Assembly: GCA_964510585.1 (NCBI GenBank)
Contig: CAZECW010000188.1
Location: forward strand, 937-32,936
Length of the DNA: 32,000 nt
From: an uncultured archaeon
GTDB lineage: Archaea > Asgardarchaeota > Jordiarchaeia > Jordiarchaeales > Jordiarchaeaceae
Direction of reading: 5' to 3'
In this document: piece by piece, positions 1-32,000 of the stretch
Layout: the number at the start of each line of letters is the position of its first letter
Numbering within the stretch: position 1 is the stretch's first letter
Notes under the pieces: generated by a model
The model's database searches: none
Seen by the model: only the letters and a program-made list of their open reading frames with translations
Told to the model about the DNA's origin: nothing
Translations under genes and position numbers: made by a program

Positions 1-69
1 GAGAAACTAGCAAAAGTAATCTCAGCAATGAAGAAGGAGAAGAGACTTAAGTCAAAACAAGTGAAATGA
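1..69 (+). CDS. 3' end of an upstream gene (partial, unknown product)
   Basis: Frame 1 is open from base 1 (EKLAKVISAMKKEKRLKSKQVK) to TGA at 67-69, followed by AT-rich intergenic DNA. Too short to assign. Confidence 0.35.
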   Translation, partial: EKLAKVISAMKKEKRLKSKQVK

Positions 70-304
70 AAAATAAAATTTGTATTGAAATAATTCGTTG
101 AATAGGCTCTTGTTCTCTTTGCTTTACAAAATAAGCGGTGCCTAGAACTTTCAAACACAGTGTCTATTTGGTGAGATTGTAAATCATTCTCATGCATCGA
201 ATAAAGAGGCGTATTTGCTGAATTATAGTTGTAGAAACGTTTTTATTTTTGGTTTTTTATTTGTTGTTCTGGTTTTTCTTTGGAATTGTGGGTGAGAAGG
301 AAGG

Positions 305-335
305 GTTACTCATTTTTTAGTAGCAACTCTTATAT
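305..335 (+). promoter_or_regulatory. Candidate promoter of the riboflavin operon with an imperfect palindrome
   Basis: GTTACT-N8-AGTAGC (305-324) just upstream of a TATA-like TTATAT (330-335), about 45 nt before the ribB start. Confidence 0.3.
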
Positions 336-379
336 GTGTGAGTGGATGTGTTTACATCGAAATCTAGGTGGCCTCAAAA

Positions 380-1562
<1,183 letters not shown>

Positions 1563-1582
1563 ATGTGAGGAGTGTTTATTTT

Positions 1583-1999
1583 ATGGAAGAAAAAGTGAGA
1601 CTGGGAATTGTGGTAGCAGAATTTAATTATGATATTACCTATCTGATGCTCCAAAGAGCTCTTGATCATGCTGAGTTTCTGGGCGCCACAGTGGAGAAGG
1701 TGATTAAGGTTCCTGGATCTTTTGATATGCCTCTAGCCATCAAAAGGCTTCTCCAAATGGATAATATTGATGCTGTGGTCACTATAGGCGCCATTCTTAA
1801 GGGGGACACTGACCATGATCAGGTGGTGGCTCAGCATGCGGCGCGGAAAATGATGGATCTCGCCTTAGAGTATAACAAGCCGGTGGCTCTAGGAGTATCG
1901 GGGCCGGGAATGACCAGAATGGAAGCAACGGAAAGAATTGAGGAATACGCAAAGAGAAGCGTTGAAGCTGCTGTAAAAATGGTTCGGCGTTTGAAATAG
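1583..1999 (+). CDS. ribH: 6,7-dimethyl-8-ribityllumazine synthase
   Basis: [35 protein letters not shown] and [14 protein letters not shown] 1583 follows GAGGAG; ATG 1559 is an alternative start. Confidence 0.95.
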
Positions 2000-2037
2000 G
2001 TAATGGTTTTGGTGGTGCCACGTAGAGGCGTACTATT

Positions 2038-2802
2038 ATGATTCAGCTAACTTTAATACAGCTTGACAATTATGGACGATTCACCGAGCTCCTAGGGGCG
2101 GATCGGGAGTCCGATTTACAGATTCTACAATCGGAGCTCTATGCGGATCTCCAAAGGATGTTTGCTCTGAGAAGAGGATTGGTTTTTTATAATCGTTTTG
2201 ATAACATGCTTGCGGTGTCTAATGGCATATCGGTCCAGGAGCATGAGATGATTTTAAGGAGTGTGACTAGAAGGTATCCGGTTTCCATTAGTATGGGCAT
2301 TGGTTCTGCTGAAACGCCTTATGAGGCTCAAGTTCTGGCAACAAAAGTTTTACAAGAGACGGGTAGCGCCCAGTCGGAGACCCGCAAAGCGATTCTGGCG
2401 CAAAAGTCTAATGATAACGGTGGTCAGGAGTATGTTCAGATCGCCCACATAGACATAAATGGCTTCACGTCGAAAGTCACGGATCGGGAATCCGCTTACC
2501 AGAGTACTTATCTTATATATTCTTCTACCTCTATTCTCATGAGAATGTTTGGGGATAAGGGAGCCCTCCTCTTTTTTAATGGGGGGGATAATTTTATTGC
2601 AGTTTGTAATGGTTTGAAGAAGTCTGACTTCAAAGAAATATTTGATAGGTTTGAGACAAGCATGAACCTGAGGCTTAAAGCAGGCATAGGCTTTGGCAAA
2701 AATGCTCTGGACGCTCTGTCAAGGGCGAATATAGGCCTCTCCTTGATTAGGAAGAAGAAGGTAAATGATGTAATATTCCTTAACGAAGAAGAGATGCTCT
2801 AA
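2038..2802 (+). CDS. gch3: GTP cyclohydrolase III
   Basis: IQLDNYGRFTELLG..RESDLQILQ, RFDNMLAVSNG, IAHIDIN and GGDNF match the archaeal GCH III family. Located in the rib operon. Confidence 0.9.
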   Translation: MIQLTLIQLDNYGRFTELLGADRESDLQILQSELYADLQRMFALRRGLVFYNRFDNMLAVSNGISVQEHEMILRSVTRRYPVSISMGIGSAETPYEAQVLATKVLQETGSAQSETRKAILAQKSNDNGGQEYVQIAHIDINGFTSKVTDRESAYQSTYLIYSSTSILMRMFGDKGALLFFNGGDNFIAVCNGLKKSDFKEIFDRFETSMNLRLKAGIGFGKNALDALSRANIGLSLIRKKKVNDVIFLNEEEML

Positions 2803-2805
2803 GCC

Positions 2806-3987
2806 ATGTCGTACGCCATCTACGCTGACTTCTGCCTAGTGGGGAAAGAACTTCAACTACTTGAAGACGTGTACATTACGATTTCAGATGAGGGCAAATT
2901 TGAGAGCGTCTCGAAGGAAGCCCCGAAGTTTAAAGTCTACTCGATTTTTGAGGACTGCCTCATACTTCCCACATTTATAAATGCGCATACCCATGTGGGG
3001 GACTCCTTCGCTAAGGAGATGGGATACCAGTATTCCGTAGAGGAAGTGGTAGAGCCGCCACGGGGACTGAAGCACAGACTTTTGGCAGAGGCTTCCGAGG
3101 AAGAGTTGACTTCTGGAATTCGTAATGCTTGCTTGGAGATGTTATCTTCTGGCACATCCACATTTGCTGATTTTAGGGAGGGAGGACTGAAGGGAATAAA
3201 TATGCTCAGCCAGGTAACAAGTAGTTTTCCAGTTAAAGCCATAAAGCTTGGAAGACCAAACCAAGGAACATTCCTAGAAGAACTGCTTCCCCATGTGGAT
3301 GGTGTAGGATTAAGCTCCACAAACATTTATAGTGACATGGAGCTGAAACAGATTTCGGAAAAATGTAAAAAGGAAAATAAACTAATTGCGGTGCACGCCT
3401 CAGAAACAGTTAAGGAGCGAGAAATTGCATTCGAGAAATGGGGTGTCTCAGACGTTAAGAGAGCCATAGATGTTTTAGGTGCAGACATCTTGGTGCACTT
3501 GACTCACATAGACGAGGAGGACATGAAACTGCTCAAGGGCAGAAGTGTTGTTTGTTGCCCGCGCGCCAACGCTTATTTTGGAGTAGGTTTTCCACCAATA
3601 GAAAATCTTGTGGAGGAGGGAGTAAGCGTTTGTCTTGGGACGGACAACGTTATGGCTAACTCCTTAGACCTTTTTAGAGAAATGGAGTTTTTAGGGAAAA
3701 CACTCCGAGGAAAATATGGTAAAAATGCATTGCACTCCAAAAAAATAATAGAAATGGTTACAGTTAACCCCGCACAATTGTTTAATCTTGATTCGGGTTG
3801 GATAGCGTCTGGGCGAAGTGCAGACTTTATTGTTTTAAATCTGGATGCTCCCAACATTAGACCAGTAAATGACATTTACCACTCTGTGGTTCACAGAGCA
3901 AATTCTGAGAACATTGAATTCGTCTATATTAAGGGAAAAAAGGTTTTCGAGAGAGATTATTTGTTAAAAAGAGGGCTGGTCTTTTGA
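2806..3987 (+). CDS. Metal-dependent amidohydrolase/deaminase (cytosine/guanine/MTA deaminase-like superfamily)
   Basis: Metal ligands NAHTH, HASE (HxxE), HLTH and LGTDN; C-terminal G.IASGRSADFIVL. The family call is firm; the substrate is inferred. Confidence 0.85.
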   Translation: MSYAIYADFCLVGKELQLLEDVYITISDEGKFESVSKEAPKFKVYSIFEDCLILPTFINAHTHVGDSFAKEMGYQYSVEEVVEPPRGLKHRLLAEASEEELTSGIRNACLEMLSSGTSTFADFREGGLKGINMLSQVTSSFPVKAIKLGRPNQGTFLEELLPHVDGVGLSSTNIYSDMELKQISEKCKKENKLIAVHASETVKEREIAFEKWGVSDVKRAIDVLGADILVHLTHIDEEDMKLLKGRSVVCCPRANAYFGVGFPPIENLVEEGVSVCLGTDNVMANSLDLFREMEFLGKTLRGKYGKNALHSKKIIEMVTVNPAQLFNLDSGWIASGRSADFIVLNLDAPNIRPVNDIYHSVVHRANSENIEFVYIKGKKVFERDYLLKRGLVF

Positions 3988-4649
3988 AAAAACCCTATGT
4001 TATTCTAAACTCCGCCATGAGTCTTGACGGAAAAATTGCAACTCGAGGAGGAGACTCCGCATTTTCAGACGAGGAAGACTGGAAGAGAGTACACAAGCTC
4101 AGATCCCAAGTGGACGCCATAATGGTGGGGATAAACACCATTCTCCTGGATGACTCCAAACTCACTTCAAAAAAGGGAAGGAGCCCCATAAGAGTGGTTG
4201 TGGACAGTAAAGCAAGAACACCCCCCAACGCCAGAGTAATCACGGTAAGACCCGAGATAGAAACCATAATCGCAATAACAAGCAGAGCCCCTCCAGAAAA
4301 AATTGCCAACCTGCAAAGAAAAGGAGCAAAAATAATAGTTTGTGGAGACGGGGAAAAGGTAGATCTAGAAATACTCATGGAGAAGCTTTACGAGCGAGGC
4401 GTTAGGAATTTACTGCTTGAAGGAGGAGGAAACTTAAACTGGGGAATGCTAAGCAAGGGACTCGTAGATGAAATCAGAATCGCAATATCTCCAGTAATAG
4501 TGGGAGGCGAAAAAGCCACAACCCTAGTGGAAGGAGAAGGATACGCCAAAGTAAGCGAAGGTGTAAAGCTAGAACAGGTCAACTGTGAACAGGTGGGCAA
4601 ATGCATAGTCCTCACGTACAAAGTTCTGAACACCAGGAGGGAGGAATAA
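3984..4649 (+). CDS. arfC: 2,5-diamino-6-(ribosylamino)-4(3H)-pyrimidinone 5'-phosphate reductase (RibD C-terminal-like, no deaminase domain)
   Basis: KPYVILNSAMSLDGKIA, RVHKLRSQVDAIMVGINTILLDD, RVVVDS and LLLEGGG. TTG start overlaps the upstream TGA. Confidence 0.9.
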   Translation: MKKPYVILNSAMSLDGKIATRGGDSAFSDEEDWKRVHKLRSQVDAIMVGINTILLDDSKLTSKKGRSPIRVVVDSKARTPPNARVITVRPEIETIIAITSRAPPEKIANLQRKGAKIIVCGDGEKVDLEILMEKLYERGVRNLLLEGGGNLNWGMLSKGLVDEIRIAISPVIVGGEKATTLVEGEGYAKVSEGVKLEQVNCEQVGKCIVLTYKVLNTRREE

Positions 4650-5312
4650 TTGAAGCACGTCATATTGCCCATTGGAAGCACAGAACAACATGGACCCCAC
4701 CTACCACTAGGCACCGACACCTATATCGCAAAAAGAATATCTGAGGCCCTAGCCACAGAGCTAAAAATTGACCTAGTGCCCACGCTGAGTTACGGGGTAT
4801 CAGGAGAACACACAGGTTTCCCCGGAACAATTGGCATCCAACCCGAAACACTGTTGAAAACAGTGGAGGACATCAGTAAAAGTCTATTAAAATGCTACCA
4901 AAAGGTCATAATTGTCAACACCCATGGAGGAAACACTCCAACACTCCAAAAATTAAAAAACGAGAAAATAATCATAGTCGACCTATTTCACGCCCTAAAA
5001 GGGATGCTGGAAAACCTGAGAGAAACAGATATGGGAGGAATCTGCCACGCATGTGAAGCGGAAACCTCCCTCATGCTATACCTCAAACCCGACCTAGTAA
5101 AAAAGGAAAAAATCACCGAGGACATAGTTAAATACGTTCCCCAACTTGACCCACAATCAGAATCACCCCTCCCAAATGGCTGGAAAACCATAAACTACTC
5201 CCAATCAGGAGTAATTGGAGACCCCACAAAAGCCACACCAGAGAAGGGAAAGAAAATATTTGACGCTCTAATCAGAAAAATGTCAGAAAAATTAGAAACT
5301 CTCCTAACTTGA
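4650..5312 (+). CDS. arfB: Creatininase-family protein, probable 2-amino-5-formylamino-6-ribosylaminopyrimidinone 5'-phosphate deformylase
   Basis: ILPIGSTEQHGPHLPLGTD, GVSGEH, VNTHGGN, HACEAETS and GVIGDP. Sits in an operon with gch3, whose product ArfB deformylates. Confidence 0.85.
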   Translation: MKHVILPIGSTEQHGPHLPLGTDTYIAKRISEALATELKIDLVPTLSYGVSGEHTGFPGTIGIQPETLLKTVEDISKSLLKCYQKVIIVNTHGGNTPTLQKLKNEKIIIVDLFHALKGMLENLRETDMGGICHACEAETSLMLYLKPDLVKKEKITEDIVKYVPQLDPQSESPLPNGWKTINYSQSGVIGDPTKATPEKGKKIFDALIRKMSEKLETLLT

Positions 5313-5386
5313 GTAAAAAAGATAGTACAGAAAGCCAAGTAGAGCTTAAAAAACCAAAAGGGGAAAATAAGGCACTCCACCTCTAT

Positions 5387-5920
5387 TTATGTGCGATATT
5401 TTGGAGTACTAAGAATCTTTTCCGCCAGTTTGTAAAAAGCCATTATCACGTTTTTACCAGTCTTGGCCGAGGACTCCAAATAATCAACCCCAATACTCCT
5501 AGCATAATCAACAGCCTTCTCCCTAGGCACCCTGCGAAAAACAGCCAAATCGTACTTATTTCCCACAAGAATCAAAGGAACCTCTTTATTCAAACTAGAC
5601 CTGATCTGTCCAAGCCAATCTCCCAAACTCTCAAAGCTTTCCTCGCTGGTAATGTCGAAAACCAGCATAGCACCGTCAGAACCCCTATAAAGAATATTCT
5701 CCCCAAAACGGAACTTCTCCTGACCCCCAATTTCAAAAATACTCAAACTAACACGCTTACCCTCAATGTCCAGCTCCCTATTCGATATGCGAGTAAAGTC
5801 CGCTCCCTTGTAACCCTCAATAAAAACCCCATGAACAAACCTACGAGTGATACTCGTTTTACCAACCCCAGTGTCACCAGCCAAAACCACTTTGAGCATT
5901 AACTCCTTACCAGACACCAC
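5387..5920 (-). CDS. Rab-like small GTPase with degenerate switch motifs
   Basis: G1 GDTGVGKTS, G4 GNKYD and G5 SSAK are intact. G2 reads YKGADF with no Thr, and G3 reads EIGGQ. No C-terminal Cys. Confidence 0.88.
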   Translation of the reverse strand: MVSGKELMLKVVLAGDTGVGKTSITRRFVHGVFIEGYKGADFTRISNRELDIEGKRVSLSIFEIGGQEKFRFGENILYRGSDGAMLVFDITSEESFESLGDWLGQIRSSLNKEVPLILVGNKYDLAVFRRVPREKAVDYARSIGVDYLESSAKTGKNVIMAFYKLAEKILSTPKYRT

Positions 5921-6113
5921 TCAAAACAACCCCTTACCGAACCTTTTTACAACCCACAACAACAAACCCCAACGAAGCAAATCCTGCATAATAAAAGTCG
6001 AATCACCAAATAAAGATTAACCACAAACTAAAGAAAGCACCCTTCACGCTTAATAAGCAGAGACGTTAAAAATATGAGGAGGGAGCAAAATGCAACAAAA
6101 ACCCTGAATAGAA

Positions 6114-6641
6114 TTAGAGACCCTTACTTTGAATAATGCTCTTAGCCAGCGCCAAAAAGGCAGCCTCTACATTATCTCCTTCCTTGGCCGAGGTCTCAAA
6201 GAATGGCGCACCCAAACTCTTCGCGTAATCTTCTCCCTCGCTCCTCTTAACCTCCCTAAGATTCTTCAAATCACACTTGTTACCAACAACCACCACCGCT
6301 GCAACATCATTTGTATTATTCATCATTTCAGTTCTCCAATTTTCAAGATTTTCTAAAGTTGTCCTACGAGTAACATCATAGACCAAAAGTGCACCAACCG
6401 CACCCAAATAGAACCCTGACCTAACATGTTTAAAGTGGGGCTGCCCAGCCAAGTCCCAAATAATAAGTTTAACAGAAGTACCCTCAACACTAAGGCTCTT
6501 GGCGAAAATATTTGTTCCTAGAGTCATTTTGTAATCTTTCTGAAATTTTCCAGTAATGAATTTTTCAATTAAGCTTGTTTTACCCACAGCTCCGTCGCCT
6601 GCCAGAATTACTTTGTACATTAGTTCTTTGGGTTTGGACAT
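6114..6641 (-). CDS. Rab-like small GTPase (canonical motifs)
   Basis: G1 GDGAVGKTS, G2 YKMTLG, G3 WDLAGQ, G4 GNKCD, G5 ETSAK. No C-terminal prenylation cysteines. Confidence 0.93.
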   Translation of the reverse strand: MSKPKELMYKVILAGDGAVGKTSLIEKFITGKFQKDYKMTLGTNIFAKSLSVEGTSVKLIIWDLAGQPHFKHVRSGFYLGAVGALLVYDVTRRTTLENLENWRTEMMNNTNDVAAVVVVGNKCDLKNLREVKRSEGEDYAKSLGAPFFETSAKEGDNVEAAFLALAKSIIQSKGL

Positions 6642-7337
6642 TTTTCAACCATCCTTATCAATGCTTTAGAAGATTGTTTGCCCCTTTAAGGCTCTCAACT
6701 TACTCACTTTTTGCTTTCCATCTTAAATTTTTGTCCCTGAGAATATAATTCCATCACAATATAATATTTATTTTTTGGGTAAAAATTACATTTTTCTCTA
6801 ATATATTTTGTGAATAAGACAGTTAGACTAGAAGCAGATAAGTAGCGGGCTGGAAGTTTTGATTGCCCCACAGAAAAAGTCACCTCCACCTAGCCAACCC
6901 AAACCAGCCAACAACTTACACCTCCACTTAATAGGATCAAGGGACAGAATGCCACTAGAAATCATATCTTTTGAGCTAATGTCTATGATCTAGGGCTTTT
7001 TAACGCCACTAAATTCCTTTAAGTATATATCCTGAAAAAGATTTTGAGCAAAAAAGTTGAGAAAACCTCCCTTTTTTGGTGAGTAGGAGTTTCCCTTGTA
7101 TCGTAACCCTTAGGAAGGGTGGATTCAAATTTATTTGTTCTTTTCGAACTGTCTCAGTAAACCATGTGTTTTACGATGACTCTTCACACCCAGCAGGCGG
7201 AATATTTAGTGTAGCTGCGCAACTGCAATTTTATTGATGGGGGTGGTTGAGGTTTTCATTTCTTTTGAAGCAAATTTTATATGATTTTGTTAATCATCGT
7301 TCTTAATCCCAAGGAATAGTTGAGGTGAAGTGATTTT

Positions 7338-7691
7338 ATGGAAGAGTTGTTGGATGAAGTTCTGGAGCATATTGGTAAGGCCAAGTCTGCTGAAGATGGC
7401 GAGGGTTTAAAGCTTGAGGCTTGGATGGCTCGAGCTAGTTTGGAGCTTTTTCTCATTAAGTTGGTTCTGCTGCATGGTTTGGAGGAGAGGGAACCGCCTT
7501 CTGGGCCTAGTGTGAAGAGGAAGGAGCAGAATAGGGATTTGAAGCTTTTGGGTTTGGCTGAGGAAAAGGTTAGGGAGGCTCAGCGGGCTTTTGTTAGTGG
7601 GGATTATTTTTTGACTTATGAATGTGTTTGGTATGCTAAGAATGCTTTAACTAAGATTGTAACTTCGGATTCTAAGGTTTCGGGTGGGTAA
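7338..7691 (+). CDS. Hypothetical alpha-helical protein
   Basis: 117-aa ORF with ATG preceded by GAGGTGA, directly upstream of DUF99. Family not recognised. Confidence 0.7.
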   Translation: MEELLDEVLEHIGKAKSAEDGEGLKLEAWMARASLELFLIKLVLLHGLEEREPPSGPSVKRKEQNRDLKLLGLAEEKVREAQRAFVSGDYFLTYECVWYAKNALTKIVTSDSKVSGG

Positions 7692-7773
7692 ACCGAGTTT
7701 TTGTGGCAGCTTCTGTGGAGTGGTGAAAGGTTTATTTTTGTTTCTTGCTTCTTTTGTTTTTGGAGTTGATTTT

Positions 7774-8343
7774 TTGAAGACTGGTGTTAGGGTTTTGGGT
7801 GTGGCAGAGAGTTTTGTTAAGGGTGCTAGTAAGCGTTCGGTTCTTGCGGGTGTGGTTATGAGGGGTGATCTTCAGATTGATGGCTTCGCCTTCTCGACAG
7901 TTACTGTGGGAGGATTGGACGCAACTGAGGGCGTGCTTAAGCTCTACCGAGTTCTTGATAGAAGTGATATTAGGTTTCTGTTTTTGAATGGTTGTATCAT
8001 TAGTTGGTTTAACATTGTGGATTTGAATCGGGTATATGGCGAGTTGAGTATCCCTTTGGTATGTATAACTTATGAGGAGTCTGCAGGGTTAGAGAAATAC
8101 TTTAAGGAGTACTTTTCGGATTGGGAGGAGAGACTGAAGATTTATAGTAGACTGGGAGATAGGGAGCCCCTTAGGCTTAATACGGGTTATGAGATTTTTG
8201 TGCGTTACTTGGGACTGAGCAGGGAGGAGGCGGTAAGGGTTTTGAACAAGTTTACTCTTCAGGGCTCTGTTCCTGAACCCTTAAAAACAGCTCGCCTGCT
8301 GTCTAGGGCGATTATAAGAAGTGGGATTGCAAATTTAGATTAG
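7774..8343 (+). CDS. DUF99 / UPF0215 family protein (endonuclease V-like fold)
   Basis: RVLGVAESF, LAGVVMRGDLQIDG, TVGGLDAT, NGCIISWFNIVDL and VPEPLKTARL. The ORF opens at GTG 7684; TTG 7774 after GGAGTTGAT fits the family N-terminus better. Confidence 0.85.
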   Translation: MKTGVRVLGVAESFVKGASKRSVLAGVVMRGDLQIDGFAFSTVTVGGLDATEGVLKLYRVLDRSDIRFLFLNGCIISWFNIVDLNRVYGELSIPLVCITYEESAGLEKYFKEYFSDWEERLKIYSRLGDREPLRLNTGYEIFVRYLGLSREEAVRVLNKFTLQGSVPEPLKTARLLSRAIIRSGIANLD

Positions 8344-8400
8344 AGCGTAATTGGGTTTATTGATTCTGAGTTTTTGCGGGTTTTTCACTTTCCCTCTCTC
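8344..8400 (+). terminator. T-tract terminator region between convergent DUF99 and longin-like genes
   Basis: Several oligo-T runs (GAGTTTTTTGCGGGTTTTTCACTTT) just after the DUF99 stop, typical of archaeal intrinsic termination. Confidence 0.3.
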
Positions 8401-8448
8401 TATTAGGACTCCACGTTTAATGCGTAATTTTTTGCTGGTTTCTGGTTA

Positions 8449-8910
8449 TTAGTTTTTCATGTTACTCCAGAGAAGGTCTTCTATGGCTTTGAAGTTTATT
8501 AAGCGATCTAGATTGTTTCCCTCAAGTATTTTTTGGATTTCACTTTCTAGGTATTCTAGTTCTTTTTTGTTGTTTTTTCCATCCTTGAATAGAGTGTCGT
8601 ATTTCTCTTGGAATTTTTTGTAGATTTTTTTGAATTTGGAAATGTCTGATGGTTCCTGTTGGGGGTCAATTACTGCTATCATTGTGAAGTTCGTGTCTTT
8701 GTGGAATATAAACCCGTTTTCGCCTATGACGAATGAGGAGAAGCCATTGTTACTCTTTTTTTCAGTAAAAACGTTAGAGAAGTCTGATAGTGCGGAGACG
8801 AAATTGGTGAGTTCCTTGATGTTTATGTCTCTCTTGGAGTTTTCTTTGATGTATAGTGGTTTTCCCTCGCTTGATAGTATGTATATGGCGTGAATCAAAA
8901 GGTTCACCAC
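8449..8910 (-). CDS. Longin-like domain protein
   Basis: N-terminal IHAIYILSSEGKPLY strand pair, helix LTNFVSALSDF, strands SSFVIGENGFIFHKDTNFTMIAVID, then helix KKIYKKFQEKY. This pattern resembles longin folds (AP-sigma/TRAPP/Asgard longins) and was recognised by eye. Confidence 0.65.
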   Translation of the reverse strand: MVNLLIHAIYILSSEGKPLYIKENSKRDINIKELTNFVSALSDFSNVFTEKKSNNGFSSFVIGENGFIFHKDTNFTMIAVIDPQQEPSDISKFKKIYKKFQEKYDTLFKDGKNNKKELEYLESEIQKILEGNNLDRLINFKAIEDLLWSNMKN

Positions 8911-9229
8911 GTTTTTGTTATCTTAATATTTTCTGTAGTATAATTACAAAATTCTTAAATAAAAGGTTTTTGGAAGCCAAAATTGTTAATATCAAAAGGA
9001 AATACGCCTATAACTGAATTTTTGGCTATATTCCGGAGGCCTACACTATGTTTATCGAGCCTATCCATCTATTGGTGTCTTCCGCAGCACTTTTCCGGAT
9101 TAGATAAGATTTGTTATTCTTTCTTACTTTTTCTACTATTTGCACCCTCGCAGTTAGTTTAGTTACCTTAATAGGAGAGGATACTGAATGTAAAAATCTT
9201 TGGAATATTGAAGGAGAGTTGTTCTTTTT

Positions 9230-9715
9230 TTATACTTTTTTGGATAGGACTACGTATTTCTCCGTGAATCCCATTCTTTGGTATAGTTTCTCTGCGGGTT
9301 TCACGCCCCTCCTTAGATTAATTAGTGCTTCTTTGCCTCCCTTTTCACGTATAAAATCAATGGCCTTTTGCAGGAGAAGCTCTCCTAAGGATATTTCTGA
9401 CTTTGGGAATCTGGCGGGTCCGATAATTACGGTGTTTCTTTCCTCAGGGGTAATGTATACGTTTTTTATAAGGCCTGATTTACCTTTGACCTCCACGAAA
9501 ACCATGCCTACTGGGATGTCTCCTCTCCTTGCTATAAACCCCGCACAATTCTCGGGTTCAAGGATGTATTTTTCGAAGGTGCTTTGCCAGCGTTCTTCGT
9601 CAAATTTTGTTTCCATGAATTCACATAGGCAAAGCATTAGCTTTGTAGCGTCATCATAATCGTACTCTGTTACCCGTTGTATTTCAATTGGAATTTCTTC
9701 AGTTGTTGACTTCAT
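9230..9715 (-). CDS. GNAT-family N-acetyltransferase
   Basis: GFIARRGDIPVGM, IKNVYITPEER..LGELLLQKAID and AEKLYQRMGF. The acetyl-CoA loop carries an insertion. Confidence 0.85.
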   Translation of the reverse strand: MKSTTEEIPIEIQRVTEYDYDDATKLMLCLCEFMETKFDEERWQSTFEKYILEPENCAGFIARRGDIPVGMVFVEVKGKSGLIKNVYITPEERNTVIIGPARFPKSEISLGELLLQKAIDFIREKGGKEALINLRRGVKPAEKLYQRMGFTEKYVVLSKKV

Positions 9716-10036
9716 TCCTTTTTGCCTCCCTAAAAATTTTCAGTTAAAGACTTTTTGAGGGAGAAAAATGTTATTATTATATCTATTAATAATATATTAT
9801 TTATTAAAAAACTTTGCTGTCCTAAAAAATTCGAATTATAATAATTCATCTTAAAAAGGGTATTAGAAAAAGCTCGTTAAAACACCTGGTAATAGTATTA
9901 TTTCGTTCAAAATGTTCCTCGAAACGGCCCCCAGAAAACCAATAGAGTTGAAGTATTAGTCCATTTTCGTGCTTTTTTTTGAATATTTTTAATCTTTTTT
10001 TTCCTAAAAGTGAAAATTTTTTTCTAAAAAAATCCG

Positions 10037-10066
10037 TTATTGGTACCAATAAGTAAAGTATATATA
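10037..10066 (+). promoter_or_regulatory. Perfect 16-bp palindrome plus BRE/TATA of the hdr cluster promoter
   Basis: TTATTGGTACCAATAA (10037-10052) is its own reverse complement. It is followed by GTAAAG and TATATATA (10059-10066). A ribosome-binding site AAAGGAGGA lies at 10116-10124 before TTG 10135. Confidence 0.6.
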
Positions 10067-10134
10067 GAAAATATAACTAATTTATTTTATCAAGTCCGTT
10101 CATTGTCTAGTTCTCAAAGGAGGAAAAAGGGCAA

Positions 10135-10632
10135 TTGAAGACGGAAATAACAAGTATCTCAAAGGAACTCCTACAGAAGTCGATAGACGCTGAGAAACTA
10201 AGGTACTGTTACGGGTGTGGTACTTGTACAGCCAGTTGCCCTGTGGCAAAGGTGATCCCTGAGAGCTTTAACCCGAGGGGGCTGCTTCAGAAAATTTTCT
10301 TTGACTTGAGCAAAACATTAGCTGAAGATGAACTTTGGCTGTGCGCTTGGTGCTACTCATGTTATGAAAGATGCCCTCAGGGAATAAAAACTACAGAAAT
10401 TTTTCTCTTAACCAGAAACCTAGCCGTTGAGAAGGGATACTTTCCCAAGCAGCCCACCAACTTAGTAAAGCAGATTTTGAAGTCTGGACGGACACTGGAG
10501 GTGACACCGGCTCGGGATAGGAAACGAGAGGCTCTCGGACTGCCGAAGATTGGGGAAACTGTTTCAGAGAAGGCGTTGAGAGAAATTAAAATTATAACTG
10601 AGAAAAGTCCAACCTGGAGGGTAAGGGGGTGA
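10135..10632 (+). CDS. hdrC: Heterodisulfide reductase subunit C-like (copy 1)
   Basis: CYGCGTCTASCP and WLCAWCYSCYERCP give 2x[4Fe-4S]. C-terminal REALGLP. Overlaps hdrB. Confidence 0.9.
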   Translation: MKTEITSISKELLQKSIDAEKLRYCYGCGTCTASCPVAKVIPESFNPRGLLQKIFFDLSKTLAEDELWLCAWCYSCYERCPQGIKTTEIFLLTRNLAVEKGYFPKQPTNLVKQILKSGRTLEVTPARDRKREALGLPKIGETVSEKALREIKIITEKSPTWRVRG

Positions 10633-11519
10633 ATCTGGAATATTCGCTTTTTCCAGGATGTGTGTCTTCTGCCCGAGAATTTAGCTGCGAAATTTCTGCT
10701 CGGAAGGTTTTTGAAGTTTTAAATGTGGAACTCTACGATGTGGAGGATTTTACTTGTTGCATGCCTGCCTGTTTGGTACATTCCTTTGATTATGCTACTG
10801 GACTTGCACTAACTTCAAGAAATCTCTGTGTTGCCGACGAGTTTGATAGAGATATTTTGACACTTTGCGTTAGCTGTTATGGTAATCTTTGGAGAGCCAA
10901 AAAACTCATGTCTGAAAATGGAGACCTTAGACGTAGGGTGGATGAGCTCTTAGCTAGCATAGGTAGATCTTACCAAGGCAAAGTGGGCATTAAACATTCA
11001 ATCACTGCCCTATACGAAGACATAGGTCCTAAAAACCTAAAAAACCAGGTTTCTAAACCCCTTAGGGGAATCAAAGCCGCTCCTTTTTATGGTTGCCATC
11101 TTATTCGGCCTAGAGAATACTTGTTCTTTGATGATGCAGAGTTCCCCGAAAAGCTTGATGAGCTTATCAATGTTACGGGGGCTACCAGCGTCCTGCATAG
11201 GGAGAGGACAGGATGTTGCATAGGTTGTGGGAGCTTTTTTGGTGAGGTGGCGGAGGAAGCCGCCCTAAGATTAAGTGTAGATATTCTAGAGAGCGCGCTG
11301 GAGGCTAAGGCGGATTGTGTGGTTGTGACGTGCCCTTACTGTTTTCTCCAGATTGAGATGGGTCAGCTTCTTTTTAAGAGGAGGACGGGAGAATCATACA
11401 ATGTACCTGTGCTTAATTACACAGATTTGTTGGGGTTAGCGCTGGGGATTGAACCCCGAGAACTGGGAATGAATATCCATAAAATAGATCCATCTCCGCT
11501 TCTTGAAAAGATTAAGTAA
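10629..11519 (+). CDS. hdrB: Heterodisulfide reductase subunit B-like (copy 1, divergent CCG motifs)
   Basis: PGC, TCCMPAC, CVSC, YGCH, GCCIGC and CPYC form two CCG domains. Confidence 0.9.
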   Translation: MNLEYSLFPGCVSSAREFSCEISARKVFEVLNVELYDVEDFTCCMPACLVHSFDYATGLALTSRNLCVADEFDRDILTLCVSCYGNLWRAKKLMSENGDLRRRVDELLASIGRSYQGKVGIKHSITALYEDIGPKNLKNQVSKPLRGIKAAPFYGCHLIRPREYLFFDDAEFPEKLDELINVTGATSVLHRERTGCCIGCGSFFGEVAEEAALRLSVDILESALEAKADCVVVTCPYCFLQIEMGQLLFKRRTGESYNVPVLNYTDLLGLALGIEPRELGMNIHKIDPSPLLEKIK

Positions 11520-11535
11520 ATTGGGAAGAGGGAGA

Positions 11536-12876
11536 GTGATTCGTCTGGAAAAAGTTAGCTCGGTTACTGTCATTGGTGGTGGAGTTGCTGGAATACAGGC
11601 AGCATTAGAACTGGCGAATTTAGGAATGCTTGTTTATTTGGTTGAGGAAAATCCCAGTATCGGGGGGCGGATTATTGAACTTAACTGTTCTTCCTGCCGC
11701 CTTGAAGTTCCTATGGATTGTTCCATCTGTCCTGTTATACCTAAAATAGTTGAGTGCTACCACCATCCAAATATTAAGATTCTTACAAACGCCGAAATTA
11801 TGGGTATTTCTGGTTCTGCTGGAAACTTCCAGATAAATGTTTTAAAAAAGCCACGTTTCATTAATGAAGACAAATGCACTGCGTGCGGTGCCTGTACCGA
11901 AAAGTGCCCAGTTGAGATTTTTGATGCATTTAATATGGTTAAAGGAAGGAAGAAGGCTATCCACTTTCCCCTCCCTCAAGCATTTCCTCAGGTTCCAGTT
12001 ATTGATAGAGAGAATTGCTTGCATTTTAGGAGTGGAACCTGCGAAAAATGTTCAGAGGTCTGCCCTACTACGGCAATAAATTTCAATGATGAAGATATGA
12101 TAATTGGAGTTAAAAGTGAAGCTATAATTCTTGCTACGGGGCTTTCTCTTTTTGATCCAAGCGGAATAAGGGAATATGGGTACAAGAGATACAAGAATGT
12201 CATCACCATTCTTGACCTTGAACAAATGACTAGTATACACGGCCCCACGGGAGGTAAAATTGTTAGGATTTCAGACAAAAAAGAGCCAAAAAGTATAGCC
12301 TTCATTCAATGCGTGGGGTCAAGAAGCAGAAGGACAAATAACAATTTCTGCTCTGGAGTATGTTGCATGTACACTGCTAAGGACGCTGCCCTAGTAAAAA
12401 TTTTAAAACCGGAAACAGAAGTGTATGTTTTCTACATTGATCTCCGAGTCTTTGGGAAAGGTTACCAAGAACTTTTCAACAAAGTTAGAAACAGTCTAGG
12501 TGTGAAATATATTAGGGGCCGTCCAGGGGGAATATGGGAAGACCCGAAAACAAGGGACCTTATTATTAGTTTTGAAAACACGCTCACCCAGAGGGTGGAG
12601 AAGTTGAGGGTGGATATGGTGGTTTTATCTCCTGCCTTACTGCCTCATCCTAATAATAGGAAACTGGCTGAATTTTTAGGCCTGGAACTAGATGAACATG
12701 GTTTCTTTAAAAGTCCAAATCCAGTGTCGCAACCTTTTGACACCACCATAAAAGGCGTTTTTACCTGTGGTTACTGTAGGGGACCCAGAGGAATATCTGA
12801 ATCTGCCACTCAAGCTAGTGCCGCCGCGGGAAGGGTTACTGAAACCATTACTTTAGCAAAAATGGGGAGAAATTAA
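11536..12876 (+). CDS. hdrA: HdrA-like flavoprotein half lacking N- and C-terminal domains (FAD plus inserted ferredoxin)
   Basis: IGGGVAG, CTACGACTEKCP, CEKCSEVCP and QCVGSR..FCSGVCC. The ORF opens at TTG 11503; GTG 11536 after GAGGGAG is preferred. Confidence 0.88.
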   Translation: MIRLEKVSSVTVIGGGVAGIQAALELANLGMLVYLVEENPSIGGRIIELNCSSCRLEVPMDCSICPVIPKIVECYHHPNIKILTNAEIMGISGSAGNFQINVLKKPRFINEDKCTACGACTEKCPVEIFDAFNMVKGRKKAIHFPLPQAFPQVPVIDRENCLHFRSGTCEKCSEVCPTTAINFNDEDMIIGVKSEAIILATGLSLFDPSGIREYGYKRYKNVITILDLEQMTSIHGPTGGKIVRISDKKEPKSIAFIQCVGSRSRRTNNNFCSGVCCMYTAKDAALVKILKPETEVYVFYIDLRVFGKGYQELFNKVRNSLGVKYIRGRPGGIWEDPKTRDLIISFENTLTQRVEKLRVDMVVLSPALLPHPNNRKLAEFLGLELDEHGFFKSPNPVSQPFDTTIKGVFTCGYCRGPRGISESATQASAAAGRVTETITLAKMGRN

Positions 12877-12878
12877 GC

Positions 12879-14573
12879 ATGAGTGAAGCTAACCTGAACC
12901 AAGAGCCGAGAATTGGAATATTCCTATGCGATTGCGGAACAAATATCAGTAGCATCATTGATGTTCCTCAAGTCATTGAAGCTTCAAAAGGGATATCTGG
13001 GGTTAAATTTGTGGAGAGAGATAGCTCACTCTGCTCCAGCGCTGGAACAAAAAAGATAAGGGAAACTATAGAGAGGAGCGGCGTAGACCGAGTTGTCTTC
13101 GCAGGTTGCTCACCCAAAAACTATGGTTCACTTTTCGAATCTGTTTGTCAAAAAGCAGGGATAAACAGGTATCTTGTTGCCTTTGCAAACATCAGGGAGC
13201 AGTGCGCCTGGGCACATCAGGACAGGCCAAAGGAAGCCACCATAAAGGCTATTAATACTGTGCAAATGGCCGCGGCGAGACTTCAAAAATCGGAGCCCCT
13301 GCAAGAATTGGAAATAGAGGTACACCCCTCCACACTGATTATTGGAGGTGGCATATCGGGGATGACCGCAGCCCTCTGCTTAGCCAATCAGGGCTTCAGC
13401 GTACTATTAGTGGAGAGGGAGCCCGACATTGGTGGCATGTTAAACAAACTTTATAAATTGTATCTTACCAATCAGGAAGTTTCAGAAATTCTGAATCCAG
13501 TTATCCAGTCGGTGAGAAACCATAAAAACATCAGAATCCTCACATCGGCATCTGTAAGGGAGGTAGAAGGATACTTCGGTGACTTTGAAGTTACAATTTC
13601 TGTTAATGGGGGAACCGAAAAATTTAGGGCGGGAACCATAATTCTGGCAACTGGAGCAGGGACATTTGAACCATTTGGAATGTACGGTTATGGGAAACAT
13701 GAGGGAGTTGTTACCCAGCTTGAATTGGAGCAAATTCTAAAACAAGGGAAGCTGAAACATTTAGAAAAAGTGGTTATGATACAATGCGTGGGAGCCCGGG
13801 AAGAAAAGGGATTAACCTACTGTTCCCGAATATGCTGTATGGTTGCAATTAAAAACGCCACTCTGATAAAGAAATTGTATCCCGACTGTGAGGTTTACAT
13901 CATTTACCGCGATCTGCAAACCTACGGTAAGGAGAACGAGGAGTACCAGTCAAAGGCAAGAGAGCTGGGAATAAGATTTATAGAATATACTCCGGAGCGC
14001 CGCCCAGAAGTATTCCCCAACGGAAATGGAAAAGTAGGGGTGAGAGTTTATCACGCTTTGTTGGGAGAAACCTTAACCATTAATAGTGATTTGGTTGTCC
14101 TATCCACTCCGCTCATCCCCAACGCGGATGGAAAAGAAATTGCAAAAATTCTCAAAGTCCCTTTGGGCCCCGATGGCTTCTTCAAAGAAGCTTATATGGA
14201 AATGCGATCAACAGCCTTCGGTGTTAATGGCATCTATGTCTGTGGAACTGCCCAGGGACCCAAAAGTATTGATGAGAGTATAACCCAAGCATACGCCGCA
14301 GCCGCTCTAGCAGCAATCCCCATGCAACAGAAAAAAGTGAAGATACCAGCCATGACCGCTGAGGTTAATGAAGAGTTATGCATTGGATGCCAACTCTGCC
14401 TGGATCTTTGCCCAGTCCACGCCATCACCTTTGCGGAAGGAAAATCCATGGTAATAGAAGCCATATGCCGAGGTTGCGGTACATGCGCCGCTGCTTGTCC
14501 CTCCAAAGCAATAGCCGTGAAGGGCTTCAAGGATGAACAGATACTTGCGGAGGTGGAGGCAGCCCTTAAATAA
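12879..14573 (+). CDS. hdrA: HdrA-like flavoprotein half (N-terminal cluster domain, FAD, C-terminal ferredoxin; no inserted ferredoxin)
   Basis: LCDCG..GCSP..NIREQCAW, IGGGISG, QCVGAR..YCSRICC, CIGCQLCLDLCP and CRGCGTCAAACP. Confidence 0.9.
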   Translation: MSEANLNQEPRIGIFLCDCGTNISSIIDVPQVIEASKGISGVKFVERDSSLCSSAGTKKIRETIERSGVDRVVFAGCSPKNYGSLFESVCQKAGINRYLVAFANIREQCAWAHQDRPKEATIKAINTVQMAAARLQKSEPLQELEIEVHPSTLIIGGGISGMTAALCLANQGFSVLLVEREPDIGGMLNKLYKLYLTNQEVSEILNPVIQSVRNHKNIRILTSASVREVEGYFGDFEVTISVNGGTEKFRAGTIILATGAGTFEPFGMYGYGKHEGVVTQLELEQILKQGKLKHLEKVVMIQCVGAREEKGLTYCSRICCMVAIKNATLIKKLYPDCEVYIIYRDLQTYGKENEEYQSKARELGIRFIEYTPERRPEVFPNGNGKVGVRVYHALLGETLTINSDLVVLSTPLIPNADGKEIAKILKVPLGPDGFFKEAYMEMRSTAFGVNGIYVCGTAQGPKSIDESITQAYAAAALAAIPMQQKKVKIPAMTAEVNEELCIGCQLCLDLCPVHAITFAEGKSMVIEAICRGCGTCAAACPSKAIAVKGFKDEQILAEVEAALK

Positions 14574-14596
14574 GGATTAAGAAGAGGTTAGCAAAA

Positions 14597-15025
14597 ATGG
14601 AGGAAGGAGAGGAAACAAGGAAGTTTGAGCCCAAAATATTAGCTTTTACCTGCAATTGGAGCAGTTACTCCAGTGCTGACCAGGCGGGAATAAGCAGAAC
14701 ATTTTATCCGCCCAATGTTCAGATAATTAGAGTTATGTGTGCTGGTCGAGTGGATCCACTATTTGTGGTGAAGGCTTTCTTAAATGGGGCTGATGGGGTG
14801 ATCATTGCTGGATGCCACCCTAACTATTGTCGATATAGTGGGGGAAATAGACAAGCAGAAATCAGAGTCAAATTTTTGAAAATGCTCATGGAAGAGATTG
14901 GTGTTGACCCGGCGCGGCTGCGGATAGAATGGATATCTGCTATGGAGGGTGGAAGATTCGCACAGGTAGTTCAGGAAATGGTTGGAGAACTTAAAAAGAT
15001 GGGACCATTACTTTTAAGAAAATAA
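14597..15025 (+). CDS. mvhD: MvhD-like [2Fe-2S] adaptor (copy 1)
   Basis: FTCNWSSY, RVMCAGRVD, GADGVIIAGCHPNYC and RLRIEWISAMEG. Confidence 0.92.
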   Translation: MEEGEETRKFEPKILAFTCNWSSYSSADQAGISRTFYPPNVQIIRVMCAGRVDPLFVVKAFLNGADGVIIAGCHPNYCRYSGGNRQAEIRVKFLKMLMEEIGVDPARLRIEWISAMEGGRFAQVVQEMVGELKKMGPLLLRK

Positions 15026-15040
15026 TGGGAGGTAGACTGC

Positions 15041-16342
15041 TTGGATGGGAAAGAGGGTGTTCTAATAATAGGTGGAGGCATAGCGGGAATCCAGGCCGCA
15101 CTAGATGTAGCCGATCAGGGAGTAAAAGCCTATGTAGTTGAAAGTACGCCCAGTGTGGGTGGACATATGGCTATGTTGGATAAGACTTTCCCCACACTTG
15201 ACTGCTCAGCTTGTATCCTCACTCCAAAAATGGTGGATGTGGGCAGGCATCCCAATGTTGAGCTTCTAACTTATTCCGAGGTAAGAAAAGTTAAGAGGGA
15301 GGGTAGAGGTTTTGAAGTAGAGATTGTGAAGAAGCCGAGATACGTTGACATATCCAAGTGTACGGGGTGCGGGGTGTGTGCTAGATACTGCCCAGTAGAA
15401 GTTTCTGACGATTTCAATGCAGGAATGGATGTTCGGAAGGCGATTTATGTGCCTTTCCCCCAGGCAGTTCCACTAAAATACACTATAGATGAAGAGCATT
15501 GTATTAGGTGTGAGCTCTGTAAAAGGATATGTGAATCCATAGGGGCTGGAGCGGTAAACTTTGATCAGGTGGCTGAGGAGGTTAACCTCAATGTGGGGGC
15601 GATTATTATTGCGACTGGCTATAAACCTTTTGACGTTAGACAAAAGAAGGCGTATGGCTACGGAAAATATCCGAACGTTTTAACGGCCTTGGAGCTTGAG
15701 AGATTACTCTCCGCCGCCGGACCAACTGCTGGACATATTTTGAGACGCTCAGATGGCTGTATACCTAAGAGGGTTGCTTTTGTTCAGTGTGTAGGTTCAA
15801 GAGACTCACACCACGGCTATCCATACTGCTCCAGAGTCTGTTGCATGTATGCCATAAAGGACAGTATACTGCTAAAAGAGCATATACCTGATGTTGATGT
15901 TACCATCTTTTACATGGATATTAGAACCTATGGTAAAGGCTTTGAAGAACTATATCAGAGGGCGAAGGAGGAGTTCAAGGTTCGATTCAGGCGGGGAAGG
16001 GTGGCAAGAATTTACGAGATTCCTGAAACCCACAACCTGGTAGTGAGGGTTGAAGACACTGAGACCGGAGAGATTTTACAGGAAGAATTTGAAATGGTGG
16101 TTCTTTCTGTGGGTTTAGCACCAGCAGACGGAATAGCAGAGCTGAGCAAAATTCTGGAAGTGCCTCTGGACGAGTATGGTTACATAGAGGGAGCAGATGC
16201 AAAGATTGATACTGTTTCAACAAAAGTTCCGGGTGTTTTTGTAGCGGGAACAGCTTTGAGTCCCAAGGATGTCCCAGATAGTGTATCTGAAGCCAGCGCG
16301 GCGGCTATGAAGGCGGTAACGTTCCTGAGAGGGAGGAAGTAG
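15041..16342 (+). CDS. hdrA: HdrA-like flavoprotein half lacking N- and C-terminal domains
   Basis: [43 protein letters not shown] and QCVGSR..YCSRVCC. TTG start with GGAGGT at 15028-15033. Confidence 0.92.
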   Translation: MDGKEGVLIIGGGIAGIQAALDVADQGVKAYVVESTPSVGGHMAMLDKTFPTLDCSACILTPKMVDVGRHPNVELLTYSEVRKVKREGRGFEVEIVKKPRYVDISKCTGCGVCARYCPVEVSDDFNAGMDVRKAIYVPFPQAVPLKYTIDEEHCIRCELCKRICESIGAGAVNFDQVAEEVNLNVGAIIIATGYKPFDVRQKKAYGYGKYPNVLTALELERLLSAAGPTAGHILRRSDGCIPKRVAFVQCVGSRDSHHGYPYCSRVCCMYAIKDSILLKEHIPDVDVTIFYMDIRTYGKGFEELYQRAKEEFKVRFRRGRVARIYEIPETHNLVVRVEDTETGEILQEEFEMVVLSVGLAPADGIAELSKILEVPLDEYGYIEGADAKIDTVSTKVPGVFVAGTALSPKDVPDSVSEASAAAMKAVTFLRGRK

Positions 16343-16343
16343 T

Positions 16344-18293
16344 ATGGAGGAAGAATTACGTGTTGGGTGTTACATTTGCCATTGTGGACTTAACATTGCA
16401 GGAGTAATTGATGTGGAAAAGGTGGCGGAAGCCACGGGAAAACTTCCGAACGTAGTGATTGCGAGGCACTACGTTTACATGTGTTCGGAGCCCGGTCAGG
16501 AACTAATAAAAAAGGATATCAAAGACTACAATTTGAACAGGGTTGTAGTGGCTTCCTGCTCTCCCCAAATGCATGAATCCACATTCCGCTCCGTTGTGGA
16601 GGAGGCTGGTTTAAACCGGTATCTTTTCGAAATGGCTAATCTTCGAGAGCAATGTTCATGGGCCCATGCAAATAATCCCGTGAAGGCCACTGAGAAGGCG
16701 AAGGACATATTGAGAATGGCTGTTGCTAAGGTTCGCCTGCTTCAACCCTTAGAGAAGAGGGAGGTTCAGGTTAAACCCGCAACTCTGATTGTGGGTGGAG
16801 GAATAACTGGAATCCAAGCAGCTTTGGAATTGGCTAATAGGGGATTTTCCACTTATCTTGTTGAGAAGTTACCTTACCTTGGGGGAAGAGTGGCTCAGTT
16901 AAACAGGGTAATTTTAACCAATGAGAGAGCCTCAGAAATTTTAAAACCAATGTTAAACGCTTTAACAGGGAATCCGAACATTGAAGTGTTCACCAACACC
17001 GAAATTGAGGAAATAGGTGGCTACATTGGCAACTTTGAAATAAAGCTGAAGATAGGACCCCGTTTCGTTAACCAGAAATGCAACTTGTGCGGGAAATGCC
17101 TGGAGGTGTGCCCCGTAGAGGTACCAGACGAATTTAACTTTGGATTAAACAACAGAAAGGCCATATATATTCCCCACAGTGACTCTGTGCCCAGAATTCC
17201 TACTATTGATGGGGCTAACTGTACACGCTGTGGGGAGTGCATCAAGGTCTGCGAGCAAAATGCTATTTCTTTGGACAGCGAACCACAAAACAAAAACATT
17301 TCGGTGGGAACAATTATTCTCGCCACCGGCTATGATCCCTATTTGCCCCAAGGCGAGTATGGCTTTGGAGAGTATGAAGATGTAATAACTCAGTTCCAAC
17401 TGGAAAGAATGCTCAGCAACAATGGTCCCACCAATGGGCGGTTAGTAAAACCTTCCAATGGAAAGGTGCCTAGAAACGTAGTTTTTATTCTGTGTGTGGG
17501 TTCCAGAAATCCCCATAGGCAATATTGCTCCAGAGTTTGCTGCTCTGTGGCATTAAAAAACGCTATGCTCATCAAAAAAGAGTATCCTGAAACGCAGGTC
17601 TCCATTCTTTACCGAGATATCAGAAGCTTTGGTAAAGGACAGGAAGAACTTTATGGAGAGGCGCGACTAGCGGGCATAAACTTTTTCAGGTATTCACCAG
17701 ATAACCCCCCAAAGGTTTCCAGACTAGATAACTCGCAGATTCAGGTGGAGGTCTATGAATCCATACTGGGAATGAACATTGAGATTCCCGCGGATCTCCT
17801 AATTCTTGCTGAGGCTATGACTCCCCGAAAGGACTCCGCGGAGTTAGGTTCAAAAGTGGGGGTCACGCGTACACCAGATGGCTTTTTCCGTGAGGCGCAC
17901 CCTAAGCTCAAGCCCCTCGACACAAATTCTGAAGGAATATACCTTGCTGGCGCCGCCCAGTTCCCCAAAGATATCACCGAGTGTATAGTTCAAACATGCG
18001 GGGCAGCTGCGAGGGCCTCAATTCCTATGTCTAAGGGTAAAGTGGACGTGGAGCCCATAGTAGCCTCGGTGAACGAAGATCTTTGTATCGAGTGCGGAAC
18101 CTGCCAGAGTATATGTCCTTATGGAGCAATAAAGAAGGGTGAGAATGGAAAAGCGCAAGTCACAGAGATTTTATGTAAGGGTTGTGGTTCCTGCGCCGCA
18201 AGCTGCCCAGCAAGGGCCATTACAATATTTCATTTTACAGATGAGCAAATCCTAGCTCAATCACTCGCCGCATTAGGGAGGGGAGAACCATGA
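16344..18293 (+). CDS. hdrA: Near full-length HdrA lacking the DCxxC motif
   Basis: ICHCG..MCS..ASCSP..NLREQCSW, VGGGITG, inserted ferredoxin (CNLCGKCLEVCP, CTRCGECIKVC), YCSRVCC, and C-terminal CIECGTCQSICP and CKGCGSCAASCP. Confidence 0.93.
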   Translation: MEEELRVGCYICHCGLNIAGVIDVEKVAEATGKLPNVVIARHYVYMCSEPGQELIKKDIKDYNLNRVVVASCSPQMHESTFRSVVEEAGLNRYLFEMANLREQCSWAHANNPVKATEKAKDILRMAVAKVRLLQPLEKREVQVKPATLIVGGGITGIQAALELANRGFSTYLVEKLPYLGGRVAQLNRVILTNERASEILKPMLNALTGNPNIEVFTNTEIEEIGGYIGNFEIKLKIGPRFVNQKCNLCGKCLEVCPVEVPDEFNFGLNNRKAIYIPHSDSVPRIPTIDGANCTRCGECIKVCEQNAISLDSEPQNKNISVGTIILATGYDPYLPQGEYGFGEYEDVITQFQLERMLSNNGPTNGRLVKPSNGKVPRNVVFILCVGSRNPHRQYCSRVCCSVALKNAMLIKKEYPETQVSILYRDIRSFGKGQEELYGEARLAGINFFRYSPDNPPKVSRLDNSQIQVEVYESILGMNIEIPADLLILAEAMTPRKDSAELGSKVGVTRTPDGFFREAHPKLKPLDTNSEGIYLAGAAQFPKDITECIVQTCGAAARASIPMSKGKVDVEPIVASVNEDLCIECGTCQSICPYGAIKKGENGKAQVTEILCKGCGSCAASCPARAITIFHFTDEQILAQSLAALGRGEP

Positions 18294-19060
18294 GTTATGA
18301 GCCAAGAATAGTTGGGTTTTTGTGCAATTGGTGTGCCTACTCAGCCGCAGACTTAGCTGGCATGAGTAGAATTAGTTACCCTCCAACCATACGTATTGTG
18401 AGGTTGATGTGTAGTGGCAGAATTGACCCAGTAATCATAGTGGACACTCTCGCTAATGGCGCCGATGGAGTTTTAATTGCAGGATGCCTTCCGGGTGATT
18501 GCCACTACGTGGAGGGCAACCTCAACGCAGAAGTTAGAATAAAGATTTTGAAAAATTTGATAGCCAAAACTGGATTGGAGCCAGAAAGATTACGTCTGGA
18601 ATGGATCCCAGCTTCGGGTGGAACTCTTTTTGCAGAGGTCGTCAAAGACTTCACAAACCAGTTAACCTCCTTGGGCCCATCACCTCTAGCTGGAGAGAAC
18701 CCGGACAAAAACATACTAGAACTATTGGCAGTGGTCAGGGACACTGTTGCCGATGTACGTTTACGAGAACTGGTAGGCAAGAAGAGACAAATTACTGAGA
18801 AAGGAAACGTATACGGAGAAGTGATATCTAAGGAAGAGTTTGAGAAGAGACTAACTGATTACATTGATGACGAATTTGACCGACATAAAATACTCCGTAT
18901 GGTAAAAGAACGCTCCCTATCAGTTAGGGAGCTATCTGAAAGACTGAATCTGAGCCCCCAAAGGGTGTTGCGCCACATTGCAGCTATGCGTCGGAAAAAC
19001 CTGGTGGCAGTTGAAAGAATTGAGGGAGTGTCCCCTCTATACACGGCTTTGGAGGTGTGA
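18290..19060 (+). CDS. mvhD: MvhD-like [2Fe-2S] domain fused to a helical linker and winged helix-turn-helix
   Basis: The N-terminal ~135 aa carry FLCNWCAY, RLMCSGRID and GCLPGDCHY. The C-terminus ILRMVKERSLSVRELSERLNLSPQRVLRHIAAMRRKNLV has the ArsR/MarR-like wHTH pattern. Confidence 0.88.
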   Translation: MSYEPRIVGFLCNWCAYSAADLAGMSRISYPPTIRIVRLMCSGRIDPVIIVDTLANGADGVLIAGCLPGDCHYVEGNLNAEVRIKILKNLIAKTGLEPERLRLEWIPASGGTLFAEVVKDFTNQLTSLGPSPLAGENPDKNILELLAVVRDTVADVRLRELVGKKRQITEKGNVYGEVISKEEFEKRLTDYIDDEFDRHKILRMVKERSLSVRELSERLNLSPQRVLRHIAAMRRKNLVAVERIEGVSPLYTALEV

Positions 19061-22000
19061 ATATGGAGGATAAGGTCGGAGCGGTACTAGTTGTGGGAGG
19101 CGGAATAGCAGGAATCCAAGCCGCACTTGATTTGGGAGACTCCGGCTTCAAAGTCTACTTGATGGATGAGACGCCCTCAATTGGAGGTGTAATGGCTCAG
19201 CTGGATAAGACCTTCCCCACAAATGATTGCGCTATGTGTATTCTCGCACCAAAGCTGGTTGGTTGCGGAAGACACCCCAACATTCAACTTTTAACTAACG
19301 CCTCCATAAAGGGAGTCGAAGGCAGCGCAGGCCACTTCAAAGTCACCATCACTAAGAGACCCAGACGTGTTAATGAGAGTAAGTGCACTGGGTGCGGTGT
19401 GTGTGCCAGATGGTGCCCTGTTGAGGCTATCGACGAGTTCAATGAAGGACTGAGTAATCGGGGAGGAATATTCGTTAGGTACCCACAGGCAGTTCCCTTA
19501 ATATACTCAATTGATAAAGAGAAATGTATAGGATGTGGGATATGTAGCGAGGTGTGCAGGGCGAAGGCAATCGAATATGAGCAGGAGGAGCAAGACCTAG
19601 TTTTGGATGTGGGCTCCATAATACTTGCACCTGGATTTGAGGAATTTGAGGCGGAAGCCCTCCAGGAATATGGTTATGGACGCTTCCCTAATGTGGTTTC
19701 AAGTATAGAGTTTGAACGCATCCTTAGTGCTTCTGGACCCTATGGCGGTTTAGTCATCCGCCCCTACGATGGGGATATTCCCAAAAATATTGCGTTTATT
19801 CAGTGTGTTGGCTCTCGTGACACCCGTCTGGGAAACAGTTACTGCTCCGCTGTGTGCTGTATGTTTGCAATTAAGGAAGCGGTGATTGCTAAGGAACATA
19901 CTCAGACCCCCTTGGATTGCACCATATTTTTCATAGATATGCGTTCCTACGGAAAGGAGTTCGACGGCTACTATAAGAGGGCTGAGGAAGAATATGGAGT
20001 GAGATTTGTTAGATCTAGGGTTGCTAGCATAGAGGAGATACCCAAGTCACACAATCTTCTTGTGAAGTATATTGAAGACGGTGAGCCCAAGGAGGAAGAA
20101 TTTGACCTTGTGGTACTCTCAGTTGGAATGAAACCACCTAGAAATGCCCGGGAAATAGCGGAAAAACTGGGAATAGAACTTAACGAGTATGGGTTCTGCA
20201 AAACAGGCGAGTTTACCCCACTTGAAAGCTCGGTGCCAGGTATCTATGTTTGTGGAGCATTCTCTTCCCCCAAGGACATTCCGGACAGTGTAGCACAAGC
20301 AAGCGGCGCCGCCGCCAAAGCGGGAAGCATCATATCCCCGGCGAGGGGAAAACTAATCTCTAGAAAGCAGTATCCACCTGAGAAAAACGTGGAGGGGAAG
20401 GAGCCTCGAATTGGAGTGTTTGTTTGTCACTGTGGGATAAATATTGGTGGAGTAGTTGACGTGCCCAGAGTAGTGGAGTATGCTAAAACACTTCCAAATG
20501 TGGTATACGCGGAGCACAACCTTTACACTTGCTCTCAAGATACTGGTGCACGCATAGTGGAAGCCATAAAGGAACATGACCTTAACCGCGTTGTGGTGGC
20601 ATCATGTACCCCAAGAACACATGAACCCCTCTTCAGAGACACAATTAGGGAAGGGGGGTTAAACCCCTACCTCTTTGAAATGGCAAACATAAGGGATCAA
20701 TGCTCCTGGGTACACATGCTTGAGCCTGAGAAGGCAACACAGAAAGCCATAGATCTAGTGAGGAGTGCTGTGGCAAAAGCCAGACTACTTAAACCCCTTC
20801 AAAAACCAATGATAAAGATTATACCCGCGGGTCTAGTGATTGGTGGGGGATTATCGGGAATGACTGCGGCTTTGGAACTTGCAGAACAAGGATTCGAGGT
20901 ACACTTGGTGGAGAAAGAGAAACAGCTTGGAGGAAATCTCCGTAGAATAAAATTCCTTCTCAACAGCGACAAACCCAGCGAAAGACTCGAATCTTTAATA
21001 AGAAGAGTAGAAGAGAACGGGAAAATACATGTTTACACAGAAGCGGAAGTTGTGGGTGTTGAGGGATATGTTGGAAACTTTAAGACAACTATAATAGCCA
21101 ACGGGGAGAGAAGGGAGATTCAGCATGGGGTAATAATTGTAGCTACGGGTGGGACTGAGTATAAACCCATTGAGTATTTTTATGGAATGGATGACCGGGT
21201 ACTAACCCAGTTAGAATTGGAGGAAAAGTTGGCAAACGGGGGGTTCAGCGCGGATACAGTGGTTATGATACAGTGTATTGGCTCAAGAAATGGTGAACAC
21301 CCGAGCTGCTCCAGAGTTTGTTGTTCCAGTGCAATTAAGAACGCTTTAAAAATTAAGGAGTTAAATCCAAAAACAGAGGTCTATGTGCTTTATAGAGATA
21401 TAAGAACTTATGGTTTCCGGGAGAAATATTATCAGGAAGCTCAGAGGAGGGGAGTAATATTCATTCGCTACGATGAAGATCACAAACCTGAGGTGACAAA
21501 TGAGGGAACACTCAGGGTACTGGTCAGGGATCCCATCATCAAGAAGAAAATCGAAATCGAGCCCGACCTCATTGTATTAAGTGCGGGGATACATCCAAAC
21601 CGCGATAACAAAAATTTGGCTCAAATGCTAAAAGTTCCCCTGAGCAAGGAGGGATTTTTCCTGGAGGCGCATATGAAGCTTCGCCCAGTTGATTTTGCCA
21701 CAGAGGGAATTTTTCTCTGTGGGCTGGCACAGTCACCAAAATTCATAGATGAATGTATATCTCAAGCTTGTGGCGCAGCTGCTCGAGCCGCCACCATTCT
21801 ATCCAAAGAAGCACTGGAAATAGAGGGGGCAATAGCTAAGGTTGACGAAGATCTCTGCGCTGCATGTAAAGTCTGTGTATCTATCTGTGAGAGTGGAGCT
21901 GCGCAAATCGTGGAAAAGAATGGGAGGCGTGTTTCAAACATAATAGAAGCCCTCTGTAAGGGGTGTGGGCTTTGTAGCGCCGCCTGTCCCTCGGGAGCGA

Positions 22001-22068
22001 TAACCATAGAGCATTTTAATGATAAACAGATTCTGGCTCAGATTAGAGCTTTGCTGGGAGGTGGATAA
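19057..22068 (+). CDS. hdrA: Tandem (double-FAD) HdrA-like fusion protein, 1003 aa
   Basis: First module [19 protein letters not shown], two ferredoxin motifs and YCSAVCC. Then [13 protein letters not shown], a second FAD motif IGGGLSG, CSRVCC and a C-terminal ferredoxin. Confidence 0.93.
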
Positions 22069-22069
22069 T

Positions 22070-22498
22070 GTGGCGGAGTTCGAACCCAAAATAGTGGCTT
22101 TTTGCTGTAGCTGGTGTAGCTACGCCGGCGCCGATTTAGCGGGAGTGAGTAGGTTTCAGTATCCCACAAATGTTAAAATAATCAGGGTTATGTGCAGCGG
22201 CAGAATAGACCCTACATTTGTACTTGAAGCCTTCAAAAACGGTGCCGATGCAGTACTAGTGGCAGGATGCCACATACCATCTGATTGCCACTATTTAACA
22301 GGAAACTTGAGAGCCCAACGTAGAATTGCTCTGACCAGAAATCTTTTGAAGCAGCTCGGAATAGAGCCGGAACGGTTAAGGTTGGAGTGGATTTCTGCTT
22401 CGGAGGGGGACAAATTTGCGGCGGTTGTGAAGGAAATGACTCAAAGGATAAAGGAACTTGGCCCAAGCCCACTCAGTGGTGGAGGTGATGGAAAATGA
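22070..22498 (+). CDS. mvhD: MvhD-like [2Fe-2S] adaptor (canonical copy)
   Basis: [31 protein letters not shown] and WISASEG. GTG 22070 follows GGAGGTG (22057-22063); the ORF track start at 22019 overlaps hdrA. Confidence 0.95.
22481..22489 (+). promoter_or_regulatory. Shine-Dalgarno site (example; similar sites precede most operon-internal genes)
   Basis: GGAGGTGAT ends 5 nt before ATG 22495 and matches the archaeal anti-SD complement. Confidence 0.7.
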
Positions 22499-23016
22499 CT
22501 GAAGAAGTCATCAAACTGTCAGAGGCTGATCGCCAATTCAAATATGAGCTCAGCCATATGCCGGAAATAGAGAACCTCATGCTCTGTATGCAGTGTGGGA
22601 CGTGTACCGCGGATTGTCCTGTAGCTCGCTTCAGCGGGACATACAGGCCTCTTAAGATACTGAGAATGGTTCTTTTTGGGTTAAAATCGGATGTTCTTTC
22701 AGCTGGTGAACTTTGGCTTTGCGCTTCTTGTTACACTTGTACTGACCGCTGTCCGAGGGGTGTAAGGTTTTCCAGCTTATTGAGGGAGCTCAGAAATCTT
22801 GCTGTGAAGGAGGGATATATTCCAGATGGTTTTAGGGAATTGGCCTCTAACATTTTAGAAACGGGTTACGCTTACGAAATATCAGAGTCCAGAATGAAGA
22901 AGAGGGAGACTTTAGGGCTTCCTCCACTACCAAAGGCTAACCCCAAAAAGCTTGCTAGACTCGCAGAAATTGCTGGATTCCTAAAAAAGGCAAAAAAGGT
23001 GGATGGAGGGAAGTAA
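22495..23016 (+). CDS. hdrC: HdrC-like (copy 2)
   Basis: [26 protein letters not shown] and RETLGLPP. Confidence 0.93.
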
Positions 23017-23902
23017 AATTTCGGATTCAACTTACTTGCTGTATTTAGGCTGTCTAATTCCCTATAGGGTTCCCAGCTATGAGGTTGCAGCGAGAAAGGT
23101 TCTTAGCAGGTTGGACGTCGAGTTAGTGGACATGCTCGAGTTTAACTGCTGCGGTCTCCCCATGGATCCCATTAGTCACGAGGTTATGATGGTTTTGGCT
23201 GCTTGGAACCTTTGTTTAGCGGAGAGGGAGGAACTTGACATATTGACTCTTTGTCCCGGCTGCAGTGGCACCCTCCACAAGGTGAACACCATCCTTAGAG
23301 AGGAGGAGAATGTTAGGGAAAAAATTAACAACTTCTTGAAAAGGGATGGAATGGAGTATAAGGGAAATATAGAAGTTAAACATCTGGTTCAGGTACTAGT
23401 GGAGAAGGTAGGCACTGAGAAACTTAAGGAAAAAATTGTAAAACCACATAAAGGTCTCAAAGTGGTGGAGCATTATGGCTGCCACATTCTGCGGCCAAAG
23501 GAGTACATGAAATTTGATGATTCTGAAAACCCCACAATTTTGAGACAATTGATTGAATCTACGGGAGCCACATGTCTGGATTACGTGAACAAAAGGGAGT
23601 GCTGCGGCTACCCAATCATGTCCATAGACGAAAAAATTCCTTTTCAACTAGCTGGAGACAAACTTAAGCACATGAAGGAAGTGGGGGCCGATGCCCTAAT
23701 TACCATTTGTCCTTCCTGCTACCTGGCTTTTGACCTTAATCAGTCCCGAATAGAGAAACTTTTTGGTGAAAAATTTGAGCTCCCAGTGCTTCACTACCCT
23801 GAGCTTCTAGCGCTGGCTTTGGGAATTGAGCCAGACGAGCTGGCTTTAAATGATCACAGAGTTAGGGTTTCAAAAATATTGAAAAATGGTTCGGGAGGAT
23901 AA
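23003..23902 (+). CDS. hdrB: HdrB-like (copy 2)
   Basis: LGC, NCCG, CPGC, HYGCH, ECCG and CPSC: all CCG-domain ligands are present. Confidence 0.93.
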   Translation: MEGSKISDSTYLLYLGCLIPYRVPSYEVAARKVLSRLDVELVDMLEFNCCGLPMDPISHEVMMVLAAWNLCLAEREELDILTLCPGCSGTLHKVNTILREEENVREKINNFLKRDGMEYKGNIEVKHLVQVLVEKVGTEKLKEKIVKPHKGLKVVEHYGCHILRPKEYMKFDDSENPTILRQLIESTGATCLDYVNKRECCGYPIMSIDEKIPFQLAGDKLKHMKEVGADALITICPSCYLAFDLNQSRIEKLFGEKFELPVLHYPELLALALGIEPDELALNDHRVRVSKILKNGSGG

Positions 23903-23909
23903 ACCCGCA

Positions 23910-24254
23910 ATGTCTGAAGATTTAAGAAAAAGACTGGAGGCGGCTGTTGGAGTTCTGGGAGATATTCGTGTCAGATGGCTAATTGGGCGAAGCCAAGCCC
24001 TATTGGAATCAGGAACCATAACCAAAGAAGGGTTAGAGCAACTTATGAGGAAAATTATGAGAGAGGAGCTGGAAAGATGGCTTATTATGAATGAAATCGA
24101 AAGACAGGGACCACTATCAGTCAAAGACCTTTCCGGGGCAACCCGACTTCCAGAACAAACAGTGGTGAAGCACCTACTAGCTCTAAGAAGAAATGGGCGG
24201 ATTACCTTCGCGGGTGAGAAAGAGAACATGCACCTATATGATTTGGTGAGATAA
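23910..24254 (+). CDS. Stand-alone helical-linker plus winged-helix protein, paralogue of the C-terminus of 18290-19060
   Basis: DIRVRWLIG..ITKE..EELERWLI..GPLSVKDLSGATRLPEQTVVKHLLALRRNGRI. ATG 23910 after GGGAGG is preferred to 23886, which overlaps hdrB. Confidence 0.82.
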   Translation: MSEDLRKRLEAAVGVLGDIRVRWLIGRSQALLESGTITKEGLEQLMRKIMREELERWLIMNEIERQGPLSVKDLSGATRLPEQTVVKHLLALRRNGRITFAGEKENMHLYDLVR

Positions 24255-24288
24255 AGCAGAGAATAAAATTGAAGAGTGGTGATTCAAA

Positions 24289-24834
24289 ATGACTGAAGCA
24301 AATTCTTCTGATGAAAAGCAAACAGTCATCAAACTCCAAGATTTGGATACTAGTCTACAGGAGGAGATTAGCAAAATTCCGGGATGCGAAAAACTTATGC
24401 TCTGCTTCCAGTGTGGCACATGCAGTGCCGACTGTCCAGTTGGGAGACACCTCAATGAGTACAAGCCTAGGTTAATAGCTATGATGACCAAGCTTGGAAT
24501 GAAGCAAGCGCTCTTTCAGGGAGATTTATTGTGGCTGTGCACCCAGTGTTACACGTGCCTTGAACGTTGCCCCCAGAATGTGGAGCTGGCGGAGATAATT
24601 TCCGCTCTGCGAGGAATCGCGGCCAGGGAAGGTTACCTACATCCCTCTTTGAAGAAGGTTATTGAAGCCCTGGCCAATCATGGTTACATTTACGAGATAA
24701 CTGAATTCATAGAGGAAGATAGGGAAATGAGGGAGCTCCCACCTGTTCCCAAAGTTAACATTGGCGAAGTTAGAAAAATTATGAGAATGACAGGAATAGA
24801 CAAACTTGTAGGAATAGAACTGGAGGAGGACTAA
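24289..24834 (+). CDS. hdrC: HdrC-like (copy 3)
   Basis: CFQCGTCSADCP, WLCTQCYTCLERCP and REMRELPP. Confidence 0.93.
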   Translation: MTEANSSDEKQTVIKLQDLDTSLQEEISKIPGCEKLMLCFQCGTCSADCPVGRHLNEYKPRLIAMMTKLGMKQALFQGDLLWLCTQCYTCLERCPQNVELAEIISALRGIAAREGYLHPSLKKVIEALANHGYIYEITEFIEEDREMRELPPVPKVNIGEVRKIMRMTGIDKLVGIELEED

Positions 24835-24840
24835 AAATTT

Positions 24841-25707
24841 ATGAGGTACGCATTTTTTGTGGGGTGCACAACATTAGCCAGGCTTCCAAGCTACGAGGTT
24901 TCTACAAGAAAAGTAGCCGAGGCTTTGGGTGTGGAACTCTTGGATATGGAGGGAGCGGGATGTTGCGGAACCACTTATTTAAAATGTATAGAACCCAGAA
25001 CGGCGCTTGCCTTGGCTGCTCGGAACATATCCATAGCGGAGGATATGGGGGTTAACATTGTCACTTTGTGTAACGGTTGCACAGAGGTTCTCACAGATGC
25101 CAACAACACGCTAAAAGAAGAAGGGGAACTCAGAGAAGATGTGAACAGCATTCTTGCAGAGGTGGATCGGGAGTTTAGGGGGAAAGTGGAGGTTAAACAT
25201 TTTGTGCGAATGTTTCTTGAGGATTTGGGAATCGATAAAATTCGCGCCCGTGTGTCAAACCCTCTGGAGGGTTTAAGAGTGGCGGTGCATTACGGATGCC
25301 ACTTATTAAAGCCTTTCAAGATAATGAATTTTGATGACCCTGAAGACCCCACTTCCCTAGATGAACTAGTCAACATTACGGGGGCAGTGAGTGTAGATTA
25401 TCCGGGTAAGCTGGACTGTTGCTCCGCCCCACTGCTGACGATAAAACGAAGAAACGAGTTGGCCACTGAAATAGCTAGGGAAAAACTATCAACAGTTAAG
25501 AAGTATGCCGATATAATGATTACCGTTTGCCCATTTTGCTACTTGATGTATGAGCAGAGTCAAATGCCCCCAAACAATCCCATCGATATTCCCATAGTGC
25601 ATTATTCTCAGCTCCTAGGTTTAGCGATGGGAATAGACTATCAAGATCTAGCCCTCAACGAAAACCGCATAGACGCCTCGGTAATAAAAAATTTTCAAAA
25701 TAGGTAA
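24841..25707 (+). CDS. hdrB: HdrB-like (copy 3)
   Basis: VGC, GCCG, CNGC, HYGCH, DCCS and CPFC. Confidence 0.93.
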   Translation: MRYAFFVGCTTLARLPSYEVSTRKVAEALGVELLDMEGAGCCGTTYLKCIEPRTALALAARNISIAEDMGVNIVTLCNGCTEVLTDANNTLKEEGELREDVNSILAEVDREFRGKVEVKHFVRMFLEDLGIDKIRARVSNPLEGLRVAVHYGCHLLKPFKIMNFDDPEDPTSLDELVNITGAVSVDYPGKLDCCSAPLLTIKRRNELATEIAREKLSTVKKYADIMITVCPFCYLMYEQSQMPPNNPIDIPIVHYSQLLGLAMGIDYQDLALNENRIDASVIKNFQNR

Positions 25708-25882
25708 CGTTTTAAAAACTATACGGACACCGCCAACATCAAAACAACTTATTCAAAGGATGTAAGCTTATCATCGGTTAACCGTCTCTCCCCAAACCTG
25801 CTTTGTGACACTCTTCAGAAACAATATTTATTAGAAGTTTTGGAAAGGAATGGATGAAGTCGCACAAGTATACGTATGGACT

Positions 25883-26407
25883 TTAAATTTTTTTGGTAGA
25901 GCTCTTCAAATTTTTTTCGCTTTTCAGGTTTGGCTTTTGCTCTCTTCTGAGGAAGTCTCCCAGGTCCAAAATGTTTTTTACCACTACGCCTTTTTCTGCT
26001 TCTTGAGGGTTTTGTTTTATCACGCCGAAGCCCAAACATTCACCATACTTGTTTAGGATTAATGTGTAATCGCCCTTTCTTGTTGAGCCCTCAACGCGTG
26101 TGATGCCTTCTTTGAATATGTCCCTTCCGCATATGAAAAGCCAAGCCGTCTTATCGTTTACGAAGATTTTGTTTTCGACTTTCTCGGCGATCATTGAAAT
26201 TAGGGGAAAGCTTGGAAGGAAAAAGTCGTTTTTTAACTCTCCGAGCAGAACACCAGCATAATAATATTTTCTGGGAATTCTAACAGCTAAATCTTTCAGA
26301 GTGTCGTTTAGCAGGAAGAATTTTTCACCCATCCAATCGATTAAAGATTCATTTAAGTCTATTTGTACGCCAAACTTTTCCAGGAAAAGTTTCAAGGGCT
26401 TCACCAA
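25883..26407 (-). CDS. nip7: NIP7-like PUA-domain ribosome biogenesis protein
   Basis: YAGVLLGEL, AWLFICGRDIF, ILNKYGECLGFG and KNILDLGDFLRRE match archaeal NIP7/UPF0113. Translationally coupled to the m5C methyltransferase gene. Confidence 0.82.
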   Translation of the reverse strand: MVKPLKLFLEKFGVQIDLNESLIDWMGEKFFLLNDTLKDLAVRIPRKYYYAGVLLGELKNDFFLPSFPLISMIAEKVENKIFVNDKTAWLFICGRDIFKEGITRVEGSTRKGDYTLILNKYGECLGFGVIKQNPQEAEKGVVVKNILDLGDFLRREQKPNLKSEKNLKSSTKKI

Positions 26408-26408
26408 T

Positions 26409-27296
26409 TTATCCCCCCGCTTTTCTTAGTTTGCATATGAAAAAGCCTTGGGTTTCTTCGCTTGGCCATATTCGTCTACAATTCTTTATCAGGCTGTCTA
26501 ATTTTTCGCCAAAAATTTTTGTGGGAGATTCCTCGCCATAACACTTTATTGGTACTGTTTCGAGTTTGAGGTTTTCCACAGCCCAGTTTATGTTGAACTC
26601 ATTTTCCTCCGGCTCCAGCGAGCATGTGGAATAAACTATTTCGCCGTCATCCTTGAGGATTTTTGCGGCTTCAGCTAAGATTTCCCTCTGCAACCTCACG
26701 TTCTTCCCAACGTCTGTAATTGTTCTCTTCTCAAACCATTGCTCGTCGGTGGCGAAGTTTCCGGAGCAAGGGACATCGAGAAGTATTCTGTCAAATTTTA
26801 AACCCAGTTTCGACGCCTGCGCCGCGTCCAAATGATATACAAGGGTGTTTTTTACTCTGCAGCGTTCCAGCTGGTTGGCAAGGGCGTTAAGCCTTCGCCT
26901 CTTAACATCCAAAGCCACTATAACCCCGGTGTTATCCATTAGATCGGCGAGCTGAATGGTTTTTCCACCGGGAGCTGCACAAGCATCCAGAACCACACTA
27001 TATTTCAAGTCTGTGAAGAGTGTTGCGGGGATCTGCGCCGCTGCTTCCTGAATTGAGTAGTATCCCAAAAGATATTCAAATGTAGCCCCTATGCTGAACT
27101 CTGCCTCCGTAACCCAATAGCCATTTTCTAGGAATGGGATTTTCTCAAGCTTGAAACCCAAACCTTCAAGCCTATCAACAATGTTAACATCTTTAGCGTT
27201 CATGGTGTTTATCCTAATGGCTTGTTTTGGGGCGACTTCTCTAAACTGCCAACCCAACTCTCTGTAGCGACTGGTAAAAAACTCCTTCCCAGACAT
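26409..27296 (-). CDS. RsmB/NOP2/Sun-family RNA (cytosine-5)-methyltransferase
   Basis: QEAAAQIP, VLDACAAPGGKT, ILLDVPCSG and YSTCSLEPEENE; both catalytic Cys are present. Confidence 0.93.
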   Translation of the reverse strand: MSGKEFFTSRYRELGWQFREVAPKQAIRINTMNAKDVNIVDRLEGLGFKLEKIPFLENGYWVTEAEFSIGATFEYLLGYYSIQEAAAQIPATLFTDLKYSVVLDACAAPGGKTIQLADLMDNTGVIVALDVKRRRLNALANQLERCRVKNTLVYHLDAAQASKLGLKFDRILLDVPCSGNFATDEQWFEKRTITDVGKNVRLQREILAEAAKILKDDGEIVYSTCSLEPEENEFNINWAVENLKLETVPIKCYGEESPTKIFGEKLDSLIKNCRRIWPSEETQGFFICKLRKAGG

Positions 27297-27659
27297 TAAA
27301 CCAACAAAGGCAGCAAGCTATTAAAAGCTTTGCGAATGTGAAGCTGAAGGAATGAAAATAATTTCGGAACCGGTTCAAGGCACGAAACTATTTAGTTATT
27401 GGGAAGGGAGAAAAATCTGTATTCCGTGTAGATATAGGTCTGTGGACTAACTTCGATGTGAAAATATATTTTTCATAAAGGATTTTTTGGGTAGTCATCA
27501 TAATTTTTGAGGCGTACCTTTTTTTGGGAAATGTTTATTTTTGTAAAAGGAAAGATTAGACACCAATTGGCTAGGGAAGTAATCAGAAACAATAAAAAAA
27601 GGGTAGAAATTATTTGTCCATGGATACCCGTCTGAAACATTTTGGACATGGTGGTGTGC

Positions 27660-28169
27660 ATGGCGGGAGCTGAAGCAGAAAAAACAGTTGTAGATGCGGA
27701 AAATCTGGACTCTTCATTTCTGAGAAAAGTAATTAAACATCCAGGCGGCGAACAGATTCTTGTCTGTTTCCAGTGTGGAGTCTGCAGCTCCAGCTGTCCT
27801 TTAAGACTGATAAATCCTGAGTATAATCCTAGAAAAATTGTGAAAAAAACCATTCTGGGTATGAAGGATCAAGTGCTTTCCAGCGATTTTGTCTGGTTCT
27901 GCGCGGATTGCAATGCATGTACCGAACGTTGCCCTCAGGGAGTTAATCCTTCTGAGGTTATGAAGGCTATTAAGAATGTGGCTGTGGAGGAGGGAATCGT
28001 TCCAGCGGCGATTAAGAAAATTGTGGAGAACTTAGAGAAGCATGGGAGGGTTTATCCCTTGGAAGAGTTTACTCAGGAGGAGAGGGAGATGCTGGATTTA
28101 CCTGAACTTGAACCAGATGTTAAAATTTTCAAGATTGACAGAAAAAAACTGCTGGGTGAACATGCTTGA
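27660..28169 (+). CDS. hdrC: HdrC-like (copy 4)
   Basis: CFQCGVCSSSCP, WFCADCNACTERCP and REMLDLP. The ORF opens at TTG 27642; ATG 27660 after GGTGGTG is preferred. Confidence 0.93.
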   Translation: MAGAEAEKTVVDAENLDSSFLRKVIKHPGGEQILVCFQCGVCSSSCPLRLINPEYNPRKIVKKTILGMKDQVLSSDFVWFCADCNACTERCPQGVNPSEVMKAIKNVAVEEGIVPAAIKKIVENLEKHGRVYPLEEFTQEEREMLDLPELEPDVKIFKIDRKKLLGEHA

Positions 28170-29050
28170 GTGAGAGAGAGTTTGCATTGTTTTTGGGATG
28201 CACCATACCTGTGAGATGCTTGGGTTACGAGGTGGCTACAAGGAGGGTGGCGGAGGAGCTGGGAATTAAACTTGTTGATCTTAGTTTTTCCTGCTGCGGT
28301 TATCCCTTAAAAAATGTAGATGTGATTGCCGCTAAATCTATGGCTACAGCGAACCTGGCTCTCGCAGAATCTAAGAACCTCAATATTCTTACTATATGTA
28401 GTGCTTGCGCCGGAACTTTGACCGAGGCTAGTGTTAATAGAGAGAATCCGGTGGGTGAACAAGTTAAAAAGGAGTTGGGAAAGCAGGGGTTAACCTTTAA
28501 GGGGTTGGTTTGGGTCAAGCACTTTGTGAGATACCTGTATGAGGATTACGGTGTGGATAAGATAAGGGAACATGTGAAAAACCCTCTGAAAAACCTTAGG
28601 GTGGCTATACACTATGGCTGTCATTATCTGAGACCGTCTGAAATATATGATGAATTTGATGATCCTGAACACCCAAAGAGCGCGAAAGAGATAATTGAGG
28701 CTTTGGGTGCCACAGTGGTTAATTACAGGGGTCAGCTCGATTGTTGTGGTGGGGGCACTTTGACTTTCGATCAGAAGTTGGGTGCTATATTGGCTAAGAA
28801 GAAACTGGACAATGTCAAGAAGGCCAACGTGGATGCCTTGGTTTTATTCTGTCCCTTCTGCTCCATAATGTATGACGGCCACCAAAGGTTTATTGAGGAA
28901 CAATTCGGTTGCGAGCCCTACAACATTCCGGTTCTCTTCTTGCCTCAGATTATGGGCTTAGCGTTTGGCATAGATCCAAAGGAGTTGGGATTTGAATACA
29001 ACAAAGTAGATGTCCAACCCCTACTGGACAAAATAGGGGTGAAGTGGTGA
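28166..29050 (+). CDS. hdrB: HdrB-like (copy 4)
   Basis: LGC, SCCG, CSAC, HYGCH, DCCG and CPFC. Confidence 0.93.
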   Translation: MSEREFALFLGCTIPVRCLGYEVATRRVAEELGIKLVDLSFSCCGYPLKNVDVIAAKSMATANLALAESKNLNILTICSACAGTLTEASVNRENPVGEQVKKELGKQGLTFKGLVWVKHFVRYLYEDYGVDKIREHVKNPLKNLRVAIHYGCHYLRPSEIYDEFDDPEHPKSAKEIIEALGATVVNYRGQLDCCGGGTLTFDQKLGAILAKKKLDNVKKANVDALVLFCPFCSIMYDGHQRFIEEQFGCEPYNIPVLFLPQIMGLAFGIDPKELGFEYNKVDVQPLLDKIGVKW

Positions 29051-29056
29051 TTTATT

Positions 29057-31390
29057 ATGATAGGCGTCTTCATTTGTGAGTGTGGTGGAAACATCGGAGA
29101 CGTAGTTGACGTCAACGCTGTAAAGGAAGCCATCCAAAAGATTCCCGATGTTAAAACCGTGAGAATCAATCGTTTCCTATGCTCCAAACTGGGCCTAAAA
29201 ATGATAGTAGACTCTGTCAAAAAACAGAACCTAGACCGGGTGGTGGTTGCGTCGTGTTCCCCACATATGCATGAAGAAACCTTTAGAGAAACAGTGGTTG
29301 AAGCGGGACTAAACCCCTACATGTTTGTACACACAAATATTCGGGAGCAGGACTCCTGGGTCACGAAGGATAAAAGGAAGGCTACAGAAAAGGCCATAGC
29401 CATAATATCAGGTGCGGTGGGCAGAGCAAGGAAATTGGAGCCCCTCCAAAAAACTAGAGTAGAAATCTCCAAGGATGTTATGGTTATCGGCGGCGGAATA
29501 GCGGGAATAACAGCGGCACTACAGTTGGCGAACTCCGGATACCACGTTATAATGGTGGAAAAAAAACCCAGCATAGGAGGCAGGATGGCTCAGCTAAGCA
29601 AGGTTTTTCCCACCCTAGACTGTGCACCCTGCATCCTCAGTCCAAGAATGGCAGACGTGGACAAAAACCCAAACATAACACTACTAACCAGCTCAGAGGT
29701 GGAAAAGGTATCCGGTGGACCGGGAAACTATGAGGTGAAGGTTAGGATTAAGCCCCGAGGAGTGGACGTTGAGAAGTGTTTAAGGTGTGGCAAGTGTGAG
29801 AAGGTCTGCGAAGTGGAGGTTCCAGACGAGTATGAGGCGGGACTATACACCCGCAAAGCAATATACTTGCCATTCGCACAAGCTGTTCCCGCCGCTTACG
29901 CCATCGACTTTGAAAACTGTAGAAAATGCGGAACCTGCCAAAAAGAGTGCCCCGCCGAAGCCATAAACATCAACCAGGAGGAGAGAGTGGAGACCTTCAA
30001 TGTGGGGGCAATAATAGTTACTACTGGCTACGACCTCCTAGATAAGGGTGAGATAGAGAGATACAAGGTTGACAAGGAATCCACCATAACTTCGCTCCAG
30101 CTAGAGAGACTTATAGAGAATGAATTGGCAGCAGGGGAAGTTCTTAAAAATTCCAAGGGTAAACGCATAAAAGATGTGGCATTCATTTTGTGTGTAGGCT
30201 CCAGGAATCCACATAAGGGGGTTTCCTACTGCAGCAAGGTCTGCTGTCCCTACGCGGTTAAGGAAGCGATACTGCTGAAGAAGACTTTGCCCTATCTCCG
30301 CATATGGATTTACTACATTGACTTGAGGATGGCTGGCCGGGGATACGAGGAACTCTACAGGCAGGCGCGGGAAATGAACATAAACTTCATACACGGAAAG
30401 CCCGCAGAAGTGAGTGTAGATCCAGACTCTGGAAGGCTTCAGATTGTATCTGAAGATATTGACACGGGCCAAATAATAAGGAACTCTTTGGATCTCATTG
30501 TTTTATGCCCAGCAATGATTCCTTCAAGCGACCTGGCAGAATTGGCGGGTAAACTCAACATATCCACGGGTGAGGACGGCTTTATCGCAGAAAAACACAT
30601 TAAACTTAATCCAGTATCCACCCTGAGGGAAGGCATATATGCTGCGGGAACAGCCCTTGGCCCCAAGGATATCAGAGAATCCGTGGTAGACGCCAGATCC
30701 ACTGCAGCCCAAGCAATAGAATTCTTGGGAGAAGGATACAAGGACATTTCACCAATAAAAGCTAGACTGGTAGGTGAATGCCGAGGTGTGGGGGAGTGTG
30801 TGAGAGTATGTCCTCATAATGCCATAACATTAAACGAAAAGACGGGTAAAGCGGAGATAAACATATTGGCCTGTAATGGTTGTGGAGCCTGCGTCCCCGC
30901 GTGTCCTAATAATGCTTTACAATTGGCTCATTACACAAAGGAGCAAATATTGGAGGAAGTAAAGGGACTTCTATCTGTGCCCACAGAGGATATTAGGATA
31001 ATTGGATTCTTTGGGGACTCTACTGCTTACCCTGCGGCAGATGCTGCCGGCGTCTCGCGGCTAAACTATCCTCCGAACCTGCTGATTGTAAGAGTGCCAT
31101 CCACCGCGCTTATAGATACAGATACGTTGATAAAAACTTTGGAGATGGGTGCAGATGGAATTATGCTTTGTGAAAATGGAGACACCAAGGAGGGAGAGTT
31201 AACAGAGGAGAACGTTAAGAAAACCCAGGCGGAGCTCGAGAGAAGGGGGATAGAAAAGGAGAGAGTGTTTTACCAGCCCCTAGCAATTCCGGCGTACAAG
31301 TCTTTGCCCTACTTGGTGGAAACATACCTCTCAAGGATTAAAAAAATTGGGAAAGTAGGTGCCAAAACTATGCCCCTCTCTAAAGGCTAG
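29057..31390 (+). CDS. hdrA: Full-length HdrA fused to a degenerate MvhD-like domain (QmoB-like architecture)
   Basis: ICECG..ASCSP..NIREQ, IGGGIAG, LDCAPC, inserted ferredoxin, YCSKVCC and a C-terminal ferredoxin. The last ~130 aa are MvhD-like (YPAADAAGVSRLNYPPN, MGADG) without the Cys ligands. Confidence 0.92.
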   Translation: MIGVFICECGGNIGDVVDVNAVKEAIQKIPDVKTVRINRFLCSKLGLKMIVDSVKKQNLDRVVVASCSPHMHEETFRETVVEAGLNPYMFVHTNIREQDSWVTKDKRKATEKAIAIISGAVGRARKLEPLQKTRVEISKDVMVIGGGIAGITAALQLANSGYHVIMVEKKPSIGGRMAQLSKVFPTLDCAPCILSPRMADVDKNPNITLLTSSEVEKVSGGPGNYEVKVRIKPRGVDVEKCLRCGKCEKVCEVEVPDEYEAGLYTRKAIYLPFAQAVPAAYAIDFENCRKCGTCQKECPAEAININQEERVETFNVGAIIVTTGYDLLDKGEIERYKVDKESTITSLQLERLIENELAAGEVLKNSKGKRIKDVAFILCVGSRNPHKGVSYCSKVCCPYAVKEAILLKKTLPYLRIWIYYIDLRMAGRGYEELYRQAREMNINFIHGKPAEVSVDPDSGRLQIVSEDIDTGQIIRNSLDLIVLCPAMIPSSDLAELAGKLNISTGEDGFIAEKHIKLNPVSTLREGIYAAGTALGPKDIRESVVDARSTAAQAIEFLGEGYKDISPIKARLVGECRGVGECVRVCPHNAITLNEKTGKAEINILACNGCGACVPACPNNALQLAHYTKEQILEEVKGLLSVPTEDIRIIGFFGDSTAYPAADAAGVSRLNYPPNLLIVRVPSTALIDTDTLIKTLEMGADGIMLCENGDTKEGELTEENVKKTQAELERRGIEKERVFYQPLAIPAYKSLPYLVETYLSRIKKIGKVGAKTMPLSKG

Positions 31391-31464
31391 TCCCACATAA
31401 CGCAAAAATCTACATAAGTTTTTCGTCAACCCTAGGGTTATTAGGATGCTATTGCAGGGATTTT

Positions 31465-31845
31465 TTATATTGGTTCAAAGGCATTTATTTTCTCTAGATA
31501 GTCCAGCATTTTGAGGTATAGCCTATCTCTTTTTTGGAGAATTTCTTCTTCGCTCCGTCCGCCATAATCGTAGAATCCTTTAGATGTCTTAGCTCCAAGG
31601 TGCCCTTTTTTCACCTTTTCCTCAAATATGGGGTGGGTTACCCCGTAACTCTTCATTATGTCAAGCACCAAATCTAATCCGGTAAAGTCATAAGTTTGAA
31701 CTACTCCCACTATGGGAAGTCTGATTCCTAGACTGCTCTTCACCGCTAGGTCAATTTCCTTAGGGGTGGCCCAGCCCTTCTCCAAAATCTCTAAAACTGC
31801 AAGGGAGATCTGGTTTTGGATGCGGTTTACGATAAAGGAGCGCAC
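31465..31845 (-). pseudogene. 3-hydroxyacyl-CoA dehydrogenase C-terminal domain only (5'-truncated gene or stand-alone domain)
   Basis: FIVNRI, GWATPKEIDLAVKSSLG, DFTGLD and GHLGAKTSKGFYDY. No NAD-binding domain precedes it; a different gene ends at 31875. Confidence 0.6.
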
Positions 31846-31874
31846 AAATTCCCTTAATACTATAGACTTTCTCT

Positions 31875-32000
31875 TTAATTTTTTCCTTTTGATATGGCTT
31901 CGAGCATGTTTCTGACTTTTTGGAGGATGTTTGGTCTCACCTGTCCGTCGAACTTGGTTATTGTTTCAGCCAGCTCTTTCCCGCTTTTGAAGTAGATGTA
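31875..32000 (-). CDS. 3' end of a gene running off the window (unknown product)
   Basis: The minus-strand frame is open from 32000 (YIYFKSGKELAETITKFDGQVRPNILQKVRNMLEAISKGKN) to TAA at 31877-31875. Confidence 0.5.
   Translation of the reverse strand, partial: YIYFKSGKELAETITKFDGQVRPNILQKVRNMLEAISKGKN

What the first reader, a model, noticed from the sequence alone, without database searches (positions are those of the whole stretch)
2806..3987. Amidohydrolase embedded in the rib operon is a candidate for the archaeal pyrimidine deaminase step
Seen: the gene lies between gch3 and arfC with 3-nt spacing and a 4-nt overlap, and has deaminase-type ligands (HxH, HxxE, H, D). Known: the Gch3-ArfB-ArfC route yields the 2,5-diamino ribitylamino pyrimidinone phosphate, which must be deaminated before RibH. 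The ArfC here has no RibD deaminase domain, and this step is poorly characterised in archaea. Inference: this protein performs it. Comparative genomics may already have proposed this link for other archaea.
Basis: partly seen in the sequence, partly recalled or inferred. Interest (0 to 1): 0.6.

Follow-up and report, generated by a model that had tools for sequence, protein, structure and literature searches.

The report
Predicted archaeal riboflavin pyrimidine deaminase gene
The gene between arfA and arfC in this Asgard archaeon's vitamin B2 operon is a metal-dependent deaminase-type enzyme that very probably performs the never-assayed deamination step of archaeal riboflavin/F420 precursor synthesis, but its family (MJ0699, 'PyrD') was already proposed for that step in 2010 and 2017, so this is a well-supported rediscovery.

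Summary
Window 2806-3987(+) encodes a 393-aa amidohydrolase. It starts 3 nt after the arfA stop and overlaps the arfC start by 4 nt (TTGA). It carries H61xH63, H197xxE200, H231 and D280. It lies in a seven-gene operon: ribB-ribC-ribH-arfA-X-arfC-creatininase-type formamidase.

- The protein passes the curated cut-off of NCBIfam NF005552 (318.7 bits; cut-off 294).
- MJ0699 (UniProt Q58110) scores 589 bits in the same family and is 37% identical to the window protein.
- MJ0699 and HVO_2483 are the published, untested 'PyrD' candidate for the archaeal pyrimidine deaminase (Osterman 2010, cited in Rodionova 2017; Pfeiffer 2021).
- A Methanocaldococcus lauensis orthologue is already annotated 'Pyrimidine deaminase archaeal predicted'.

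My own comparative evidence:
- arfC lies directly downstream in 53 of 80 loci from several archaeal phyla.
- In a sample of 101 Asgard genomes the family occurs in 42, always directly upstream of arfC, and in the same taxonomic families as arfC.
- All 121 Methanobacteriota genomes sampled have a match over the family cut-off.
- This genome has no cytidine-deaminase-type domain and no RibA.
- Metagenome contigs carry a natural creatininase-amidohydrolase fusion.

I found no biochemical test of the family. This scan has reported the same family many times on other genomes.

The parts
368..1096 (+). [quoted passage not shown]
   Evidence: PF00926 at 176 bits; TIGR00506 at 229.8 bits, over its cut-off of 177
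1065..1562 (+). ribC, archaeal pentameric-type riboflavin synthase
   Evidence: TIGR01506 ribC_arch at 223 bits, over its cut-off of 100.6
1493..1999 (+). ribH, lumazine synthase. The domain starts at residue 35 of this ORF, so the real start is probably further downstream.
   Evidence: TIGR00114 at 158 bits, over its cut-off of 84.6
2038..2802 (+). arfA, GTP cyclohydrolase III/IIa
   Evidence: PF05165 at 281.6 bits; NF002587 at 294.6 bits, just under its cut-off of 306
2806..3987 (+). The finding: a COG0402-type amidohydrolase of the MJ0699 / NF005552 family, the predicted 2,5-diamino-6-ribitylamino-4(3H)-pyrimidinone 5'-phosphate deaminase. Catalytic set: H61, H63, H197, E200, H231, D280.
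   Evidence: NF005552 at 318.7 bits, over its cut-off of 294. 37% identical to MJ0699, E 2e-58. AF2 model pLDDT 90.5; the closest folds are COG0402 deaminases. Synteny and co-occurrence.
3984..4649 (+). arfC, archaeal 2,5-diamino-6-ribosylamino-pyrimidinone 5'-phosphate reductase; reductase domain only
   Evidence: TIGR01508 at 238 bits, over its cut-off of 186; PF01872 only
4650..5312 (+). Creatininase-family protein, a probable AFRPP formamide hydrolase (ArfB/BrbF-like). Last gene of the operon; its TTG start directly follows the arfC stop.
   Evidence: PF02633 at 214.6 bits. Only 32.7 bits against the ArfB model NF033501, whose cut-off is 180. Creatininase-family enzymes are the proven deformylases of this pathway (PMC9478397).

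Best explanation
The gene encodes the archaeal riboflavin/FO-pathway pyrimidine deaminase. It is a mononuclear metal-dependent (Zn or Fe) amidohydrolase of the COG0402 deaminase type. The proposed pathway is as follows. ArfA opens GTP, and the creatininase-type enzyme removes the formyl group. ArfC then reduces the ribosyl side chain to ribityl. This enzyme then replaces the 2-amino group of 2,5-diamino-6-ribitylamino-4(3H)-pyrimidinone 5'-phosphate with a carbonyl oxygen and releases ammonia, giving 5-amino-6-ribitylaminouracil 5'-phosphate. After dephosphorylation the product goes to RibH/RibC for riboflavin and to CofG/CofH for FO/F420. The proposed catalysis follows the known COG0402 mechanism. 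H61, H63, H197 and D280 hold the metal-bound water. H231 and D280 help deprotonate it. E200 shuttles the proton to the ring nitrogen and the leaving amine. Shown here: the gene, its catalytic residues, the fold, family membership, synteny and co-occurrence. Inferred: the substrate, the order relative to ArfC, the metal, and the role of the family-specific residues (D66, K89, D122-F-R-E125, R150, R253) in binding the 5-amino, ribityl and phosphate parts.
For: 1. Operon logic. Seven tightly packed genes cover every step from GTP and ribulose-5-P to riboflavin except the deaminase and the phosphatase. This gene is the only one without an assigned step.
2. Chemistry. The deaminase signature HxH / HxxE / H / D is complete and 100% conserved in 139 family representatives. 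The AF2 model (pLDDT 90.5, pTM 0.91) matches only COG0402 deaminases and dechlorinases at the top. These include MTA/SAH/adenosine, isocytosine and guanine deaminases, AtzA/TrzN and HutF (TMq 0.78-0.85, E down to 5e-29). Several of these act on the same 2-amino-4-oxopyrimidine moiety.
3. Synteny. arfC lies directly downstream in 53 of 80 loci, and ribB, ribH and arfA lie upstream in 35-38 of them. The loci come from Asgard, Bathyarchaeia and Nitrososphaerota.
4. Co-occurrence. In 101 Asgard genomes the family is in 42 and arfC in 45. The per-family pattern is the same, with small gaps in two families (f9 17/19 against 18/19; f18 2/5 against 4/5). All 42 are adjacent, same strand, amidohydrolase first. 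In Methanobacteriota, all 121 genomes sampled have a match over the family cut-off.
5. Pathway gap. This 96%-complete genome has no PF00383 (cytidine/RibD-type deaminase) match and no GTP cyclohydrolase II. It does have cofH with a weaker CofH-like (possibly cofG) match beside it, which need the product.
6. Other roles are covered. A separate DadD/MTA-SAH-deaminase-like paralogue, 25% identical and lacking the family signature, exists elsewhere. So do adenine deaminase, dihydroorotase, NagA and hydantoinase.
7. Natural fusion. A creatininase-family domain is fused to an NF005552-type domain in one ORF inside long contigs, in at least two JGI samples.
8. Published candidate. The window protein belongs to the same curated family as MJ0699. 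SEED-derived annotation calls a Methanocaldococcus orthologue 'Pyrimidine deaminase archaeal predicted'.
Against: No member of the family has been assayed, knocked out or crystallised as far as I could find. The nearest solved chain is only 23% identical. In the 23 or so Methanobacteriaceae-type loci among the 80, the gene is not within 7 kb of any rib gene, so there the support is presence only. Three Asgard genomes have arfC without a hit at E<=1e-50. Context cannot tell whether the substrate is the ribityl form (after ArfC) or the ribosyl form (before ArfC). H. volcanii and M. acetivorans also carry cytidine-deaminase-family proteins, so an alternative deaminase is not excluded in every archaeon.
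Confidence: 0.8

Rival explanations
1. It is a pathway deaminase, but it acts in the bacterial order. It deaminates the ribosyl intermediate (2,5-diamino-6-ribosylamino-pyrimidinone 5'-phosphate, EC 3.5.4.26 chemistry) straight after deformylation, and ArfC then reduces the uracil form.
For: The gene order is arfA, amidohydrolase, arfC. The natural fusion joins the deformylase-type domain to the amidohydrolase, not to the reductase. That would suit consecutive steps.
Against: Published work on M. jannaschii ArfC (MJ0671) places reduction before deamination, the eukaryotic route. This is cited in PMC5397151 and in the title of Graupner et al. 2002. Gene order and fusions are weak guides to reaction order.
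Confidence: 0.1
2. It is a general nucleobase or nucleoside deaminase (MTA/SAH/5'-deoxyadenosine, guanine, pterin or similar) or a dechlorinase-like hydrolase that merely sits in the rib operon.
For: Automatic names are 'chlorohydrolase', 'cytosine/adenosine deaminase-related hydrolase' and 'MTA/SAH deaminase'. The closest solved structures are MTA/SAH/adenosine deaminases.
Against: All those named families score 136 bits or less, far below their cut-offs of 351-779. A distinct DadD-like paralogue exists in this genome and in Methanobacteriota. Adjacency to arfC is conserved across phyla, and the phyletic pattern in Asgard genomes closely matches that of arfC. None of the 10 bacterial control genomes has a hit at E<=1e-50, whereas all 4 archaeal controls do.
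Confidence: 0.05
3. It is an alternative formamide hydrolase, an ArfB substitute that deformylates the ArfA product, or it performs another unassigned step such as dephosphorylation.
For: It directly follows arfA. Amidohydrolase-superfamily enzymes can hydrolyse amides. Many Nitrososphaerota operons (ribB-ribH-arfA-X-arfC) have no creatininase gene within 7 kb.
Against: The same operon here already has a creatininase-family gene, the family of both proven deformylases, ArfB and BrbF. In some organisms the two domains are fused in one protein, so they are not alternatives. Nitrosopumilus and Methanobacterium have creatininase-family genes elsewhere. The HxxE/His/Asp set is the COG0402 deaminase signature. 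No phosphatase chemistry is known for this subgroup.
Confidence: 0.03

Closest known systems
MJ0699 (UniProt Q58110) / HVO_2483 family = NCBIfam NF005552 (PRK07213 'chlorohydrolase') = SEED role 'Pyrimidine deaminase archaeal predicted' = 'PyrD' of Rodionova et al. 2017
   Same: Same curated family: window protein 318.7 bits, MJ0699 589 bits, cut-off 294. The two are 37% identical, share the catalytic and signature residues, and show the same clustering with riboflavin genes that prompted the published prediction.
   Different: A new lineage (Asgard, Jordarchaeia/Freyarchaeia). Here the gene sits in an unusually complete seven-gene operon that also holds the deformylase candidate. In M. jannaschii-type methanogens the genes are scattered. 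The family's function is a prediction, not a demonstrated activity.
COG0402 amidohydrolase-superfamily deaminases: TM0936 and Pa3170-type MTA/SAH/adenosine deaminases (1p1m, 4gbd, 4dyk), guanine deaminase (2uz9, 6ohb), isocytosine deaminase Vcz (7ww2), 8-oxoguanine deaminase
   Same: Same fold (TMq 0.78-0.85) and the same HxH / HxxE / His / Asp catalytic set. Guanine, isocytosine and 8-oxoguanine deaminases remove the 2-amino group of a 2-amino-4-oxopyrimidine ring, the same chemistry proposed here.
   Different: Only 15-23% identical in the fold comparison. It is shorter (393 aa against about 405-475). It has its own invariant motifs (HxHxxD, GxKH, DFRE, R150, CxR, GTDN, E292). None of those families' models comes near its cut-off.
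RibD N-terminal domain / fungal Rib2 / plant PyrD: the known riboflavin pyrimidine deaminases (cytidine deaminase fold)
   Same: Same proposed reaction type. For Rib2 the proposed substrate (the ribityl form) and pathway position are also the same.
   Different: Unrelated fold and ancestry. No PF00383 domain occurs in this protein or anywhere in this genome. If the prediction holds, this is a non-orthologous displacement.

Membership tests
NCBIfam NF005552 / MJ0699 'PyrD' candidate family | Whole-protein score over the curated equivalog cut-off, with a full-length match | tested here: met
   318.7 bits against a cut-off of 294; residues 10-377 match profile positions 9-379 of 382. The next family scores 136 bits against a cut-off of 617.
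NCBIfam NF005552 / MJ0699 'PyrD' candidate family | MJ0699 itself is in this family and is homologous to the window protein | tested here: met
   P0420 is UniRef100_Q58110, 'Uncharacterized protein MJ0699'. It scores 589 bits on NF005552 and is 37% identical to the window protein, E 2e-58.
NCBIfam NF005552 / MJ0699 'PyrD' candidate family | One orthologue per genome, distinct from the DadD-like paralogue | tested here: met
   In the own genome the one hit is at 318 bits and the next at 37 bits. In Methanobacteriota every genome sampled has a hit over the cut-off, and the listed paralogue hits score about 110-130 bits.
NCBIfam NF005552 / MJ0699 'PyrD' candidate family | Chromosomal clustering and co-occurrence with riboflavin genes, the basis of the published prediction | tested here: met
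   53 of 80 loci have arfC adjacent. All 42 Asgard genomes that carry the family have it adjacent to arfC, and the family-level distribution is nearly identical to that of arfC.
NCBIfam NF005552 / MJ0699 'PyrD' candidate family | Pyrimidine deaminase activity on the riboflavin intermediate | not testable with these tools
COG0402-type (subtype III) amidohydrolase deaminases | Distorted (beta/alpha)8 barrel with an adjoining beta-sandwich | tested here: met
   AF2 model pLDDT 90.5. Foldseek top hits are all of this group, TMq up to 0.85, E 5e-29.
COG0402-type (subtype III) amidohydrolase deaminases | Metal ligands HxH (beta1), His (beta5) and Asp (beta8), plus catalytic Glu of HxxE and His (beta6) | tested here: met
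   H61, H63, H197, E200, H231 and D280 are each 100% conserved in 139 members.
RibD / Rib2 cytidine-deaminase-fold pyrimidine deaminases | dCMP_cyt_deam_1 (PF00383) domain with a zinc-binding H/CxE...PCxxC motif | tested here: not met
   No PF00383 match in the protein or in the whole genome. It is not a member; at most it is a functional analogue.
ArfB / BrbF creatininase-family formamide hydrolases | Creatininase (PF02633) domain | tested here: not met
   The protein has only Amidohydro_1/3 domains. The PF02633 protein is the separate gene at 4650-5312.

The most novel reading that the evidence does not exclude
The natural creatininase-amidohydrolase fusion, and the gene order arfA, amidohydrolase, arfC, could mean that deformylase and deaminase work as a physical pair. 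In that case at least some archaea would deaminate the unstable ribosyl intermediate before reduction, which is the bacterial order carried out by a non-homologous enzyme. The accepted 'reduction first' order for archaea would then not be universal.
Probability: 0.12. Interest if true: 0.5.

Novelty: new member of a known kind. Interest (0 to 1): 0.3.

Why it matters
The pyrimidine deaminase is one of the last enzymes of archaeal riboflavin and F420 (FO) precursor synthesis without an experimentally proven gene. Pfeiffer et al. 2021 count three such gaps for haloarchaea: this deaminase, ArfB and the phosphatase. If the prediction is proven, this family would be a clear case of non-orthologous displacement, with an amidohydrolase-barrel enzyme replacing the cytidine-deaminase-fold RibD/Rib2 domain. 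It would also correct thousands of 'chlorohydrolase' and 'MTA/SAH deaminase' annotations. The idea is published and already used by SEED, so this window adds support but no new hypothesis. The added support is a complete operon in an Asgard lineage, strict adjacency to arfC and matching distribution in Asgard genomes, presence in every Methanobacteriota genome sampled, and a fusion with the deformylase-type domain.

Tried and rejected
- Fused forms longer than 689 aa: none found, which the tool itself rates as weak evidence.
- Reaching M. jannaschii through the 'phylum' of a Methanobacterium genome returned Methanobacteria-type sequences only. A first look-up of ten 50%-cluster representatives gave only metagenome proteins and one MAG protein (archaeon HR06), none from a named isolate. 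The link was finally made through the Methanotorris igneus representative.
- Literature searches for an assay ('arfD', 'ribitylamino + deaminase + archaeal + amidohydrolase', 'chlorohydrolase + riboflavin + archaea') found nothing relevant. The White-lab DadD paper could not be opened by DOI. The supplements of Rodionova 2017 are not held.
I therefore could not measure which family-specific residues line the pocket, and their proposed roles are inference only.
- The ORF at 5309-5902(+) was considered as an eighth operon gene and rejected. It has no family match and is almost wholly overlapped by a Ras-family gene on the other strand.

Full report
**What is in the window.** The plus strand from 368 to 5312 carries seven co-directional ORFs with gaps of 38 nt or less, or small overlaps.
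- ribB, 368-1096: TIGR00506, 229.8 bits.
- Archaeal riboflavin synthase ribC, 1065-1562: TIGR01506, 223 bits.
- Lumazine synthase ribH, 1493-1999: TIGR00114, 158 bits.
- GTP cyclohydrolase III arfA, 2038-2802: PF05165, 281.6 bits.
- The amidohydrolase of the finding, 2806-3987.
- The archaeal pyrimidine reductase arfC, 3984-4649: TIGR01508, 238 bits; RibD_C domain only.
- A creatininase-family protein, 4650-5312: PF02633, 214.6 bits.

The arfA stop TAA is followed by gcc and then the ATG at 2806. The amidohydrolase stop overlaps the arfC start as TTGA. Close homologues are from Candidatus Jordarchaeia/Freyarchaeia, so the organism is an Asgard archaeon.

**The protein.** It is 393 aa long and matches Amidohydro_1 over its full length (150 bits). 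Its best NCBIfam match is the equivalog NF005552 (PRK07213 'chlorohydrolase') at 318.7 bits, over the curated cut-off of 294. All named deaminase families (5'-deoxyadenosine, MTA/SAH, guanine and 8-oxoguanine deaminases, HutF, aminofutalosine deaminase, SsnA) score 136 bits or less, against cut-offs of 320-779.

The residues H61-x-H63, H197-x-x-E200, H231 and D280 are present. They are 100% conserved in an alignment of 139 diverse family representatives. So are D66 and N281. Positions N59, K89, D122-F-R-E125, R150, C251, R253 and E292 are 92-97% conserved.

An AlphaFold2 model built on 12 homologues is confident (mean pLDDT 90.5, pTM 0.91). It places these residues at the ends of strands, as expected for beta1, beta5, beta6 and beta8 of an amidohydrolase barrel. 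Foldseek's top PDB matches are all COG0402 deaminases, dechlorinases or iminohydrolases: MTA/SAH/adenosine deaminases, TM0936, isocytosine deaminase, AtzA/TrzN, guanine deaminases and HutF. TMq is 0.78-0.85 and identity is only 15-23%. No close relative has a solved structure.

**Is it the published candidate?** Rodionova et al. 2017 (PMC5397151) make three relevant statements. [quoted passage not shown] The prediction 'remains to be tested'. Pfeiffer et al. 2021 (PMC8305020) name the proteins, HVO_2483 and MJ0699 (Q58110), and again say experimental confirmation is required.

I linked the window protein to these names directly, in four steps.
- A search with a Methanothermobacter orthologue found a Methanotorris igneus representative.
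- Its relatives include a cluster with UniRef100_Q58110, 'Uncharacterized protein MJ0699' (also 'atrazine chlorohydrolase isolog', AAB98692.1).
- A sister cluster holds a Methanocaldococcus lauensis protein annotated 'Pyrimidine deaminase archaeal predicted'.
- MJ0699 scores 589 bits on NF005552 and is 37% identical to the window protein, E 2e-58.

At E<=1e-50 the family model hits all four archaeal control genomes (M. jannaschii, H. volcanii, S. acidocaldarius, M. acetivorans) and none of the ten bacterial ones. A 2026 review of riboflavin enzymology mentions no archaeal deaminase enzyme. My other searches found no assay.

**Independent comparative evidence.**
- Synteny. In 80 loci recovered from one-genome-per-species contigs, arfC lies directly downstream of the amidohydrolase in 53. 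Upstream are arfA in 38, ribH in 37 and ribB in 35. These loci come from Asgard lineages, Bathyarchaeia and Nitrososphaerota. In Methanobacteriaceae the gene is unlinked to rib genes.
- Asgard co-occurrence. In an evenly drawn sample of 101 Asgard genomes at least 85% complete, the family is found in 42 and arfC in 45. The per-family pattern is almost the same. Both are present in f1, f2, f4, f5, f9, f15 and f18, and neither is found in the other 16 families. The counts differ only in f9 (17/19 against 18/19) and f18 (2/5 against 4/5). In all 42 genomes the two genes are neighbours on the same strand, amidohydrolase first. Related genomes are not independent, so I give no statistic.
- Methanobacteriota. 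All 121 genomes sampled have a match over the cut-off, and the listed weaker paralogue hits score about 110-130 bits.

**The pathway gap in this genome (96% complete).**
- No PF00383 cytidine/RibD-type deaminase domain.
- No GTP cyclohydrolase II.
- A cofH over its cut-off, with a weaker CofH-like (possibly cofG) match beside it. The product, 5-amino-6-ribitylaminouracil, is therefore needed for both riboflavin and FO/F420, and only the ArfA route can supply it.
- The genome's other amidohydrolases are a DadD/MTA-SAH-deaminase-like paralogue, adenine deaminase, dihydroorotase, NagA and a hydantoinase. The DadD-like paralogue is 25% identical and lacks the HxHxxD, DFRE, R150 and GTDN signature.

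**The deformylase rival.** Both proven AFRPP formamidases, archaeal ArfB and bacterial BrbF, are creatininase-family enzymes. This operon has its own creatininase-family gene. Nitrosopumilus and Methanobacterium genomes have one elsewhere.

One 50%-cluster representative (P0161) is a natural fusion of a creatininase-family domain to an NF005552-type domain. The first domain is 31% identical to the window's creatininase-family protein (E 5e-35). The second scores 232 bits on NF005552, with the next family at 60 bits. The ORF lies inside contigs of 105 kb and 45 kb from at least two JGI samples. It extends upstream of the called start, so the first domain is complete. Two domains in one protein are not alternatives for the same step. 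The fusion supports a shared pathway.

**Verdict.** The reading 'this is the archaeal pyrimidine deaminase' is the best-supported explanation; I give it about 0.8, with a further 0.1 for the same enzyme acting before ArfC. The hypothesis is 15 years old and is embedded in SEED annotation. Earlier follow-ups in this scan reached the same conclusion on many other genomes (37 notes in at least 34 genomes). I re-tested the key link (MJ0699 = NF005552) myself. The activity, substrate form, metal and residue roles remain inferred. The decisive experiment is a straightforward coupled enzyme assay.

Noticed in passing
window 4650-5312 (+): The creatininase-family gene that closes the rib operon scores only 32.7 bits on the ArfB equivalog NF033501 (cut-off 180) but 161 bits on MftE and 118 bits on creatininase models. 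It is probably a divergent AFRPP formamidase, nearer to the bacterial BrbF type than to MJ0116-type ArfB. It is adjacent in only 5 of the 80 related loci.
   Followed up: partly
L133:5929-7629 (+); also L134:241-1941: A natural single-ORF fusion of a creatininase-family domain and an MJ0699-family amidohydrolase domain. It sits on metagenome contigs of about 58% GC (JGI 3300009107 and 3300007759), with no other rib genes within 6 kb. The gene caller's start at 6001 truncates the first domain; an upstream ATG completes it.
   Followed up: partly
window 5309-5902 (+) versus 5387-5920 (-) and 6114-6641 (-): The 197-aa plus-strand ORF after the operon has no family match and is almost fully overlapped by a minus-strand Ras-family GTPase gene (PF00071, 143 bits). 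That gene is in tandem with a second Ras-family gene (177 bits). The plus-strand ORF is probably not a gene.
   Followed up: partly
window 1493-1999 (+): The longest ribH ORF starts at a GTG that overlaps ribC by 70 nt, but the lumazine synthase domain begins at residue 35. The real start is probably about 30 codons downstream.
   Followed up: no
G169:C109:44408-45040 (same genus as the window): The arfC match next to the amidohydrolase in one same-genus genome contains two in-frame stops (1 TGA, 1 TAG). This is either a decaying gene or an assembly error.
   Followed up: no
G000:C187:81530-83730 (own genome, another contig): cofH (508 bits, over its cut-off) has a weaker CofH-like match, possibly cofG, beside it. 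This Jordarchaeia genome therefore appears able to make the FO chromophore of F420, and it shares the deaminase product with riboflavin synthesis.
   Followed up: partly
window 7684-8343 (+): An endonuclease dU (PF01949, 196 bits) gene lies downstream of the GTPase pair. It is unrelated to the finding.
   Followed up: no

Follow-up and report, generated by a model that had tools for sequence, protein, structure and literature searches.

Two genes for Rab-like small GTPases lie in tandem on the minus strand of the 32,000-nucleotide stretch of DNA analysed here (the window), which belongs to a 3.78-Mb, 96%-complete Asgard assembly. The upstream gene (UP) carries a canonical set of switch motifs, whereas the downstream gene (DOWN) departs from it at G2 and G3. 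The question raised by this locus is what kind of protein DOWN has become: an atypical GTPase maintained by selection, a fully working switch of unusual sequence, one half of an obligate heterodimer, or a gene in decay.

The gene pair and its altered switch motifs

A first-pass annotation, made from the letters of the window, had described a tandem pair of Ras/Rab-family genes with similar N-termini, and such a pair was indeed found on the minus strand, with the N-termini as quoted. The genes and the two codons that set them apart are as follows.

6114-6641, minus strand: UP, a canonical Rab-like small GTPase of 175 aa with Thr40, Trp62-Asp63 and Gln67 (open reading frame, Pfam Ras)
5387-5920, minus strand: DOWN, an atypical Rab-like small GTPase of 177 aa and a member of the F-E-I-G-G clade (open reading frame, Pfam Ras, AlphaFold2, Foldseek, orthologues)
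5801-5803, minus strand: codon 40 of DOWN, GCG, giving Ala at the G2/switch I Thr position, which is Thr40 in UP (ungapped alignments)
5732-5734, minus strand: codon 63 of DOWN, GAA, giving Glu at the G3/Walker B Asp position, which is Asp63 in UP (ungapped alignments)

The two genes are arranged head to tail with a spacer of 193 nt. Both matched the Pfam Ras family (PF00071) above its cut-off of 21.6 bits, UP with 177 bits and DOWN with 143.4 bits, and the match of DOWN spans profile positions 1-161 of 162. The AlphaFold2 model of DOWN is a confident Rab fold (pLDDT 90.4), and its structural neighbours in Foldseek are all Rabs (TM 0.86-0.92 to Rab1, Rab8, Rab2 and Rab4). Among the 11 Ras-like open reading frames of the window genome in which G2 and G3 could be read, DOWN is the sole deviant; the other ten have the canonical Thr and the W-D-x-x-G core.

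UP and DOWN aligned over 172 residues with no gap (41% identity, BLASTP), and DOWN aligned gaplessly with Rab30 and Ypt31 across the switch I region (34-40% identity, HMMER). In this register the G2 Thr that the annotation had reported as missing is replaced by Ala40, and the G3 motif reads E63-I-G-G66, in agreement with the reported change of DxxG to EIGG: the Gly is retained, and Glu63 stands in register with Asp63 of UP. The residue preceding it is Phe62, where UP and the Rabs have Trp. The remaining motifs are intact, as had been stated, namely G1 (G-D-T-G-V-G-K-T, G15-T22), G4 (N-K-Y-D, N121-D124) and G5 (S-A-K, S151-K153), and they are invariant in 16 of 16 orthologues. DOWN thus has the Ras profile match, the G-domain fold and G1, G4 and G5, and it lacks the G2 Thr and the D-x-x-G of G3, two of the five G-motif criteria for the Ras superfamily.

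One element of the earlier reading has to be withdrawn. Switch I had been written as 'YK---GADF', with a three-residue deletion and about two extra residues after the Phe. Neither BLASTP nor HMMER opens a gap here, and clade members read T/S-V-G-T-R-I in register, which rules out an indel. By these alignments, the resemblance of GADF to the Rab sequence GVDF is a coincidence and the source of the apparent indel. GADF is present only in the closest relatives of the window, in whose subclade Ala40, Asp41 and Phe42 replace the T-[IV]-G core, while more distant orthologues have T/S/A/G-V-G-T-R-I, in register with the canonical T-I-G. Some phmmer pairwise alignments likewise mispair GADF with GVDF. 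The Thr of GADFT (T43), whose realignment to G2 had been named as an outcome that would overturn the reading, was also considered as a relocated G2 Thr and rejected: it occurs alongside T40 in UP and in sister-family proteins, and its position is the start of strand beta2 in the DOWN model.

Conservation and descent of the clade

Orthologues were sought among 5.8 billion proteins, with clusters drawn from NCBI, JGI, ENA and Logan assemblies. The orthologue group of DOWN is sharply bounded, with 16 clusters at 214-378 bits and the next match at 130 bits, and each of the six genomes of the genus has one copy with an open frame. A scan of metagenome loci with the clade alignment gave only canonical Rabs, at no more than 40% identity, among the matches listed. 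F-E-I-G-G was found in all 16 clusters and all six genus genomes. Within it Glu63 is invariant across the clusters and never Asp, although synonymous codons are used for it, GAA in the window genome and GAG in its five congeners. Outside the clade, an alignment of about 340 further Ras-like domains has Asp at G3 in 324 of them and Glu in six. With Glu63 present throughout the clusters and genomes, which derive from independent sources, the caveat that the change might be a private or assembly lesion was not borne out. Both the Asp-to-Glu change and the adjacency of UP and DOWN are confined to one family, which is represented by a single genus in the searched set.

The other domains with Glu at G3 include P0131 (241-405), P0152 (407-571), P0203, P0209 and P0250. 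Most such domains sit in one domain of a multi-GTPase-domain protein, which could be the fused counterpart of an active/atypical pair.

The constraint on DOWN is distributed unevenly between the two switches.

5783-5830, minus strand: switch I region of DOWN, residues 31-46, relaxed; 10 of 16 columns vary among the six genomes (3 of 16 in UP)
5681-5737, minus strand: G3 and switch II of DOWN, residues 62-80, nearly invariant; 3 of 19 columns vary among the six genomes (2 of 19 in UP)

Across the 16 orthologues there are 62 invariant columns, the nucleotide-binding motifs included. The P-loop (G-V-G-K-T-S), N-K-Y-D, S-A-K and the block F62-E-I-G...E-K-F-R are invariant except that site 66, the G3 Gly, is Gly in 14 and Ser in two; F62-R71, G73, E74 and L77 are listed as invariant in the 16 sequences. 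The G2 site is Ala in seven, Ser in five, Thr in two and Gly in two, with five changes on the tree, and the site of the catalytic Gln (67) is Gln in 12, Glu in two and Pro in two, with three changes. Ser or Thr is therefore found at G2 in seven of the 16 members, and four members are canonical in all elements save Glu63 and Phe62. In UP and the sister-family relatives the G2 Thr, the Gln and switch I are invariant, so that the drift is confined to the DOWN clade.

Among unsaturated pairs, dN/dS is 0.10-0.13 for DOWN and 0.03-0.07 for UP, and by this measure DOWN is under purifying selection that is two to three times weaker than that on UP. The proposed search of related genomes for the same deletion had a divided outcome: the altered G3 is shared across the clade, within which the G2 site drifts, but there is no deletion. 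The same holds for the description of DOWN as nucleotide-binding and non-switching. The first half agrees with the constrained binding motifs beside the altered G2 and G3, whereas 'non-switching' is too strong, because selection maintains Glu63, switch II does not vary and half of the clade has Ser or Thr at G2. Judged from these comparisons, DOWN is a genuine atypical Rab-like GTPase, maintained by selection and specific to one family of Jordarchaeia/Freyarchaeia.

Where a prenylation motif would be expected, the DOWN clade has a conserved C-terminal tail, K-I-L-S-[ST]-P-K-Y (window 5387-5430), which could be a docking or modification site. UP of the window ends in ...S-I-I-Q-S-K-G-L with no Cys, and its orthologue in the complete Freyarchaeum-like genome G005 (G005:C1:852280-852798) has Cys near the C-terminus (...K-C-I-L-K-C-K...); lipidation of UP in some lineages only is possible from these ends.

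Maximum likelihood recovered the DOWN sequences as a clade (100/100) with a long stem branch (0.81); this clade groups, at 91/83 and unstarred, with a canonical sister-family protein that reads K-A-T-V-G-T-Q-I ... W-D-I-G-G-Q-E-K-F. The sister family also has UP orthologues, at 56-62% identity and in unlinked genome positions, and when these were added to the tree, UP of both families formed a 100/99 clade without DOWN. Constraining DOWN to group with the UP of its genus was 30.5 lnL worse (p-AU 0.07, not formally rejected), while DOWN and UP as one clade, with the sister-family UP left out, was not rejected (p-AU 0.55). The first-pass annotation had taken the shared start of the two genes as consistent with duplication, but a recent tandem duplication is disfavoured by the UP clade and the constrained tree, which make it unlikely that DOWN arose recently from UP in tandem. 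The AU test did not reject an older sister relationship between the two lineages (p 0.55). Nor does gene conversion or recent duplication explain the K-E-L-M with which both proteins begin: the 5' ends are 50-63% identical in nucleotides and the genes as a whole 51%, and distant DOWN orthologues begin K-E-Y-V or L-E-Y-T. Since 5' identity is not raised and other orthologues start differently, the shared start is no trace of duplication.

The distribution of states on the tree implies an order of events in which the Asp-to-Glu change, together with Trp-to-Phe, would have been fixed on the stem branch, followed by a relaxation of constraint on the switch I Thr and, to some extent, on the Gln. 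The window lineage, with A-D-F in place of T-V-G, would stand at the far end of this trend.

A separate observation concerns the UP orthologue of the sister family, which in two genomes (G006 and G009) is split by short hairpin inserts at motif positions.

L113:2130-2176 and L113:2249-2278 (G006:C1, about 996.1 kb): inserts in the UP orthologue of G006
L114:2342-2311, minus strand (G009:C1, about 101.3 kb): insert in the UP orthologue of G009

The G2 motif is split between its T-I and its G, in G006 by an insert of 30 nt with an in-frame TAG and in G009 by one of 32 nt, which shifts the frame; the other insert of G006, of 44 nt, falls within the P-loop codons. The sequences of the inserts differ and their stem is the same, a 4-bp helix with 3-nt A-U-A and A-A-A bulges (BHB-like). 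Their conceptual excision restores perfect G-D-G-T-V-G-K-T-S and Y-K-K-T-I-G-I-D-I-F motifs, and they are probably, on the basis of these features, tRNA-type mini-introns in an mRNA.

The neighbourhood of the pair

In each of the six genus genomes UP and DOWN are same-strand neighbours, and in G005 the adjacency is kept although synteny past UP is broken. Two further features of this neighbourhood bear on how the genes may be expressed and on what they may work with.

About 6004-6024, minus strand: conserved A/T-rich box in the 193-nt spacer between UP and DOWN, a candidate TATA/BRE (conserved in G000-G004 and G002, with diverging flanks)
8449-8910, minus strand: a clade-specific longin/roadblock-fold protein of 153 aa (sub-threshold Pfam match, AlphaFold2, Foldseek)

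UP is followed by a T-run within the spacer, and DOWN may have a separate promoter at the A/T-rich box. The longin-fold gene of the window shares the strand of the pair and lies about 1.8 kb past UP; in G005 it is 9.6 kb from the pair. Its product scored 24.3 bits against Fuz_longin_1, the first longin domain of FUZ/MON1/HPS1, which is below the cut-off of 26.1 bits; the AlphaFold2 model has the longin topology (beta-beta-alpha-beta-beta-beta-alpha) at low confidence (pLDDT 61), and its Foldseek matches were zeta-COP, AP sigma, MglB, LAMTOR and Asgard roadblock proteins. A PDB sequence search with the same protein gave chance matches only. The family comprises nine clusters, all from Jordarchaeia/Freyarchaeia, a distribution as narrow as that of DOWN and matching it, and a search with the 8449-8910 protein did not find it in two sister-family genomes. 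Three contigs with members of this family (13,698, 37,228 and 36,104 bp) are equal in size to those of the DOWN homologues P0009, P0007 and P0016. As the window genome has at least 17 roadblock-type genes, the proximity of the longin-fold gene to the pair is only weakly significant. Its fold makes the protein a candidate regulator (GEF or GAP) or platform for the GTPases, a link that is suggested by proximity, the equal-sized contigs and the low-confidence model.

The flank of DOWN is occupied by a convergent archaeal riboflavin-synthesis cluster on the plus strand (368-5312), syntenic in all six genus genomes, whose genes encode DHBP synthase, two proteins of the DMRL-synthase family, GTP cyclohydrolase III, an amidohydrolase, a RibD_C reductase and a creatininase-family (ArfB-like) protein. 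On the side of UP there is a small open reading frame of 117 aa (7338-7691) and then an Endo_dU gene. The 696-nt intergenic region between UP and the small frame (6642-7337) is divergent and unusually long; the stretches 5200-7500 and 5000-9500, scanned against Rfam and for tRNAs, gave no match. A 197-aa open reading frame on the plus strand (5309-5902) runs antisense over almost all of DOWN. Homologous antisense frames are 40-80% conserved, against 58-93% for DOWN, and to judge from this comparison the antisense frame is most likely a shadow frame and no gene.

Possible function and comparison with known systems

In small GTPases Mg2+ is bound directly by the Ser/Thr of the P-loop and by the Thr of switch I. 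The Asp of G3 keeps one of the Mg2+ waters in place and forms a hydrogen bond with that same P-loop residue, and the gamma-phosphate is sensed by the switch I Thr and the G3 Gly. DOWN keeps every determinant of guanine-nucleotide binding (P-loop Lys21/Thr22, N-K-x-D and S-A-K), and its changes fall on the Mg2+ and gamma-phosphate side of this network. Ras Thr35 is highly mutation-sensitive, T35S reducing Raf binding more than 100-fold (PMC5538825), and the Walker B Asp is almost universal, with Glu instead in a few active P-loop NTPases (PMC9599734).

On balance, we consider it probable that DOWN is a Rab-like protein which binds nucleotide, has a remodelled Mg site and an uncoupled switch I, and hydrolyses slowly if at all; it probably forms one module with UP and the longin-fold protein. 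Glu63 would have been selected for and not just tolerated, its longer side chain rewiring the Mg2+ site in such a way that the link from the switch I Thr through Mg2+ to the gamma-phosphate became dispensable. DOWN of the window, with Ala40, would then bind GDP and GTP, fail to close switch I on the gamma-phosphate and have at most a slow GTP hydrolysis. Any signalling would pass through the invariant switch II as its working surface, and DOWN would most likely be a constitutive or slow-cycling regulatory subunit in a pathway shared with UP and the nearby longin-fold protein. The switch II surface of DOWN (E-K-F-R-F-G-E-N-I-L-Y) differs from that of UP (P-H-F-K-H-V-R-S-G-F-Y) at most positions, which argues against DOWN as a simple decoy for the partners of UP. 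The adjacency to UP in six of six genomes speaks for the module, but adjacency conserved within one genus may reflect simple inheritance.

A more specific form of the module, in which an active UP would be tuned or scaffolded by a nucleotide-locked DOWN, with the longin-fold protein as their platform, seems improbable to us.

A different reading, which we regard as unlikely but deserving serious attention, is that DOWN is a fully working switch with its own GEF and GAP, in which Glu63 acts as the Mg2+-water ligand instead of Asp, the missing Thr is made up for by a backbone contact or a different residue, and the protein cycles between GDP and GTP. The specific purifying selection on Glu63, the invariant switch II and the retention of the G3 Gly, the Gln and a Ser or Thr at G2 in the proportions given above all agree with such a switch. 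Activity may indeed persist, since Glu serves as the Walker B carboxylate in those few active NTPases, and EhRabX3, which has no G2, is a reported active hydrolase (PMC8514894). With Ser or Thr at G2 in seven members, Gln in 12 and four members nearly canonical, the whole clade may still cycle. Against this reading, the window subclade has A-D-F for T-[IV]-G; moreover, the drift of G2, the Gln and switch I is peculiar to the DOWN clade, and Pro at the Gln site in two members is hard to square with canonical catalysis.

The first-pass annotation had also raised the possibility of an active/pseudo-GTPase pair. That UP and DOWN form such a pair as an obligate heterodimer through their G domains is very improbable in our view. 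Their same-strand adjacency in six of six genomes, its survival in G005 after the loss of synteny on the far side of UP, and the restriction of both adjacency and Asp-to-Glu to one family speak for such a dimer. The T-run and the A/T box of the spacer suggest separate transcription, the two genes are not recent duplicates, and the search for longer forms gave no fused UP-DOWN protein from the clade, although this is weak evidence. Rag and other known GTPase heterodimers rely on additional roadblock domains, and neither UP nor DOWN has one. Finally, a decaying duplicate, pseudogene or assembly artefact would fit the faster evolution of DOWN (59% identity between the window genome and G005, against 79-80% for UP, and a dN/dS two to three times higher), but has virtually no chance of being correct, being refuted by frames intact in six genomes and 16 clusters of independent source, a dN/dS of about 0.1 and the 62 invariant columns with their nucleotide-binding motifs.

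Asgard archaea have the largest prokaryotic sets of Ras-like GTPases, which are used to reason on the origin of eukaryotic membrane traffic, and in eukaryotes switch GTPases have repeatedly been converted into regulatory subunits that are locked or dead. The same trend in a conserved lineage of Asgard archaea would mean that such specialisation also arises in the archaeal relatives. In the DOWN clade nature has, in effect, run an experiment on the Walker B carboxylate: Glu was fixed, and constraint was then lost on the catalytic Gln and on the switch I Thr, which is elsewhere nearly invariant. If the more specific module with a nucleotide-locked DOWN is true, Asp-to-Glu would be a previously undescribed route to the independence of a Ras-like protein from its switch I Thr. 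The practical weight is modest, as one small family of one genus-level group is concerned. A literature search found no paper on both pseudoGTPases and Asgard archaea, and neither the paper on Asgard GTPase structures (PMC10933270) nor that on Freyarchaeia genomes (PMC11291895) mentions the DOWN variant.

Compared with eukaryotic Rabs (Rab1, Rab8, Rab30 and Ypt31) and Asgard Rab-like GTPases (for example Thorarchaeota Rab, PDB 7ezb), DOWN has the fold, G1, G4 and G5 in common. It differs in having Ala for the G2 Thr and F-E-x-x-G for W-D-x-x-G, in its partly kept RabF motifs (RabF1 is x-D-F-T-R-I and RabF2 is S-I-F-E-I-G-G-Q-E), and in its C-terminus, which has the conserved S-P-K-Y tail instead of a prenylation Cys and ends in ...S-T-P-K-Y-R-T; in the strict sense DOWN is thus not a Rab. 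Going by its sequence, with catalytic motifs altered at G2 and G3, DOWN would be classed as an atypical GTPase or a nucleotide-binding pseudo-GTPase (classification in PMC12490416 and PMC5593906). Loss of the G2 Thr is shared with the 'pseudoRabs' EhRabX10 and EhRabX3 (PMC8514894) and with the RGK proteins (PMC4081519), while the class i nucleotide-free pseudoGTPases (AAGAB) are unlike DOWN, whose G1, G4 and G5 are fully intact. DOWN differs from the known pseudoGTPases in that its G3 change is a conservative Asp-to-Glu replacement and not a loss of the motif, and in its archaeal host.

The G3E family comprises the SIMIBI GTPases HypB, UreG, MeaB and CobW and is named for the Glu in its G3. 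Its members resemble DOWN in having Glu at the Walker B/G3 position but belong to a different P-loop class and fold, and DOWN matched only the Ras, Roc and Arf small-GTPase families in Pfam, RsgA_GTPase and MMR_HSR1 being below cut-off and the SIMIBI profiles (HypB, UreG, ArgK and CobW) not among the matches. Profile and structure comparisons both make DOWN a TRAFAC protein of the Ras-like type. The likeness is one convergent residue and does not amount to membership.

The arrangement of the locus, two adjacent small GTPase genes with a longin/roadblock-fold gene nearby, recalls Rag/Gtr with Ragulator and MglA with MglB (PMC10933270), small GTPases that work with roadblock/longin partners. Rags dimerise through C-terminal roadblock domains, whereas UP and DOWN are without them. 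If the three-part module is true, it would be an independently evolved archaeal counterpart of eukaryotic assemblies of active and locked GTPases such as Rag-Ragulator.

Follow-up and report, generated by a model that had tools for sequence, protein, structure and literature searches.

An 18-gene Hdr block in a hot-spring Jordarchaeial Asgard archaeon may encode four fixed bifurcating or confurcating units

The genome of a hot-spring Asgard archaeon of the Jordarchaeia (96% complete) encodes so many Hdr paralogs side by side that the question arises whether they form an interchangeable pool or a set of fixed complexes. We analyzed a 32,000-nt stretch of this genome, the window, and assigned its ORFs by Pfam and NCBIfam scans. 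The Hdr block comprises 18 genes, all on the + strand: a 15-gene operon at 10135–25707 and a 3-gene operon at 27642–31390, between which lie two − strand genes unrelated to Hdr (PUA, 25883–26407; RsmB/F, 26409–27296). Its content, 4 HdrC, 4 HdrB, 6 HdrA-type genes (7 flavin modules), 3 MvhD and one fused MvhD-like domain, matched the counts of the initial annotation exactly, as did the order CB-A'A-D-A'A-D(HTH)-A'A(fused)-D-CB-HTH-CB // CB-A(D). Every Hdr subunit scores below its NCBIfam equivalog cut-off. The paralogs share only 33 to 58% protein identity, and their mutual DNA matches are weak (65–72% over short stretches), as claimed. Neighboring genes of the 15-gene operon overlap or are separated by gaps of ≤34 nt, and a TATA-like box and a GGAGG precede its first gene, HdrC1. 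The initial annotation read the block as a combinatorial subunit set. The explanation that we favor, by a slight balance of probability, is that it encodes four fixed Hdr-type bifurcating (or confurcating) units.

Unit I (C1B1-A'1A1-D1) would consist of HdrC1 (165 aa, 10135–10632; Fer4_8, and TIGR03290 at 114 bits against a cut-off of 160), HdrB1 (296 aa, 10629–11519; two CCG domains, and TIGR03288 at 274 bits, below cut-off), HdrA'1 (457 aa, 11503–12876), HdrA1 (564 aa, 12879–14573) and MvhD1 (142 aa, 14597–15025; FlpD, 165 bits). HdrA'1 has a TrxR/FAD domain with a DCSIC (Cys197) site and an inserted ferredoxin domain; the N- and C-terminal domains are missing, and the match to the HdrA2 model is confined to model positions 137–561. 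HdrA1 has an N-terminal Fe–S domain, a TrxR/FAD domain without the Cys197 site and a C-terminal ferredoxin domain, and lacks the inserted ferredoxin domain. Unit II would contain HdrA'2 (433 aa, 15041–16342; DCSAC site and inserted ferredoxin domain), HdrA2 (649 aa, 16344–18293; four HdrA domains with the Cys197 site missing [LTNERASE], and NF040770 at 793 bits over model positions 1–640) and D2H (256 aa, 18290–19060), a long MvhD matching FlpD and HTH_24/HTH_5, in which an MvhD core is followed by an ~115-aa tail. Unit III (A'A3-D3-C2B2) would be made of the fused HdrA'A3 (1003 aa, 19057–22068; A' half ~1–440, A half ~441–1003 without the inserted ferredoxin domain), MvhD3 (145 aa, 22061–22498; FlpD, 190 bits), HdrC2 (173 aa, 22495–23016) and HdrB2 (299 aa, 23003–23902). 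The MvhD3 ORF could begin at 22019; the start at 22061, as in relatives, is probably correct. The operon ends with a free-standing gene, H (122 aa, 23886–24254; the public gene call begins at 23910, giving 114 aa), HdrC3 (181 aa, 24289–24834) and HdrB3 (288 aa, 24841–25707), which we tentatively assign to unit II by elimination. Unit IV, the separate operon, comprises HdrC4 (175 aa, 27642–28169), HdrB4 (294 aa, 28166–29050) and an HdrA4::MvhD-like fusion (777 aa, 29057–31390). HdrC2–4 and HdrB2–4 were all recognized by profile matches.

Alignment of the HdrA-type proteins revealed two complementary kinds. The A' proteins contain DCxxC plus an inserted ferredoxin domain with 8 Cys and lack the N- and C-terminal domains; the A proteins contain the N- and C-terminal Fe–S domains and lack DCxxC. 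Judged by sequence, this complementarity fixes the pairing partners. HdrA4 is a complete four-domain HdrA with a DCAPC site. The GGGxxG motif, the TrxR-domain 4-Cys cluster and the equivalents of E356 and K409 (numbered from the alignment of HdrA4 to 5ODC_A) are kept in all seven HdrA modules; since the K409 and E356 equivalents are thus present at either flavin of a pair, sequence does not tell which flavin bifurcates. Each HdrC keeps two CxxCxxCxxxCP motifs. That all four HdrB retain their ten core cysteines was borne out by a motif check: each has two C...CC...CxxC copies, and the sites map onto the solved HdrB 8RVU_b. The assignment as Hdr-type bifurcation modules held for the cofactor motifs checked, with two exceptions among the MvhD domains. 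MvhD1 keeps the four invariant cluster cysteines while the fifth, noninvariant Cys of its CxxC is Ser, and the MvhD-like domain at the end of HdrA4 has lost three of four cluster cysteines.

We compared the block with known systems. MvhAGD–HdrABC of hydrogenotrophic methanogens (5ODC, 8RVU, 7BKB) shares its subunit families and cofactor motifs with the block: HdrA4 aligns to 5ODC_A residues 6–650, HdrB3 aligns over its full length to 8RVU_b, and the predicted D2H core superposes on 5ODC_D with a TM of 0.92. In contrast to the methanogen complex, six of the seven HdrA modules here are partial and complementary rather than full homodimer-forming subunits, the scores fall below the equivalog cut-offs, and MvhAG is missing from the block and mcrA from the genome. 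The A'/A heterodimer design is already published: complementary HdrA partners, tandem or fused, occur in ANME archaea and in the Moorella MetFV-HdrABC-MvhD (Chadwick et al. 2022, PMC9012536), and a "type II HdrA" has been described (PMC12054007). There too the N-terminal domain lies on one partner and Cys197 on the other, and several HdrA genes cluster with MvhD and HdrBC. The half with the N-terminal domain leads in the fused ANME forms as described, whereas the Cys197 half leads here (A' then A); the present operon also has three pairs, each accompanied by a separate MvhD and HdrCB, and lacks FdhAB-like, MetFV or other donor genes. Unit IV resembles HdrA2B2C2 of Methanosarcina acetivorans (PMC5296606), in which an HdrA with a C-terminal MvhD-like fusion likewise stands beside HdrC and HdrB. 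Its match to NF040770 is full length, yet scores 808 bits against a cut-off of 1100, and the domain that has lost three of four cluster cysteines in unit IV reportedly holds an Fe2S2 cluster in the HdrA2 of M. acetivorans. BamDEF of class II benzoyl-CoA reductase, compared by description, comes close in two subunits: by cryo-EM, BamE is a fused HdrA dimer, like HdrA'A3, and BamF is an MvhD >100 aa longer than usual, like D2H, whose winged helix docks the donor subunit (bioRxiv 10.64898/2026.04.10.717634). Unlike BamDEF, HdrC and HdrB are separate proteins here rather than fused as in BamD, the BamBC (AOR-type) and BamGHI genes are missing from the window, and both flavin sites keep the K409-equivalent Lys where the second FAD site of BamE has Gln.

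The tail of D2H links two genes of the operon. On sequence similarity, the "HTH" of D2H and the free HTH gene represent the same module of ~100 aa, the H-module: free H matches the D2H tail (31% identity over 84 aa, E = 6e-10) and also the N terminus of an FrhB-like protein encoded on contig C76 (28% identity, E = 2e-11). The AF2 model of D2H (pLDDT 92.6, pTM 0.89) predicts a tail with an ArsR/SmtB-like fold, resembling HlyU, CzrA and SmtB; the tail ends in a winged helix, and its residues are conserved among 46 homologs. The pTM suggests that predicted tail and MvhD core form a rigid single unit. The H-module matched 269 representative proteins at E ≤ 1e-10 and directly follows MvhD in eight of 10 multidomain representatives, one of which is a 1737-aa HdrA::MvhD::H::GltD-like protein; free copies also occur in hdr arrays of Bathyarchaeia and Thermoplasmata. 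Because the module elsewhere sits between MvhD and donor modules, it is probably a dock, by analogy with BamF, rather than a regulator.

Two concerns raised in the initial annotation were a chimeric assembly and relaxed selection. The order of the 15-gene operon is collinear in four congeners at 77 to 91% nucleotide identity, with all genes intact in the three scanned (G002, G003 and G004), and the operon also lies on one JGI and one Logan contig, two independent assemblies. Across the genes tested, dN/dS was 0.02 to 0.20 (0.018 for MvhD3), indicating purifying selection. Together, these data rule out a chimeric assembly and decay as explanations. Seven of the genes, A'2-A2-D2H-A'A3-D3-C2-B2, constitute a conserved core shared with Bathyarchaeia, Thermoplasmatota, other Asgard archaea and some bacteria. 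A tailed D followed by a fused HdrA (core A'-A-D(wHTH)-A'A-D) was present in 63 of the 78 loci retrieved, across at least five phyla, and the gene after D-H in the core was a fused HdrA in 70 of 75 cases; both counts are biased by the choice of loci for similarity to the fused HdrA. Donor genes join the core elsewhere, MvhG and MvhA in Bathyarchaeia, FrhB and AsrAB-like genes in Loki-type Asgard archaea, and one Methanomassiliicoccales locus carries four fused HdrA genes within ~17 kb. The modularity that the initial annotation considered unusual is thus widespread; the size of the set remains unusual.

Subunit phylogenies point to the source of the operon. HdrB1 falls in a Bathyarchaeial upstream-CB clade, HdrB2 with 22 Bathyarchaeial HdrB and HdrB3 in yet another clade, dominated by Bathyarchaeia (SH-aLRT 99 for each), and the fused HdrA'A3 is nested within Bathyarchaeia. 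A single clade of Jordarchaeial and other Asgard sequences was rejected by an AU test (p = 4e-6) on a group chosen after a first tree had been inspected. The operon is patchily distributed: neither the complete genome G005 nor sister family f2 yielded it. The branching of the fused HdrA and HdrB1–3 with Bathyarchaeia suggests that the Jordarchaeial genus acquired the operon from that group.

What the units reduce bears on the choice between explanations. No mcr gene was present among the window ORFs scanned, in agreement with the initial annotation, and searches of the genome found neither mcrA nor dsrC; on this basis CoM-S-S-CoB does not suggest itself as the substrate, even though the genome has comA and comB, the only CoM pathway genes found. 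The genome also encodes five GcvH-like lipoyl carriers, and several disulfides may serve as substrates. A mix-and-match pool, in which each HdrB acts on a different non-CoM/CoB disulfide, would fit this setting, as it would the divergence of the four HdrB/HdrC pairs (33–44% identical), three of them in distinct ancient orthogroups. We nevertheless regard it as distinctly unlikely. The tight packing and fixed gene order, the partners dictated by A'/A complementarity, the same neighbor relations recurring across phyla, and the distinct relatives of each subunit tested (HdrB1–3 and the fused HdrA) all argue against free combination, and the contigs with hdr clusters carry no GcvH-like gene. Were the HdrB-like CCG proteins not disulfide reductases at all, their high-potential electrons could pass to fumarate, a quinone or a 2-oxo/hydroxy acid. 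For each of the four HdrB, the runners-up among NCBIfam models are SdhE (methylmenaquinol:fumarate reductase), TfrB and LdhH, and the mcrA and dsrC searches found no recognized heterodisulfide system; even so, this is very improbable. The CoB-CoM HdrB model is far ahead for all four (259–298 bits versus 157–174 for SdhE), the ten retained cysteines of both noncubane cluster sites and the full-length alignment to a solved HdrB speak against it, and by Pfam/NCBIfam scans the block contains neither a fumarate reductase flavoprotein nor a membrane anchor.

The role of the H-module admits two further readings. ArsR/SmtB proteins are metal or redox sensors, and the tail has hits to HTH_24, HTH_5 and ArsR family models in addition to its predicted HlyU/CzrA/SmtB-like fold, so D2H and H might be redox-sensing transcription factors, with the [2Fe-2S] MvhD as sensor and the ArsR-type domain regulating the hdr operon. 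We give this little credence: the module is embedded in long redox polypeptides with MvhD on one side and a flavoprotein or FrhB module on the other, keeps a fixed position in arrays of several phyla and appears rigid with the MvhD core, and its BamF equivalent binds a protein subunit in the cryo-EM structure. Alternatively, the low-potential output of A'A3 could pass through D2H into the A'2/A2 unit instead of to free ferredoxin, stacking the bifurcations; this would give access to a more negative potential or, run backward, to a double confurcation. The HdrA::MvhD::H::GltD-like polypeptide and the C76 protein place H suitably for such wiring in series, the fused HdrA regularly follows D-H, the core of most lineages has two HdrA dimers and a single HdrCB, and class II benzoyl-CoA reductase, with two coupled bifurcation modules, offers a precedent. 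We consider it unlikely, given that in the window each dimer has its own HdrCB (3/3), as parallel self-sufficient units would, that a very-low-potential acceptor enzyme is not encoded nearby and that the synteny counts are biased.

In the favored explanation, four fixed units, units I–III would each rest on an asymmetric HdrA'/HdrA heterodimer, encoded as separate genes in two of them and fused in the third. A' would supply the Cys197-type ligand completing the N-terminal cluster of A, and its inserted ferredoxin domain would be the low-potential exit to ferredoxin, so that between them the complementary parts give each dimer a single complete electron path. By analogy with Mvh–Hdr and BamDEF, mid-potential electrons would enter at the MvhD [2Fe-2S] cluster and split at FAD, the first passing through the TrxR-domain cluster, HdrC and the two noncubane HdrB clusters to a putative disulfide, the second to ferredoxin; the reverse reaction may also occur. 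The D2H winged-helix tail and free H would act as docking adaptors as in BamF, probably not as DNA-binding regulators, and unit IV (C4B4-A4::MvhD-like) would be an enzyme of its own, similar to HdrA2B2C2. No donor enzyme is encoded in the window, and a close homolog of the Bathyarchaeial-type MvhGA is missing from the genome (best match 39–42% identical, on contig C20); the donor would be encoded outside the block. The block is built from already described module types. It is unusual in its size: three full A'A-D-CB sets joined by a fourth unit, and no donor enzyme next to them. Units II and III, which span the seven-gene core, probably form one two-flavoprotein supercomplex.

The block opens downstream of AT-rich DNA carrying a TATA-like box and a GGAGG motif, and comprises 15 co-directional genes (10135-25707) in the order HdrC1, HdrB1, HdrA′1, HdrA1, MvhD1, HdrA′2, HdrA2, MvhD2 with a winged-helix tail (D2H), fused HdrA′A3, MvhD3, HdrC2, HdrB2, H (a free-standing copy of the tail), HdrC3, and HdrB3. 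Neighboring genes overlap or are separated by no more than 34 nt. HdrB3 is followed by two unrelated minus-strand genes, encoding a PUA protein and an RsmB/F methyltransferase, and these by a three-gene operon (unit IV) encoding HdrC4, HdrB4, and HdrA4::MvhD (27642-31390). ORF listing and Pfam/NCBIfam scans bear out the gene set and order reported in the initial annotation, with every named element in place. The claim that all four HdrB proteins keep their ten core cysteines also stands: these form two C...CC...CxxC sets in each protein, which can be aligned with the solved HdrB structure 8RVU_b. All four HdrC proteins carry two CxxCxxCxxxCP ferredoxin motifs. Because every subunit scores under its NCBIfam equivalog cutoff (TIGR03288, TIGR03290, NF041778, NF040770), we regard the proteins as Hdr-like and not as certified CoB–CoM enzymes. 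Paralogues are 33 to 58% identical and orthologues in other phyla are closer, which rules out recent tandem amplification. An Rfam scan of the window returned zero RNA families. A candidate ORF at 27473-27853 (minus strand) matches no family, is absent from public annotation, and is probably spurious.

The window spans nearly the entire contig, from a genome of 3.78 Mb that is 96% complete; the nearest public locus belongs to a Candidatus Jordarchaeia MAG, which places the source among the Asgard archaea. Three congeners carry the whole 15.6-kb operon in collinear order (nucleotide identity 90%, 90%, and 77%), with all 15 genes intact, and a fourth congener (G001) holds it in three pieces. These three full-length copies are those of genomes G002, G003, and G004; the RPF2 copy has the same gene order, and an identical D2H protein in the same surroundings occurs on one JGI metagenome contig and in one Logan assembly. 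Relative to the RPF2 copy, dN/dS ranges from 0.02 to 0.20 for 16 genes (the 15 operon genes and HdrA4). The two refuting explanations named in advance, chimeric assembly and relaxed selection, are therefore both excluded, the former by the collinear intact copies and independent contigs and the latter by the low dN/dS.

Unit IV is a linked yet independent operon. In G002 it lies straight after HdrB3, RPF2 has it in inverted orientation, and here two genes stand between it and HdrB3. The stretch between HdrB3 and HdrC4 (25704-28378, compared with fetched loci L001, 16649-19511, and L097) varies across the genus: here it contains the PUA and RsmB genes, in RPF2 other DNA together with the inverted unit IV, and in G002 only ~160 nt.

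We compared the HdrA proteins in an alignment of their seven flavin modules to HdrA4, itself aligned to residues 6-650 of the solved HdrA 5ODC_A. The GGGxxG motif, the four-cysteine cluster of the thioredoxin-reductase domain, and the equivalents of E356 and K409 are kept in all seven. Only HdrA4 (29057-31390) combines all four domains with Cys197; in each of the other six modules, either Cys197 or the terminal domains are missing. The A′ proteins retain DCxxC (the Cys197 site) together with the inserted ferredoxin domain. In the A proteins (A1, A2, and the C-terminal half of A′A3), the N-terminal and C-terminal domains are present and DCxxC is lost, and A1 and A3 lack the inserted ferredoxin domain as well. 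The N-terminal Fe–S domain and Cys197 are thus split in complementary fashion in three pairs, of which A′1/A1 and A′2/A2 are separated by 1 to 2 nt and the third, A′A3, is a single 1003-aa protein. Since Cys197 of one subunit completes the N-terminal cluster of its partner in the solved enzyme, the A′/A pairs should, judging from these motifs, be obligate heterodimers, each of which has a single complete electron path.

Such an arrangement has precedents. A heterodimer was already put forward for the tandem and fused HdrA proteins of ANME archaea and Moorella (Chadwick et al. 2022, PMC9012536), type II HdrA is a named class (PMC12054007), and BamE has been seen by cryo-EM to be a fused HdrA dimer (2026 preprint, bioRxiv 10.64898/2026.04.10.717634). 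The pairs here resemble the Chadwick and type II proteins in the complementarity of N-terminal domain and Cys197, in having partners that are either adjacent or fused into one polypeptide of ~1000 aa, and in the kept E356 and K409; the sole difference from published heterodimeric or fused HdrA is that the Cys197-bearing half comes first. In the MvhD-like domain of HdrA4 (residues ~640-777 of the product of 29057-31390), three of the four [2Fe-2S] ligand cysteines are gone, and HdrA::MvhD paralogues on contigs C196, C146, and C3 retain them; the domain may be purely structural in HdrA4.

D2H measures 256 aa, compared with ~140 aa for a usual MvhD, and its tail of ~115 aa is homologous to the product of the free H gene. 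An AlphaFold model of D2H built from 46 homologues was confident as a single body (pLDDT 92.6, pTM 0.89). In a Foldseek search against the PDB, the core of the model superposed on MvhD and the tail adopted an ArsR/SmtB-like winged-helix fold, the matches being MvhD and generic ArsR/SmtB repressors only, in a PDB set that held neither BamF nor BamE. This fold would suit DNA-binding regulators, and D2H and free H could be read as such. The distribution of the ~100-aa module shared by the two (the H-module) points elsewhere. In a profile search of 1.84 billion proteins, 269 representatives matched at E ≤ 1e-10, and the module directly follows MvhD in eight of ten multidomain matches. One 1737-aa protein of the representative library (P0148) joins HdrA, MvhD, the H-module, ferredoxin, and a GltD/NfnB-like flavoprotein in a single polypeptide. 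Within the same genome, a 478-aa FrhB-like protein that closes an hdr cluster on contig C76 (15896-17332; locus L082, 10897-12333) begins with the H-module and continues with an FrhB/FdhB domain, connecting the module with a donor subunit. The equivalent winged helix of BamF binds the donor subunit BamI, as seen by cryo-EM (bioRxiv 10.64898/2026.04.10.717634). Because of these fusions, the position after MvhD, and the BamF–BamI contact, docking of MvhD to the next redox module is, by analogy, a more likely role for the H-module than DNA binding. A predicted cofold of MvhD3 with free H scored 0.22, the mark being 0.32.

We fetched 79 loci, each encoding a relative of the fused HdrA. The unit A′-A-D(long)-A′A-D, with HdrCB upstream, downstream, or on both sides, recurs in Bathyarchaeia, Thermoplasmatota, other Asgard archaea, and some MAGs of bacteria. 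At 63 of 78 loci the fused HdrA comes after a long MvhD, a count biased by the choice of loci through fused HdrA. In the window this seven-gene core occupies 15041-23902; unit I (C1B1-A′1A1-D1) and H-C3B3 are additions, and some loci of Bathyarchaeia have similar ones, namely extra CB pairs and free h genes. Behind the core lie donor genes in Bathyarchaeia (MvhG, MvhA, and a maturation protease) and in Loki-type Asgard archaea (FrhB-like and AsrAB-like NAD(P)H modules); Pfam/NCBIfam scans found none in the window. One Methanomassiliicoccales MAG (CP070739, L037) carries four consecutive fused HdrA genes of ~1000 aa, each preceded by a long MvhD of ~260 aa and the last followed by a short MvhD, with HdrCB absent within the fetched 23 kb.

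Two trees place the Jordarchaeial fused HdrA inside Bathyarchaeia (FastTree support 98; IQ-TREE SH-aLRT 95 and 99), and an AU test rejected a clade of fused HdrA with other Asgard sequences at p = 4e-6, for a group that was named only once the first tree was at hand. HdrB1, HdrB2, and HdrB3 fall into three separate Bathyarchaeia-dominated clades, apart from other Asgard archaea. Searches of one complete genome from this genus and of the sister family did not find the operon. The simplest reading of these trees is that the operon was transferred from Bathyarchaeia into this genus, a direction taken from nesting in an unrooted tree. A co-transferred hydrogenase was considered and rejected, as Bathyarchaeial-type MvhGA matches the Mvh locus of this genome, on contig C20, at only 39 to 42%.

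The genome holds at least seven other hdr loci, five of them close to a recognizable partner. The partners at these five are [NiFe] hydrogenase (contigs C20 and C3), EtfAB with an FrhB-like gene (C150), MetF (C146), and an FrhB-like gene (C76); a [NiFe] hydrogenase also adjoins hdr genes on C193. On C76, an HdrA paralogue (13508-15253; L082, ~8509-10254) carries an in-frame TGA at precisely the position of Cys197, within the motif DDCAIU, and is probably a selenocysteine HdrA; the MvhD gene after it contains two in-frame TGA codons. The genome searches proposed in the initial annotation recovered EtfAB, comA and a comB-family gene, and five GcvH-like genes, none of the five on hdr-cluster contigs, and found neither mcrA nor dsrC in this 96%-complete genome. 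On C156 (212-1767; L080), comA encodes an archaeal phosphosulfolactate synthase scoring over the equivalog cutoff and adjoins the gene of a ComB-family phosphatase, in a genome without an mcrA match. A match to CoM synthase (TIGR03287) was rejected, as it is a COG1900-CBS and ferredoxin pair; the only MMP16-like match is a homocysteine-type COG1900-CBS protein, and no CoM synthase was identified. MvhD numbers vary from 0 to 11 per genome across 30 related genomes, with nine here. Of the unusual density and modularity originally claimed, the local concentration does stand out, but the total Hdr load is typical for Asgard archaea.

Other genes lie upstream of the block. A complete-looking archaeal riboflavin operon (368-5312, plus strand) lies ~5 kb upstream of the block with its seven FAD sites; it encodes DHBP synthase, two lumazine-synthase-fold proteins, GTP cyclohydrolase III, an amidohydrolase, a RibD C-terminal reductase, and a creatininase-family (ArfB-like) protein. 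Two Ras-family small GTPases in tandem and a weak Fuz_longin_1 match follow on the minus strand (5387-5920, 6114-6641, and 8449-8910). Ras-family GTPases and longin-type proteins are eukaryote-like signatures typical of Asgard archaea.

Compared with methanogen-type HdrABC–MvhD, the block is alike in the ten cysteines of HdrB and the double CxxCxxCxxxCP motif of HdrC; it differs in that an HdrA of the symmetric-homodimer type is present only as HdrA4, in its scores below the equivalogs, and in having no MvhAG or Fdh donor attached through MvhD in the window. A long MvhD with a winged-helix tail is shared with the BamDEF part of class II benzoyl-CoA reductase, in which, unlike the separate HdrC and HdrB genes here, a BamD/HdrD-like fusion occurs; family scans found no AOR-type (BamBC) or NuoEFG-type (BamGHI) genes in the window. 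The HdrA::MvhD fusion is shared with HdrA2B2C2, from which unit IV differs in its missing cluster ligands. The sulfur-oxidizing sHdr–LbpA system has an HdrA of ~340 aa, the order hdrC1B1A-hyp-C2B2, and an adjacent LbpA gene, whereas the HdrA modules here measure 433 to 1003 aa and the window has no GcvH/LbpA gene. Clusters with several HdrA genes are on record for ANME-1, as are multiple or fused copies of hdrA for Asgard archaea. Each module type has been described before, namely heterodimeric or type II HdrA, HdrA::MvhD fusions, and BamF-like long MvhD; new here are the size of the operon and its lack of donor genes, its affinity with Bathyarchaeia, and the conserved core and H-module as now defined. 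The original interpretation, a combinatorial set of bifurcating or confurcating complexes acting on several, possibly non-CoM/CoB, disulfides, is supported in part, with modules of already known kinds.

Motifs, conservation, and domain fusions are read from the data here; which complexes form, which way electrons flow, and which substrates are used is inferred. In each Hdr unit, electrons would be bifurcated at FAD. One electron would pass from the cluster of the thioredoxin-reductase domain through HdrC to HdrB and a disulfide, and the other from the shared N-terminal cluster, formed by A and Cys197 of A′, to ferredoxin by way of the inserted ferredoxin domain of A′; the reaction as a whole could also run backward. 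Units II (A′2A2-D2H, tentatively with H-C3B3) and III (A′A3-D3-C2B2) probably assemble into one supercomplex, with D2H as the bridge. We think it rather unlikely that the core goes further and forms a single supercomplex in which two HdrA-type bifurcating dimers are connected in series by the BamF-like long MvhD, as a two-stage cascade. Were that so, this Jordarchaeon would have added a third stage or a parallel unit, and the H-module would be a general plug between MvhD and the module that feeds it. We found no description of a two-stage Hdr/Hdr bifurcation cascade in the literature searched.

Asgard archaea are the closest prokaryotic relatives of eukaryotes, and their energy metabolism enters models of eukaryogenesis. 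The role that Hdr-type bifurcating enzymes play in non-methanogenic archaea is a question that bears on this group. Because its substrate is not revealed and each module type has already been described, the value of the block lies in providing a well-defined test case and not a new principle. Among the fetched loci, no other set of complete HdrA′A–MvhD–HdrCB units without donor genes is as large, and the grouping of fused HdrA and HdrB1 to HdrB3 with Bathyarchaeia suggests, with transfer as the simplest reading, that such sets move between phyla. The compact seven-gene core and the recurrent ~100-aa module, a probable dock, could teach how HdrA dimers are chained.

Follow-up and report, generated by a model that had tools for sequence, protein, structure and literature searches.

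Flavin-based electron bifurcation of the Hdr type has a central place in the energy metabolism of anaerobic archaea. Hdr copies are unusually numerous in Asgard archaea, which are the closest relatives of eukaryotes known so far. In the solved HdrA homodimers each bifurcation unit works in trans: a mobile arm, made up of the N-terminal domain with the shuttle cluster HA3, the C-terminal ferredoxin and the docked MvhD, serves a partner body that contributes Cys194'/Cys197', FAD', HA4' leading to HdrCB, and HA5'/HA6' of the inserted ferredoxin leading to ferredoxin (PMC13580544, PMC13518236). Tandem and fused HdrA proteins in which the N-terminal domain and Cys197 are complementary have been described by Chadwick et al. 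2022 (PMC9012536), who proposed a symmetry-breaking heterodimer for the ANME tandem pairs HdrA5/HdrA6 and HdrA12/HdrA13 and the fused HdrA3/HdrA4. A 2025 classification in Microbiol Spectr includes HdrA classes A6, A12 and type II (A3) (PMC12054007), and duplicated-HdrA fusions, up to six per assembly, are known from Thorarchaeota, Lokiarchaeota and TACK (mSystems 2024, PMC11237513). In the sulfate reducers, QmoA and QmoB are a short and a long HdrA-like flavoprotein, the long one having an MvhD-type domain (PMC3333476).

Layout and anatomy of the three modules

The window (the whole stretch of DNA that was analysed, 32,000 nucleotides) comes from a Jordarchaeia hot-spring Asgard archaeon. Its open reading frames, Pfam domains and unit alignment reveal three tandem modules consisting of an A' unit, an A unit and mvhD, as stated in the original prediction, and it was also right that modules 1 and 2 are split into genes in different frames while module 3 is a single 1003-aa chain. 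All listed hdr and mvhD genes lie on the + strand in the ORF and Pfam scan:

10135-10632, +, hdrC, belonging to the first of three hdrCB pairs that flank the modules (Pfam Fer4_8/Fer4_9/Fer4_17; groups with HdrC in phmmer)
10629-11519, +, hdrB with two CCG domains (Pfam PF02754 CCG, 2 stretches, E 7e-21)
11503-12876, +, A'1 (457 aa), with FAD, DCSIC and inserted 2x[4Fe-4S] ferredoxin, without N-terminal domain and C-terminal ferredoxin
12879-14573, +, A1 (564 aa), with N-terminal cluster domain, FAD, TrxR-domain cluster and C-terminal ferredoxin, without DCxxC and inserted ferredoxin
14597-15025, +, mvhD of module 1 (Pfam PF02662 FlpD, E 9e-49)
15041-16342, +, A'2 (433 aa), DCSAC, anatomy as in A'1
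16344-18293, +, A2 (649 aa), N-iC type, as A1 plus inserted ferredoxin, without DCxxC
18290-19060, +, mvhD-wHTH of module 2 (FlpD E 1.7e-50, residues 7-129; HTH_24/HTH_5, residues 198-243)
19057-22068, +, fused A'3-A3 (1003 aa)
residues 1 to ~435 of the fused chain, A' unit with DCAMC and inserted ferredoxin
residues ~436 to 1003 of the fused chain, A unit with N-terminal domain and C-terminal ferredoxin, without DCxxC and inserted ferredoxin
22019-22498, +, mvhD of module 3 (Pfam FlpD E 1.8e-56; E 8e-53 to 5ODC chain D)
22495-23902, +, second hdrC-hdrB pair (hdrC 22495-23016, hdrB 23003-23902)
23886-24254, +, small free winged-helix protein between hdrCB pairs (weak Pfam HTH_24/HTH_5 matches)
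24289-25707, +, third hdrC-hdrB pair (hdrC 24289-24834, hdrB 24841-25707)
27642-31390, +, separate unit (hdrC 27642-28169, hdrB 28166-29050, hdrA-mvhD fusion 29057-31390)

For A'1, position 11536, the start given in the original prediction, may be the true start. The MvhD of module 1 retains the four cluster cysteines and has lost the equivalents of Cys16 and Asp71, and that of module 2 carries a C-terminal winged-helix domain according to Pfam. The ratio of three hdrCB pairs to three modules has comparable counterparts in the surveyed loci L017, L026 and L050, and the small winged-helix gene was also found in L013, L026 and L046.

The anatomy of the units was read from an alignment of seven units and from the match to the HdrA of PDB 5ODC. 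DCxxC, which corresponds to D193-C194-x-x-C197 of solved HdrA, is carried by A'1, A'2, the 777-aa HdrA encoded by the hdrA-mvhD fusion and the N-half of the fused chain; A1, A2 and the C-half of that chain have non-Cys residues in its place. Every A' unit has the inserted ferredoxin, as do A2 and the 777-aa copy, but A1 and A3 are without it; within the pairs, the C-terminal ferredoxin is found only on the unit with the N-terminal domain. The FAD glycines, E356, K409 and the four HA4 cysteines are intact in all seven units. These results agree with the earlier description of A' as a unit with FAD, DCxxC and inserted ferredoxin and no terminal domains (Pfam, alignment and 5ODC), of A as a unit with N-terminal cluster domain, FAD and C-terminal ferredoxin and no DCxxC (Pfam and alignment), and of module 2 as the only one whose A unit keeps the inserted ferredoxin (alignment).

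Among homologues, the four cysteines of the N-terminal domain are 100% conserved across 127 A units, and C57/C60 are invariant among 25 split A' units. Conservation of E356 and K409 is 100% among 128 A' units as opposed to 83-96% among the 127 A units, and core conservation was higher for A' than for A in 92% of comparisons. Stand-alone N-iC proteins like A2 number 55 in the database. Each of the six A'/A units lacks at least two elements of the canonical set of four domains plus Cys194/Cys197, and with 389-799 bits they score below the NCBIfam HdrA cut-offs of 1300-1400 (NF041778/NF041891) and below that for HdrA2. Since every one of them is without defining parts, no single unit can make a functional symmetric dimer.

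The 777-aa copy, on the other hand, has all four HdrA domains plus DCAPC, so that its earlier likening to canonical HdrA is upheld by the alignment and 5ODC. It nevertheless falls below the canonical NCBIfam HdrA cut-offs despite this full domain set, and its match to NF040770, the profile of the Methanosarcina-type HdrA-MvhD fusion HdrA2, spans profile positions 2-775 with 807.9 bits against a cut-off of 1100. The original prediction overlooked that its MvhD-like tail keeps only one of the four cluster Cys positions.

With regard to the described systems, asymmetric split and fused HdrA is already published and widespread in other archaea, and this locus adds another example. As in ANME HdrA5/6, 12/13 and 3/4, the Cys197 unit is without an N-terminal domain, the two units lie side by side or in one chain (here as three pairs at 11503-14573, 15041-18293 and 19057-22068), the N-terminal domain and Cys197 lie on opposite units, and MvhD and hdrBC belong to the cluster. 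The differences are that the host is a non-methane-metabolising Asgard archaeon, that the Jordarchaeia window holds three tandem modules, and that the cluster has no FdhAB-like genes. The order of the fused halves also differs, as the text of PMC9012536 puts the half with the N-terminal domain first, whereas A' precedes A here and in each of the 97+ fused relatives surveyed. No McrA was found in the genome (96% complete), and a methanogen or ANME context was rejected on this ground.

In terms of the classification in PMC12054007, A resembles class A12, and the fused chain matches type II HdrA in joining two different type I classes with its halves in separate clades; E356 and K409 are kept as in classes A6, A12 and type II. 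The architecture maps onto published HdrA5/6, 12/13 and 3/4 and onto A6 + A12 = type II (PMC9012536, PMC12054007), an outcome that the original prediction had itself named as counting against it, and the idea is not a novel one; the locus leaves the established view of these proteins as it was. The survey in PMC12054007 covered mcrA-bearing archaea only. The many hdrA copies, including fusions with two HdrA domains, are in line with the Asgard genomes of PMC11237513, where fusions were catalogued and domain/cysteine complementarity and split partners were not analysed. The homodimeric HdrA of MvhAGD-HdrABC (5ODC, 8RVU, 7BKB, 9SW2-6) has the same fold and cofactor motifs and, like the 777-aa copy, all the domains that the six units share out between them. 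QmoAB resembles the predicted arrangement in having two different HdrA-like flavoproteins per complex, but here MvhD is free rather than fused to a QmoB-like unit, and the cluster includes hdrB genes with CCG domains. Neither QmoC (cytochrome b/HdrC fusion) nor HdrE-like or aprBA genes were found among all window ORFs scanned, and a QmoABC identity was rejected because of this gene content.

Proposed reading: one arm and one body per module

The trans arm-on-body logic of the homodimeric enzymes accounts for the parts that each unit keeps. A module would consist of an asymmetric HdrA'-HdrA pair, encoded by two coupled genes or as one chain, together with its own MvhD, the pair standing where methanogen heterodisulfide reductase has a symmetric HdrA homodimer. 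The arm would be kept by A and the body by A', and since A has the arm and A' the body, one complete trans unit, with the A arm acting on the A' flavin, would survive. The reciprocal unit (arm on A flavin) would be dismantled, leaving the A flavin and its HA4-type cluster with no arm to serve them, presumably as a structural element or a secondary electron port. The modules are probably flavin-based bifurcating or confurcating disulfide reductases whose donor (hydrogenase, FrhB/Fdh-like or other) would be encoded elsewhere. No donor enzyme gene was found among the window ORFs, all of which were scanned, and [NiFe]-hydrogenase genes adjoin other HdrA copies on contigs C3 and C20. We give a probability of about 0.72 to this reading as a whole, i.e. 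one arm-on-partner-body bifurcation unit per asymmetric pair, with the modules being old co-inherited paralogue types. The unit anatomy, the genuine splits, the clades and the conserved operon are shown, and physical pairing, the single active flavin and the identity of substrate and donor are the parts that we infer.

If this is correct, the locus is a clean natural case in which a homodimeric bifurcating enzyme has been pared down to a one-sided heterodimer. Judged against the 2026 mobile-arm structures, the retained parts match exactly one trans unit, which gives a concrete and testable answer to whether fused and tandem HdrA have one or two bifurcating flavins. A point on which the original prediction drew, that the DCxxC region lies beside the N-terminal cluster of the partner, is confirmed by the literature (PMC9012536, PMC13580544).

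It should be underlined that the two sources disagree about the role of Cys194/Cys197, which is a ligand of the partner's cluster according to PMC9012536 (from 5ODC) and, according to PMC13580544, holds a ligand of unknown nature located between MvhD and FAD; this disagreement counts against our explanation. Two further observations speak against a single unit, namely that the A flavin site is still well conserved and that the inserted ferredoxin of A2 is left without an obvious partner.

The strongest competing view, which we consider unlikely, is that both flavins are catalytic, giving two bifurcation or confurcation sites, or that the arm-less A flavin accepts hydride directly from NAD(P)H or F420H2, in which case the module would do without a hydrogenase or dehydrogenase as partner. 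A units retain their FAD motifs, HA4 cysteines and, for the most part, E356/K409, the cluster is without a donor enzyme, and two FBEB sites have been proposed for type II HdrA (PMC12054007), where the present reading has one complete unit. The fused HdrA of Moorella MetFV-HdrABC-MvhD has moreover been tied to NADH, as cited in PMC9012536. However, as A' is devoid of N- and C-terminal domains, electrons could not be shuttled to or from the A flavin as they are in the solved complexes (PMC13580544). A1 and A3 also lack the inserted-ferredoxin exit, the lower constancy of E356/K409 in A than in A' points the same way, and the presence of MvhD in each module implies an external donor. More doubtful still is an extended version in which the arm-less A flavin is a second active site, fed by hydride from NAD(P)H/F420H2 or by inter-module electrons, and the three modules and three HdrBC pairs form one multi-module hub without a dedicated hydrogenase; if true, it would be a new Hdr operating mode in Asgard, Bathyarchaeia and Thermoplasmata.

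Probable pairing of the A' and A units

A survey of loci fetched with the fused protein as bait, which yields counts rather than prevalences, gave 97 fused ORFs of type '-ci-+N--C' against 34 free A' and 31 free A units. There were 13 '-ci-+N-iC' fusions besides. The order in the surveyed fusions was always A' then A, and A'-A' fusions were never seen. In trees built on 338 core columns with the trait columns left out, A' and A formed separate clades both with IQ-TREE (A clade 96, A' clade 96) and with FastTree on 292 units (A clade 99, A' clade 96). The A' and A subtrees mirror one another, and half-to-half pairwise identities correlate with r = 0.93.

A'1 and A1 were also co-folded from 25-row alignments made for the purpose. 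The prediction reached an ipSAE of 0.86 against 0.00 for the best control, a value that may reflect likeness to solved HdrA homodimers, with a partner pLDDT of at least 86 and runs agreeing in at least 86% of contacts; 58 of 80 solved complexes attained the mark, as did 2 of 110 mismatched pairs. On the A' side, the predicted interface includes residues 60-65, where C60 is equivalent to Cys197, and 106-113, where the inserted ferredoxin has its first motif. On the A side it includes residues 41-50 and 73-81, the loops of the N-terminal cluster that surround C45 and C70. The AF2 model of the fused 1003-aa chain forms one confident body (pLDDT 86, pTM 0.89), and a fold search with it returned only HdrA chains, each matching a single half of the model, and generic flavoprotein reductases. 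Among the PDB structures searched there was no solved asymmetric HdrA pair, no double-HdrA and no Qmo structure, and the literature search found no experimentally determined structure of MetFV-HdrABC or of a fused or tandem HdrA. On the strength of the fusions, the mirrored clades and the A'1-A1 model, A' and A very probably form an obligate pseudo-heterodimer whose flavins are not equivalent, as originally proposed.

It is highly improbable that the units do not pair with their neighbour but instead form homodimers or join canonical HdrA from elsewhere, the tandem order then reflecting co-regulation only. Candidate partners exist, as the genome contains six more HdrA genes (four of canonical type, two of them with selenocysteine, one wHTH-HdrA-MvhD and a second fused A'-A). 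This view is nonetheless at odds with the exclusive A'-to-A order of the fusions, with the mirrored trees and with the co-fold passing its controls. Moreover, an A-A dimer would be without the Cys197 partner residue, and an A'-A' dimer without the arm or the MvhD docking domain.

Split genes and evolution of the modules

In modules 1 and 2, A' and A are translationally coupled genes, with the junctions TAA-gc-ATG (A'1/A1) and TAG-t-ATG (A'2/A2) and a GGAG-like motif upstream of each. Independent contigs from the hot-spring runs X4 (2025) and X6 (2023) span 12400-16800 with 113 substitutions and 0 indels; the split boundaries are retained in four congeneric genomes and in L013, and split pairs are adjacent and coupled in 28 loci of other taxa. 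None of the public runs listed as holding the locus was an RNA run. The gap-free independent contigs and the recurrence of the split in congeneric genomes and other phyla mean that the stops at 12874 and 16340 are real and not frameshift artefacts. The idea that the split genes are assembly or sequencing frameshifts, all modules being of one fused type, can draw on the mere 1-2 bases from stop to next start and on the abundance of fused homologues, but it was rejected in view of these contigs and conserved splits, the Shine-Dalgarno-like motifs before both downstream starts and the separate clades of split and fused units.

The operon [A' A mvhD][A'A mvhD] with flanking hdrCB also occurs in Bathyarchaeia, Lokiarchaeia-type Asgard, Thermoplasmata and some bacterial bins, and a biochemical result would therefore apply widely. 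Across phyla, this conserved operon stably combines split and fused forms. Identity among the three modules is 42-52%, and each has closer counterparts in Bathyarchaeia, with up to 70% identity for module 3, by which a recent local duplication series was rejected. The notion of three evolutionary stages accordingly fails as a local series; at the family level it retains some support, because the module-2 type, in which A has the inserted ferredoxin, is the first branch within the A clade. The three modules would rather be old paralogue types that have been inherited together in an operon, where each module has about one hdrCB pair. In the FastTree tree, the fused group with the inserted ferredoxin is separate from the main fused clade, which suggests at least two fusion or fission events, whereas a single fusion was inferred in PMC12054007.

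In run X5, one contig skips 13204-15827, with a shorter side of only 20 letters; it was treated as a cross-match of paralogous hdrA genes rather than as a deletion variant.

Complementary HdrA units in the hdr cluster

In what follows, A' denotes an HdrA unit with FAD, DCxxC and an inserted ferredoxin, A a unit with the N-terminal cluster domain, FAD and a C-terminal ferredoxin, and the numbers refer to modules. Every gene between 10135 and 25707 lies on the + strand, in the following order.

10135-25707, + strand, first part: hdrC-hdrB; A'1, A1, mvhD; A'2, A2, mvhD-wHTH
10135-25707, + strand, second part: fused A'3-A3 (1003 aa), mvhD; hdrC-hdrB; small wHTH gene; hdrC-hdrB
14597-15025, + strand: MvhD1
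18290-19060, + strand: MvhD2, fused to a winged-helix DNA-binding domain
22019-22498, + strand: MvhD3
23886-24254, + strand: small free wHTH gene between hdrCB pairs
beyond 25707: two opposite-strand genes, then hdrC-hdrB and a 777-aa hdrA-mvhD fusion (29057-31390)

The six units and the 777-aa copy were aligned together, and the 777-aa copy was matched to chain A of PDB 5ODC. The alignment shows that the DCxxC of the window units corresponds to D193-C194-x-x-C197 of 5ODC. A'1, A'2 and residues 1-435 of the fused chain begin right at the FAD-binding GGG motif, contain DCxxC as well as all eight inserted-ferredoxin cysteines, and end past the thioredoxin-reductase-like domain. A1, A2 and the C-terminal half of the fused chain have non-cysteine residues at the DCxxC position, and among them only A2 has kept the inserted ferredoxin. 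All seven aligned units retain the FAD glycines, the own-cluster cysteines C386, C399, C403 and C404, and E356 and K409, the last two being regarded as marks of bifurcating HdrA (PMC12054007). The complementary A'/A anatomy first noted for three tandem modules was thus correct in every element, as judged by the seven-unit alignment and the 5ODC match. Moreover, since three hdrCB pairs accompany the three modules, the gene counts suggest one HdrBC per A'-A pair.

The three MvhDs differ at accessory residues located between the MvhD cluster and the flavin (PMC13580544): MvhD1 lacks the equivalents of Cys16 and Asp71, MvhD2 lacks that of His68, and MvhD3 keeps all three. These differences suggest that the electron entry step may be tuned per module. 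Solved MvhD and the three free MvhDs of the window share four conserved cysteine positions, of which the MvhD-like tail of the 777-aa copy (residues 640-777) has only one, and the tail therefore probably carries no [2Fe-2S] cluster. The first C-terminal ferredoxin motif of this copy reads CX5CX3CP, giving seven cysteines instead of the usual eight. Small HTH genes like that at 23886-24254 also adjoin A'/A modules in two Bathyarchaeia loci (L026 and L046).

Described HdrA pairs and the proposed electron path

This very complementarity has already been described in ANME archaea by Chadwick et al. (2022), where in the tandem HdrA5/6 and HdrA12/13 and in the fused HdrA3/4 one unit has the N-terminal domain and lacks Cys197, and the other shows the reverse (PMC9012536). 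The C-terminal ferredoxin is likewise complementary in these pairs, the tandem and fused forms were concluded to be heterodimers breaking the two-fold symmetry, and the same was noted for the fused HdrA of the Moorella MetFV-HdrABC-MvhD complex (PMC9012536, which names the source of 5ODC as M. wolfeii; the PDB title says Methanothermococcus thermolithotrophicus). A later scheme defines class A6, with neither N-terminal nor C-terminal domain, as well as A12 and type II, the two halves of which fall into separate clades; by this scheme A' of the window is class A6, A resembles A12, and type II is a fusion of both (PMC12054007). Multiple double-HdrA fusions have also been reported for Thor- and Lokiarchaeota (PMC11237513). 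The described tandem-HdrA types account for the architecture in full, so that it is not novel: the locus is a Jordarchaeia instance of a known, widespread kind, and both the observation and the heterodimer inference are already in the literature. What is added here is the assignment of the retained parts to just one trans unit in the mobile-arm model, the finding that the multi-module operon is common to several archaeal phyla, and an indication that fusion or fission took place more than once.

The mobile arm was defined by cryo-EM in 2026 for Mvh-Hdr (PMC13580544) and Hdr-Vhu-Fwd (PMC13518236). In this scheme, the MvhD cluster of the arm nears FAD' and Cys202' and Cys205' of the partner (Cys194 and Cys197 by the numbering of 5ODC). 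Of the two electrons, the high-potential one exits through the HdrA cluster HA4' to HdrCB, and the low-potential one is taken up by HA3, a shuttle cluster carried by the arm's N-terminal domain, and handed on to HA5'/HA6' of the partner's inserted ferredoxin. The arm would be precisely what A keeps and the body precisely what A' keeps, so that an A'-A pair would retain one full trans unit and have lost the reciprocal one.

Co-folding of A'1 with A1 gave an ipSAE of 0.86 versus 0.00 for the best control, with a partner pLDDT no lower than 86 and at least 86% of the contacts common to the runs; of 80 solved complexes 58 reached the mark used, as did 2 of 110 mismatched pairs. The predicted interface comprises the Cys197-equivalent loop and the first inserted-ferredoxin motif on the A' side and the N-terminal cluster loops on the A side. 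Every one of 128 A' units has E356 and K409, which in A units are only 83-96% conserved, and the A' core evolves slower than the A core in 92% of the comparisons. The co-fold pass, the interface, this conservation and the A' core rate all fit the reading of a single trans unit. The co-fold score may be owed to the solved homodimers, and what the model shows is compatibility, not binding. The fused chain was modelled as a single confident body (pTM 0.89), which in a fold search matched HdrA chains only, one half at a time; no solved structure of an asymmetric HdrA pair was found in the PDB. The co-fold passes its controls, and the inference of pseudo-heterodimers appears well supported.

Split genes, fusions and their phylogeny

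In modules 1 and 2, the split genes are out of frame with each other and meet at the junctions TAA-gc-ATG and TAG-t-ATG, respectively, with a GGAG-like motif ahead of each, as is usual for translationally coupled genes. Contigs from two other studies (metagenome runs X4, 2025, and X6, 2023) span 12400-16800 unbroken, with 113 substitutions and 0 indels relative to the window, and the same A'/A boundaries are found in four congeneric genomes and in the fetched locus L013. The indel-free contigs and conserved boundaries exclude sequencing frameshifts as the origin of the splits, which are genuine out-of-frame genes as proposed. Separate adjoining A' and A genes also occur in 28 loci of other taxa.

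Trees were built from 338 core columns, with the DCxxC columns and all variable domains excluded. A' and A units form separate clades both in IQ-TREE (101 units; support 96 each) and in FastTree (292 units; 99 for A and 96 for A'). The main fused clade has a support of 100 in both halves, whose topologies mirror each other. Module 3 falls within this clade beside Bathyarchaeia, module 1 within a widespread split clade, and for module 2 the sister of both parts is a Bathyarchaeia pair (L046). In an enlarged FastTree analysis, the A units with an inserted ferredoxin are sister (support 86) to all that lost it (99), and within each lineage the fused and split forms are distinct groups. Ten fused proteins with the inserted ferredoxin in both halves (P0038, P0041-P0044, P0047, P0048, P0052, P0054 and P0055; 1095-1136 aa) are the single-chain counterpart of module 2. 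In both halves, fusions of this type group as a separate clade outside the main fused one, which argues against a single fusion event.

It follows from the trees that the asymmetry is old and had a single origin, and that A lost its inserted ferredoxin later; at least two fusion or fission events are indicated by the FastTree analysis only. The three modules of the window are old paralogues residing together, not steps of a local process. The notion of three evolutionary stages therefore holds at the level of the protein family but not at this locus. A different double-HdrA fusion (P0032, P0040, P0045, P0046, P0050 and P0051; 1085-1095 aa; one named Nezhaarchaeota) has the N-terminal domain and DCxxC both on the first half and the C-terminal ferredoxin on the second, which lacks both of the former; in the enlarged FastTree, these halves are placed next to the A' and A clades.

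Distribution and genomic setting

We gathered 329 HdrA units from the host genome and 90 fetched loci. In this set, where counts are biased because the fused protein served as bait, the A'-A fusion without inserted ferredoxin in A is the commonest ORF type (97 ORFs and 4 with a tail), next to 34 free A', 31 free A and 3 free A units with inserted ferredoxin. A' precedes A in all such fusions surveyed. A database search with A2 returned 55 free proteins of its kind in Jord-, Frey-, Loki- and Bathyarchaeia and 13 fused to A'; the module-2 type is common.

One operon layout recurs in the gene maps (hdrCB, A', A, mvhD, fused A'A, mvhD, hdrCB), with as many as four modules (L049). It occurs in Bathyarchaeia (e.g. 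L021, L030 and L042), Promethearchaeota (L070 and L080-L083), Thermoplasmata (L058 and L073) and a few bins labelled bacterial (L017, Patescibacteria; L050, Krumholzibacteriaceae; L056, L060, L074, L077 and L084). L017 and L050 group with the Bathyarchaeia locus L042 in each of the four subtrees, which makes recent transfer or misbinning likely for these two. In the delta-proteobacterial bins L074 and L077, the HdrA ORFs are about 1500 aa with extra N-terminal sequence. The nearest relatives of modules 1 and 3 are Bathyarchaeia, not other Asgard archaea. No fused or split A'/A module was found in the complete congeneric genome G005, where the best match was a canonical copy (E 1e-115). Possibly the cluster is accessory and passes laterally between hot-spring archaea.

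The window spans 937-32936 of contig C188 of the host genome. Among public runs, its DNA was seen in hot-spring metagenomes only, and a locus titled Candidatus Jordarchaeia archaeon RPF2 is 95% identical to the window. Upstream of the cluster lie the following genes.

368-5312: archaeal riboflavin biosynthesis operon with DHBP synthase, two DMRL-synthase-family genes, GTP cyclohydrolase III, amidohydrolase, RibD C-terminal reductase and a creatininase-family gene
6114-6641, - strand: Ras-family small GTPase (Pfam Ras, E 2.5e-52)
8449-8910, - strand: weak match to a FUZ/MON1-type longin domain

Ras-family GTPases and longin-like proteins are eukaryote-like signature proteins typical of Asgard archaea. 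The riboflavin operon stands just upstream of the flavoprotein-rich hdr cluster.

McrA is absent from the host genome (3.78 Mb, 96% complete), and the host's [NiFe] hydrogenases adjoin other HdrA copies. Two canonical HdrA genes of this genome (contig C76, 13352-15250, and contig C150, 27318-29210) carry TGA in frame where Cys197 would be encoded (DCxxU) and are selenocysteine HdrA, a form already published for Asgard archaea. Contig C76 also carries a second fused A'-A gene (9398-12481) with 54% identity to module 3.
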